From Chiloscyllium plagiosum (lineage: Eukaryota): a stretch of 64,000 nucleotides of DNA. The notes beneath the pieces were generated by a model that saw nothing but the letters and a program-made list of their open reading frames with translations, had not been told where the DNA came from and did not search any database. The position numbers and the translations under genes were made by a program. Positions 1-64,000 of the stretch are shown here, one piece after another; the first letter of the stretch is position 1; every line of letters begins with the position of its first letter. The stretch covers positions 4,940,773 through 5,004,772 of the forward strand of contig NC_057754.1 in assembly GCF_004010195.1 (NCBI RefSeq). Reading direction: 5' to 3'.

Positions 1-325
1 GTGTTGTTTCGTGGCTAGTTGATGTTCGTGAATGCGGATCGTTAGCTGTCTTCCTGTTTGTCCTATATAGTGTTTTGTGCAGTCCTTGCATGGGATTTTG
101 TACACTACGTTAGTTTTGCTCATGCTGGGTATCGGGTCCTTAGTTTTGGTGAGTTGTTGTCTGAGAGTGGTTGTTGGTTTGTGTGCTGTTAAAGTCCTAG
201 TGGTCGCAGTAGTCTGGCTGTCATTTCAGAGATGTTCTTGACGTATGGTAGTGTGGCTAGTCCTTTGGGTTGTGGCATGTCCTCGTTCTGTTGTCTCTCT
301 CTTAGGCATCTGTTGATGAAAAATC
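1..325 (-). mobile_element. Penelope-like element fragment (GIY-YIG endonuclease region), cut by the window edge
   Basis: Minus-strand translation gives LPYVKNISEMTARLLRPLG...NVVYKIPCKDC..YIGQTGRQL.IRIHEHQLATK; homologous to 2440-2760. Confidence 0.85.
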
Positions 326-524
326 TGAGCTTGAAGGATTAGAGGTTGCACTACAACATTGCTGCCTGAATCTCCAATCCATGCTTACTCCATGCATATC
401 TCCCCACTCAGAGCGCAGTTAAGTTATGATGTTAAGTGTGGTGAAGCTCCTTGGAACCCCTATGCCATCTAGATTTAATATGAGGCCAGAGTTATGGAAT
501 GAAGCGTTCATTAGGCACATGGCA

Positions 525-620
525 TTGCCTGATGAAGGGCATATCCCGAAACGTAAATTCCACTGTTCCTCGAATGCTGCCTGACCTGCTGTGCTTTCCA
601 GCAACAGACTCTTGACACTT
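525..620 (+). mobile_element. Short Penelope-derived repeat with hammerhead core
   Basis: CTGATGA-A-GGG-catat-CCC-GAAACGTA (529-555), followed by the atgctgcctgacctgctgtgctttccagcaaca tract also seen at 23116-23237 and 60040-60146. Confidence 0.75.
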
Positions 621-1934
621 ACAGACTGGATCAGTCACACCTACGTGCTGTGTGCCTTCTTCCATTTAATTAACTTGCTATGTGCAAATGAAAATAAATT
701 AGTCTTCCTGTTTAAACACTAGAAATGTTAGTCCTTAATGAAATATTTTAACATTCATAATAACATAGAAATAGTTTTTTAAGGATCTTTTAAATGGCAC
801 ATGGATCCAAAGTGTAAAATAAATATCACATTTATTTTTCCATGAAACCAAATCGTAATTGCCAAATGTTTGAGTTTTAAAATCATTCTCTTTTTGTGTC
901 CCCTTTTCTTTTGTTTCTTTATCATATTTTGACTCCTAAAAGTATTAATTATCTTTAATGGGAGTTGCGCAAATGTTGAAGTATGCAATAATTTTGCAGG
1001 ACTTTGTTGGCAGTCCAAAATAACATACATTTGAATAGCAATTTTAATGTGACAAAGTATCCCAAGTTGCATCGCAATTTGGGATGGGGAGGAGCAACAG
1101 AACGTGCATCAAATTATCGTTGAGGAAAGACATTTGTTACTACGTAGACCTTTATAATGTTTTGCAGTTAAAATAGGAACATAAGGAGGAGCAGGAGTAG
1201 AACGTCTGCCCCCTCAAGCCTGCTTTGCCATTTAATAAGATCATGGCTGACTTTTTTGTGGACTCAGATCCACTTACCCGTGCTCTCACCATATACCTTA
1301 ATTCCTTCATTGTTAAAAGAAATCTACCTTAGCTTTAAAAATGTTTACTGAAGTAGCATCAACTACTTCACTGGGCAAGGAATTCCATAGATTAATAATC
1401 CTCTGGGTGAAGGAGTTCCTTCTCAATTCAGTCCTAAATCTGGTCCCTTTAATCTTGAGGTTATGCCTTCTTGTCCTAGCTTCACCTGCCAGTGGAAACA
1501 TCCTCTGTAATTCTATCTTATCTATTCTCTTCATAATTTTATATGTTTTGTATAATATCCCCCCTCATTCTTATGAATTGCAATGAATATAATCCTAATC
1601 TACTCAGTCTCTCCTCGTAAGCCAGCCCCCTCAACTCTGGAATCAACTGAGTGAACCTTCTTTGCAGTCCCTCCAGTGCCAGTGCATCCTTTCTTAAGTA
1701 AGGAGAGCAAAACTGCACACAGTACTCGAGGTGTGGCCTCCCCAGCACCTTGTACAGGTGCAACATAACCTATCTGCTTTTAAACTCAGTCCCTTTAGCA
1801 ATGAAGGAAAAATTCCATTTGCCTCCATAATTACTTGTTGTACCTGCAGACCAACCTTCTGTGATTCATGCACAAGGACACCCGGGTCTCTCTGCATTGC
1901 AGCATGCTGCAACTTTCTACCATTCAATTAATAA

Positions 1935-2061
1935 GTGACCTAGAGGGATATGGGCCAAGTGCTGGCAAATAGGACAAAATTAAGTTAGAATATCTGGTTG
2001 GCATGGACGAGTTGGATCGAAGAGTCTGTTTCTGTGCTGTACATCTCTATGACTACGACTA
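1935..2061 (+). mobile_element. 5'-truncated CR1/HER1-type 3' end inserted into the host CR1
   Basis: Matches the 3' ends at 22940-23056 and 57750-57875; tail ctatgactacgacta; candidate TSD TAATAA (1929-1934 / 2062-2067). Confidence 0.8.
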
Positions 2062-2078
2062 TAATAATCCTTTTTACT

Positions 2079-3306
2079 TTAGATGTAGGTTTGCTCACTA
2101 AGCTGAAAGGTTCATTTCCAGACATTTCAATACCTTACTAGGTAACATCTTCAGTGGGCCTCATGCGAAGCAATGCTGAAAATTCCTGCTTTCTATTTAT
2201 ATGTTTGGGTTTCTTTGGGTTGGTGATGTCATTTTTTGTGGTGAAGTCACTTCCTGTTCCTTTTCTCAGGGGGTGGTAAATGGGGTCTAACTCGATGTGT
2301 TTGTTGATCGAATGCCATGCTTCCCTAGGAATTCTCATGCGTGTCTTTGTTTGTGCTGTCCTAGGATGGATGTGTTGTCCCAGTCGAAGTGGTGCCCTTC
2401 CTCATCCATATGTGAGGATACTAGTGAGAGGGGGTCATATCTTTTTGTGGCTAGTTGGTGTTCATGTATCCTGGTGGCTAGTTTTCTGCCTGTTTGTCCA
2501 ATGTAGTGTTTGTTACAGTCCTTGCACGGTATTTTGTAAATGACGTTAGTTTTGCTTTCAATGGTCTTTCAAGTTCATTAGCTGCTGTTTTAGTGTGTTG
2601 GTGGGTTTGTGGGCTACCATGATGCCAAGGGTCTGAGTAGTCTGGCAGTCATTTCTGAGATATCTTTGATGTAGGGGAGAGTGGCTGGGGTTTCTGGATG
2701 TGTTTTGTCTGCTTGTTTGGGTTTGTTGCTGAGAAATCGGCGGACTGTGTTCATTGGGTACCCATCCTTGTTGAATACACGGGATAGATGATTTTCCTCT
2801 GCTCTGCGTAATTCCTCTGTGCTGCAGTGTGTGTTGGCTCATTGAAATTATGTTCTAATGCAGCTTCGTTTGTGGGTGTTGGGATGATTGCTTCTGTAGT
2901 TCAATGTTTGGTCTGTATGTGTTATTTGTCTGTAGCCACTGCTTTGAAGTTCCCCATTGGCTGTCTGCTCTACTGTGACATCTAGGAATGGCAGTCTGCT
3001 GTTGTTTTCCTCCTGTTTAGTGAATTTTATGCCAGTAAGGGTAAACACATTGAGTTAGATCCTATCTACCATCCCCTGAGAAAAGGAACAGGAACTGACT
3101 TCACCACAGGAAATAACATCACCAAACCCAAAGAAACCCAAACATATAAATAGAAAGCAGGAATTTTCAGCATTGCTTCGTTTGAGGCCCACTGAAGATG
3201 TTACCTAGTAAGGTAACGAAACATCTGGAAATGAACCTTTCAGCTCAGCGAGCAAACCTATATCTAAAACATCAACCTGAGCTACAAATCTTCTCAAAAC
3301 TCGCTA
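2079..3306 (-). mobile_element. 5'-truncated Penelope-like element with inverted pseudo-LTR
   Basis: RT C-terminal (KFTKQEENNSRLPFLDV) and GIY-YIG remains on the minus strand; ~2079-2303 is an inverted repeat of ~3043-3269; 13-bp TSD AATCCTTTTTACT (2066-2078 / 3307-3319). Confidence 0.92.
3189..3228 (+). ncRNA. Minimal hammerhead ribozyme motif in the Penelope pLTR (second copy at 2118-2157, minus strand); probably decayed
   Basis: CCA-CTGAAGA-T-GTTACC-tagtaa-GGTAAC-GAAACATC-TGG: core boxes, 6-bp stem II, CCA/TGG stem I. Confidence 0.75.
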
Positions 3307-5471
3307 AATCCTTTTTACTGTTACTCATACCGAAAGTATGACTTCACATTTATTAACATTGTATTCCATCTGCCAGACCTTTGGCCACTCAGTGCATCTG
3401 TGTTCCTCTGCAAAGTTTCACAGTCCTCTGCACACTTTGCTCCGCCACTCATCTTTGTGTCATCTGCAAACTTTGACACTCTACACATGGTCCCTAACTC
3501 CAAATCATCTATATAAATCATAAATAATTGCAGTCCCAATACTGATCCCTGAGACAAACCACTAGTCACGGATTCCCAGCCAGAATAGCACTCATTTATC
3601 TCCATTCTTTGCTTCCTGTGCGTCAACCAATCCTCAAACCATGCTAATACTTTACCCCTAATGCCATGCATCCTTATGCAGCCACCTCTTGTGTAGCACC
3701 ATGTCAAAGGCCTTTTGGAAATCTAGGTACACCACATCCACTGGGTTCCCGTTGTCCACCTTGCTCGTAATGTCTTAAAAAAATCCAGAGGATTCATCAA
3801 GCATGACATTCCCTTCATGAACCCATGCTACGTCTGTCCAAGGGGACAGTTTTTGTCGAGATGCTTTGCTATTTCTTCCTTGATAACAGACTCAAGCATC
3901 TTCCCTCCCTACAGAGGTTAAGCGAACCAGTCTATAATTCCCTATGTTTTTTCTACCTCCCTTTTAAACAGTGGCGTCACATTTGCTGTTTTCCAATCTG
4001 TCCCAGTGTCCAGAGAATTTTGGAAAATTACCGCTAGTGCACATGCTACTTATCTTGCCATCTCTTTTAGTATTCTGGGATGTATTCCATCAGGACCAGG
4101 AGACTTATCTATCCTTAGCTCCATCAGCTTGCCCAACACTACCTCTTCCATAAGTATAATTGTTTCCTGGTCTTCACCTACCATAGTCTCTTTGTCAATT
4201 ACTGGCATGTTGTTAGTGTCCTCCACTGTAAAGGCCGATACAAAACGTCTGTTCAATGCCTCAGCTATTTCATCATAACCCATAACTATATTCCCCTTCT
4301 CATCCTCCAAAGGACCAACATTTACTTCAGCCATTCTTTTTCGTTTTATGTATTTTTAGAAACATTTGCTATCTGTCTTTATATTCTGTGCTAGTTTTTT
4401 CTCATGTTCTATCTTACTTTTCTTTATAGCTCTTTTTGTGGCTTTCTGTTGACTTTAAAGTTTTCCCAATCTTCTCGTTTCATGCTGTTTTTGGCCACTT
4501 TGTATGCCTTCTCTTTCAGTTTCATCGCCTCCCTTATTTCCTTAGACACCCATGGCAGATTACCTATGTTCTTACAGTCCTTCCTTTTCACTGGAATATA
4601 CCTTTGCTAAACACTTTGAAAAATTGCTATGAAAATCGTCCACTGCTTGTCAACTGTCCCACCATAATATCTTTGTTTCCAGTCTACTTTAGCCAACTCC
4701 TCCCTCATTCTGTTGTAGTCCCCCTTGTTCAAGCACAGGACCCTGGTATTGCACTTTATCTTCACACTCTCCACCTGTATTCTAAATTCAGCCATACTGT
4801 GATCACTCCTTCCAAGAGGATCCCTAACTATGAAGTCATTAATTATTCCTGTCTCACTACACAGGACCAGACCTAGGATAGCTTGCTCCTTTTTCGGTTC
4901 CATTATATACTGATCAAGAAAGCTATCACAGATACACTCAATAAACTCCTCCTCAAGGCTACCCTAACTGAGCTGGTTCATCCAATCTACATGTAGATTA
5001 AAATCCCCCATGATACTTGCCATACCATTTTTACCGGCATTAGTTATTTCTTTGTTTATTGCTTGCCCCAATGTGATGTTATTGTTTCGTGGCCTATAGA
5101 CTATGCCTATCAGTGACATTTTCCTCTTAAAATTTCTAATTTCCACCCAAATGGTTTCAATCTCATTCTCAATTGAATCTATATCATCTCTCAGCACCAC
5201 CCTGATGTTGTCCTTGAATATCAGAGCTATACCACTTCCCTTACCTTCCTGTCTGTCCTTTTGAATAGTCTGGTACTCCTGAATATTTAACTCCCAGTCG
5301 TAACCATCCTGTAACCATGTCTACCAAATCATATTCGTTCACTATGATTTGTGCCGTTAACTCATCAACCTTGTTACGAATGCTACAAGCGTTCAGGTAA
5401 AGTGCCTTTATGCTAGTTTTCTTACCTTCATGATTTCCAACATCTCTAATAATATCTCCTGAGTTATCCTT

Positions 5472-8400
5472 GTCCGGCTGGGAGTAGCAGTGCCTGGAGG
5501 AGGATGAGAGGCAGGAGCCTGGGCCTGAGAGTGGCCCCGGTGAAACGAGGCGGAGGCCCAGAGACAGCGGCTTTGGCTGTGCTCCCAGAGCTCGGCCACT
5601 GCCATCGCCCAGCTCTACAAAGGTACCAGGGGCGGACAGAGAGGCAGAAAGAGATCTGGGGGGTGGGGTGTGAGGTCGGGGTCTGGCAGCAGCAGGTGGG
5701 AAGGGGTTGGTTTGGCAGAAAGAGGAACAGTGTCTGGGGTAGAGAGACCTGGGCAGGGGGAAGAGATGGTGGAGGGAGAGAGGGAGGTGGGAGTAAGGGA
5801 GAGACCTGAAGTGAGTTGGTGTGAGGAGGGTCAGGATGTTGCAAGTTATGTGGGATAATAGGTAAGGAGAGGAGGTGAGGATATAAAAGATAAAGAGTTG
5901 AGTTAGGCAAGAGAGAGGTGACCAGGTAAAAGGAGGTGGTGGACAGAGAGTGGATTACGAGAGATGTGGATAAGGAGGGTTATGAGAGATGTGGATAAGG
6001 AGGTTCAGAGAGATGTGGATAAGGAGGGTTAGGAGAGATATGGATAAGGAGGGTTAGGAGAGACCTGTGCCCCAACACTGGGTGAGCTGCTTCCTAGCAA
6101 GTAGAAGGAAAGCTCTGGTTTCAAACCTCCGCTGCCTTGTGGTCAGACTCACATGTGGGAAAGGCTTCAGGAGTAAACTTCGAGGAAAAATCTGGAGCCA
6201 GGACCCAAAAGGCAATTCATCATTATCTACAACCTCGTTCTAGCAGCTCCTTCGATAGTGCTGGTACCAAATTATAACAGCTTTCCTGTTCCTTTGCATA
6301 AGCCAGTGTCGTGGAGAGGGGGGACGTGCTTCATGGGCCAGAGCTTGTTCCCATACCACACCCGCCTACACTTGCATCCTACCACCACTGCACCTGAAGA
6401 GGACACTCCAGCTTCGCCCACAGTGTTGACACAACAGGAGGGAACAGCAGATACCGGTTTTAAGTCATCGTTAGATTGGCATAGAGTGCGATGCCAGGGG
6501 TTGCTCCCGACGGGGGGAAGAATTTTCGGATCCCACTGGACAGCTATCACCCATCTCAAGCTGGGCAACCCCCAGCTATCCCACCCCAATCTGCTATCCC
6601 ATTGGGAGTGTGTATGGGGATTAGGAATTATTCGAACAACAGATTGCAATCACCGCACCAATCAACAAGACAACAAAAGTCACCAGCTCTAAAACTTGGA
6701 AGTTGGAACGTCCCGACAATGATGACCGGCCTCGCAGAAAACCGCCAGGACGTCAACGACTATATGAGATAAGCTGTCAGAAATAACAAGCTCAAGAGAC
6801 TCAACGTGGACATGGCCACCCTCCAGGAAACAAGGCAGGCAGAGGCAGGCTCACTGAAAGAGAAGGACTACACATTTTACTGGCTGGAGGAAGGGTTTTA
6901 TTAGCCCAGAGAGCATGGAGTTGGCTTCACAGTGAAGAACCGCCTGATGAACACAATAGAACCAGGCAGCAATGGCTCAGAGCTATTCATGACTCTTCGC
7001 CTCAACACTACCGCAGGCCCAGTCACCCTTGTCAGCGTTTATGCCCTGACAATGTTCTCCACACCAGACACAAAGGATGAGTTCTATGACAATCTTGCAC
7101 CCCTCATTGGCAGTATCCCTAGGAAGGAGCAACTTGTTCTTCTGGGTGACATCAATGCAGGAGTGGGTGCAGACCACGACTCGTGGTCCTTCTGCCTTGG
7201 ACATTTTGATGTGGGCAAAATGAATGAGAACAGACAACAACTGCTTGAGCTGTGCACTTACCATGATTTGTGCATCACCAACTCTTACTTCCAGACAAAG
7301 CCTCAGCACAAGGTTTCCTGACACCCACACTCAAAGCATTGGCACCAACTCAATCTGATCCCAGTTAGGTGTGCGGCCATCAAACACATTCTCCACACAC
7401 GCTCTTACCATAGTATGGACTTTCACACAGACCACTGCTTAGTGTGTTGCAAGATTAGGCTGCAACCTAAGAAATTCCGTCGCACTAAACAACTGGGGAA
7501 CCCTCGCACCAGCGTCAGCAAGATGTTCCAGCCAGACCTTATGCAACAATTCTCAGAGGCTTTCGAGAGAGAACTCAGCATCTCGTGACACGGAGACTCT
7601 GCCACAGAGAATTGGAAACCTTGTGGGATACCATCACCACACATCCCTGGCTATTTTTGGGAAGAAGACCTGCAAGATACACAACTGGTTTGAGGCTAAG
7701 GTAACCAAGATGACCCCCATTGTTGAAGCCAAGCGTGTCGCCCTAGCTGAGTACAAATGGTCAGCTAGTGGGAAGAGCCTGCAGAATCTCAGGGCTGCCA
7801 GGAACAAGGTTCAGCAGACTCCCAGGCGTTGCGCTAACGAGTACCGGACACAGCTAAGCGAGAAAATTCAGAAGGCACTATAACGGGGAACATTAGGGGA
7901 ATATACAAAGGCATCAAGAAGACACTAGGACCAGCTCAGAGCAAGACAGCCCTCCTCAAATCCTCTACTGGGGAAGTAGTCACAAACAAAGTCCAGCAGA
8001 TGGAGAGGTGGGTTGAACACTACTCTGATCTCTACTCCAGAGAGTATGCCATGTCAGCTTCAGCACTTGCTGCCATCACTTGCTTGCTGATCATGGATAA
8101 GCTATACACAGAGCCATCAGTAGAAGAGCTCAGCAAGGCCATTGGACAGCCTGGCCTCAGGTAAGGCCCAGGCCAGTGACGGGATTCCTCCTGATCTGAT
8201 CAAATGCTACAAGATTAGCTTACTGCTTCCATGGCATGAGGCCCTCTGTCAGTGCTGGCAAGAAGAAGCTGTACTGCAGACCATGAGGGCTGCCAAGATC
8301 ATTGCTGTCTAGAAGAACAAGGATGAGAGAAGCAACTGCAACAACTAAGAGACATCTCTCTCCTTAACACTGTCGGCAAAGCCTTTGCTCGGGTCATTTA

Positions 8401-9866
8401 ACTCGCCTGCAGAAACTGGCAGAATGTATATACCCAGAGTCACAGGACGGCTTCCGAGCTTAAAGTTCGACAGTAGACATGATCTTCTCCCTTAGCCAAC
8501 TGCAGGAGAAGTACAGAGAACAGAAAATGCCCCTGTATATCATTTTCCATGACCTCATCAAGGCGTTCGATCTGGTCAGCAGAAACGGTGTTTTCAAAGT
8601 TCCCCTGAAGATTGGCTGCCCACTGAAACTGCTGAGTATGATAGAATCCTTCCACAGGAACATGAAGGGGACAGTGCAGTTCAACGGCAGCTCTTCTGAG
8701 CCCTTCAACATCCGCAGCAGCACCAAACAAGGCTGCGTCTTCGTTCCCCCACTCTTTGGCATTTTTTCTGCTGTGCTCCTGAAACATGCCTTTGGCACCG
8801 TAACAGAGGGGATTTACCTACGCAATAGATCAGACAGCAGACTCTTCAACCTGGCCCGCCTCAGAGCCAAAACAAAAGTACATGTGGCACTCATCATGCA
8901 GATGCTGTTTGCTGATGATGCTGCAGTTGCAACACACACCCAGCAGGAACTCCAGTTACTGATAGACCGCCTCTCTCACACTTGCAAGGATTTCGGGCTA
9001 TCAGTCTGAAGAAGGCGAGCATCCTGGGATAGGACACAGAAGCACCGCCGGTCATCACCATCGATGACTACAAGCTCAGTGTTGTCCATCAGTTTATGTA
9101 CCTTGGCTCAACCATCATTGACACACTCTTCTTGTACACAGACATCGACAAGAGGATCAGGAAAACGGCCTCAACTCTTGCTTACCTCACAACTTGAGTA
9201 TGAACAAATCCCAAGCTGACAGTGAAGACAAAAATGTCAGTCTACAATGCCTGTGTCATAAACACACTGTTGTACGGTGGTGAAATGTGGACTACATATG
9301 CCAGACAGAAGAGAAGCCTGAACACCTTCCACTTGAGGAGTATCCTGAGCATATCCTGGCAAGACAGTGTCCAACGCAGCAGTTCTATCTTGTGCTCGCC
9401 TTCCCAGCATGTGCACTCTGCTCAGGCAACAAACAAGGGGCTGGCAGGGCCACATCCACTGTATGGAGGACGTCAGCATCCCAAAGGATATCCTCTATGG
9501 AAAGCTTACATCTGGAAAGAGACCCACTGGGCATCCCCAGCTGCGCTACAAGGATGTCTGCATGAGGGACATGCAGGCCCTTGATATCGTTGCGGAGACC
9601 GCACAAGATGGAGAAGCACCCTGAACTAACACCTCAAAACATGGGCAAAGAAGCTGATGAGTGCTGTAGCAGACAAGTGGGTATGAAGGAAGGAGTGCAG
9701 CAGTTCTAGCAGATCAGTGACCACATACAAATGTGACCTCTACAACTTGGACTGTCACTCCAGCATTGGTTTCTTCAGTCACAAGCGACGTTGCTTCAGG
9801 GAAGCAGAAAGCTAGAACAACGAGGATGCGAACCATGGCCAGCCATGACCAAAAGGGACCTCACAC
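5472..9866 (+). mobile_element. Apparently full-length degenerate RTE-clade LINE with an extra 5' segment
   Basis: 11-bp TSD GAGTTATCCTT (5461-5471 / 9867-9877); APE motifs KLGSWNVPTM and LVLLGDINAGVG; RT motifs DLIKAFDLVSR, KQGCV and MLFADDAA; C-terminal YKCDL.NLDCHSSIGFFSHKRRC zinc-finger-like motif; many stops and frameshifts. Confidence 0.92.
5959..6063 (+). repeat. Minisatellite, 4 copies of a 24-25 bp unit
   Basis: Unit GAGAGATGTGGATAAGGAGGGTTA(G/T) starting at 5959, 5984, 6008 and 6033. Confidence 0.95.
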
Positions 9867-11080
9867 GAGTTATCCTTCCGTTTTGCTTCTTTTGTAGTCT
9901 GTCTTGAACTTAAACCCTCTTGCACACATGCTAACCTGCTGCTTACCTTTTTATTTACCAGCATACTCCCTGTCATTTTCCCTTTCCCGTTCCCCCCTCC
10001 GACTCACTAGTTTCCTAGTGACCACCTTATTTATCCTTTTCGTTCGAACACTCGTTCCAAATCAGTTCAGGTGGAGACTATCTCATCGGTGCAGGTCCTC
10101 CCGGTTCCAAAACTGATGCTAATGCCCCATGAAATGGAACCCCTCTTTCCAATTCACTCCCTGAACCACGTGTTTACTTCCCTAATTTTCCTATCCCTAA
10201 ATCAATTTGCACGTGGCTCGGGTTGTCATCCAGAGGTTATAACCCTTGAGGACCTGTTCCTTAATTTTGTTCCAAGTGCTTGAAAATGCCCAAATAGTTC
10301 TTCCATTCTAGCCTTGCCTGTGTTGTTAGTCCCAACATGGACGACAACGACTGGATCCTCCCCCTCCCGCTTCAATATCCTTTCAAGCCAGTCAGAGATT
10401 TCCTGCACCCGAGCACCGGCCAGACAACACACCATGCGGTTCTCCCGATCCAGCTTGCAAATGATACTATGTATCCACCAAATTACAGAATTCCCTATAA
10501 CTACCACTTGTCTTTTTGTTCCCCCTTCTTGAATGGCCTTCTGCACTAAGGTGCCGTGGTCAGCTGGCTCTACCTCCCCAAAGCCCTTTTCTTCATCCAC
10601 ACAGCAAGCATTTCATACCTCTTGGATAAGGTCAACAACTGAGGCTCCTCCACTCAGGATCCCCCTACTTGCCTCACTTGCAGTCACACCCTGTTGTCCC
10701 TGATTATTAATTGAATTTGAATTACTTAATCTACCAGGTGTGACTGCCTCCTGAAACAAAGCGTGCAGGTAACTCTCCCCCTCCCAGATGTGTGGCAATG
10801 TTTGAAGCTCAGATTCCAGATCATCAACTCTGAGCCGGAGTTCTTCCAGCAACCAACACTTGTTGCAGATGTGGTCACTGCCATTCACAATGGGATCAGC
10901 CACCTCCCACATCATACATTAAGTGGCTTGATCTCCAGACAGTGCTTTGTGGTGCATCGTCTAAATAAGTTTTTCTTGATAAACATGTGTTCCATGCAAA
11001 TGACTGAATTGCGATGAGTTGCTAGACTTAAGTAGTGACCTGTTATGATATTAACTCAAGCTGTTTGTTTATATTTCCAG

Positions 11081-11254
11081 CCCAAACCCACCAAAGGACG
11101 GATGCGGATTCACTGTTTAGAAAATGTGGATAAGGCCTTGCAATTCTTGAAAGAGCAGAAAGTCCATCTAGAAAACATGGGCTCACATGACATTGTGGAT
11201 GGGAACCATCGGCTTACTCTGGGCTTAATATGGACCATCATCCTTCGATTTCAG
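11081..11254 (+). CDS. SPTBN2: Beta-spectrin exon (CH1 domain), 174 bp
   Basis: ttccag|CCC AAA...TTT CAG|gtactt; [30 protein letters not shown]...TIILRFQ. Confidence 0.97.
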
Positions 11255-11689
11255 GTACTTTGTTCAGCAGTTGTCACATCAAGATAGATTTTTTCAATTT
11301 ATTTATTAGTAGTGAATGAAGACACATTCCAATTACATAGGGCATTTGGTCCAACCAGCCCATGCAGATGTTTATGCTACACTAAAGCCTCTTTCCATCT
11401 CTTCTGGTCTAAATTTGCCTTCATAACATCTCCATGTATGATTGTCTAGTTTTGCTTTAAATCAGATTAGCCAGTCTGTATGACTGCAAATTCCAAACTC
11501 TCTCCACATCTGAGTGAAGAAGTTTCCAAATTCTCATATTAAATTTGTTGATGACCATCTTCTATTCATCACCTCTAGTTATACTGTTCCTCACAAAAGG
11601 ACACATTAACTTATGTCAGCAAATACAAGCGTAATAGGTGAACAGAGACAATTATGGGCCAGAATAAAGCCAACCAATGGAGTAATGTG

Positions 11690-12590
11690 GGAAATGTAAA
11701 ATTGTTCATTTTGGAAGAACAATGTTATTTAAATGGAGAGAATCTGCAGAAAGTTGAGATACAACGGGATGTGGGCATATTTATGTATGAAACACACGAA
11801 ACTAGAACACAGGTACAGCATGTAATCAGGAAGGCCAATGAAATGCCTGAGAGCAAGTGAGGATTGCAGTTGCTGGAGAGTCAGAGTCGAAAAGCACAGC
11901 AGGTCAGGCAGCATCCGAGGAGCAGGAGAGTCGACATTTCGGGCATAAGCTCTTCATTAGGAATGAGCTATTTAAAGGAGGTTGGGATATAAGAGTGGGG
12001 AAGTCTTTCTGCAACTGTACAAGGTACTAGTGAAACTACATTTGAAGTACTATGAACTGTTTTGGCCCCCTAATTTAAGGAAAGATAGCATTTCACTGAA
12101 GGCAGTTCAGAAAATGTTCACTTGTATGATCCCTGGTATGGAGGGATTGTCTTATGAGCAAAGCTTGAACGGGTTGGGACTATGTTCATTGGAATTTAGA
12201 AGAATGAGAGATGAGCATATTGGAACGTGAGGAATTTTAAGGGGCTTCACAGGGTAAAAGAGAGGATGTTACCCTCGTGGGAGAGACTAGGTCCAGAGAG
12301 CATAGTCTCAAAATAAAGAGCAATCAATTTAATTCTGAGATGAGGAGGAATTTCTTCTCTCAGTGCATTGCAAGTCTTCGAAACTCCTTGTCACAGAGAA
12401 CCGTGGAGGCAGAATTGTAGTGCATATTTAAGGCTGCAATAGATTCTTTGATCAGTAGGGGAATTAAGGATTTATGGGGAAAGGCAGAAAAGTAGATGTG
12501 AAAAATGTCAGATACGCCATAATCCTATGAATGGTGGAGCAGGTTTGATATTTCAAAAGGCCTACTCCTATTCTTATTTCTTATGGTCTT
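11690..12590 (+). mobile_element. CR1 3' fragment, interrupted at ~11851-11965 by a Penelope-derived short repeat (minus strand)
   Basis: LQLYKVLVKLHLKYYELFW...SLEFRRMRDE; the insert reads CTAATGA-A-GAGC-TTAT-GCCC-GAAATGTC on the minus strand (decayed hammerhead). Confidence 0.8.
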
Positions 12591-12594
12591 ATGA

Positions 12595-12720
12595 CAGAAT
12601 TTTGTATGAGATGAAGCTTACAGGATGTGGGAAATAGGAGGCAAGCCAAGAGAACTTTGGAATAACCAAGTCTGGAGGAAACAAAGGCAAAAGTGAATGA
12701 TTCAGCAGAACTTGGACTAA
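12595..12720 (-). mobile_element. L2-clade LINE fragment
   Basis: FAFVSSRLGYSKVLLACL...KLHLIQNS resembles the L2 ORF2 motif AFVTSRLDYCN..L...KLQLIQNSAAR. Confidence 0.55.
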
Positions 12721-13256
12721 ACAACAAATAAGAAGCAGGACAGACTCTTATATTGTGGAAGTGATTTTCTAGAGGCAGCAAAGGGTTACAGTCTATTTCA
12801 CGCAGAGATTCCATGCATATATTGTGATCATCCTTCATTGTTCTTTATCAGAAATATCTATGTCAAGAACATGTTTAAATCAAGAACCCCCACAACATTT
12901 TCCCTGCTTTATTGGAGGAATTTAATAATGCAGCTGTTTGCTTTACCTTATGCTTGTTTTCCTTGTTTTGAATAAACTGGGTGTAGCTGCCCCTTGACTG
13001 AAAAACTACCATAATTTCAGTCTCTGTCTCTCTCTCTCACTCTTTTTGCCCTCATCACAAAATTAAAAATCTCTACTGAAGGCACTGACTCACAAGGCAT
13101 TTGCAGTTACCACATAAGGGCAAATGATCTTTCCAAAGTGAGTCAGTGTTTGAGGTTATCTTAAAGCCTTAATAATGATTTGCTTTGTTTGCAGTAAGTT
13201 ACACAGTCCTTGGTCATGCGTATGTATTTTACTTATCAAGGCTTTTGTTTCAAAAG

Positions 13257-13348
13257 ATCCAGGATATCAGTGTTGAAACAGAGGATAACAAGGAAAAGAA
13301 ATCTGCCAAAGATGCACTTCTGCTCTGGTGCCAAATGAAGACAGCAGG
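13257..13348 (+). CDS. SPTBN2: Beta-spectrin exon (CH1-CH2 linker), 92 bp
   Basis: caaaag|ATC CAG...GCA GG|gtaagc; [30 protein letters not shown](G). Confidence 0.97.
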
Positions 13349-13687
13349 GTAAGCAGAATTGGAAAATTGCCAAAGGGAATTAAGTGACAAGTCCTGCAAA
13401 GTACACATATGGATGAAAAACAGACAGTGCTTGAAATGCATAGAGTCTAATCAACATCTGACCAAGAAATCATTGTTTAGCGTACATCATTTTATTAAAG
13501 TCAGTGTTTATAAATGTCTACTTTGAATGCTCTTCTGTGTTTGAAGCTGAGGCCCTCTGTTTGAATATAACAAGCCTTCACTGTATCAATTATGCTACAC
13601 TTGCTCAGTGGGTGGTTGACTGTCGCTGGATAGTCAAGTGTTCCTCCCTGTACAAAATACCATTTATATCAGAAATTCACTAACAAA

Positions 13688-14010
13688 GGCTTCGCAGTGC
13701 CAGGGACCTGGTTTCGATTCCAGCTTGGGTGACCGTCTGTGTGGAACTTGTACATTGTCCCTGTGTCTGCGTGGGTTTTTCCTGGGTGCTTTGGTTTCCT
13801 CCCACAGTTCAAAGATGCGCAGGTTAAGATGGATTGGCCATGCTATATTGCCCATAGAATCCAAGAATGTGCAGACTAGATGGGTTAGTCATGGGAAATG
13901 CACAATTACAGCGATAGTCTAGGAGTGTGGTTCTGGGTGGGAGGCTGTGTGGAGGGTCGGTGTGGACTTGATTGGCCAAATGGCCTTCTTTCACTCTATA
14001 GGAATTCTAT
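13688..14010 (+). mobile_element. HE1-like V-SINE (5'-truncated)
   Basis: B-box-like gtttcgattcc; central ggattggccatgctatattgccc; homologous to 45871-46175. Confidence 0.8.
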
Positions 14011-14056
14011 TGTTCCACAAAGTATGTTATGCAAGTTACTGAGTAAGTTGCATATT

Positions 14057-14320
14057 TTTAAGGTTTGAGGAGAAAGATTTTAAAAAGACATGAGGGGCAT
14101 TTTTATTATACAGAGAGTCGTTCATGTGTGGAATGAACTTTCAGAGGAAGTGGTGGATACGGACAACATTTAAAAAACATTTAGATAAGTATGTGAATAA
14201 GAAATGTTTGGAGGAATATGGGCCAAGTGCAGGCATGTGGGACCATATTAGTTTGTGATATGGTCGGCATGGACTGGTTGGACCGAAGAGTCTGTTTCTG
14301 TGTTGTATGATTCTATGACG
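14057..14320 (+). mobile_element. CR1 3' end
   Basis: Ends ggcatggactggttggaccgaagagtctgtttctgtgttgtatgattctatga; same family as 46360-46855 and 56725-56930. Confidence 0.8.
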
Positions 14321-14894
14321 ACTGTCACATAGAAACTCAAGCTCTAAAGACCTCACACAGGGTGACGGAACCCAATCTCTTTGTCAGTGTGCTCATTCAG
14401 TGCATGGTCTTGAAATCCCCCACTCTAGGGAAAAGACATCTGCTTTTCGCCTTATCTACAGCCCTCATGAGTTAAGGTCAGCCCTTAGCTTCCTATGTTC
14501 CAGTGAAAAAAGCCCAGGCTATCCAGTCTCTGCCTATAACTCAAAACAGTTGATGTTCTGGAGACATTTCTGATAGCGCCTCCCCATTGTCCACCAATTG
14601 CTGGTTAGCTGGATTCTTGTGCTTTTCATAATAGATTTTGAACAGGCAATTGTGAAAACATTTTGGTTCTCTCTCTTCGTCCATTCCTAACCTGACCCCA
14701 GCTCTACGAAACATATGCTTGCTCTTTCACTTGAATGCCTCCAGTCAGGTGACGAGATTGAATTTATTACAGTTATTGATCAGAGAATCTATTCATTGCC
14801 TATTCAGGTACCTGCTCAGAGAGCATCCCACATTATCTACTGTGTGAAAAAGTGCTTTTAGCTTGTCATTTCTCAATTCTTTCTTTCTTCTTAC

Positions 14895-14950
14895 CCCCAC
14901 CCCACCCACTCACCATCACTCACCACCCATCATCATCACCACCACCATCA
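14895..14950. repeat. Low-complexity (CAC/CAT)n tract
   Basis: cccacccacccactcaccatcactcaccacccatcatcatcaccaccaccatca. Confidence 0.8.
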
Positions 14951-15023
14951 AACAAAATTGGACATGGTCTAGCACTAAATTTGAACTCTTCAACACTTTT
15001 GGTTGTTTATTTGTGTTTTGCAG

Positions 15024-15104
15024 ATATCCGAATGTTAATGTTCACAACTTCACCACAAGCTGGAGGGATGGACTGGCCTTCAATGCAATTGTCCACAAAC
15101 ACAG
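15024..15104 (+). CDS. SPTBN2: Beta-spectrin exon (CH2), 81 bp
   Basis: ttgcag|A TAT...CAC AG|gtattt; [26 protein letters not shown](R). Confidence 0.97.
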
Positions 15105-15664
15105 GTATTTTATCATATCTTCAGACTTTGGAGAGATTTTAACAGAATTGAATGCTTCAAGATAACATTATCCAACAGCTTGTATAATAAGTGCCAGTGT
15201 TAAATCAAAGGTACAGAATGCTTTCCACGCTATTATTGTTTTCTTAAGATAGATTTTATAGTATCATTAAAACCAGTTTATGATTTTTCAGTAAATAAAG
15301 CCAAGAAATGTGGATTTTAGAAATCTGAAACAAAAATAGAAATTGCTATAGATACTCATACTTTCCAAATGGATTGTAGGAAACATTCCCTGTGGAAATC
15401 AATCAAAATTGCATAGAGGGGAAGTTGAATCTCAGGACCTTTTGGTCTGTGAAGATGGTCGACACTGTATGATTACCTTTGAATCAACTGCTCCACATTT
15501 TTTGATGTCAAACTCTGATTCAAACACTCTCTTCCAGGTTTACAATCCACTAGGATCTGTTCCAGTGATTACACAATTAAAATGTATCATCAATTGATGT
15601 TAGAATAAAAGATCAAGGGAATCCAGGGATGTGGAATTAAGTCAGGAAAGTAGGGAGACAATAG

Positions 15665-15980
15665 ATTAATGTCACTGAACTAGTAAGCTATAAACTCAGA
15701 TCTTGGGGATATAAATTCAGTTGCAACCACAGAAGCTGGTGAAATTTGAACTGAATTATTAACACACATGAAATTGAATAATGATGCAACAACGCCATCA
15801 TCACTTGTTGTCAAAATCATCTGGTTGAATAATGTCCTTTAAGGAAGGAAATCTGTCCTTATCTGGTCTGGCCTATATTTGACTCCAGAGCCACAGCAAT
15901 TTGATTGACTGTAATGATCTAACAAGATACTCGATTCAAATGCTGACTTCACCATTGTTGGTCACGTCCTGTTAAAAATG
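15665..15980 (+). mobile_element. Degenerate tRNA-derived SINE, second family ('family B')
   Basis: Homologous to 62785-63090 (catctggtt..taatgtcctttaaggaaggaaa..tggtctggccta..tgactccaga.ccacagcaat). Confidence 0.7.
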
Positions 15981-16157
15981 TCAAAGATCAGCCATGATAT
16001 TGTGGAATGGCAAAACACACTTCTGGGGAATCCTCATTTCACATATTGTTTCTTTTTAGTCTGGCCTTGCACACATGGAATCTGATTTTGTCTGGTGATG
16101 TCAGCCTTGTTCTTTTAATTTGATACGGACTATTTTTTTCTTTGTTCTTTGTTTCAG

Positions 16158-16273
16158 GCCAGATCTGATTGATTTTGACAGACTAAAGAAGTCAAATGCT
16201 CACTACAACTTACAAAATGCTTTCAATGTGGCAGAGCAGCAGCTAGGACTCACCAAACTGCTGGATCCTGAAG
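16158..16273 (+). CDS. SPTBN2: Beta-spectrin exon (CH2), 116 bp
   Basis: tttcag|G CCA...GAA G|gtatat; [38 protein letters not shown](D). Confidence 0.97.
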
Positions 16274-16544
16274 GTATATAAGGACACAGATACAGGCAAA
16301 GACTTGATTGTAATGTTTGTGATAGACTGGATTTAATTGGTGTACATTAAAACTTTGGAGAATCTAATGAAGTAGTTAGCGCCTTGTGTTGTGCATTTAG
16401 TTTTTGTGGCTTTTGACACATTAGGTATGGGTAGTGTCCTAGGCCCAATCCATTTTGGCTGTTTCAACAATAACCTCACTGTCACGAGGTCAGAAATGGG
16501 ATTGTTCACTGATGAATGAACAATGTTCAGAACCATTTGTAACT

Positions 16545-17000
16545 CCTCAGATACTGAAACAGCAAGATCTGGATAACTTCCAGGCTGAGGTTGATAAGTG
16601 ACACGTCATACTCAGGCCATGCAAATGCCAGGCAATGACTATCTCAACAAGAGAGAATTTAAATAATCTCTTTGACACTCATGCTTCCTCCATTCACCAA
16701 GTCTCCTCCTTCAGCACCTTCCAAACCTGCAACCACTATCACCAAGAGGGACAAGGGCAGCAGATGCATGGGATCACCATCTGTGAGTACCCCTCCAAAC
16801 CACAGACTGTGTTGACTTGGAACTATATTTGTTGATGCTTCACTGTCACTGGATCAAATTCCTGGAGTTCCCTTCCTAATAGTATTGTGGGTAACATTCT
16901 ATATTCATTCGAGAAGGTAGTTCACCACTGCCACCTTCCCTAGAGTGATTAGGGATGGGTAATAAAACTGGCCAATGACATCCACATCCCATGAATGAAT
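16545..17000 (+). mobile_element. LINE 3' fragment sharing its tail with SINE family B
   Basis: Homologous to 54745-55335 and 51120-51430; ends tagggatgggtaataaaactggcc...cacatcccatgaatgaat. Confidence 0.65.
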
Positions 17001-17100
17001 CTAAAAAAACAATTAAATTAAGCCATCTATTTAGAGAAGAACACTTGCATTTATGTTGGATTATTCATGATCACAGGATGTTTCAAAATACTTTGAATTG

Positions 17101-17620
17101 CATAGAGTCATAGAGATGTATAGCACAGAAACAGGCCCCTCAGTCCAACTTGTCCATGCTGACCAAATATCCTAAATTAATCTAATCCTGTTTACCAGAA
17201 TTTGGCCCATATCCCTCTAAACCTTACCTTCTCCAAAACCATCCAGATGACTTTTAAATGTTGTAATTGTACTAGCCTCCACTGTGTCCTCTGGCAATTC
17301 ACTCCGTACATGTATCACTGTCTGCGTAAAAAAGTTGGCCCTTAGATCCCTTTTAAATCTTGCCCTTCTTACTTTAAACCTATGTCCTCTAGTTTTGGAC
17401 TCCCCGATGCTGGAGTAAAGACCTTGGCTGTTCACCCTATCCATGCTCCTTATGATTTTATAAATCTCTATAATGCCACCCCTCAGCCTCCGACGTTCCA
17501 GGGATAATAGCCCCAGCCTATTCAGCCTCTCCCTCCAATCCTGGTAACATTCTTGTAAATCTTTTCTGAACCCTTACAAGTTTCACAAAATATTTCCTAT
17601 AGTAGGGAGACCAGAATTGC
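17101..17620 (-). mobile_element. CR1/HER1-type 3' fragment
   Basis: MDRVNSQGL...TRGHRFKVRRARFKRDLRANFFTQ; tail catagagtcatagag. Confidence 0.88.
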
Positions 17621-18159
17621 AGTCGATTTTTTTTAAAAATGCAGATTTTTCAATGCTTTCTCTTTGCAGGTTAGGTGGTTCCATTGGCTCCATACAAGCT
17701 ATGGTTACCTGGCCAGGAGCCAGTTAGGGTATTGTTGCCAAGCAGTTTTCTTTAACTTCAGAAACCTAACCCTTCTTTTGGGGCTGTATAGTCAACTTCA
17801 GTTCTGATTTTGCATATTTTTTTCATTATGAGCTTGCCCACATGACTTTTTGGCTTTTTGCTGAACGTACCAGGAAAATGAAACTTTATAAGCAAGTTAC
17901 AATGTGCTCCAATGAACATGATTTTTAAAATTCCAGCTGTCTCTTTGGATGTCTCCTTGGTTTAAAGCCTTGTTTTTATTAGTCCACGGACTAAAGTGAG
18001 ATTTTGGCAGAATTGGGCGAGAAGTCTGGCGAGGCCTCTTGATATTGGCAGCATCTCACTAGGTTTTAGACTTTTGACAAGCAGCGAGGCAAGTTTCTTG
18101 TTAGGTAGGAGTGGGTTGGTAGTTAAAGGGATTATTAAACACCTTGTTAACAGCACAAC

Positions 18160-18690
18160 TTATAGGAGCAAGAGTAGGCCATTTAGCCCCTTGAGCGTCT
18201 TCTGCCAGTCAGTGAGATTGTAGCTGATCTATGGCCTAACTATGTATTCATGTGCCTTTGGCCCATATCCCTTAATGCATTTGCTTAACAAAAAATTACC
18301 CACCTCAGATTTAAAATTAACAAATGATCTAACATCAACTGCTATTTGTAGAAGAGAGTTCCAAACCTCCACCACCCTTTGTGTGTAGAAGTGCTTCTTA
18401 ACATGTCTCTTGAATGGTCTGGCCCTAATTTTTAGTTTATGCCCTTCGTTCTAGAATCTGCAACCAATCAAAATAGTTTATCTTTATCTACCCTGTCTTT
18501 TCCTGTTAATATCTTGAAGACTTCAATTAGATCACCCCTTAACCTACTAAATTCTAGAGAATACAGGCCTAACTTATATAATGTTTCCTGATAATTTATC
18601 CCTGAAGTCCAGGCGTCATTCTTGTGGACCTAGTTTTTACTCCCTCCAAGGTCAATATAATGTATCCTACCTAAGTTGTGGTGCATCTCA
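18160..18690 (-). mobile_element. CR1 3' fragment
   Basis: taggagcaagagtaggccatttagcccc 3' end followed by degenerate ORF2 C-terminal sequence like 1172-1750. Confidence 0.75.
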
Positions 18691-18834
18691 CTAATATTCA
18701 GCTGCTGATCTTAACAAATGCATCAAACAAGCTCGATGTCGAAAAATCTGGATGGGTACCTGGTAGCTTCAGTTCACCATTTGTTCCAAAAGACTTCCAT
18801 TTCGCTTAGAATAAAATGTAACTTAGCACACTCG

Positions 18835-19040
18835 GCCAAACTCCCCTGATTCTCTTCAAGCTCGTCCCACAGAATATTTCTCATCCACCTGAGAGGGCAG
18901 ATATTTAATAGTTTAACATCTTATTTGAAGGACAGCATCTCCAACAGCCCAGCACTCTTTCAGTTGTCCACTGAAGTGTCAACCTTGAATTTTTGTGCTT
19001 AAGTAGTGGAACTTGAAAGCGTACAATTTTCTGGTTGAAA
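18835..19040 (-). mobile_element. DeuSINE (SacSINE1/AmnSINE1-like) remnant
   Basis: catccacctgagagggcaga..gtttaacatcttatttgaaggacagcatctccaacag.ccagcactc is the reverse complement of the Deu core as I recall it; related copies at ~25510-25670, 26290-26520, 36930-37230, 47830-48360 and 60400-60500. Confidence 0.55.
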
Positions 19041-19204
19041 AGCAAGAGTACTGCAAATTAAGCGAGTGGAGAGGAGTATTGAGTTGATGCCAAATGGTTC
19101 CTCATTGGTTGGGACGGTGATGAGATCAAGGAACAAGTCAATGGCCTGTTGAGGAGAAGGTGATAAATAACTTTGGTGATAATTTAAGGGTTTGTAACCT
19201 CTCA

Positions 19205-19615
19205 GTAGCATCACTCTCACCAGTGTGGCCTATCAAGTCTGTTCTGCTTTTCAATGAGGTTGATCTCATAATCCTCAACTGCACTTTTCTGCCTTTTCTC
19301 CATAATATCTATCTCAGCTTTAAATATATATATAATGACAGAGCCTCTAGAGCCCTCTTTTGGAAATAATTCGCTAGATTTACTACCCCCAGAAGACATT
19401 TCTCTTCATTTCGGTTTTAAATGAGTGTCTTCTTAATCTGTGGTTATGTCCTCTGGACTGAGGCTTTCTCAGAAGGGGAAACAACCTCTCAGCATATACC
19501 TAGTCAAGGCTCCAAAGAACTTCCAATGTTGCCTCAGATTCATTCTTCTAAACTCCAATGAGGATTAACCTAGTGAACCTTTTCTGGACTGTCACCAATG
19601 CCAGTATATTTTTTC
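19205..19615 (-). mobile_element. Highly degenerate CR1 3' fragment
   Basis: Patchy similarity to 1200-1690 (tcaag.ctg.t.tgc..tt.aat.ag.t; ttatg.c.tct.g..ct; gtgaacctt.t.tg). Confidence 0.55.
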
Positions 19616-19753
19616 ATGGATGAGATTTTTCCAATTTACATGTAGATGGAAATCAGCCATGATTAGTGTACATTTTTTTAAAACATATCCTGATAATCTC
19701 CTGATTTACTCCCTGTCCTACAGTATAACTGCTATTGGGTATCCTGTGGAGTA

Positions 19754-19980
19754 CAGGAAGTCCTCGGGTTACGAATGTCCGACTTACGAACTTTCTGACC
19801 TTACAAACTGACCTCTGGCTTCTCATTTTTACAAATTATTTTTAAAAATTCGAGTTACATGCAATGTTTCATCCTAATGAATGGGCAGTCTAATTAGCCC
19901 GTATCTCTTTCGACTTAGACATGAATTCGGCTTACAAACAGCAGAAAAACGGAACTTGTTCGTAACCTGGGGACTTCCTG
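19754..19980. mobile_element. Tc1/mariner (Tigger/pogo-type) MITE, 227 bp
   Basis: TA|CAGGAAGTCCTCGGGTTACGAA ... TTCGTAACCTGGGGACTTCCTG|TA; TIRs match at 20/22; TA on both sides. Confidence 0.9.
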
Positions 19981-20074
19981 TACTTCCCCCTGTTCCTTCG
20001 TCCCTTAGTTATTTTTTACCTCTGCTGAGTTGGATTCTACATCTCCTGACCCAAGATTATTTCTTGCTATCATA

Positions 20075-20293
20075 CAGATTGTTCTGTTACAATGCGTGTT
20101 TTGTTAATGTGAATTTGCTATAACACAATTGATGAATTGGGGACACTGTTTCTAAAGTGTGAACTTTTAAAGAATGTATTAGGTAAAACGTGATTCTGGC
20201 CCCATTAGTTTAAATGGTGCTGCTATTGTGCGATTTTCTTTTAACACAGGGTTGCACGAGAATGCAACTACCACTTTATAGCAGAACCCACTG
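20075..20293. mobile_element. Second Tc1/mariner-type MITE, 219 bp
   Basis: TA|CAGATTGTTCTGTTACAA ... TTATAGCAGAACCCACTG|TA; imperfect TIRs, TA flanks. Confidence 0.7.
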
Positions 20294-20836
20294 TACCTAT
20301 CCCACATTGTACTAACAAAGCTACCTGCCATCCTTGCCTTCCTGCCTGTCCTTTCAAAAGGTGGCATACACATGAAAATTTAGTTCATTTCTTTGGTCTC
20401 CTTGTAACTATATCTCTATAATGGCTATAAGAGTATACCCATTAATCTCTATTTGTGCATTAAATCTTTTACCTTGTTCTGAATACTCCATGCATTCAAG
20501 TAAAGCACCGTAAATTTATTTAATTTTTCTTTGTCTTGTCAGCTTCAATAGTATCCTCAACCCTTCACTTGAGGTTTTTGGTTTTTAACAAGTATGGGAG
20601 AGAGCAGCGTTTAGAAATTAGCTGAATTTTCGGTTAAAACCACTGACTGGAACATGATAGGAATTTGTTGAGCATTTACACACTGTCACAAACAGAAATT
20701 TTTTGATTCTAAATATTGCAGTTGCAGTCACGATGCCATTTTATGGTATTGAGTTGCAGACTTGAGTTGAAGATTTGCTGCGTGATGCATTTAGCAAAAT
20801 GTGGATCCACATTAACCTAATTTTTTTTGCTTCCAG

Positions 20837-20949
20837 ATGTCAGCGTGGACCAACCTGATGAAAAATCAATCATCACTTATGTTGCTACATATTATCACTA
20901 CTTCTCTAAGATGAAGGCACTGGCAGTAGAAGGGAAACGTATTGGGAAG
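20837..20949 (+). CDS. SPTBN2: Beta-spectrin exon (end of CH2), 113 bp
   Basis: ttccag|AT GTC...GGG AAG|gtatga; [37 protein letters not shown]. Confidence 0.97.
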
Positions 20950-21184
20950 GTATGAGGAGGAATGATTGTTGAGTGCCAGAAAAATGAAGAGTACTGTAAT
21001 GTTAACAAAGACACTAATCATAACAAATCCCGACTACAAACAAATGTTTTTGTCAAATACAGTCTTTTTCCTGCAATACTGTAGTGTTAACTGCTACATT
21101 TGATCTTATTTTCTCTCTTCTCTTGAGGGGTGAACTTCTTAATGTAGTGCAACTCTATGGGTTTTTAAAAAAACATCTTCCCTT

Positions 21185-21510
21185 TGATTAGGCAGTTGAC
21201 GAGACCAGAATTTGATGCCCATCTCCAATTGCCCTTGGTCTGCGGCTTGCTAGAAAGTTAAGAGTCAGCCACCCACGTTGTAGTGGGGTCTGATATTGCA
21301 TGTTGTCATCACCAAACAGCGTCAGTGAACCAGATGGGCTTATACAACAATCAGTGCTTGCTGTTACGGTCTCCATTGCTGAAACTTGCTTTATATTTCA
21401 GATTTATTGACTGAATTCAAATTCCACTGGCTATCTTGGTGGATTTGAACCCTTATTTGCAGATCATTAGCCTAGACTTCTAGATTACAAATCCAGTAGC
21501 ACTGCTATTA
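21185..21510 (-). mobile_element. SINE family B copy
   Basis: Reverse-complement similarity to 62785-63090; further partial copies at ~24190-24430 and ~44065-44145. Confidence 0.65.
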
Positions 21511-21882
21511 TGCTTCTGTCATCCCATATCTTTTGTCATGGCGTTATTAACTCACCTAGGGCTAGCCACATTGGAGTCAATCCTCTTCTCTGAGTATTCA
21601 TAATGTGAAGAGCCCTGGTTGTTTCCTACCCCTTCTTTCAGTCAAGGTACACAAATGAGGCATAGCACCCTTAGTGCTGTGATCACAGTTAATTATGCAC
21701 AGAGAACATTTTCTGTTCTTGTGGTTCAATATGAGATGTGCTTTGTTTTGTGGCACATTTTTGTTTAAATGTGAGCATTAATGTAGAAGTCGTCACCCAT
21801 TTTATTGTTTTAGTCAGTCATTTTGACGTATTCTTTCTATGATCTCCATGCACTGATGAATTGTGTTTTTGTGTTGTCCCAG

Positions 21883-22070
21883 GTGCTGGATTATGCAATT
21901 GAGGCAGACAACATGATTGACAAGTATGAAACTCTTGCCTCTGACCTCCTGCAGTGGATTGAACACACCATCATTACACTCAATGATCGCAAACTAGCAA
22001 ACTCACTGAATGGGGTTCAGAATCAACTTCAGGCATTCAACACATACCGCACTGTAGAGAAACCACCTAA
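21883..22070 (+). CDS. SPTBN2: Beta-spectrin exon (repeat 1), 188 bp
   Basis: tcccag|GTG CTG...CCT AA|gtaagt; [27 protein letters not shown]...TVEKPP(K). Confidence 0.97.
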
Positions 22071-22384
22071 GTAAGTAAGCTGCCCTGAGCTGCTCAATAT
22101 CAGTTATATTTTGGCAGTGGAACCTGTATATATTAAGAGTTTACAAGAATGTCAAGGGACATTGGTGAGATTTTCTCTTCTTAGAGATGTTAACCCCCCA
22201 GGATGTTGATAGTTGGGGAGAGATTCTCTCTGATTGGAAATGGTCATAGCCTGGCGTTTGTGTGGCACAAATGTTACTTGCCACTTGTCAGCCCATGCCT
22301 AGATATTGTCCAGGCTTGTTGCTTTTGAACATGAATTGCCTCAGTATCTGAGCAGTTGTGAATGGTACTGAACATTGTGTAGTT

Positions 22385-22648
22385 TAGATTAGATTCGATT
22401 CCCTACAGTGTGGAAACAGGCCCTTCGGCCCAACCAGTCCACACTGACCCTCCAAAGAGTAACCCACCCAGACCCATTTCCCTCTGACTAATGCACCTAA
22501 CACTATGGGCAATTTAGCATGGCCAATTCACCTGACCTGCACATCTTTGGACTGTGGGAGGAAACCAGAGCATCCGGAGGAAATCTACGCAGACACGGGG
22601 AGAATGTGCAAACTACACACAGACAATCGCTCGAGGCTGGAATTAATC
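22385..22648 (-). mobile_element. HE1-like V-SINE (5'-truncated at the B box)
   Basis: tagattagatt tail; gggcaatttagcatggccaattcacctgacctgcacatctttggactgtgggaggaaacc core. Confidence 0.9.
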
Positions 22649-22794
22649 GGGAACATCCCCACTTATGATTGAGGGAAGATGGGACAGAGGAAGGTGAAGG
22701 GCGAGCAAGGGACACTGAGGGTCTGGTTTCAAAAGGTGGGGAGCCTCTGGCCTGTGGTTTGTCTCCCCCCATTCTACGTTTCGATCCCTCATAT

Positions 22795-23056
22795 CAGGGA
22801 AAAGATTTGAAAGAGACCTGAGGGGCAACTTCCTCATGCAGAGGGTGGTGCATGTATGGAATGAATTGTCAGAGAAAGTGGGTAATGATGGTGCATTTAC
22901 AGCATTTAAAAGGCATCTGGATGGATATGTGAATAGGAGGGTTTTAGATGGATATGGGCCAAACGCTGGCAAATGGGACTAGATTAATTTAGGAAATCTG
23001 GTTGGCCTGGACAAGTTGGACCAAAGGGTCTGTTTCCAAGCTGTACATCTCTGTGA
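22795..23056 (+). mobile_element. CR1/HER1-type 3' end, tail interrupted by the palindromic insert
   Basis: Near-collinear with 57603-57865. Confidence 0.88.
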
Positions 23057-23237
23057 GGAGAAAGTGAGGACTGCAGATGCTGGAGATCAGAGCTGAAAAT
23101 GTGTTGCTGGAAAAGCGCAGCAGGTCAGGCAGCATCCAGGGAACAGGAGAATCGACGTTTCGGGCATAAGCCCGAAGAAGGGCTTATGCCCGAAACGTCG
23201 ATTCTCCTGTTCCCTGGATGCTGCCTGACCTGCTGCG
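23057..23237. mobile_element. Young fold-back Penelope-derived insertion, 181 bp
   Basis: 14-bp TSD GTACATCTCTGTGA (23043-23056 / 23238-23251); perfect 58-bp inverted repeat 23116-23173 / 23180-23237 with a GAAGAA loop. Confidence 0.93.
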
Positions 23238-24780
23238 GTACATCTCTGTGACTCTATCTAACTGTCCCATTTTAATCATCACAATTTAGAATTGTCAAAA
23301 GTACTTTTTTGGGATAGAGAGGAAGCAAGCCAGCAAGAGTTTCATGACCTTGATAATCTGGCCTCACTCTGAGGGACAAGAAGCGAAGATTTCCAAGCAG
23401 CTCAGATTCAGTTCTGTGAAGTGGCTATTCAAACGTTGTCATGACAGTAGCTTGGTAATATCAAAAAGACAGGCCTGGAGAGTGAAATGTTACAACTGGT
23501 TTCAAGATTGCCTAACAACATACAGTTTTACTTGGATTCATTTCATATGAGTGTGCTGATCGCAAGATTATGCAAATAGTTTGTGATGGTTGTGATTTTC
23601 CCCCATTCTGGATCCTGGTAGAATCTGTGAACAACCAATCAGCTGTCTGGAAACCTTAAGATCCAACAGAATTTCCTATCTTTATATGCCAAGGAATCCC
23701 ATCTCCAAACGCTCCTGCTTTCTGACTCAGGCAGAAACCAGGAAGATTATAGCCCTAATTTTGATATATATGTTGCATGCTATTATTTTTTGGCTGAGAG
23801 TCATTACCTTCTTATGCAACATCACCTGCTTGATACATCTTTTCCAAATGAAGGGAAGAGGGAAATAAACTGCAGTCTGTTCTCAGACAGTGTGGGTCTA
23901 TGAAGATTATTACTGTTGGAAAGTGCAGGACAGTACAGCAAGGGATGATTTTCCCTCCTTTTATGGGCGCAACTCACCTAAACCTGGCTTGATCTGCCGC
24001 TGGAGACACTTGAAACTTAGGAGTTCACCAGTGGAAACCCTTGCAGCTGAAATAGTACTACTCTGCAGTGATGTAGGCCCAAGATTCAAACAAAGCACTG
24101 AGCAGAAACCCAATGTAGCATTTGGAAGGGTGTTGCAGAATGTAGTGGAAATTGCTTCGGTTGGGAACTGGCCACATTTTTTTCATTTGGTTCTGTGGGC
24201 TCACTTCCATTTGTTTACAAGTTCCCTGAATTCACATAAAGGCTCCTGGTTCTCCTTCCCTGCACCACATTAGTGAATTTAAATGGTTTCATGACAATTC
24301 ATGATTGTTCTCATGGCCACCATTACTGGGATGAGCTTTGAATTCCAGATTTTCATTTGAATTTAATTTCTATCAGCTGCCATGGTACAATTTATACTTG
24401 TACTTCCAGAACGTTAGCTGGATCTTTGGAATCCATATACCAAACTATTTATTTCAGGTTTGAAAAGGAATGGAGACTTCTTGCTTAGCAGTGTTTTCAA
24501 GCTCAGCAGGGTGTGTCAAATGGTCTGTAGTGGATTGACAACCAATATCCACCTTTGTTTGATTTTCCTTTCTGTTGACTTTAGGGTGTATTACTTGTAA
24601 ATTGCGATTTACCCCTCCACCCATCCCCTATTGTATTATAACTCTTGATGAGGTTGAAATTTTTATTGGTAAATAGAATTGAAACTAACTGATGCAGTTT
24701 ATTTGTGTCCTTATTGACCTCAGACTACTGAATCAGTAAGAGCAGTATAAGTGAAATTCTTGTGATGTTTCGTTTGACAG

Positions 24781-24898
24781 GTTTACAGAGAAAGGCAATC
24801 TAGAGGTGCTACTTTTCACTATTCAAAGCAAAATGAGAGCTAACAACCAGAAAGTCTATATACCACGAGAAGGCAAACTGATCTCCGATATTAACAAG
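24781..24898 (+). CDS. SPTBN2: Beta-spectrin exon, 118 bp
   Basis: tgacag|G TTT...AAC AAG|gtgaca; [39 protein letters not shown]. Confidence 0.97.
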
Positions 24899-25264
24899 GT
24901 GACAAACCCTGCTTGCGGCTTTATGATCAACTAAATGTACAATAAAATGTAGAGTGCAGGATTGGCATTGAATCACTACTGCAAATGGCTTAATTTCTCA
25001 TCTGGAGGATGATTCAACACATTGTCCACTTTTCCTGATTTGATTTTTGTGGCTATTGCTTCTCCTTGCCTTCATAAACCACTCAGTCCCCTGCATCATT
25101 GCTGTGAGGGAACGAAAATTTGCAAAATGAAGTGGCTTCTATTTATGCAATACCTCATAAAACCTCACCACCTCCCAAAAGACTTTTCTTTTGTCCGTTT
25201 GATATAGTCAAACAAAGGAACACGGTAGTCAGTTGGTACACAGCAAGCAGTACAATATGACCAG

Positions 25265-25510
25265 GTGCAAAAACAAAATATTGCCAATGCTAGAAAACTG
25301 AAATTAAAAACAAAAAAATGCTATAAATGCTCATTAAGTAAGGCAACATTTATAGAAAGAGAAACGGAATTACCATTTCAGATTGAGATGATCTTTCATT
25401 AGAAGTTTAGTTACTCAGTTCTGATCTCAGGTCACCTCGACCTGAAGCATAGACCTTGTTTTTTTCTGCAGCTACTATCTGACATGCTGAGTATTTCTGA
25501 CATTTTCTTG
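25265..25510. mobile_element. Old, degenerate fold-back Penelope-derived short element
   Basis: Left arm resembles the reverse complement of 59420-59553; right arm ttctgatctcaggtcacctcgacctgaagcat...ctgacatgctgagtatttctgacatttt. Confidence 0.55.
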
Positions 25511-26890
25511 TGATTATAACAAGATGATCTGTTTCGTGTGATGCCGCTCAAGGATTAAATACTTAATCGGGCTTTTGGGGAAAACTTCCCAGCTCCTCTT
25601 AGAAGCAACGGCTAGTTTCATTTGTTTGGGTCCCTGAGAGGATAGCTGGAGTCTCTTTTTAATGTCTCATCTTGTGGCTGTTCTATGGTAGACGAGGTGT
25701 GTGCAAAATATTTAGGTGGTGTTGAAAGCATGAATCCAGAGTAGGACATCTGGTCAGTGGGATAAGAGGGAAAGTTTATTAATTTAAATTGGTGAAATAA
25801 TCCAGCTCGTAAGAGCACAAATATTTTGAGCTGATCAGAACAAAGTTGAATGCTGACCAGTATCATTTGGAAGTCTCTCATACAATCCTCTGCATGCCTG
25901 TTAGTGCTGTTGCTGCAGTAGCATTGAGCTGAGAGCAGGCAGTTTATTGCACAGATCAGACAGTTGGTTTCTGTTAATTTCTCAGCCCCTCTTCTATTTT
26001 TCCATTCGCCATTTAGGCCTTTCCCTTCATGGATCACTCTCCATTTAAGACGGCACATAAATAACATGGCTGTACTTCTCAAACTCATCAGCAGTGCTGT
26101 GTAATGTTATGCTCTGCAGGCTCCTTATCTATAATTTTACCTGCCATATTTTGCATCAACATTTCCTCAAGTGCCATGTTTCCAGTGTTCCAGCATTAAT
26201 CCATATGTCAGGGAGACACTAGCATGTGTTCTTTTTTGATGCCATCATCGGTTTTCCAAGCCAGATGCACATACGTAGAAAAATAAATATTTACATCTGT
26301 ATGGTCCCTTTCACTGCTTCCAGTGTCTCAAAATTGCTCAAAACAAAATAAAGTGTGGTTACCACTTTACTATTGGAAATGTGACCGTCAATTTAAGCAC
26401 AACAGGATCCTGCAAACAGCAATGTGATGGTCACCACGTGACACAGGAGAGAACTCGACACTTTTTCCTTGTGGTAGTGGCCATGGGATCTTTTATGCCC
26501 ATCTGAGAGGGAAGAAACCATCTCACTATTCAATTCAGACAGTAGCTAAGGTATAAGACAGTACTGATAGACCTTATATGCAACTGTGGACACTGAACGC
26601 TAACGGACTAATTGGTTACGGATGCAAATGAACCTGATTCTGTCCTCCCTTAACAACCATATGCATGCAGAGATGACTCAAGTGAGATCAGTAGATGGTC
26701 TACACCTGAGGTTCTCAGGCCATTTGCTAGATCTTTGTGCATTGTTTGGTTCTTGTTACTTGAGATAGTACATTTATCTACTGTGAGTAATGATACTTAA
26801 TGTTCAGGTAGCCATGATAACCTGTACATGAAAATAAGTGCTTTCACCACAGAGAGAGTGTCTCCTATATCTTGTTTCTGTACCATCCAG

Positions 26891-27049
26891 GCCTGGGAAA
26901 GACTGGAAAAAGCAGAGCATGAGAGGGAACTAGCCTTGCGAACTGAGCTCATCCGACAGGAGAAACTGGAACAACTTGCTCACCGGTTTGATCGCAAAGC
27001 AGCTATGAGAGAGACCTGGCTGAGTGAAAATCAACGTCTTGTTTCCCAG
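26891..27049 (+). CDS. SPTBN2: Beta-spectrin exon, 159 bp
   Basis: atccag|GCC TGG...TCC CAG|gtgagg; [23 protein letters not shown]...NQRLVSQ. Confidence 0.97.
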
Positions 27050-28424
27050 GTGAGGAAAGGCAGACACGCTCAAAAGCCTGTAACTCTATACTGTTACAGA
27101 GACACCGCCTGAAGTACAGGTGGAGCATTGTGTACTACATGACCTGCAGATTCAGGCACTGATACCAATAACAATACCAAAATTTGTAGGGTCAAAAAGG
27201 CACTTAATTAGACAAATCTCTGCTTTCAAATCATCTTGTACCAGCTCTGCATTTTCATCAGAGACTGTCGCCTCTATATGCATCATGTTAGTCCCATTAT
27301 ACTATCTGATTCAGCATCTTTCCTGTGATCATTTACAATTTGGATGAAAAATTCTGTGTGGCTTCCCTTTAAACTCACTGACACCTAATTTCTGTCTCCT
27401 CGGACTTGAACCCGGTGTCACAGAAAATGATTTTCTAAATCAAATTTGAAAGGTTATCCTTATAATCTTGAAAACCTTCAAAAAGGACACCTCAAGGTTT
27501 CTTTACCACAAAGTAAAATAATTTCCGTTATATTTGCATATTTCTTCAACAGAGGTACTTGTTCCAGAATTCCTTACACAGTGGCACAATATGTACTGAT
27601 AAAAGAGAAAATATCTTGCAAACATTGAAAATCTAAATTTGAAACCGGGTGGCCCACATCTATGTCAGCCTGTGAAAGTGATAAAATGATTTGAGTGGAA
27701 CTCGTCATTAGTATTAATTTGCTCACCGTCCTCTTTGGTGTTTTGTTTGTATAAAACATCTGTACAGAATTGTGGAACAGCTAAGTACTTCCATTTTCTT
27801 TCTCTAAATGTTATGACTTACAATCAGCAGTTGTTTATTTGGAGGCTGTACATTAGCTGACAGTGCTCAAGAGAGTTGTTACTCAAGAGTAGAGCTCTAG
27901 CTGTGTCCTGACACTTCTGATTGCTTAAACCTTACATATGCCTTTTCAACATTGCTTGAGCAGAATATTGGTTCCCACCAAGGACAGCAAACAAGCTCCA
28001 ACTCAAATATGCTGAAAGCAGTGTGCCAGCCCTCAGTAGAACATTGTGTATGAAATTTTAGCTCCAGTTAAACACATAGGGTATTGTGCCTGCCAGGATA
28101 ACATAATGGGTAGATACTAAACTGACTCCCAAGACATACAGGGTGAGCCACCTGCAGGGGAAAATCACATTTCGCATTGCAGCCATGCTATCAGAAATCC
28201 CATGCAATGTATTTGTAAACTCATATTTATGAAGGGGAGGGATTTCCTTGGAAGCTACTTCTACTCTGCTGTTATAACTCCACCATGGGTTTCAGATTTC
28301 ACATTGTCCATCAGTGGCTCCTATTTCAATTTCAGATCCAATTTACCTCACAGAAGTGGCCATCAGTGTCCCTTCATTTGAGGATTATATCTACCCTGGG
28401 TCAAGAGGTTCTACCCTGAATCTT

Positions 28425-28710
28425 AGAATGATAGAATCCCTACATTGAGTTCCCACTGACCCTCCAAAGAGGATCCCACCTAAGACCCCCTCCCACTACC
28501 CTATTCCTGTAACCCTACATTTCACATGGCTAATCCATCTATCCTGCATATCTTTGGACAGTAGGGTAAACCTGACCACTCAGAGGAAACTCAAGCAGAC
28601 ATGGGGAGAACATGCAAACTCCACACAGACAGCCACCCGAGGCTGGAATCAAACCTGGGTCCTTAGCACTGTGAGTCAGCAGTGCTAACCACTGAGCCAC
28701 CATGCTGCCC
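28425..28710 (-). mobile_element. HE1-like V-SINE
   Basis: tRNA-like head on the minus strand (gggcagcatggtggctcagtggttagcactgctgactcacagtgctaaggacccaggtttgattcc). Confidence 0.88.
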
Positions 28711-29044
28711 TAAATCTTCAGACTTAATGTGAATCGGGCCGTTTCCTGACTTTGTTGATTGTTGAGTACGTGAGGCAGAGCATCCGACAAGGTAGTGGAA
28801 TTTGGAATGTGAAATTTACCTCCATCAACTCAACTATTTACAGTTATTTCTCTTCACAGAAATTCAAAATTGACAGGCAAAAATTGACAACTGAGTCATC
28901 AAGTCTGATGGAATTAATAGTAAACACTTCCTCCTCCTTTCCCCCCCGCAGTCCACTCCTTCCAATGCAATCTCCTTGAAGAGGCAAAAACCTAAGGACC
29001 AATACTCTTTTTAAATTGAACTTTTTTTCATTTTTTGTTTTAAG

Positions 29045-29347
29045 GACAATTTTGGAATAGATCTGGCAGCAGTGGAGGCTGCCACAAGGAAGCATGAGGC
29101 CATTGAGACAGACATTAATGCCTATAATGAGCGTGTCCAGGCTGTGGTGGCTGTCGCCAAGGAACTGGAGGCTGAACGTTACTACGATATCAAACGCATC
29201 ACAGTCAGGAAGGACAATGTTATCCGCCTGTGGGACTACCTTCGGGAGCTGCTGCACGCACGTCGTGAACGTCTCATGAGGAATCTCGAATTGCAGAAGA
29301 TGTTTCAGGAAATGCTGCACATCGTGGATTGGATGGAAGATATGAAG
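29045..29347 (+). CDS. SPTBN2: Beta-spectrin exon, 303 bp
   Basis: tttaag|GAC AAT...ATG AAG|gttggt; [23 protein letters not shown]...DWMEDMK. Confidence 0.96.
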
Positions 29348-29870
29348 GTTGGTAGCATGTTGGGCAGCTTGTGTACTTTACTGCACGCTTCGTGTAAAAG
29401 AACCTCTGTATCAACATTTGTTTTATAGTGTGGTGAGAAGAATTCTGAGGGGGCACCTCCAGGCTTGAGAGAAACTTGAAGCGTATACCACTGTCTCAAA
29501 GAAACTTTTGTGGGAAGGACAGAGTAGGCAATAGGATTAACGAGGTTGTACTTCAAAGAATTGGGGTACAAGAACTGAAAGAAGTGATGGGGAGGAGAAA
29601 GCAGGTCAACGGCAGTGATCCGGTAACATCAAAGTTTTGTCTGGAGTAGTCTGCTGGAAATGACTTGAATTGGTCAAGATTAGACAATGGAAGAATTTTG
29701 ACATGAAGATCTTAAAACCACAAGGAGTAACCTAAAATCCATTAATATGAGTGTCTGTAAGCATAGAACTTAGGTTACTGGACAGATCACTGGGTGTATG
29801 CATTCTAATCTCACCATTACAGTTGAAGAATCTAAACTGAATTAAATAAATCAGGAATAAAAAACTAATA

Positions 29871-30190
29871 CAGGGGAACCTCGAATATCCAAACGAGATG
29901 GGTAGGCACTACTTCATTCAGATAATCAATTATTTGGTTAATCGATTAAATGCCTTTCCTCTGGGGCTCGGAGTTTTTAAAGTCTGCTCCCAGTTCAGAA
30001 GACTGCAGCAGCACACAGCGCTCGAGACCCTGCCCCCAACACCACCCCTGCCTCTGTCCAACAGCACACCCACCCCCAGCACAAAGCGCGCGAGTCCTCA
30101 CCACGAGAAAAGTAGGCAGTTTACAGCAATTGAGTACTGGGTGATCTACTTGTGGTTACAGCTGTGCCTGGCTGTAATATTGCTATAAAT
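29871..30190. mobile_element. Possible left end of a Tigger/pogo-like DNA element plus GC-rich body
   Basis: TA|CAGGGGAACCTCGAATATCC resembles Tigger-type TIRs; no right TIR found. Confidence 0.4.
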
Positions 30191-30432
30191 TCCTCCAATC
30201 TGCACCATTCTTAACTGAGGTTAGTAACATTTTGAAATATAAGAAGTGTGTTTTTGTGTAATGTTTAGAGGCCTTATGAATATGCCTACATTGGTATGTG
30301 TTGGTACCTGTAATGTTATAGAAGTGTTACTGTTGCTCGTAATTGAATTGGAAATGCTACAGCTGCAGGCTGGTCATGGATATGCATCTCGCAACTATGA
30401 TACTGAGCCTTATCTCTGAGTGTTTCTTTCAG

Positions 30433-30586
30433 AGCCGCCTGCAGTCACAAGATTATGGCAAACACCTGCATGGTGTTGAGGACCTGCTTCAGACGCACAC
30501 ATTGGTGGAGGCCGATATCGCAGTCCAGGCAGAACGAGTTAAAACAGTTAACACTGGTGCGCAGAAATTCATTACCGGTGAGGAAG
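30433..30586 (+). CDS. SPTBN2: Beta-spectrin exon, 154 bp
   Basis: tttcag|AGC CGC...GAA G|gtatga; SRLQSQDYGKHLHGVEDLLQ...KFITGEE(G). Confidence 0.96.
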
Positions 30587-32079
30587 GTATGACCAAAGCA
30601 TCTGCAGCATTTCATTCTGCTGCAAGGCAGTGCCATTTGCTTAGCGTGCTTCTGCTTAGAATGTGATGTGTCTTGCTGTTTATAGACACTACACCTTGTT
30701 CCGCAGAGAGATTGAACTGGCATTCTACGTTTTCTGCTCTCATGATAAAGAAGTCAAGGATATGCTATTATGTGGCAGTACTATCCTACAGCAAGTGCAA
30801 ATGCCTTATTAAAATCAAACAATTTAATAGAGCACTTGGATTTTGATTTCTACTCCTGTTGGAGCCTTATTTTAGCAGCAACCCAAAATGACACAGTTAA
30901 GGTAGCAGAGCAGGTATTTGCTGCTTTGGCTTGAGTTGTGTCATCCTGTAAAATTAACAGTGCTGAGAGGGATGTCTTAAACAAAGACATTGCTAAGGAT
31001 TGGAATTCTTAACATAACATTATGGAGCAGTAACGGCATTGCAGCTGAAACAAGTGATATATTACTGAAATAGTGGGGTCACAGTCTAAAGGACAAGTTC
31101 CTACAATGTCACCCACTTTTTTTTTATCTGGTTATGAGACCTACTTTTGAGGTTATTCACCGTAACTTAGTAAATAGCAAAAACTGAAAATTGCATTTAC
31201 ATTCAAAACAGGTGCCATTGTATGTGTGTGAATGGGAAACTTCCTCCCTCATGCACCTGTCTACAGTGTATATGTTTTTACTGGATAGTTGTGATGGCAA
31301 TAGACTTTACTGTCATAAAAGATATATGAAATAAGAGCTAGACTAGGCAATATGCCCCCTGGGGTTTGTTCTGCCATTCAAATAAGATCGTGTCTGATAG
31401 AAGCTTAACTTCAACTTCACTTTGCTGTCTTGTTTCTGTAACCCTTGACTCCCCTGTAGTTCAAGAATCTATTTCGGTCTTGGATATATTCAGTGACTCA
31501 GCTTCTAACTGCATTTTCAGTGATCAAAATAACATCCTCCATAGGAGTATCTATTCAGAACAAGGCTGGTGAAGACTGTGCAGAGTTGTGGCTGCAGTGA
31601 GAATATTGACATGTTGACATGTTTCACTATATCTAGTTTCCTTTACCACAGCTGTTAAAGGGGAATAATGTCCGACCTGAATTCCCAAATTTGTAAATCG
31701 TTTGGAGCAATTTCTGGCCCAGGGCTTCTTGTCATCTTATTGGCATGTGAAACAGGAGAGAATCTCATTGAACAGAAGAGTGAACAGTGACTTAGTGATT
31801 TCAGTTGGCAGTCAGGATTATCCTATTGTTGGTCTCTGCCCAGCCGAGATTTAACTGAGGGTAAAAGTGGAAGATTTAATCATTGTACCATTCAACCACT
31901 GAACCTGGCATTTTCACAGCCTCAGAACATTAAGTACACAGCTTCACACATGATAGTGTCAAAATGTGAATTACTTGTTGCAGTGTAGTACACTGAAAGA
32001 ACCACTTGCCTTACTGACATGGACTGAAAGCAGATGATGCTGTTCTAAGCTACTTTGCTAAGGTAACCTGCTAGAACTC

Positions 32080-32605
32080 TATAGGGTGTTGCTGAGGCTG
32101 TACCTGGAGTTTGGTCTCCCTTTTTAAGGAGCAATATACTTGCATTGGAATCATTTCAGAGAAGGTTCACCAAGTTCATTACTGGGCTGCAACAGTTATC
32201 TTATGAGAAAAGGATATGTAGGTTGAACATTACCAGCTGGAAATAAAGAGAGATGATCTTGTTGAAACAAAGTTCTGAAGAGGGTTGACAAGATAGATAC
32301 TGAGAAATGTTTCCCCTATTGGAGTAGTCTAGAACTAGGGAGCGGAGATTCAAAACAATGGGACCCCACTAAAAAGAAATTCATCTCCCAAAGGTGTGTT
32401 AATTTTTGCAACTTTCTACTTGAGAGAGCACTGGAAACTGGTCATTGAACATATTCAAGGCTAAATAAAATGGTTTTTCACTTACAGGGGAGTTGAGGGT
32501 TAAGGGACAGAATTTGGGGTTAAAGCCACAATTAGATCAGCCATTATCTTACTGACTTATGGAGCAAACACAAGGGACTGAAATGCCTGCATATTTTTGT
32601 ATGTT
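32080..32605 (+). mobile_element. Degenerate CR1 3' fragment
   Basis: Collinear similarity to 12010-12580 (ttcagagaaggttcac..., tctagaactaggg, agatcagccat). Confidence 0.65.
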
Positions 32606-32734
32606 CTACTCTTTCTCAGTTGCAACTGCATTGTAACTAATTGTGCATTGAAGAAACTTGTAGATGGATAGCCGATGGGTCAAAAAAGGATCATTCACAT
32701 TTCTCTTCCTAAATAGCATTTATCTCCCTGCTAG

Positions 32735-33605
32735 GTTACAAACCGTGCGACCCTCAGATTGTCCAAGACCGTGTCACACACTTGGATCTTTGCTATCAGG
32801 AGCTATGCAAACTTGCAGCAGAGCGTCGCGCAAAGCTCGAGGAGTCACGGCGCCTTTGGAAGTTCTTCTGGGAAATGGGTGAAGAGGAGTCCTGGATCCG
32901 GGAGAAAGAGCAAATCATGTCATCAGAAGATTATGGCAAGGATCTGACCAGTGTCATGATGCTAATCAGCAAGCACAATTCTTTCAAGGATGAAATGAGC
33001 GGCCGCAGTGGTCCTCTGCAGCAAACAATAAAGGAGGGAGAGGGTTTAATTGAAGAGGGGCACTTTGGGGCCAGTGAAGTCAAGGAGAAAATTGAGGACA
33101 TTCGAGGACTATGGGCACATTTGGAGGAGTTGGCAGCCTTGCGGGAGCAGAGATTGAATGAGATCTCCAATCTGTACCAATTCCAGGCAGATGCCAACGA
33201 CATCGAGGCTTGGATTCTTGACACCCTGCGCATTGTGACCAGCAGTGACGTCGGACACGATGAGTACTCCACACAAACCCTAGCCAAAAAACACAAGGAC
33301 ATAGAAGAGGAAATTCACAACCACAGGCCCACCATTGATGCCTTGCACGAGCAAGCCCGAAGCCTGCCAGCTGACTTTGCCCAGTCACCAGAGGTAGATG
33401 GCAGGCTTCCTGCCATTGAACAGAGGTATGAGGAGCTGGTTGCCCTTGCACAACAGCGGAAACAGGCCCTGCAGGATGCACTGGCACTTTACAAGATGTT
33501 CAGTGAGGCAGATGCCTGTACACTTTGGATTGACGAGAAAGAGCAGTGGCTGAACACCATGGAGATCCCTGAGAAACTTGAGGACTTGGAAGTTGTTCAA
33601 CACAG
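32735..33605 (+). CDS. SPTBN2: Beta-spectrin large exon, 871 bp
   Basis: tgctag|GT TAC...CAC AG|gtatga; YKPCDPQIVQDRV...LEESRRLWKFFWEM...EDLEVVQH(R). Confidence 0.97.
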
Positions 33606-34570
33606 GTATGACTTTAGTGAATGCTGAATGCAAGTATGATCTACCTACGAGCTTTACTCACCTACATGAGGCACCGAGCCCATATTTTGTACTCAAGCTA
33701 ATTAAGGTAGTTAAATAAATCATAGACAACTCTGAGTTTAAAAAATTCTTCCAATCTTGGTGCTCACTCTCTTAGTGATAGTTTAAAATTATTTTTCATT
33801 ACCAGTTGCCTTCCCTTTTTCACTCTGAATTGATTATAATTATAAAAGTTTATATTAAATCACCCTTCCTGCTCTCTTCTGCTCAGGTGCGAATAGTTTC
33901 CATTATGGAAAGAACATTAAGACTCCAGGAGTAATTAAAATCACTTTTATATGATGATACTGTGCATAAGAGACCACAGGTACAAGGGAAATTTTAGATC
34001 CCTGGGCTATTTCCACTGGGACAGAGATGATCAAGATGAGGGGCTTTGATAGAAATCTTGAAAGGATTGCCAGTCTTTGAAAAAAGCCAGAGACAAAAAA
34101 AAACCTGTAGATGCTGGAATCCAAAATAGACAAGCAGGAAGCTGGAAAAGCACAGCAAGCCAGGTAGCATCAGGAGATGGAGCATTCTTTTCTCATTGAC
34201 TAGTATTCCTTCACCAACTCACCATTGCAAACAGATTAACGAATAGTTTTTCTCTAAACCTTGCCATTGTTCTCAACATAAACAGCAATTGGATTTCAAA
34301 ACTAATTGTTTCATTTTGATGTCTTAAAACCATGATAAGATGCTGATTACTAAATTAGGGGCTTTAAATTTTGGAATTTTTTCCCAAACTAGTCATCTCT
34401 CTTCTTGACGATACTTTCAACTAGGTTTCGGCCATGTCATCATATGGAACATGTTACTACATTAAAGACATTGCACAACTATAACTCATATGTAGGTGTA
34501 TGTTACTGTTACTCTTAAGTTGAATTAATTTGAATAATTTGGATATTTTTCCTTTTTGCTTTCATACTAG

Positions 34571-34708
34571 GTTTGAAACACTTGAGCCAGAGATGAACAA
34601 CCAAGCTTCCCGCATTGCTTCAGTCAACCAGGTTGCCAGTCAGTTATTAAGCAGCGAGCACCGTAACAAAGACGAGGTCACTGCTATGAAAGACCAGCTC
34701 AACAGAAG
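34571..34708 (+). CDS. SPTBN2: Beta-spectrin exon, 138 bp
   Basis: tactag|G TTT...AGA AG|gtgagt; FETLEPEMNNQASRIASVNQVA...DQLNR(S). Confidence 0.96.
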
Positions 34709-34785
34709 GTGAGTCCGACAGAATCGTACACAGATTTCTTACCTTCTAATTGTCTAGATACAACAAGGGAATTTCTTTATCCAAA

Positions 34786-34929
34786 GTGTTCTGGGGACCT
34801 GGATTCAAATCCTGCCATGGCAGATGGTGAATTTTGAATTCAATAAATATCTGGAATTGAGAGTCTAATGACGACTATAAACCCATTGTTGATTGTTGGA
34901 AAATTCGATCTGGTTCACAAATGTCTTTA
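34786..34929 (+). mobile_element. SINE family B fragment abutting a 3' splice site
   Basis: ggattcaaatcctgccatggcagatggtg...atctggttcacaaatgtcttta is collinear with 62811-62945. Confidence 0.85.
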
Positions 34930-34942
34930 ATATTTGTTTCAG

Positions 34943-35699
34943 CTGGGATCAGTTCCGTAGCCTTGCTGATCAGAAGAAGGAGGCGCTCAGCTCTGCCCTC
35001 AGCATTCAGAATTACCACCTTGAGTGTAATGAGACAAAATCATGGATTAAAGAGAAGACCAAAGTTATTGAGTCTACTCAGAGTCTCGGAAATGATCTGG
35101 CTGGTGTCATGGCCCTTCAACGCAAGTTAACTGGCATGGAGCGGGACTTGGAGGCCATTCAGGGCAAACTGGACGACTTGCAGAAGGAAGCAGAGAAACT
35201 TGCCTCAGAGCATCCAGAGCAGGCAGAAGCCATCTTGGCCAGGCTTTCAGAAATCAGTAGTGTGTGGGAGGACCTAAAGGACACCTTAAAAAAAAGAGAA
35301 GAATCACTGGGTGAAGCCAGCAAGCTGCAGGAGTTCCTGAGGGACCTGGATGATTTTCAGTCATGGCTGTCTCGAACGCAGACTGCCATTGCTTCAGAGG
35401 ATATGGCTACATCGCTGTCAGATGCAGAGAAGCTCCTCACCCAGCATGAAAATATTAAGAATGAGATTGATAACTATAAGAATGATTATGAGAGGATGCG
35501 TAAGGTCGGGGAGGAGGTGACTCAAGACCAAACTGATGCTCAGTATATGTTCCTGCACCAGAGGCTTCAGGCTCTAGATACAGGATGGAATGAACTGAGC
35601 CAAATGTGGGAGAACCGGCATGACCTCCTGGCACAGGTGTACGGCTATCAGATCTTCCTGCGTGATGTTAAACAGGCAGAAGGGTTCCTTAATAATCAG
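34943..35699 (+). CDS. SPTBN2: Beta-spectrin large exon, 757 bp
   Basis: tttcag|C TGG...AAT CAG|gtacag; WDQFRSLADQKK...NYHLECNETKSWIKEK...AEGFLNNQ. Confidence 0.97.
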
Positions 35700-36227
35700 G
35701 TACAGTTATGATTGACTAATCCATACAGTCAGATGGCCAGGGCCTGTTGTTGACTGAATGATATTCGTTTTATTAACCATTTAGGGTCAGTAACCAGAGA
35801 ATGCAGATTAAAATTTATTGACAGGAAATGTCTGGGAGGAAATTAGTTAAAATAAATGGTTTACTTAGAAAGCTGGTTTAGAAATCACTGCTGAAAAAGG
35901 TAGATAAAACTTTCAAAAGTAAATTGAGTATAGGCTTAAAAAGGATGGAAGAGTGACAAGGGTATGGATGAAGTCTAGAAAACCAATTTGATAGCTATTT
36001 CAGAAACCAAACACACAGGCACAATAGGTCGACTGGCCCAGAGATTCTGCTGCTGATTGCTGTTTACTCACCAGTGATGAAATTATGTCAGGTAAAAACA
36101 TGATATCTCATTGTGTGAATAATGGGAGAGATGCAGGAATCCTGTAGAGCAGTAACTTTAGGAGAAAGACATGAATCAGTAATTCCATCTACGACATGAC
36201 TTACAAATTGTTTTCCTTTAATTTCAG

Positions 36228-36430
36228 GAGTATATGTTGTCACACACAGAGATGCCTGCTACCCTGGAGATGGCTGAGGCTGCCATCAAAAAGCATGAGG
36301 ATATCGAGACCACCATGGATGCCAATGAGGAAAAAATCAACAGTGTGGTGGAATCAGGAAAAAAACTTATGAGCGAAGGGAATGTTCATGCCGACAAAAT
36401 CAAAGAGAAAGTGGACTCCATTGATGAACG
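36228..36430 (+). CDS. SPTBN2: Beta-spectrin exon, 203 bp
   Basis: tttcag|GAG TAT...GAA CG|gttggt; EYMLSHTEMPATLEMAEAAIKKHED...VDSIDE(R). Confidence 0.96.
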
Positions 36431-36734
36431 GTTGGTTTTTGTCCATTATTTATGTATGGAATTGTCCAGGGCTTGACCGCTGGCAATCCTTCTATCATCC
36501 AATGCTGGTGTTGCAGTTGTGGAAGAAGATTTGAGTTATTGTCTCTGCTATTTATAAAGATTTTAGTTTTTATAACTGTACCAAGTGTAAGATGCGTATC
36601 CTGCTAGTTTTTCAAAACGTAAACCCTCGACCTGTTCACTGGATGTTCTTATACTTAAAGGATATTTATATTTGTTGCTGTAATAGAAATGAGGCTGAGC
36701 ACAACTGTCAGGTCAATAAAACAAAATTCCTGGA

Positions 36735-36778
36735 TCTCTCTCTCTCTCTCTCTCTCCCCCCCCCCCCCCACCCCCCCA
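36735..36778. repeat. (TC)n microsatellite plus poly-C
   Basis: tctctctctctctctctctctc followed by C runs. Confidence 0.9.
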
Positions 36779-37239
36779 TCTCAGACTGAGTGATTCTGCC
36801 CAACATAAACAGACCCCAACACTAGAAGCGTTGAGTTGATACCAACTTCAAATGGCTAATTGTCCCGTCAATTCCTCAAGTTGAAACTCTCAGTCTGCTC
36901 CTTTTGAGTGCACATTTAAACAGACCCTAGGAATGGGGTGCTGCCTTGCCAAAAGTTGCCTTCTTTATCATGAAAGTGCATTAAAAGGAGGCCCAACCTG
37001 CCTGTGCAGATGGACAATAACAAACCTGTCTCACATGAAGAAAAACAAGGCTCCCACACATTGCAGCATTCCATTCAACCAGCACTGGAAGTGAGAAAAA
37101 AATTGCTTAACTCATCATTCTCCTCTTTACTGTTTGCAGCACATTGCTACAGTTGAAAGTTGCAGTTTCAATCTTCACAAAAGTTATTGTTTTCAAAGAA
37201 AATTCATAATGTAAATTGATTCAAGACTTTTGACAGTAT

Positions 37240-38491
37240 AGAGTCATATAGTACAACACGAAACAGACCCTTTGGTCAAATTTGTCCATGCCAACCAGAT
37301 ATCCTAACCTAATCTAGTGCCATTTGCCAGCACTTGGCTCATATCCCATTTCAGTCTTCGCATTCATATACCCATCGTGATGCCTTTTAAATGCTGTAAT
37401 TATACCAGCCTCCACCACTTCCTCTGACAGCAGCACCACCCTCTGTGAGAAAATGTTGCCCCTTAGGCCCCTTTTATATCTTTCCCCTCTCACCCTAAAC
37501 CTATGTCCTCTAGTTCTGGACTCCCCCACCCTAGGGAAAAGACATTGCCTATTTATCCTATCCATGCCTCTCATGACTTTATAAACCTCTCTAATATCAC
37601 CCCTCATCCTCTGAAGCTCCAGGGAAAACAGCCTCAGCCTATTCAGCCTCTCCCTATAGCTTAAATCCTCCAACCTTGGCAACACCTTTTGTAAATCTTT
37701 TCTGAACTCTTTCAAGTTACACAACATCCTTCCAATAGGAAGGAGACCAGAATTGCATGCAATATTCCAAAAGTGGACTAACCAAAGTCCTATACAGCCG
37801 CAACGTGACCTCCCAACTCCTATACTCAATGCTCTGGCCAATAAAGGAAAGCATACCAAACACCTTCACTCTCCAATCTACCTGCAACTCCACTTTCAAG
37901 AAATTATGAATCTGCACTCCAAGGTCTCTGTTCAGCAACAATCCCCAGAACCTTACCATTAAGTGTATAAGTCCTGTTCTGATCTGCTTTTCCAAAATGC
38001 AGCATCTTGCGTTTATCTAAATTAAACTCCATCTGCCACTCCTCAGCCCATTGGCCTATCTGATCAAGATCCTGTTGTACTCTGAGGTGACTTTTTTCAC
38101 TGTCCATTGCACCTCCGATTGTCATGTCATCAGCAAATTTACTAACTATACCTCCTATTTTCATATCCACATCATTTATATAAATGACGAAAAGCAGTGG
38201 ACCCAGCACCGATCCTTGTGGCACACCACTGGTCACAGGCCTCCAGTCTGAAAAGCAACCCTCCACCACCATCCTCTGTCTTCTACCTTCAAGCCAGTTC
38301 TGTATCTAAATGGCTAGTTCTCCTTGTATTCCAATAGATCTAACCTTGCTAACCAGTCTCCCATGGGGAACCTTGTCAAACGCCTTACTGAAGTCCATAT
38401 AGATCACGTTGACTGCTCTGCCCTCATCAATCCTCTTTGTTACTTCTTCAAAAAACTGAATCAAGTTCATGATACATGATTTCCCACGCAC
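37240..38491 (-). mobile_element. CR1/HER1-type LINE, 5'-truncated (~1.25 kb)
   Basis: YMDFSKAFDKVPH, SGVPQGSVLGPLLFVIYIND, KFADD, PLLEYCMQFWSP; tail tagagtcata. Confidence 0.92.
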
Positions 38492-38692
38492 TAGTGGAAG
38501 AGTTAGATGGTTGCACTACCTACTTCAATAAGTAGATTTTTGTTTAGATCAGTTTGAATAGAAATTTTCTGCTTTTGATTATCCTTCTTTAGTAATTCGA
38601 AGGCTTGAAGACCATGACTCCCATATGTCTGCTGATACTAGTACCATTGTAGATTCCAGTTTAAATTTCATTTCAAATGTTACAATTTTCAG

Positions 38693-38783
38693 ACACAGAA
38701 GGAATCGTAAAGCTGCCAGCGACCTTGCCAGCCGACTCAAGGATAACTTGGAGCTGCAGAAATTCCTTCAAGATTGCCAGGAG
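38693..38783 (+). CDS. SPTBN2: Beta-spectrin exon, 91 bp
   Basis: tttcag|A CAC...CAG GAG|gtaatt; HRRNRKAASDLASRLKDNLELQKFLQDCQE. Confidence 0.96.
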
Positions 38784-39907
38784 GTAATTTTAATTTCATT
38801 TGGTTGGAGTATACAGGCCTTGGTACTGACCACATAAAGCACTACGGATTCCATGATGGGAATGCTTTAAAGTGAACAGGAAATGTCCAGTGGTCTACAT
38901 GTTCTGAATCTGTATGGTAACATGGGTGATTATGCAGGTAATTTTTGAAAGCAAGTTGGATGTATACTTGAAAAGGGGAACTTTGCAGGGCTGAGCAGGA
39001 GGAGAGCCAGCACAGAGATGTTCTGATAAATGATCACCTCCTCTCCTGTGAGAATCTAGACTGAGATTAACCAGGTCAACAGGGTTAGAAGCATTTTACA
39101 GAAACTTATACTGTGGAGTAACCCAAAATAGGTAGGACTGTGTTCTCAATTTTCAGAGGCATCTTTCAAACCTAAATATTCCTCAGAGAGAAAATCATTG
39201 ATAGTTCAACCCCCACCCCCTCCCCAAAAACTCGGTATAGTAGCTGTGCTTCACAGTTGAACCTAAAATTGTACACAAGCTTAAAAAAAAGCCTGTTTCG
39301 TTGATCAGACTGATCACAGATCTTCTCTGTACACTTGACAAGATTTGCTCTTGTGCATCTCCTAGTGGCCCTTTATAGAAGAGTTTTCACAGATTCCTGG
39401 GAATAGGTCAACAAAGCAAAATCAAAAGAAACCCCAAAGGAAACATTTATAAATATTTAAAAAGTGCTTCTGGTTATAGTCATGCATAAAAGTCATTCTC
39501 TAAAAATACCACACTACAGATACACACACATTAAAGAATGAATCAAATTATGTTAGCTTGAAGTCATTTGTACTGAACATAAAAGACCTCGAGTCTGGCA
39601 AGAACAGATGCAGAATGGTGCCTGCAGAGTGCAGTGTAAGTGCCATCTAATTAAAGTGACAGTCTGAGGTGGAAAGGTTTAATGGCAGAAAGTGTAGCTA
39701 GCATTAGAGTTGTGGGGTCAAAGTCTGTGATTTCATGATAAGTGCTATGGAGGCATATAAAAATGTCATGCATACTGTGACCATTTGAATTGCGAAAATC
39801 AACCAAAACAGTTAAATTATGCATTGTGCCCAAATGTGTTCAGCTAAATAATACTAGAGTATCGTGCAGGACTATAGTTTGGTCACAGGTAGAATAGGTT
39901 GAGGTAA

Positions 39908-40485
39908 TAGAGTCATAGAGATGTACAGCATAGAAACAGACCCTTCATCAAACTCGCCTATGCGGACCAGATATCCTAAATTGATTTAGTCCCATTTGCC
40001 AGCATTTGGCCCATATCCCATTAAACCCTTTCTGTTCGTATACTCATTCTGATACTCTTTCAAGGTTACGCAAGCCTCCACCACTTCCTCTGGCAGTTCA
40101 TTCTATACACCCTCTGCATGAAAAAATTGCCCTTAGGCCCCTCTTAAATCTTTCCACTTTCATCTTAAACCTATACCCTCTAGTTTTGGACTTGTTATCC
40201 TGGGGAAAAGACCTTGACTATTTACTCTATTCATGCCCTCATGATTTTATAAACCTCTATAAAGTCACCCCTCAGCCTCCAATGCTCCAGGGAAAATAGT
40301 CCCAACCTGTTCTTATAACTCAAATCCTCCAATCCTAGCAGCATCCTTGTAAATCTTTTCTGCACCCCTTCAAGTTTTACAAAATGTTTCCTATAGCACT
40401 GAGACAAGAATTGAATGCAGAATTCCAAAGGTGACCTAACCAATACCCTGTACAGCTGCAACATGACCTCCCAACTCCTATACTG
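39908..40485 (-). mobile_element. CR1/HER1-type 3' fragment
   Basis: LQLYRVLVRSPLEFCIQF...SLEHWRLRGDFIEVYKIM. Confidence 0.88.
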
Positions 40486-41054
40486 AAATGATCAAAAGCA
40501 TTGCAAAAGAAGTGTATTGACACTGTGAACAAATTAATCCACCTGATTAACTAAAGTGTATCAGCTACAGATAAAGGAAAAATGCGATTTGTAGCACTGA
40601 CCTGTACCTCTGTTCCCAGAGTTAATTTGCAAAATAGTCCAAACTCGTTTTAGCTCGCTTTCCAGAATTCAAAGCATGCTGCCATTTGTTGATTAAATTA
40701 ATCCAGCTTCCTGGTCCCTGCCATGCTCCCTGATCAGGATGGCTTGCTGTCATCTGCTCAAAATATAGCTGACTGTGTAATTGAAATGACAAAGAACAGC
40801 GGTGGGAGGGATATGAAGATGCATATAGCAGCTTCAAAAATAAATCCTTTGCTCCAGAGATACGTTTACGCAGTTGTTTAAAAGACATAATTGCAAGTCC
40901 ACACTCACTTCTTTCCATCCATCTTCATCTAAACCCACCAATGTATCATCTGTCCTTTTGAATACTCAGCTCGATTTTTTTTTTGTTGGATAATAGATTT
41001 CATGAGATATGGAGCATTGAGATAAACTGAATTAAGATCAACCATGATCTAAAC

Positions 41055-42365
41055 CATAGAACAGTACAGCTTAGTACAGACCCATTGGGCCTCGATGTTG
41101 TGCGACCTTTTATCCTAAGATCAAACTAAGTTACATACCCTTCATTTTACTATCGTCCATATGCCTATCCAAGAGTCGCTTAAATGTCCCTAATGTATCT
41201 GACTCTACTACCGCTGCTGCCAGTGCATTCCATGCACCCACCAGTCTCTGTGTAAAGAATTACCTCTGACATCTCCCCTAAAGCTTCCTCCAACCACCTT
41301 AAAATTATGACCCCTTGTGATAGCCATTTCCACCCTGGGAAAAAAATCTCTGACTAACCATTCTATCTATGTGTCTCATCATCTTGTACACCTCTATTAC
41401 GTCACCTCTAATAGTTCTTCACGCCATTGAGAAAAGCCATAGCTTCATCAAACTTTTTTCATAAGACATGCTCTCCAGTTCAGGCAGCATCCTGGTAAAT
41501 TTCCACTGCACACTCTCTAAAGCTTCCACATCCTTCCTGTAATGAGGTGACCAGAACTGAACACAGTATTCCAAGTGTGGTCTAACCAGGGCTTTATAGA
41601 ACTGCAGCATAACGTCGTAGCCCTTAAACTCAGTACCCCTGCTAATGAAAGCCAACACACTATATGCCTTCTTAACAGCCCCATCAACTTGGGTGGCAAC
41701 TTTGAGGGATCTATGGACATGGACCCCACAATCCCTCAGTTCCTCCACACTGCTAAGAATCCTGCCTTTAACCCTGTAATCTGCATTCAGATTTGACCTT
41801 CCAAAATGAATCATTTCACACTTTTCCGGGTTGCACTCTATCTGCCACTTATTAGCCCAGCTCTATATCCTGTCAATGTCCCTTGCAACCAAGAACAGCC
41901 ACACTATCCACAACTCCATCATCGGCAAACTTAATATCCCACCCTTCCATTTTCTCATCCAAGTCATTCTTAAAAGTCACAAAGAACAGAGGTCCCAGAA
42001 CAGATTCCTGCCAAACACCTGTGGTCACCATGCTCCAGGCTGAATTCTTTCTATCTACTACCACCCTCTGTTTTCTAAGGGCCAGCCAATTCTGTATCCA
42101 GACAGCCAACCTTCCCTATATCCCATGCCTCCTTACTTTCTGAATGAGCCTACCACGGGGAACCTTATGAAACATATACGCCTAAAATCCATATACATAT
42201 CTTCCACTGCTCTACCCATATCATTGTGTTTTGTCACATCCTCAAAGAATTCATTAAGACTTGTGAGGCATGACTTGCCCGTCACAAAGCCATGCTGACT
42301 ATCTGTAGTCAAACTATGCTTTTTCAAAATCATAAATCCTGTCTCTCAGAATTCTCTCCAATAAT
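41055..42365 (-). mobile_element. CR1 LINE (another subfamily), 5'-truncated
   Basis: QHGFVTGKSCLTSL, KFADD, LVRPHLEYCVQFWSPHYRKD; same subfamily as 49130-50950. Confidence 0.92.
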
Positions 42366-42440
42366 CAATGGTAGAAAAAGAGGCACAGGGAGTTGAATGA
42401 CCTGTTCTTGTAATTGCCTTTTTTTGTCTATTTTGCCCAG

Positions 42441-42587
42441 CTCACACTCTGGATCAATGAAAAGATGTTGACGGCCCAAGATATGTCATACGATGAGGCT
42501 CGAAATCTTCACACTAAGTGGCAGAAGCACCAAGCCTTCATGGCAGAACTTGCTTCCAATAAGGACTGGCTGGACAAGATAGACAGG
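42441..42587 (+). CDS. SPTBN2: Beta-spectrin exon, 147 bp
   Basis: gcccag|CTC ACA...GAC AGG|gtaatc; [49 protein letters not shown]. Confidence 0.97.
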
Positions 42588-43061
42588 GTAATCATATCTG
42601 AGTGCAACCAGCATTGTATGAATATGCCGCATTTATATTTCCTAAATACATTTTAAAATATACTGCATTTCACTGGAACAAGAAGTGGTGCAACAGATTT
42701 CATAGTTAGAAGCCTGTAATCAGGTATCGGCACCAATTCCGTTTGTAGATACACTGAGATCGTGCACCAGATGAACACTTCCTTCTTGGCTGTCTGGCTA
42801 CCGGCCTCTCTCTGCCTCAATACTACTTGCCAACTTGTTTTCTTCCTCACGGGGAGTGGTAAACAGTTGTGATTGTGGGGGAGGCATTAAGAGCCACTTG
42901 TGGAATGGCCAGGGAATTAGTGAGCATGGTGGCTAAATTTTGAGAGTAGGGCAGGAAGCAAATTGAAATCCCAGGATGTGAAAAAGATAAATTTTATTGG
43001 TGCTGCGCTTGCTAAAATTTATTTTCATTGTTCAGTTCTGTGGATGGTGATATTTGATGTA

Positions 43062-43264
43062 ATGAAGTGGAGGTGCCGGTGTTGGGTTGGGCAAAGTCAG
43101 AAGTCACACAACATCAGGTTATAGTCCAAAGAGTTTATTTGAAATTGCAAGCTTTCAGGGAGCACTACTCCTTCATCAGGTAAAGTCACTTCATCTGACG
43201 AAGGAGCAGTGCTCCGAAAACGTGCGATTTCCAATAAAACTGTTGGACTATAACCTGATGCCTT
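43062..43264. mobile_element. Fold-back Penelope-derived short element with two hammerhead cores
   Basis: 15-bp direct repeat GTGATATTTGATGTA (43047-43061 / 43265-43279); inverted arms ~43104-43180 / ~43194-43268; CTGACGA-A-GGAGC-agt-GCTCC-GAAA at 43195-43219. Confidence 0.85.
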
Positions 43265-44245
43265 GTGATATTTGATGTACAAAGTTATCTGTGGTGGCAC
43301 TAACTGTGCGAACCCTGCAATCATGGTGGTGGCAAATGCATCCTTAAAAATAAAGGTAGAGAAGGAGATGATTCCTTCAGAAACAATAATCACTTTTATC
43401 TCCTGAGGCAGGAACTGATGTCTGCTGGATTATTGAGATGATTTATACTGTGGAGTTACAGAAAGAAATAAAAATAACAGACATTAAAAGAATGTATTCA
43501 TTTCCTTAATACTGCTGACCTGTTTTTAGGGGTGGGGTGGTAAGATGGGCATGATGATGGTACCAACTTACATCATCAAATGAATACAAATGTTAACTCT
43601 AATGTCAGCCAGATCCAGTGAATGTGAACCTAAGGATTCAATAAAGTGATTCTTGCTGGCTACATGATATAGAAAATTCCTGGGAGCCATTTGGATATTA
43701 ATAGAAGGACTGGGACTCTTTAAATTGTTTGGGAGGAAAATGCATTTTCTTCAATTTTTAGCAGACTTGAATTTGTATTATTGTAAGCTTTGTGTTTGAA
43801 TGAGTAGTATTTCTTTTGTTTTTGAATCTCCAATTTGTCAAAATTTCCCCCTCCCATTCCTGAAGATTCTGATTCTTGTCAAGGCACACTTACAGTTTGC
43901 CTGGGGCAAAGTCCTGTGTAATTGTGTGAAACTCTTTGTAGTGCGTGGTAAGTGGCATTAACGTCGAGCTGGATCTCATCCACAGCCTTAATGTAGTTCC
44001 AGCAGGAGACACGATTGCATTCTCAAGAGTGAGAGCTCTGGATGTTTTCACTTTGCTCGTGTTTTTTTTAAATTCTTTCATGGGGTGGATTGTTACTGAC
44101 AAGGCCAGTATTTGTTGCCCATCCCTAATTGCTCTCAAGAAGGTCAGTGCCTTTTTTTTAGTCATTCACAGGATGATGGAGTGTTACAACATGTCCAAAC
44201 AGTTGACTTGGAGCCTGCGGGTATCTGAACTACAAGTCAATCATA

Positions 44246-44550
44246 GGGTGGCAATATGGCTCCGTGGTTAGAACTGCTGCCTCACAGTACCAGTTCAATT
44301 CCACCCTCTGGCGACTGTGTAGAGTTTGCACATTCTCCCCATGTCTGTATGGGTTTCCTCTTGATACTTCAGTCTAAATATGTGCATGTTAGGCAGATTG
44401 GACGTGCTAAATTGCTCATAATGTCCAGGCATGTACAAGCTAAGTGAATTAGCTGTGGGAAATGCAGGGTTACAAGGATGGGGTAGAGGGTGGGTCTGGG
44501 TGGAATGCTGTTTGCAGGGTCAGTGTGGACATGATAGGCCAAATCCCCCA
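44246..44550 (+). mobile_element. HE1-like V-SINE (degenerate)
   Basis: tggctccgtggttagaactgctgcctcacag...gttcaattcc; core ggacgtgctaaattgc. Confidence 0.85.
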
Positions 44551-44627
44551 CATGTAGTTAATATATGATTCTGTAATTAAAACAACTAACAGACATTCTT
44601 TATTAATTAATCTACCTTGTTGTGCAG

Positions 44628-44891
44628 GATGGGAAGCAGTTGATATCTGAGAAGCCAGATACTGAACCCATTGTGGAGGAGAAACTCAAATACCTGCACA
44701 GGCTCTGGGATGATCTGGAATCCACCACCAAGACTAAAGCACAGTGTCTTTTTGATGCGAACCGCACTGAGTTATTCACACAGAGCTGTGCAGACCTGGA
44801 CACCTGGCTCAATAATCTGGATGCTCAACTGCAGTCTGATGATCACGGCAAAGATCTGACAAGTGTCAGCATCCTTCTGAAAAAGCAGCAG
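44628..44891 (+). CDS. SPTBN2: Beta-spectrin exon, 264 bp
   Basis: gtgcag|GAT GGG...CAG CAG|gtatgg; DGKQLISEKP...LFDANRTELFTQSC...ILLKKQQ. Confidence 0.96.
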
Positions 44892-45583
44892 GTATGGGTG
44901 CTGCACAATGCAGACTAAACATGGAAACTGTCCATTCAGTTTTTCAGCAGTCCATTTACTCTCCACGTTATGTATATCCCTCATTCCCTTCATTCACCAA
45001 AATTGTTGTTGTTCCTGCCTCACCTGCGAACACTGAACATGGATTCTACAGCTACAGAGCTGTGAAACGTTCCTTCTGCTCACTTTGTGAATCTCAAGCT
45101 AAAACTTGTATTTGTCACTGGAGGAAGGCATTTGAAGAAGTTAAATCTGACCGCTTCACTGAGCTGAATCGTAAAATGTCAAAAGTGATCAGATGTTCCT
45201 TGATGATTGCAAAATATTTAATAATTTTTTAAGAAGTTATGTTATAGTTTGAAAGGACAATGCTTAACTAACTCTTTGAACGTTTAGCAACTTGCTAGCA
45301 CTGAGCTAAGAGATGTAGCCATTTTGATTAATTAATTCTGTCCATGAACAATTTGTCAAGAGCATTAGTTACAAATAATCACCGGACTTTCTCTGAGTAT
45401 AACCCCACCATTTTCATCCTAAACCGGCTATCCAGAAATGTCTCTTGACTTATTTATTAGCTTCAGAATTATACTCAATTATTCCGGCTTAACATATCCG
45501 GAGCTAGGGAAAAAATATTGCTGTGCTTTGTTTTTTGATCCTGTATTGTTAATTTGATGCCCCATTCCCCTTGTGTCTTGAAG

Positions 45584-45808
45584 ATGCTGGAGAATCAGAT
45601 GAAAGTCCGACAGAAGGAGGTCGAAGAATTGAAGCTTCAAGCACAGGCACTTGGACAAGAGGATACTAACATTGTAGAGGTAGATTCCAAACGAAAGAGG
45701 GTAGAGGAACGATTCCAGGAGCTACTAAAACCTATTGAAGAAAGAAGGAGGAATCTCATGGCATCCAAAGAGGGCCATCAATTCAACAGGGATTTGGAGG
45801 ATGAAGTT
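45584..45808 (+). CDS. SPTBN2: Beta-spectrin exon, 225 bp
   Basis: ttgaag|ATG CTG...GAA GTT|gtaagt; MLENQMKVRQKEVEEL...HQFNRDLEDEV. Confidence 0.95.
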
Positions 45809-45870
45809 GTAAGTTCCCTTCTTAATATTTATCTTTAGCAGGCAATTTCTACTTGTACGTTCTTCTCACT

Positions 45871-46175
45871 TTGGTGGGCCGCACAGTGGTTAGCACTGTT
45901 GTGTCACAGCGCCAGAGACCCGGGTTCAATTCCCGCCTCAGGCGACTGACTGTGTGGAGTTTGCACATTCTCCCCGTGTCTGCGTGGGTTTTCTCCGGGT
46001 GCTCCGGTTTCCTCCCACAGTCCAAAGATGTGCAGGCCAGGTGAATTGGCCATGCTAAATTGCCCGTAGTGTTAGGTAAGGGGTAAATGTAGGGGTATGG
46101 GTGGGTTGCGCTTCGGCGGGTCGGTGTGGACTTGTTGGGCCGAATGGCCTGTTTCCACACTGTAATGTAATCTAA
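45871..46175 (+). mobile_element. HE1-like V-SINE, young copy
   Basis: tRNA-like head with B box GGTTCAATTCC (45923-45933); CpGs retained; tail taatgtaatctaa; candidate TSD TCACT (45866-45870 / 46176-46180). Confidence 0.92.
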
Positions 46176-46359
46176 TCACTACATGTCCGAAAGAATTAGG
46201 CAGATTTCTTGATGTCTCTGTGCTTCGAGTAGTGTGCAGACAAAAACTGAATGGTCATGGCCCTGTTTAATTTTCCATTATTAATTTACAATTAGTGGGC
46301 TTCTGTTGCCATGAGAAGGGGTAGAATGGCTCCCCTCTTCTTCCACTCCTTGTTTGACT

Positions 46360-46855
46360 TTTGAGTATAGGTGTTAGGATGTTGAGGTTATGCAGGGCAT
46401 TGGTGAGGCCTCTTCTGGAGTACAGCATCCAGTTCTGGTCTCCCTGTTAGGAAAGGATATTATTAAGCTAGAAAGGGTTCAGAATAGATTTACTAGGATG
46501 TTGCTGGGAATGGAGGGTTTGCATTATAAGGACAGGCTGGATTGGCTGGGACTTCCTTCACTGGAGTGTAGGTGGTTGAGGTTTGATCTTATAGAGGTTT
46601 ATGAAATAATGAGGGCTATAGATAAGGTGAATGGCAGGTGTATTTTCCCTCGGATGGGGGATTTCACGACTAGGGGACCTGCTTTTAAGCTGAGAGAAGA
46701 AAGATTTTAAAAAGACGGGCAATTTTTTTTACACAGAGAGTGGTTCGTGTGTGAAATGAACGTCCAGAGGAAGTGGTGGATGTGGGTACAGCTATAATGT
46801 TTAAAAGACATTTGGATCAGTACATGAATAAGAAATATTTGGAGGGAAATGGGCC
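46360..46855 (+). mobile_element. CR1 3' fragment
   Basis: KDIIKLERVQNRFTRML...SLECRWLRFDLIEVYEIM. Confidence 0.88.
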
Positions 46856-48087
46856 ATTGGTGGATGATATTTCTTTTGTCTTCTGGAGTCAGAACTTATT
46901 GGATCCTGCTCATGGCGGGTAGGTTGTCAATTAACAGGCAGTGTTCAAGCTTCCAGGATTGAGAGAAAGAAAGGCAGCACCCACTCAGGATCTTCCTTCT
47001 TCTGCATCTCTTCTGTTTCTGCTCTCCTATCGTAGAGGGAAACAGTTACCTAATACACAAAAGAGGTGTAGTTAGCTAATCACATGATTCCTTCTCATCA
47101 ACTGATCAGTTAACCAAACCTCGGCATAAATTGATCAATAATTTAGACATCATGGCTAGAGAATTATCGATTTAGCCAAGGTCACTTGTTCAAAACGATT
47201 ATCTCTAATACTGGCTTGTTCCACAAACGTTTCAATATGCAGGTGCTGTCTGGATGTTTTGTGAGTAGGTCAGGAGCTAAGTCCTTCACATTCCTCTGTG
47301 CTGATTGTCTTTGATGGGTTGTGCTAAACACCATGAGTCAGTATTTTAGGGTACAACCATACAAATGTTCAGCCATTTTAAAAGTTTTTTTACGAACTGC
47401 TGCTATTCAGTCTTTCAAAACTCAACTCGTGGTTTCATCCCAATGAATAATTTAAGTCTTTTTAGATACAAACTACGAGTTTTGTTACAGACCTTTTTAG
47501 ATTATCACTTCTCCCTGCTCAATATTTCCCCTCTCCGTTGCACCCAGGTAATCCAAAACATACACGAGAAGTAATTCTGCCCCAACTAAGTTGCAGTCTC
47601 AATCCTCATCCAGTTGGCAATTCTTCACCTGAGTACAAATATCTATTCAATCCTGAAAGGCATTACAGAGGAACCTAACACTGTTGTCAGCCATGCATCT
47701 ATACCTTCACCAGGAATGAATGGATAATCAATCAGCAGTGAATCACAAATCACTTCTTTCCTCTTTCAATCCTAGGATGGCTGAGAGCAGTTACTACCAA
47801 ATAAACTGAGAATAGTTAACAAAGAAAATTTTGCTTTGATGTAGCACTGCAGAATGTCTCAGTGAATTGTTTCTGAAATTAAGTCACTGTTGATATTTAG
47901 GTAAACCCTGCAGCAGCTTTGTGATATACCACCCTTAAAACAGCAATAAATATAACAAATTACCAGTGAAGTCTTTTTTTCTTAATGTTAGTTGGGTAGG
48001 AAATTTTAGCTAATAATCCAGGGAAATATCTTTGCAGGAAGTTTTTTCTATGACCACAAGGAATGGCAAATATCTAATTTGGAGCAC

Positions 48088-48245
48088 ACAGAAAAAGAAA
48101 TTGCTTGAGCAACTCAGCAGGTCTGGCAGCATCTGTGAAGAGATATTAGGGTTAATTATTTTGCGTCCAGTCTAGTTCTGAGTTTCTCCAGCAATTTCTG
48201 TTTTTGTGTGTTTCAGATCTCTAGCATCCACAGTTCTTTGTTTTA
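48088..48245. mobile_element. Degenerate fold-back Penelope-derived short element
   Basis: aactcagcaggtctggcagcatctgtg arm and inverted tccagcaatttctgtttttg arm; same family as 59420-59553. Confidence 0.65.
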
Positions 48246-48634
48246 ATTCAGTTTGGAAGATGGCACTTTGGGCATTGCCGGGGTACTGCATCAGGAGTAT
48301 TACTTTGAATTGGGTATTCAAATACCACAGTCAAGGTTTAAGCCCATTATGGTCTTACTCAAAGGCCTAAAGCAAGCTGTTGAGATCACTAAACCAAGGG
48401 ATTGATCCTAGAACCTTCTTGGTTACAAGTGAAGCATCTATATGTGGACACAATGGGAGAGATTAATTTGTTTCACTACTAATGTTACTGCAACGGCCCT
48501 TTACATAAAAGCATGGAAAATGAGACATTTTCTGTTTTTTAAAAGATTTAGAATCTTGTCAGTTCAAAGAAAAGTTAACCCAACATTTATTGTTCTGATT
48601 TAGTTTCTCTATCTCTCTCTATCTCTATCTCTAG

Positions 48635-48724
48635 CTATGGATAAATGAACGGATGCCACTGGCAACCTCAACAGATCATGGCAACAACCTGCCAACTGTG
48701 CAGCTACTCATTAAAAAGAACCAG
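48635..48724 (+). CDS. SPTBN2: Beta-spectrin exon, 90 bp
   Basis: ctctag|CTA TGG...AAC CAG|gtaaga; [30 protein letters not shown]. Confidence 0.96.
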
Positions 48725-49129
48725 GTAAGATGAGAACTAGATATGGGCCATCTAATTGTACATATGTTTTGACAGGGTGCTAAAAGAGTCTCTAAACAGC
48801 TGCTTCTATTCATGTGTTTTGGACTAATAGAGTGTCAAATACTAGCTGTAATGTGTCTTGTCTTGGAACCGTTTGACCAGCTGTTAGATAGAAACTCTAC
48901 TGTACTATCTTTGCTCAGTGAAGCATTCAGATTACAATTATTCTCACCTTGCTATTAGTCAGAATTAAATGTCTAAGCTATTCTACTTTTCTGTTGCATC
49001 AGCCAGTCAGAATGTTAGAACTTGTTCACGAGGACAGAGCAAGTGTGATTTACATTAACTAATAATGAGAGACTGATATCAAGAGTATTGCAAGATGCAG
49101 ATTCAGTCATTCACTCTTCTTCTTTGGGA

Positions 49130-50950
49130 AACGTAGAACAGTCCAGAATAGTACAGGCCCTTCGTCCCTTGATATCGTGCCGACCTTTTATCCTTCTCTA
49201 AGATCAAACTAACCAATATACTCTTCATTTTACTATCATCCATGTGCGTCATCTTAAAATTATGACCCCTCATGATAGCCATTTCCATCCTGGGAAAAAA
49301 ATCTCTGACTGTCCACTCTATCTATGCTTCTCATCATCTTGTACACCTCTCGGCGTCCTTTGCCCTGCTTCCTCTGTTGTCCTGTTCGCTCCCCCTCCCC
49401 CCAGTCGAAGCAAAACACTCAGAGACACTGTTGTTTTACCTCCTTCATCTTTATTCCAGGCCCTGGTAGGAGTGAGAATGATCGCCCATGTGCACAGGGA
49501 CATGAGTTCTCAGTTTCTCTGGAAGAGCAGTTTTTCACTGAGCTATATAGTCATTTTACAGGGAGGAGCATCCAGCTAAGGCAACATGCATATTGATTGG
49601 ATGACGGTTACAATCAATGAGTGTCAATAGTAAAGTCATCTGCTGTTACACAATTAATAACGAGCTTCACATAATGAATACTTTTCACCTTATTAAGTGA
49701 TGTTACATACTGAATGCTACCTCATATTGTTAAATGCTGTACTTAATTAATGCTTTTCCACCTTGTTAACCCATTATCCTTGCCTTCAGCACCACATTGT
49801 TAACTGTAGATGCTTATCTGATCTGAGTCATGCTCAGCTGAATCTCGTTTCACAAAACTCAGAACATAACTCTTTCCTGCCTGCTTATATCCTATACACG
49901 TTCTCAGCTCAACCTTTCTTTATAAGACATGCCCTCCAGTCCAGGCAGCATCCTGGTAAATCTCCTCTGCACACTCTCTAAAGCTTCCACATTCTTCCTG
50001 TGAGGCGAGCAGAACTGAACACAATATTTCAAGTGTAGTCTAACCAGAGCTTTATAGAGCTGCAGCATAACCTCGCGGCTCTTAAATTCAATCCTCCTGC
50101 TAATGAAAGCCAACACAGCATATGCCTTCTTAACAACCCTATCAACTTGGGTGGCAACTTTGAGGGATCTATGGATGTAGACTCCACAATCCCTCTGTCC
50201 CTCCACACCGCCAAGAGTCCTGCCTTTAACCTTGTAATCTACATTCAAATTCAACCTTCCAAAATGAATCACTTTGTACTTTTCCAGGTTGAACTTCATT
50301 GCCACTTATTTGCCCAGCTCTGCATCCTGTCAATCTCCTGTTGCAACCTATCACAGTCCTCCACACTATGCATTACTCCACTAATCTTCGTGTCATTGGC
50401 AAATTTACTAACCCATCCTTCCACTTCTTCATCGAAGTCATTTATAAAAATCACAAGGAGCAGTGGTCCCAGAACAGATCCCTGTGGAACACCACTAGTC
50501 ACTGAGCTCCAGGCTGAATACTTTCCATCTGCTACCCCTCTCTGACTTCTATGGGCCAGCCAATTCTATATCCACACAGCCAAATTTCCCTGTATCCCAT
50601 GCCTCCTTACTTTCTGAATGAGCCTACCATGGGGAACCTTATCAGACGCCTTGCTAAAATCAAAATACACCATATCCAGTGCTCTACCCTCATCAATGTG
50701 TTTTGTCACATCCTCAAAGAATTCATAAGGCTTGTGAGGCATGACTTGTCCCTCACAAAGCCATGCTGACTATCTCTAATCAAACTATGCTTTTCAAAAT
50801 AATCATAAATCCCACCATCGACATTAAACTGGCAGGTCTGTAATTCCCAGGATTATCCCTATTCCCTTTCTTGAGCAAGGGAATAATATTTGCCACCCTC
50901 CAATCATCTGGTACTACTCCAATGGACAGTGAGGACATAAAGATCATCGC
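49130..50950 (-). mobile_element. CR1 LINE, 5'-truncated, interrupted by unrelated DNA at ~49351-49903
   Basis: SGVPQGSVLGPLLLVIFIND, KFANDTK, LVRLHLKYCVQF; collinear with 41055-42365. Confidence 0.9.
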
Positions 50951-51816
50951 CAAACTTCTGCGTGTCTGCTGATAGTGTAGTAGCTATTAAGCAGCTACCA
51001 TTTCAACTCCTATGATAGGTACATGGGTAAATGTAGGAATTGTAGAAAAGCAATAATGTGTTGAACAACTTTCTAGCTCAGGTATTCTGTTATCTGCCTT
51101 AATTGTCCACTCTCTACCGTGGTGTAGTGTTTACAGAATGCACAGCAGCAAGTCACCATGGAATCTTTTGACAACATCTCCAAAACTTGAAACTTCCAAT
51201 ATTTTGAAGGAATAGGGCAGTAGTTGCATGAATCAAATCCAGGTTCCCCTGTAAGTTACATCCTCATTTGAGACATCGATTGGCATTCCTTCATTGTAGC
51301 TGGCTCATGCTCCTGGAACTCCTTCTCTCTGCAGTACCTTCCCCACATGAAATGGCAGCTTTCAGATTTTAAAACAAAAAGCCATCGATGAATGTCATCT
51401 TGCCAGTGACTCCCATGTCCCAAAATGAATACAAAAGAAAACAAAAAATGTCTTATTGCTTATTGTCAGATTTGGTCCTTCTCTTGGTTAGATTGAAATG
51501 TAATAAGGATCATAACTTGAATATAATAAGCAGGAAGAAAATCAAACTCTTATATAAGCTCTGAACAACAATGTGGCAAGTTTTGCATTAGAACTAGCAA
51601 GAGTTAACAACATCAAGGTCGAAAACTGAGCTACTATGATATTTTCAGTACACTGTTGCTGCTACTCAGTTGGTAAGAATGAAGTTAGTCATTCAGAATA
51701 TTGTTTTAACATAGTGATGTGATATCTATCCATGAATATATATGGTTAAGATAATTATGAGATAAAGACTCAATTAAGCAAAGTATTTTTTTAAAACATT
51801 CAACTTTGATCCTTAG

Positions 51817-52095
51817 ACCCTACAGAAGGAGATTCAGGGTCACCAGCCTCGAATTGATGATATTGCAGACCGTGGGGAGACAATGGCCAAAGCAGGGCGC
51901 ATAGATTCTGAGGTGCTGCGAGCCCGCCTGGGAGACCTACAGGAGGTGTGGAAGGCATTAATCGAGGAGACAGACAAACGCAGTGCCCGCCTGGAGGAGT
52001 CACAGAATGCTCAGCAGTTCTATTTTGATGCAGCTGAAGCTGAGGCATGGATGGGGGAGCAGGAACTTCATATGATGTCAGAAGAGAGGGCCAAG
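51817..52095 (+). CDS. SPTBN2: Beta-spectrin exon, 279 bp
   Basis: ccttag|ACC CTA...GCC AAG|gtacta; TLQKEIQGHQPRIDDI...QQFYFDAAEAEAWMGEQELHMMSEERAK. Confidence 0.95.
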
Positions 52096-52659
52096 GTACT
52101 AAATAAGTATCATATTGGTTAAGAGATGGAGGAAAGTTTAGGCAGAGCAATTTGCAATAAAAAAGAACCATGTCTGAATTTTCTTTTTATAAGTAAAGTT
52201 TCTAACCTCCATGGAAACCAGCAAAATCAAGTTCCCTTCTCTGCTTCTTCATTATGTCGCCCACAGGTAGTGTTCTGAAATGGGTCTGTTTAAAGGAGCT
52301 GAGGTCTTAACTTTAGACCAGCGTGAAAATACACTGGTGATAGCAAAATTGAATGGCTTTCCCTGCTAACAACTAAATTGAAAATCTTGTGTCTAAATAT
52401 GGGTCAGATAATGGGTGTTAGATTTGGAGTGGATAGTGGTGATGGTGTCTGAAAGTCCCCCTGAAAATATTAGATTATTTAATGAACCCCAGCAGTTAAG
52501 CTATGGTATATTCTAAATGTTTATATTAGTTTTGCAATCTCCTTTCTGTTTCAGCTTTCATACAAAATAGCATATCGTGCACTCAGTTTTCTGTTTTACA
52601 ATGGTGTTGGATTTGTGAACTATTTAACTCTCTTTCACTATGTTGTTATGTCTGAAAAG

Positions 52660-52790
52660 GATGAACAGAGTGCAATGGCAATGGTAAAGAAGCACCAGGT
52701 GGTAGAGCAATCACTGGAGGATTATGCGCAGACAATTCACCAACTCTCCAACCTGAGCAGGAATCTAGTAACCGGCACTCATCCTGAGAG
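52660..52790 (+). CDS. SPTBN2: Beta-spectrin exon, 131 bp
   Basis: gaaaag|GAT GAA...GAG AG|gtcagt; DEQSAMAMVKKHQVVEQSLEDYAQTIHQLS...THPE(S). Confidence 0.94.
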
Positions 52791-53291
52791 GTCAGTGTCA
52801 ACATTATGGAATAGGCACTCCCTAAGGTGTTTCCAGTTAGGTGCTGGTGTACACTAGAAGTCCTGCTACAAATGGTCAAAAGCTGTCAGCATGCTGTTGA
52901 ATATTAGCCTGTATCTTTTTCCCTCTCTATGAGGGGAGGGTGATAGTGGTGGTGTTGCCTTCAGGATGGAGTCCTAGAGGCTTATGTACCCTTTGATCTG
53001 CAGGTTCAGAGCACAAGCTCTTCACTGGTATTATTAGGGGTCTCTGTTGGGACCCCTAACAATTCTCACAATTGGGGTAAAAAAAACAACTGAGATGAGA
53101 GGCTCCAGAGTGCCCCTAAGCTGGCTTTTTTCAAATGGTAAAGTTGGGTTTTGTGTTATCTGGCTGGAGTCCTTGGGAATTCTAAACCTCTGATAAATTG
53201 AAGCTCAGCCATTATTCTTTCTCCTCTGTCCTTGAAATTCTTGAAACACAGCTATAGTTCTTTCCCTAATTTTTTTTTGTGGATTGTACAG

Positions 53292-53496
53292 CGACCGGAT
53301 TACTCTAAGACAGTCGCAGGTGGATAAGTTGTACGCTGGATTGAAAGACCTGGCAGAGGAGAGACGGGAAAAGCTACAGGAGGGTTTACGGCTCTGCCAA
53401 CTCAAACGGGAGGTAGATGACCTCGAGCAGTGGATTGCAGAACGGGAGATTGTGGCTGGTTCCCATGAGCTAGGCCAGGATTATGAACATGTCACT
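53292..53496 (+). CDS. SPTBN2: Beta-spectrin exon, 205 bp
   Basis: gtacag|C GAC...GTC ACT|gtgagt; [25 protein letters not shown]...[13 protein letters not shown]. Confidence 0.96.
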
Positions 53497-54479
53497 GTGA
53501 GTAATAGGGTGCCTTTATTTTTCCCCTCTTGCTAGTTATGGAAGGACAGTTTTCCTGTGACCCCTTCCCTTGCTGTTGTGGTTTAGCTTAAAATAGTGGT
53601 TAGGATTGACTTGAGATAACTTACGTTTTACAAAGTTTCCTCTTGACACTTATTTTACAAGATTGCAGAATCACAGTAGCATAATCTGATGTTTTTCCAA
53701 CTTCTCCTCGACATCTTGCTCCTAAATTTCAAAACGCATCCATTCTTCAACGTACCGCACACAGATATCAGTAGTCCACTTGGTGTAATGTGCAACCATA
53801 AAAGGCATCTCTGTTATGCCCAGTTGTCCTCATCTCACATCTACTGTGCTGGAAATGCCTATTGGATTATGGAAAGAGTCAGAAACCTGACTGATTTTTA
53901 TTCCTCTTCTAAATGTCAGAAGCAGTAAGACTATTTGTGATCCTTTCACTACTTTTCTAGCTTAGGAAAACTTCAAATCTTCTGGCTTGTGCATACTCAG
54001 TGGACAAAGTGGAATCCTTTCATTGAGTTTCTGTGCAACGTTCATAAATACGTAAATGGATGAACATCACAAGACCATATGACATAGGAGTGGAAATAAG
54101 GCCATTAGATCTATCGAGTCCACTCCGCCATTCAATCGTGGCTGATGGGTATTTCAACTCCATTTACCCGCACTCACCCCGTAGCCTTTAATTTCTTAAA
54201 AACCTCAGCTAACATAGCAGAGAAATCTTGTTCACATGTAGAGTTGTTTATTTACTGATATCGGCAGCTAGTATATCCATACGTGGGATGTTGACCGAGA
54301 GATAATAATAATTGGGCTTTATACTAATTTGCTAGGGAGAGAATTCAGTTGAAGGGAAATTTAATAAATCAAAAAGAAACTAGCTTCAGGCTAGTGAAGA
54401 GGTGAGCAATAATGAACATGTGACAGTAAGGGATAGAACACATATGCGGCAGGAATTAGAACCTAAGTAAATAATGATG

Positions 54480-55935
54480 GTAAAATGTCAACACTTAAGG
54501 CTCTTAATTTGAAAACACACAACATTTGTAGCAAGATAAATGGATTGACATAACAAAAATAAATTCATATCACTTTAAAGATATTACAGAGATTTGGTTA
54601 CAGGGTGATCAAGACTGGGAACTCAATATTCAAGAGTATTCAAGGTTTCAGAAGAATAGGCTAAAAGGAACAAAATGCTGGGTAATGTTAGAAAAAAAGG
54701 AACATACAGGTGACCATTAAGTAGAAACTCAATTTGATTCACCATGTAAATACAGTGGCTGTAAGAGCAGGTCAGAACCTAGGAATACTGTGGTGAGTAA
54801 CTCACCTCCTGCCTCCCAAAGCCTGTTCACCACCTACAAAGCACACGCCAGGAGTGTGATGGAATACTCACCATTCACCTGGATGAGTGTACTCAAGAAG
54901 CTTAACACCATCCAGATCAAAGATGCACACTTCATTAGCACCATATAAGCATCAACTCCCTCTACCACCAATGCTCAGTAGCAGCAGTGTATGTAATCGA
55001 CAAGATGCACTGCAGAAATTAACCAAAAGTCCTCAGACAGCACAACCATTTCCATCTAGAAAGACAAGGACAGCAAATACAAGGGAATGCTACCTCTTGC
55101 AAGTTCCTCTCCGGGCCATTCACCATTCTGACTTGGAAATATTGACTTGAACCATTCCTTCAGTGTTGCTGGGTCACAGCCCTGGATCTCCCCTCAAATG
55201 GCATTGTAGGTCTACCTGCAGCACATGGACTGCAGCAGTTCAAGAAGGTAGTTCACCACCACCTTATCAAGAGTAACTAGAGACGAACAATAAACACTGG
55301 CCAGCCAGAATGGCCACGTCCCATGAAGGAATGAAAGAAGATCAGCTTGGTGCTGAGAAGTGATAAAGGTGCAACAGATTGTGATGTGAAATCAATTTAG
55401 ATGGAAATAAGGAATAGCAAGGGAAGTGACTTCTCTGTGGGCCTCTATAGAGTTGCCTCACTTAGGACAAAGTGTAAACTGAGAAAAAGTGGAGTTATTG
55501 AAGGGGGGCACTATAATTGACATGGGTAATTTTAATCTTTTTATTGAATGAACAATCAGATGGGCATGGAAGACGAATTTAACCTACTTGGGAACAGGCT
55601 ATTTTAGATCTAGTTATAGGCCATGGAATAGAATTAATGGGAGATCTTGTAATTAAAGATCCTCTCGGGGCTAGCAATCACAATGTGGTAAAATTTAAAA
55701 TTCAGTTTGAGGAAGACTAACTCTGGTCTCAAACCAGTGACCTCAAGCTAAATAAGGGCAATTGTAGAGGTGGCCGAAAAAAAGTTGCCTAAAACTGGTG
55801 GGAAGATAAATTAAGACAAATGTCAGAGCAGTAGGGAATTAGTGAAAATGATGAGGCACCTCGATTGACAAGGCAGTCAAGGAAAGTATCCAATCAAAAA
55901 TTAAGGCATTAAAAATAGGAAAATCTGTTGGTAGG
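54480..55935 (+). mobile_element. Old CR1 endonuclease-region remnant with a nested LINE 3' fragment (~54745-55335)
   Basis: Resembles the reverse complement of 4650-5420 (atgggtaattttaatct = MGNFN; gcaatcacaatgtggtaaaattt); the nested piece matches 16545-17000. Confidence 0.6.
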
Positions 55936-56039
55936 TTAGAAGATTGAGATTGTTTTTTAAGAAATCTAGCAACAGTCATGATCCTGTTCATTGGCTTCCT
56001 CTTGCTCCTATTTCTTATGTTCTGCCATTCTTCATACAG

Positions 56040-56414
56040 ATGTTGCGAGATAAATTTCGTGAGTTTGCTCGGGATACCAGTAACATTGGACAAGAGCGTG
56101 TGGACTCTGTGAATCACATGGCTGATGAGCAGATTGACTTGGGTCATTCTGAGAATGCCACCATTGCTGAGTGGAAGGATGGATTGAACGAGGCCTGGGC
56201 TGACCTGCTGGAGCTCATTGACACCCGGACGCAGATGTTGGCTGCTTCGTACGAGCTGCATAGCTTCTACCATGATGCTAGGGAGACGCTTGACCGCATT
56301 CAAGAGAAAGAAAAACAGCTGCCTGAGGAAGTTGGTCGTGACCTAAAGACAGTAGAGAGAATGCATCGGATGCACACTACATATGAACATGACATACAGG
56401 CGCTAAGCACACAG
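56040..56414 (+). CDS. SPTBN2: Beta-spectrin exon (repeats 14-15, ankyrin-binding region), 375 bp
   Basis: atacag|ATG TTG...ACA CAG|gtaagt; [13 protein letters not shown]...[24 protein letters not shown]...DIQALSTQ. Confidence 0.97.
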
Positions 56415-56724
56415 GTAAGTGCAGAAAATGCTTGCTCTTTTCATGACTTTGTTGTTTTTTGCCTCTCCTTCCTTCCTGTCTTGCCTGCTTTATTCTCACT
56501 TTTGTTCTTCTTTATCGTTCCTTTTTTCAGTATAATAATGTTTTTTCTTTTCAAGTACAAGCTATCTCTCTGTCAGTTTGCTACTTTTAAAAAGTTCTAT
56601 TTCCACAGATTTTACAAGGGTGAAAAAGAAAAGGATTATGTAATTATGATGGCATATTGAAGGATGTCTTAAGCAACTTCTCTTGTAACCTTTATTCCTT
56701 CATTGCAAACTGTTTTTATTCATT

Positions 56725-59045
56725 GAGTCGTACAGCATGGACACTTTGGTTCAACCAGTCCATGCCAACGATAATCCCAAATTAAACGAATCTCATCTGC
56801 CTGTGCTTAGCCCATATCCCTCCGAACATTTCTTATTCCCGTACTTACCTAAATGTCTGTTAAATGTTGTAACTGTACCTGCAGCCACCACCTCCTCTGG
56901 AAGTTCATTGCACACATGAACCACACTGGAAAAAAAAAGTTTTGGATGTGAACATAGGAAGTATAGTTAGTAAGTTTGTAGATGACACCAAAATTGGAGG
57001 TGTAGTCAATAGCGAAGAAGGTTACTTCAGAGTACAAGAAGACCTTGATCAGTTGGGCCAAGGGGCCGAGGAGTGGCAGATGGAGCTTAATTTAGATAAA
57101 TGTGAGGTGCTGTATTTTGGAAAGGCAAATCAGAGCAGGACTTATTCACTTAATGGGAAGGTCCTGGAGATCGTTGCTGAACAAAGAGTGCAGGTGCTTA
57201 GTTCCTTGAAAGTGGAGTAGCAGATAGTAGGATAGTGAAGAAGGTATTTGGTATGCTTTCCTTTATTGGACAGAGCATTGAGTATAGAAATTGAAATGTC
57301 ATGTTGCGGCTGTGCAGGACAATTTTGGAATATTGTATGCAATTCTGGTTTCCTTCCTATCGGAAAGATGTTGTGAAACCTGAAAGGGTTCAGAAAATAT
57401 TTATGAGGATGTTGCCAAGGTTGGAGGATTTGAGCTACAGGGAGATGCTAAATAGGCTGGGACTATTTTCCCTGGAGCATCGGAGGCTGAGGGGACCTTA
57501 CAGAGGTTTATAAAATCATGAGGGACATGGATAGGGTAAATAGCCAAGGTCTTTTCGCTGGGGTGGGGGACTCCAGACCTAGAGGGCATAGTTTTAGGGT
57601 GAGAGGGGAAAGGTTTAAAAGGGACCTAAGGGGCAACTTTTTCACACAGAGAATGGCGCATGTATGGAATGAGCTGCCAGAGGAAGTGGTGGAGGCTGAT
57701 ACAATGACAACATTTAAAAGGCATCTGGATGGGTATATGAATATGAAGGATTTGTAGAGATATGGGCGAAGTGCTGGTAAATGGGACTAAATTAGGTTAG
57801 GGTATCTGCTCAGCATGGACGAGTTGGACCGAAGGATCTCTTTCTGTGCTGTACATCTCTGTGACTCTATGATTCCTTGTCTTTTTTAAATCTTTCTCCT
57901 TCTACCTTCAAGGTATGTGCCATAGTCTTGAAATCTCCCACTCTAGGGGAAAAAGCACCTGCTTTTCACCTTTCTATAGCATTCATGTTTTTATAAACCT
58001 CTGTACGGTCACCCAACAACCTCCTACACTCACTGAAAAATATTCCAGCCTATCCAGCCTCTCCTTATAACTCAAACCCTCCATTTGCAGCAACATCCTG
58101 GTAAATCTTTTCTGAACCTTAATAATATCCTTCCTTTAACAGGATGACCAAACTGGACACAGTACTCCAGAATCTCTCTATTCTATAACACTACCCAAAA
58201 CCCTACTTTTAATTGTACAAGTTCAGCCCTTGTTTGTTTTACCAAAATGTAATACCACACATAATCCAAATTAAACTCCATCTGCCACTCTTCAGCCCAA
58301 TTCATCAAGATTTCTTGTAATATTAGACAAACTTCTTTACTATCCACTATACCACCAATTTTGGTGTCACCCTGAAACTTGCTAACTATGCCTTCTCCAT
58401 ATTCTCATCTAAATCACTTATATAAATAATAAATAAAAGTGGACCCAGCACCAATCCTGTGGAACACTGCTAGTCACAGGCCTCCAGTTGAAAAACAGCC
58501 CTCTGTCATCACTGTGTCCTCTGCTGTTAAGCTAATTCTGTATCCAGTTGGCAAGTTCACCCTGAATCTCATCTGATCTAGTGACCTAACTTTACAGATT
58601 AGTCTACTGCTCTGCCTTCATCAATATTCTTGGTTACTTATTCAAAAAACTCAATCAAGTTTGTGAGACACGATTTCCCTCACTGAAAACCATGCTGACT
58701 ATCCATAATCATTCCTTGTCTCTCCAAATACAAATAAGCCTTATTTTTCAGAATCGCTTCCAACAACTTACCCACCCCCAAAGTCAGACTTACACACCTA
58801 TAGTTCCCAGGCTTCTTACATCCCTTTTTAAACAAAGGCACAATATTAGCCACTCTCTTCAGTCACCCAGCACTTCATCCATGATTTAGATGATACAAAT
58901 ATTTCTGCAAGAGGCCCTGCAGTTTCCTTCCCAACTTCCCACAACATTCTGGGATACACTAGATCAGGAGATTTTCCACCTTTTATATTTTCTAAGATCT
59001 CTAGCACTTCCTCTTCTGTAATCTGATCTGTTTTCAAAACATTGA
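56725..59045 (-). mobile_element. CR1 LINE remnant (host), split by a nested opposite-strand CR1
   Basis: 3' end at 56725-56940, continuing at 57876-59045 (KSPD..YPRMLWEVGKETAGPLAEIF). Confidence 0.85.
56943..57875 (+). mobile_element. CR1/HER1-type LINE, 5'-truncated, nested
   Basis: SKFVDDTKIGG...QEDLDQL...LEYCMQFW...FFTQRMAHVWNELP; tail gtacatctctgtgactctatgattc; same family as 37240-38491. Confidence 0.92.
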
Positions 59046-59047
59046 TT

Positions 59048-59415
59048 TTTAAAAAAATATTCTTTCATGGGATGTGGGCATCACTAGAAAGCATAATATT
59101 TGTTGCCAATCCCTAATTGTCCTTAAACTAAGTAACTTACTGTACCACTTCAGAGGACATTTAAGAGTCAGCCACATTGCTGTGGATCTGAAGTCACATA
59201 TAGGCCATACTGTGTAAGGTTTGCAAATTTCATTGCCTAAAGGACATGTAGATGGGTGTCTATGGTAATTGATGCTCGTTGTCATGGTGATTAGCTTTAA
59301 GGTTTTATTAATTATTAATTGAGTTTGTATTTCCCCAGCGGCTGTGGTAGGATTTCAACCAAAGGCCCCCGGTATTAGTCTGAGACTCTGGATCACTAGA
59401 CAGTGACATTACCGT
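59048..59415 (-). mobile_element. SINE family B copy
   Basis: Reverse complement of the 62785-63090 type (ttaagagtcagccacattgctgtggatctgaagtcaca). Confidence 0.75.
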
Positions 59416-59419
59416 AATA

Positions 59420-59553
59420 GTTCTGAGGAAGTGTCACTCAACCCGAAATATTAACTCTGATTTCTCTCCACAGATGCTACCAGATCTGTTGAGCTTTTCC
59501 AGCAATTTCTGTTTTTGTTTCTGATTTACAGCATCTGCCATTCTTTTGGTTTT
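59420..59553 (+). mobile_element. Penelope-derived short repeat with decayed hammerhead core
   Basis: CTGAGGA-A-GTGTC-actc-AACCC-GAAATATTA (59423-59453), then cagatgctaccagatctgttgagcttttccagca. Confidence 0.7.
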
Positions 59554-59650
59554 TACATTACCAAGACACTTCTGTCTTTGCCCCCATTGAAGCTAATAAC
59601 CAAGTTGTTGCTGTAGTTTTCTCTGTAACTAGTTTCTTTGTATAACACAG

Positions 59651-59895
59651 GTGAAGCAGGTCCAAGATGATGCTGCCAGGCTGCGGTCGGCCTATGCTGG
59701 CGAGAAGGCTGAGGACATACAGCGACATGAGGATACTGTTGTGGAGGCATGGAATGCCCTCCTTAATGCCAGCAAAGGACGCAAACAACTTCTATCAGAC
59801 ACAGTTGAAAAATTCCGCTTCTTTAATCTTGTACGGGCCCTGATGCTGTGGATGGATGACGTCAACAGACAAATGGATACCCAGGAGAAACCGAG
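59651..59895 (+). CDS. SPTBN2: Beta-spectrin exon, 245 bp
   Basis: acacag|GTG AAG...CCG AG|gtagtc; VKQVQDDAARLRSAYAGEKAEDI...MDTQEKP(R). Confidence 0.96.
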
Positions 59896-60039
59896 GTAGT
59901 CTTACTAACAGCTGTATTCAAGGGAAGGGTGCATAGCTTAAGTTTCTTTTGGAAAATCAGGCTGTGAGCTCCCAACGTGAGAGAAGGGATTTATTTGGTG
60001 AGATTAGAATCAGGCTTTTCGGTCCATGTGCCGTTGGCT

Positions 60040-60146
60040 ACGTTTTGCGATTCTCTTGCTCCTTTGATGCTGCCTGACCTGCTGTGTTTTTCCAGCAACA
60101 CATTTTTCGGCTCTGACCTCCAGCATCTGCAGTCCTCACTTTCTCC
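60040..60146 (+). mobile_element. Penelope-derived short repeat (same family as 23057-23237)
   Basis: gatgctgcctgacctgctgtgtttttccagcaacacatttt..gctctga.ctccagcatctgcagtcctcactttctcc is the reverse complement of 23057-23155. Confidence 0.85.
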
Positions 60147-60686
60147 CATCTGATCAGCATATCCATCTATTCCTGTCTTCCTCGTATGTTTGTCGAGCTG
60201 CCCCTTCCAGGCATCTGTGCTGTTCACCTCAGCCTCTCCATGTAGTAATAGTTCTTCATTAAGTTTAATTTTGTACATGAATTTGGTCACCTTGGTTTAA
60301 CTCAAGTGGTTGCAGTGTAGTCTTTTTTAAGACTACACTGTTGTGCTTTGAGCCCCAGCCCAGAAAAATACCTCATGGTGTCAACAGACACTCTCAATAT
60401 GATACTCAGAAAGTGCTGCCTTTCTTCAATGATCATTAAAATGAAAGCCCTGTCCAGCTACGTTGGTGGAAGCGAAAGATACCTTGGCAATATTTGAATA
60501 ACGATGAGCTGAGATATCAAAACACTGTTTTTCACTCACCAAGGACTGTTTTTTGCATTACATGAACCCGGAAGGTGCTGCAGTCAGCCATTAGTTGGTT
60601 GTGACACAATAGGGCTAAAAAAGCTATGGAGATAATTCCATTTGCTATCCTGTGAGAAAATGAATCACTAAAAAAGAAGAAAGCCA

Positions 60687-61035
60687 GGCATCATGGTGGC
60701 TCAGTGGTTAGCATTGCGACCTCACACTGCCAGGTACCCAGGTTCTATTCCACCTTCATTTGACTGTCTGTCTAGAGTTTGTGGCATTCTCCCCTTGCCT
60801 GTGTGGGTTTCTTCTGGGTGCTCTGGTTTCCTCCCATGGTCCAAAGATGTACAGATTAGGTGGATTGGCGATGCTCAATTGTCCATAATGTCCAGGATTG
60901 TGCAGTTTAGGTGGATTGGCCATGGTAAAAAATTACAAGGATATGGTAAGGGGTTAAGTCTCGGTGGTACAGTCTTCGGACAGTTGGAGTGGATTAGATG
61001 GGTCGAATTGCCTGCTTCCATGCTGTTGGGATTCA
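60687..61035 (+). mobile_element. HE1-like V-SINE
   Basis: ggtggctcagtggttagcattgcgacctcacactgccaggtacccaggttctattcc head; internal duplicated ttaggtggattgg. Confidence 0.85.
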
Positions 61036-61338
61036 GTGAAAGCCAGTTTTTTTGTGCAGGTGAAGGTCTGTTGAGCCCTTGAAAGGGAAAGGCAATCGAC
61101 AGTCTGCAAGATATAAGTTGCAGCAAGAAAGTTACAGTTAAGGAATGGGGATGGGATGAATGTCATCATGGAAGTTACCATGGTTTGAAGATAGACCAAA
61201 ACCAGGGAGTACCTCCCCTCCTGCTGGCAAGGTCAGTAGGAATAACCACCTCTGTTTTAGGGATAACACCTTCGGTGGTTAAAATGATGGCTCAATGCCT
61301 ATTTTGTCTAACTGAATCTTTAACCTGTTCGGTTGCAG

Positions 61339-61477
61339 GGATGTTTCTTCAGCAGATCTGACCATCAAGAATCATCAGGGGATCAAGTCCGAAATTGATG
61401 CCCGGGATGACAGCTTTACTGCAAGCATTGAAATGGGCAATGCCCTTCTGGCCAAGAACCACTATGCTTCAGACGAG
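61339..61477 (+). CDS. SPTBN2: Beta-spectrin exon, 139 bp
   Basis: ttgcag|G GAT...GAC GAG|gtactg; DVSSADLTIKNHQGIKSEIDARDDSF...NHYASDE. Confidence 0.96.
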
Positions 61478-61837
61478 GTACTGTTTTCCAAGGTTGTGAG
61501 GTTGGGGTGTTTATTTCTTTGATTTTTGTTCTCATCATTATTCCACTTGTGTAGTTACGATGGAAACAAATGACAACAGTTATACAGCATAACAGAATCC
61601 TGGAGGCTGTACTGATATATCTGATAATAGACTGCTTACTGTTAGTCATGCCTGAATTAATGCACACATCATGAACGCAAACTTTAAAATAATATTTGCT
61701 TCCCTCAAGCAAGAAGCAATTTCTTTTCTACTGCAGTGTGAAAACTAAAGGTCATAGAGAAAGAAATTAATTTAATGCAAATGACCATTGTGAGTTCAAG
61801 ACAACGTTGTTCAGGGTTCTTTTTCCTGTTCTGTTAG

Positions 61838-61922
61838 ATTGCAGAGAAGTTGGCCCAGCTCCAGGAAAGGAGGAGAGAAATCAATAATAAATGGAAGGAA
61901 AAGGAAGACTGGTTGCAGCTGG
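61838..61922 (+). CDS. SPTBN2: Beta-spectrin exon, 85 bp
   Basis: tgttag|ATT GCA...CTG G|gtgaga; IAEKLAQLQERRREINNKWKEKEDWLQL(V). Confidence 0.95.
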
Positions 61923-62784
61923 GTGAGAATACTGAACCATGTACTTGAAGTCATCAGTAGGAAATATCTGCCACAGATTGACACACACATATCTTGTCAC
62001 ATAGTCTGTACACTGTTGTGTTTATTGAAGAACGATTATTCTACAGTGCAAAAATGCCTGTAATCTTGAACTAAACCCAGAAACTATGCATGAAACTATC
62101 CTGTTACCTTTGGGGAGAGAGCAGGATGTCAACAAGACTAATCCAGAATGAGATGTGAAAGTCTTCCCTGTTTCCAGGCTATAAGACCCCTGAGAGAAAT
62201 AAGTTAGTATAGCCTCAGCTTAGTTCCAGTTGAGGACATAAAACTGTTTTCAGTTTTCTTTTCAATTTCATAGATTTCCGCAGAATACAAGGCAAGAAAC
62301 ACAAAGTTCAGCCCACTGGACTGTGCTGATGATTGTGCATCACTCTGGCTTTCACCAACTGACTTCATTGAATCCTTTCACCCAGGGACACTGTGCTGTT
62401 GCTTGGACGTTGAAGCAACAGTTTTCAGTTTTAAAATCAATTGACACGACAAAGACAAGGGTCATTTGGCCCATTATGTCTGTACCAACTTTGGCTGAAC
62501 GTTGGAATGAGTTGTGTTTGCTCTATCTTTGCCACAGCCTTGAAATGTTTATTCCCTTCATGCATTTATCCACTTTACTTTTTAAGACTACCAATGAATC
62601 TACTACAATCACAATTTTTAGCACACTCCAAATCATCACAAATTGCCATGCCTTTTTTTAAATGTTTTCTCATGTTGCCTCTGGTTCATTTGCTAATTAC
62701 CTTCAGACGTGATTCGTTTTGTACTTTTAAGTAAATACAGTACCTTTCCCAAGTGTATCTCCAAACAGGGGCTGCAATTGCCTA

Positions 62785-63090
62785 GTGATATTATCACTGG
62801 ATAATTATTCAGATTTGAATCCTGCCATGACAGAGGGTGGAATTTGAACTCAAGAGAAATAAAATCTGGAACAATGAGTCTAACATTGACGACAAAACTA
62901 TTGTTGATTGTTGGAAAAACCCATCTGGTTCACTAATGTCCTTTAGAGAAGGAAACTGCCATCTTTACCTGATCAGGTCTACACGTGACTCCAGACCCAC
63001 AGCAATGTGGTTGACTCTTAAAACTGCCCTTTGGGCAATTATGGATTGGCAATAAATGCTGATCTGCCCTCATCTCATAGATGAATTTTA
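62785..63090 (+). mobile_element. SINE family B copy (another starts at ~63930 and runs off the window)
   Basis: B-box-like gatttgaatcc; tail gggcaattatggattggcaataaatgctg is shared with the LINE ends at 16945-17000 and 55272-55335. Confidence 0.75.
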
Positions 63091-63260
63091 AAAAACATAT
63101 ATTTAGGTAAATCACATATTCACTGACCAATTGAAGCAAATCTTATTATATTTTATTCAGCCTATTGACGATTGTACTGAATGAGTTGGAGCTGGTAAAA
63201 CTGTCTTTTCTCTCTCAATGTTTAATGCCTCCTCCTTCCCTATCCACACCCAATCCCCAG

Positions 63261-63457
63261 TAATGGAGGTTCTCCAGTTTGGTCGGGATGCAACAGTTGC
63301 TGAGGCCTGGCTGGCAACTCAAGAGCCATACGTCAGAGCAGCCGACATAGGAAGTAACGTAGATGATGCTGAGAACCTGATCAAGCGTCACGAAGAATTT
63401 GAGAAGTCAGCTGCTGCTTGGGAAGAGCGTTTCCTGGCCCTGGAGAAACTGACAACA
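63261..63457 (+). CDS. SPTBN2: Beta-spectrin exon (partial repeat 17, tetramerisation site), 197 bp
   Basis: ccccag|TA ATG...ACA ACA|gtgagt; [17 protein letters not shown]...[25 protein letters not shown]. Confidence 0.96.
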
Positions 63458-64000
63458 GTGAGTGTCCCACTACTTCCTTCTTATTTTCTCCCCAGCGTCT
63501 ACCTCACTTTTATCTCAACCTACCAGCACATCCTTCTATTCCTTTCTCTCTATTCTTCCCCTCAAACGTATCTGTACTAGTGGTAGCAAGTACCACATTC
63601 TTTCCATATCATGCGGAAATAATTTCTCCTGAAGTCCTTTGTTGGATTTATTAGTGACTATCTTGGATTATGGTCCCTAGTTGTGGTCTCCCCTAGAAGG
63701 AGTAATATTTTCTGCTACGTCCACTCTGAAGTGCCCAGTAATGACAGCAGACTATTTAACTGTGTACACCATCCTATCCATTTTAAAAATCTACATGTGT
63801 GTGCACGTTAAAGCAGATAGTTACTAGATGTCAGTCAGAATAGGGAACCCTGTGTTGATTTAGTCCCTTTTAAGACCATAGATTTTCAGCCTTTTGTGTA
63901 TAGTTTTTGCCTTGTCAGAAGTTTTGGCCGAGTAGTATTATCGCTGGAACGTTAATCCAGGGACCCGGTCATGTTCTCGGGACCAGGATTTGAATTCTGC

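Follow-up and report, generated by a model that had tools for sequence, protein, structure and literature searches.

The closest described counterparts of the motifs analyzed here are the minimal hammerhead ribozymes of metazoan Penelope-like elements (PLEs), which share with the present copies, in the parts of the original report that were covered, a type I layout, an extra base between positions 9 and 10.1, a G10.1-C11.1 pair, a palindrome at positions 15-16 and several families with covarying stems in one genome (Cervera and de la Pena 2014, PMC4209133). That study already described motifs that mostly occur singly and derive from truncated elements, along with some close pairs on opposite strands, and the published minimal hammerheads showed no cleavage as monomers and poor cleavage as dimers. 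No shark is named among the taxa in the sections and two supplement files of that paper that were examined, and full-text searches, covering mainly the open literature, returned no study of hammerheads in the Penelope elements of sharks.

Three further systems are relevant. The insertion unit of endonuclease-positive Penelope/Poseidon elements, according to the sections consulted, combines 5' truncation, an inverted pseudo-LTR, a tail at one end, a target duplication and head-to-head palindromes (Arkhipova 2013, PMC3846280; Craig 2021, PMC8557442; Frangieh 2024, PMC11167929), all of which recur here, as does, in one family, an ORF start at hammerhead stem II. Non-LTR retrozymes are likewise short and non-coding, with a type I hammerhead and a link to Penelope pseudo-LTRs (Cervera and de la Pena 2020, PMC7229834; Li et al. 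2026, bioRxiv 10.64898/2026.07.22.740005), and were reported, in the portion of the latter preprint consulted, in the single chondrichthyan sampled; however, they form head-to-tail tandem units of 150-450 bp with mostly canonical hammerheads, whereas the copies described below are single or head to head and carry minimal ones. Finally, the nurse-shark repeat NSRE1, reported in 2006 (PMC1513397), is a dispersed sequence of similar length (about 100 bp) found 17 times per 170 kb with no protein match, and the part of that paper covered names no ribozyme or Penelope link.

Here, we have analyzed a window of 64,000 nucleotides from Chiloscyllium plagiosum (contig NC_057754.1), in which a first-pass annotation had proposed at least four families of Penelope-related hammerheads inside one gene. 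The small hammerhead-ribozyme motifs in this shark spectrin gene are real, and they are worn end-pieces of Penelope-like elements of the kind described in 2014, which extends the known Penelope-hammerhead association to sharks. The host gene encodes a non-erythrocytic beta-spectrin, with about 27 coding exons seen on the plus strand from 11081 to 63460, the first mapped exon corresponding to residue 101 of the chicken protein. The location inside one gene stands for the copies within this interval, whereas those at 529, 2154 and 3192 precede the first mapped exon and presumably lie within the gene. All repeat arms are outside spectrin exons, and five named cores are on the spectrin sense strand.

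Hammerhead motifs and their stems

All eight named sites were present, each with the stem II sequence first given for it. The CTGANGA core alone is not enriched (38 in the window versus a shuffle mean of 47.6). When a Watson-Crick stem of at least 3 bp and GAAA are added, six matches are found versus 0.25 in shuffles (maximum 2 in 100 shuffles), two of which, at 27261 and 61378 on the minus strand, look like chance; a stem of at least 5 bp leaves two versus 0.03, and a stricter hammerhead descriptor gives three versus 0.14 (maximum 2 in 200 shuffles), repeat copies not being independent events in any of these counts. An Rfam search of the window with E values up to 1 detected no hammerhead; its matches were limited to microRNA look-alikes of the hairpin at 23057 and one weak match.

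The consensus is kept to varying degrees. The core is exact in six of the eight copies, but reads CTAATGA at 11960 (minus) and CCGAAGA at 23172 (plus), where the CC derives from the inverted arm. The extra base between 9 and 10.1 occurs in every named copy, and a G-C pair corresponding to G10.1-C11.1 directly precedes GAAA in six. The four-base palindrome said to follow GAA held for ACGT at 529 and 23172, AGCT at 43179 (minus) and ATAT at 59423, but it is broken in the other half (ATGT twice, ACAT and AACG); in terms of helix III, four copies have a Watson-Crick palindrome, three more are one CpG-type change from ACGT, and one is broken otherwise. Monomer folding gave helices I and II of the hammerhead as the best fold for 3192 only.

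Covariation of the stems between families was borne out, stem II changing in matched pairs. Its pairs 2-4 are G-C/G-C/C-G in family A, U-A/U-A/A-U in family B and G-C/A-U/G-C in family C, and the first stem I pair is C-G, A-U and U-A, respectively; this covariation is read from four stem-II types. MAFFT misaligned family B and its alignments are unfit for pair counts. Four stem-II types were indeed found, but because family A (GGGC) and family D (GGTC) have one body in common, at approximately 74% identity, they represent only three lineages.

These observations bear on whether the motifs could have arisen by chance, or the hairpins could be MITEs of DNA transposons. Such a reading would agree with the lack of enrichment of the bare core, with the Rfam result and with the palindromic structure and target duplications of the paired insertions, but the full motif exceeds shuffles more than 20-fold and the stems covary between unrelated families. 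In addition, the arms are unequal in length, single arms occur, and family B links the motif to a Penelope ORF. Contradicted by the enrichment, the stems and this ORF link, it is largely refuted, and we regard it as extremely improbable.

A Penelope-like element and the short arms

Family B (GTTACC), which had been taken for a non-coding element, is a single 5'-truncated Penelope-like insertion on the minus strand at 2079-3306 and shows the whole anatomy of the published unit: pseudo-LTR, ORF, inverted pseudo-LTR, one-sided tail and a 13-bp target duplication (2066-2078/3307-3319). Its broken ORF (2326-3042, minus), interrupted by stops and frameshifts, covers the C-terminal part of the reverse transcriptase (RT), the thumb and a GIY-YIG endonuclease, with 76% identity over 238 aa to P0124 of Stegostoma tigrinum (E 3e-114) and a Pfam GIY-YIG match of E 2.7e-4, below the curated cut-off. 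The pseudo-LTR without a tail (2079-2302, minus) has its core at 2154, the base of stem II being broken, and the inverted one (3043-3306, plus), with a tail of about 38 nt, has its core at 3192, a 7-bp stem II and ACAT in helix III; the two arms are 91.6% identical over 226 nt. At 3192, an ATG at A9 opens 36 codons that run to the tail end. For this family, the ordinary pLTR fragments that had been named as a refuting outcome are what was found, in the form of a truncated element with ORF remains.

A second ORF fragment of Penelope/Poseidon type (1-345, minus), comprising the thumb end, the linker and the start of GIY-YIG (E 0.025), runs off the window; it is 84-89% identical by tblastn to P0126 of Chiloscyllium punctatum, and its DNA is 72% identical to 2443-2686. 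In both this fragment and family B the RT is followed by a C-terminal GIY-YIG domain with no zinc-finger linker, and no cysteine motif was found between thumb and GIY in family B or P0124, which, judged from sequence, points to endonuclease-positive PLEs of the Penelope/Poseidon clade. A right-frame piece of family B found 16 relatives among 19 candidates, and these 16 Penelope-type proteins matched the window at 1-345 and 2141-3099 only. The ORF at 2561-2854, mostly in the wrong frame, was useless as a query, P0122 proved to be an unrelated repetitive protein, and an ESM Atlas look-up gave scores of 0.81 only.

Families A, C and D are represented by arms of 65-140 nt that face outward and are often head to head, the paired arms meeting 15-18 nt apart between cores or inside the core. 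The family A insertion at 23057-23237 forms a perfect 58/58-bp hairpin with its joint inside the core, has a tail on the left arm only and a 14-bp exact target duplication (23043-23056/23238-23251), and is embedded in a LINE-like repeat, at its 3' end; the short arm of the insertion stops 14-19 nt short of the other short ends in the family. Similarly, the family C insertion at 43062-43264 consists of two arms whose cores, at 43179 (minus) and 43195 (plus), are 15 nt apart, with a tail on the left arm only and a 15-bp exact target duplication (43047-43061/43265-43279). The inverted pseudo-LTR, one-sided tail and target duplication are therefore all present in family B, in family A at 23057 and in family C. 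The family D arm at 59414-59554 (plus; core 59423, 4-bp stem I, helix III ATAT, N17 = U at 59452, a U-C mismatch in stem II) has an 8-bp target duplication (59406-59413/59555-59562), and both of its junctions were found in a second species too. Thus, four insertions have exact target duplications of 13, 14, 15 and 8 bp, whereas, of 1000 random pairs of 25-nt windows, one reached 13 bp and nine reached 8 bp.

Target duplications were looked for without success at 523, 11851, 25277, 34099, 48058 and 60048. The family A arm at 523-606 (plus; core 529) retains a 3-bp stem II, ACGT and N17 = A at 555 but has lost stem I, and that at 11851-11965 (minus), in which G5 of the core is lost, has a tail and an internal deletion. 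A third, at 60048-60146 (plus), has a tail and starts at C17, the predicted cut site; it lacks a core, and its end, 60146, is the end coordinate of the range first given. Several copies had at first been overlooked: an old, decayed D-like head-to-head pair at 25277-25509 (profile matches E 1.8e-4 and 4e-4), with cores at 25402 (minus) and 25421 (plus) 18 nt apart and a 5-bp stem II, AGGTC/GACCT, kept in the plus arm; a family D head-to-head pair at 48058-48244, in which an internal deletion of the right arm removes most of the hammerhead; an A/D-related decayed arm at 34099-34211 (minus), recognized by sequence and profile comparison; and a decayed family D body at 15302-15358 (minus; E 2.7e-7) with no hammerhead left.

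Abundance and origin of the arms

The 1.5-kb stretch 59100-60600 gathered 117,390 and 116,767 DNA contigs from two runs, piled on three repeats, which suggests that the A, C and D arms are very abundant. A further sequencing run, X22, gave no reads. Coelacanth and Xenopus have 4,000-9,000 motifs in the portion of the 2014 report consulted (PMC4209133), and the abundance suggested here, known from contig pile-up, would be far above this. Family A copies from other loci show an intact CUGANGA core and GAAA flanking stem II, with stem II and ACGT restored ahead of 60048 (759 RNA reads; 807 and 620 contigs). At 60146 they stop abruptly and their flanks are unrelated, the loose ends behind this position having no common continuation (agreement 0.34-0.45). 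Opposite-strand joints at the head of family D also recur at other loci. Loose ends at 60101-60106 and 59535, where sequence variants are mixed with true ends, were not counted as second start sites, and the pile at 59419 was rejected as a sharp 5' end owing to a weak common upstream sequence in both DNA runs. Pattern scans gave no matches in viral contigs and, in metagenomes, first none and then 81 loci, all with matches of at most 38 nt and taken as chance.

We consider it probable that the arms are hammerhead-bearing end modules (pseudo-LTRs) of endonuclease-positive Penelope-like retrotransposons. Penelope RT and endonuclease likely inserted these arms, which at this locus are likely inert. 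Reverse transcription would begin at one of two internal sites approximately 65-125 nt downstream of the core, two such sites having been measured for an anole element, and would run to an RNA 5' end that, as far as DNA can indicate, may lie a few bases upstream of the hammerhead. Run-off from these sites would yield arms of 65-140 nt, and two cDNAs primed on opposite strands would yield head-to-head hairpins. Selection may have maintained the hammerhead in the parent elements, in which it would be active only as a dimer or with an element protein; in the present copies it would have decayed, much of this at CpG sites. If the short arms arose by such run-off, the positions of their two ends would reveal the RNA start and two RT start sites for several Penelope families at once. 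Several features stand against this origin: no ORF in the window could be tied to A, C or D, the loose ends behind 60146 lack a common continuation, six insertions gave no target duplication, the short arm at 23057 stops away from the others of family A, the 60048 arm begins at the predicted cut site and others inside the core, which a simple run-off model does not predict, and no A, C or D arm extends far upstream of the core, unlike family B.

Compared with the Penelope/Poseidon unit as described in the sections consulted, A, C and D are reduced to a module from hammerhead to tail, the 5' end of which coincides with the hammerhead or lies close to it, an arrangement that fits either short non-autonomous masters or short 5'-end cDNAs of autonomous transcripts. 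In the former case, A, C and D would be dedicated masters of about 130 nt, similar to SINEs or retrozymes, composed of a hammerhead at the head and an end recognized by Penelope RT, and borrowing Penelope enzymes. The contig counts, the sharp 3' end at 60146 and the heads at the hammerhead would agree with this, as would the nurse-shark repeat and the non-autonomous Penelope-like derivatives in print (PMC8557442 and bioRxiv 10.64898/2026.07.22.740005, in the parts consulted). Moreover, none of the ten A, C and D insertions in the window adjoins ORF remains. The proposal of non-coding short elements mobilised by Penelope enzymes fails for family B and fits these three as one of the two readings. 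On the other hand, A and D share a short frame (MLPDLL.FSSN) after the hammerhead that in the 23057 arm runs without a stop through to the end of the tail, as expected for an ORF start, a weak hint of few codons; tandem head-to-tail hammerhead units, the mark of retrozymes, were absent from the window in repeat and profile searches; and insertion products would be identical under both models. On balance, dedicated masters appear rather unlikely.

A bolder reading, held to be less likely than not, is that carpet sharks harbor superabundant Penelope-dependent retroelements of about 130 nt, with family A equivalent to NSRE1, whose 5' ends would mark the Penelope RNA start just ahead of the hammerhead and which would arise from strong-stop-like cDNAs with two-ended priming. 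Family A resembles NSRE1, a new link drawn from its printed 40-base probe: the probe contains GAA-ACGT-C and its best window matches are four family A arms with 30, 27, 27 and 25 of 40 bases, of which three exceed every shuffle maximum (22-25) and 25/40 is within the shuffle range. The NSRE2 probe had no window match above shuffle level. An old unexplained shark repeat has probably been named, and, if the superabundant elements are real, unresolved steps of Penelope integration could be read from very many natural events.

Effect on spectrin pre-mRNA

It had also been suggested that sense-oriented copies could cut the spectrin pre-mRNA, as dimers or in trans with same-family transcripts, and thereby lower or shape expression. 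In favor of this are the five cores on the sense strand, the copy at 59423, which is not masked and in which the core, the 4-bp stem I and the self-complementarity of helix III are retained, and the A and D sequences in RNA reads, which imply that trans partners exist. However, none of the eight named copies is free of defects, three of the five sense copies (3192, 23172 and 43195) are predicted to be locked in hairpins with the inverted arm of the same insertion, and none of the sense copies stands in tandem with another of its family. Among 25 sense pairings, a 4-bp stem I together with a helix III of 3-4 bp arises only where 59423 donates the core, and stem II of this copy is broken. A weaker argument is that no pile of molecule ends is listed on 59100-60600 and that 759 family A reads span the predicted cut site, these reads coming from other loci and from a polyA single-cell library that hides RNA ends, with a spectrin exon depth of 1-2. 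Single-arm insertions, three sense and three antisense, are too few for a depletion test. With damage in every copy and a closed fold predicted for most of those on the gene's own strand, the copies at the spectrin locus are likely inert; since minimal hammerheads also need a partner and cleave poorly, cutting of the pre-mRNA is unlikely, and we give the suggested effect on expression very little credence. Nothing points to a role in spectrin expression. As a separate observation, the perfect hairpins add long double-stranded RNA to the introns.

Hammerhead motifs and their integrity

All eight hammerhead sites described in the first-pass annotation (cores at 529, 3192, 23172, 43195 and 59423 on the plus strand and at 2154, 11960 and 43179 on the minus strand) are present with the stem II sequences that it gave. 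Stem covariation was likewise confirmed: the families differ by matched-pair changes, whereas all of them conserve the G10.1-C11.1 pair, the additional base and the palindrome. The integrity of the copies had been overstated, the exact core being found at six of the eight sites, the palindrome at four and a defect-free hammerhead at none. Across the whole window the CpG observed/expected ratio is 0.28, a depletion that fits CpG-type decay of the hammerheads. The bare heptamer CTGANGA is not enriched (38 in the window versus 47.6 in shuffles). The core followed by a stem II of at least 3 bp and GAAA occurs six times (0.25 in shuffles), two of these matches looking like chance; with a stem of at least 5 bp the counts are 2 versus 0.03, and with the extra base obligatory 3 versus 0.14. 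An Rfam search of the window returned no hammerhead model up to an E of 1. The motif has the sequence features of the minimal hammerhead that metazoan Penelope-like elements carry; the original observation is correct, and this kind of element has been on record since 2014.

Penelope-related insertions

Family B (stem II GTTACC) is a single insertion (2079-3306) flanked by two exact 13-bp copies. Its minus strand contains a broken ORF with an RT end, thumb and GIY-YIG domain, followed by a pseudo-LTR carrying the hammerhead at 2154; the ORF is 76% identical across 238 aa to a Stegostoma tigrinum database protein (P0124), and the GIY-YIG domain matches Pfam at an E of 2.7e-4, below the cut-off. 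At the opposite end lies an inverted pseudo-LTR, 91.6% identical, which extends ~38 nt further. This layout is that of the Penelope unit as outlined in published accounts, comprising pLTR, ORF, inverted pLTR, one-sided tail and target duplication (PMC3846280; PMC8557442). Since ORF remains, pseudo-LTRs, tail and duplication are all present, the proposal of a non-coding short element fails for family B. From an ATG where stem II begins, 36 codons stay open as far as the tail end, as likewise described for the anole Poseidon element (PMC11167929). No cysteine motif was found between thumb and GIY, which would fit the Penelope/Poseidon clade. A second ORF fragment of this kind occupies 1-345, and the proteins closest to the Penelope remains in the window come from Stegostoma, Chiloscyllium and Hemiscyllium, which points to a carpet shark as the likely host. 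In three predicted shark proteins (P0123, P0127 and P0126, the last from Chiloscyllium punctatum), peptides like TEDVT..GDET occur downstream of GIY-YIG, and these appear to be a translated family B-like hammerhead with an altered stem II. A terminal Penelope GIY-YIG piece is also found in a Chiloscyllium MAP3K7 isoform (P0125) and a Hemiscyllium CUEDC2 isoform (P0137), representing either exonised elements or annotation artefacts.

Profile and BLAST searches revealed ten insertions of families A, C and D in the window, four of which are head-to-head pairs: A or A-like copies (family stem II GGGC) at 523, 11851, 23057, 34099 and 60048, D or D-like copies (family stem II GGTC) at 15302, 25277, 48058 and 59414, and one C copy (GGAGC) at 43062. 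The A insertion at 23057-23237 forms a perfect 58-bp hairpin with a 14-bp target duplication, and duplications of 15 and 8 bp accompany the C (43062-43264) and D (59414-59554) insertions; none was found at six older A/D copies, with nothing convincing at 15302. In C and the 23057 A copy the arms are unequal, one being longer, like the family B tail. Paired arms join inside the core or leave 15-18 nt between the cores, and A and D have a body in common at ~74% identity. When 16 Penelope-type proteins were compared with the window, none matched near A, C or D copies. By their features, B, C and the 23057 A copy can be regarded as Penelope insertion units.

The D arm at 59423 begins 4 nt ahead of C3 and 5 nt past its duplication; the five intervening bases (59414-59418) match a portion of this duplication in reverse complement, as though templated by the target while the ends were being joined. 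The right arm of the 48058 D pair skips, at 48165-48180, from the first core half to where the same five bases recur further on, and has thus lost internal sequence at a short repeat. One A arm starts (60048-60049) at C17, where cleavage is predicted; this lone case would be in keeping with a cleaved RNA having been copied.

Abundance, relatives and possible template

Four sequencing runs (two DNA, two RNA) were mapped onto 59100-60600, yielding 117,390 and 116,767 contigs from the DNA runs, 3,855 reads from one RNA run and none from the other, which fall almost wholly on three features: the arms of D and A and a repeat unrelated to them. The D and A families are thus very abundant, depth not being equal to copy number. 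Loose ends upstream of 60048 (759 reads, 807 + 620 contigs; agreement 0.65-0.77) rebuild an intact family A hammerhead. Those beyond 60146 have no common sequence (agreement 0.34-0.45), and the 3' end of family A is therefore sharp. At other loci, too, the D head shows opposite-strand joints, and both junctions of the 59414 D copy were found in a second species (records 9 and 15), so this insertion predates the species split. Among the places listed for 59100-60600 there were no piles of molecule ends.

Family A resembles the nurse-shark repeat NSRE1, described in 2006, as compared by the printed probe only, which contains GAA-ACGT-C (PMC1513397). In the window this probe is best matched by A arms: three of them agree at 30, 27 and 27 of 40 positions, more than any of 30 shuffle maxima (22-25), and a fourth A arm reaches 25/40 against the same maxima. 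Of five papers listed for the name NSRE1, four concern unrelated subjects by their titles. One preprint reports retrozymes in one chondrichthyan (bioRxiv 10.64898/2026.07.22.740005), and its supplement may contain the families described here; retrozymes have a tandem layout, whereas the window copies do not. Full-text searches of the open literature turned up no publication that deals with hammerheads of Penelope elements from sharks.

The anole enzyme is reported to initiate reverse transcription from a pair of internal sites that lie 111-118 nt within the ORF and enclose the tail, and hammerhead cleavage to be protein-dependent and dispensable for insertion (PMC11167929); Drosophila Penelope RNA starts within the pseudo-LTR (PMC2377424). 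The short copies most likely arise in a related way: an RNA starting just upstream of the hammerhead and copied from an internal site to its 5' end would give a 65-140 nt arm, and two such cDNAs a head-to-head hairpin with a single tail. The window copies match such a start only in part, since the cut site is where one arm begins and two more begin within the core. The template could be the autonomous mRNA, towards which the short frame after the hammerhead common to A and D leans weakly, or a short master, towards which the lack of any ORF-linked A, C or D copy leans. We tentatively propose, with more doubt than confidence, that carpet sharks host superabundant ~130-nt Penelope-dependent retroelements, with A being NSRE1 and 5' ends marking the Penelope RNA start.

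The spectrin gene and its surroundings

Exons of non-erythrocytic beta-spectrin lie on the plus strand from 11081 to 63460, with no overlap with repeat arms in the window. The first mapped exon corresponds to the chicken protein from residue 101 onwards; the sites at 529, 2154 and 3192 precede this exon and are probably intronic. Cutting of the pre-mRNA by sense copies had been suggested, and five of the eight cores do lie in sense orientation. Stem I is gone at 529; the palindrome is gone at 3192, whose bases pair one by one with those of the 2154 arm; 23172 is without U4 and without stem I, and a predicted hairpin (-149 kcal/mol, z -18.5) has it at its tip; and at 43195 helix III is broken and the core is predicted to be folded shut (z -12). 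The only unmasked sense core with stem I and helix III, 59423, has a U-C mismatch in stem II. In published work, minimal hammerhead monomers showed no cleavage and dimers low cleavage (PMC4209133; PMC6765202). Cutting of the spectrin pre-mRNA is therefore unlikely, though 59423 might retain some residual cleavage in trans; RNA depth at the spectrin exon is only 1-2, too low to bear on cleavage here.

The sense D arm also contains a pyrimidine run ending in CAG immediately 5' of an ATG (59461-59478) and a second pyrimidine run that likewise ends in CAG (59505-59530); they precede the genuine splice acceptor near 59650 by 120-175 nt and could be cryptic acceptors, local RNA depth being low. Elsewhere, the plus strand carries a long LINE remnant (6177-9633), which is GC-richer and includes endonuclease and RT domains, many CR1/L2-like LINE 3' fragments occur window-wide, and a further short, abundant repeat with no relation to the hammerhead families is found at 15869-15900, 59130-59252 and 62985-63022.
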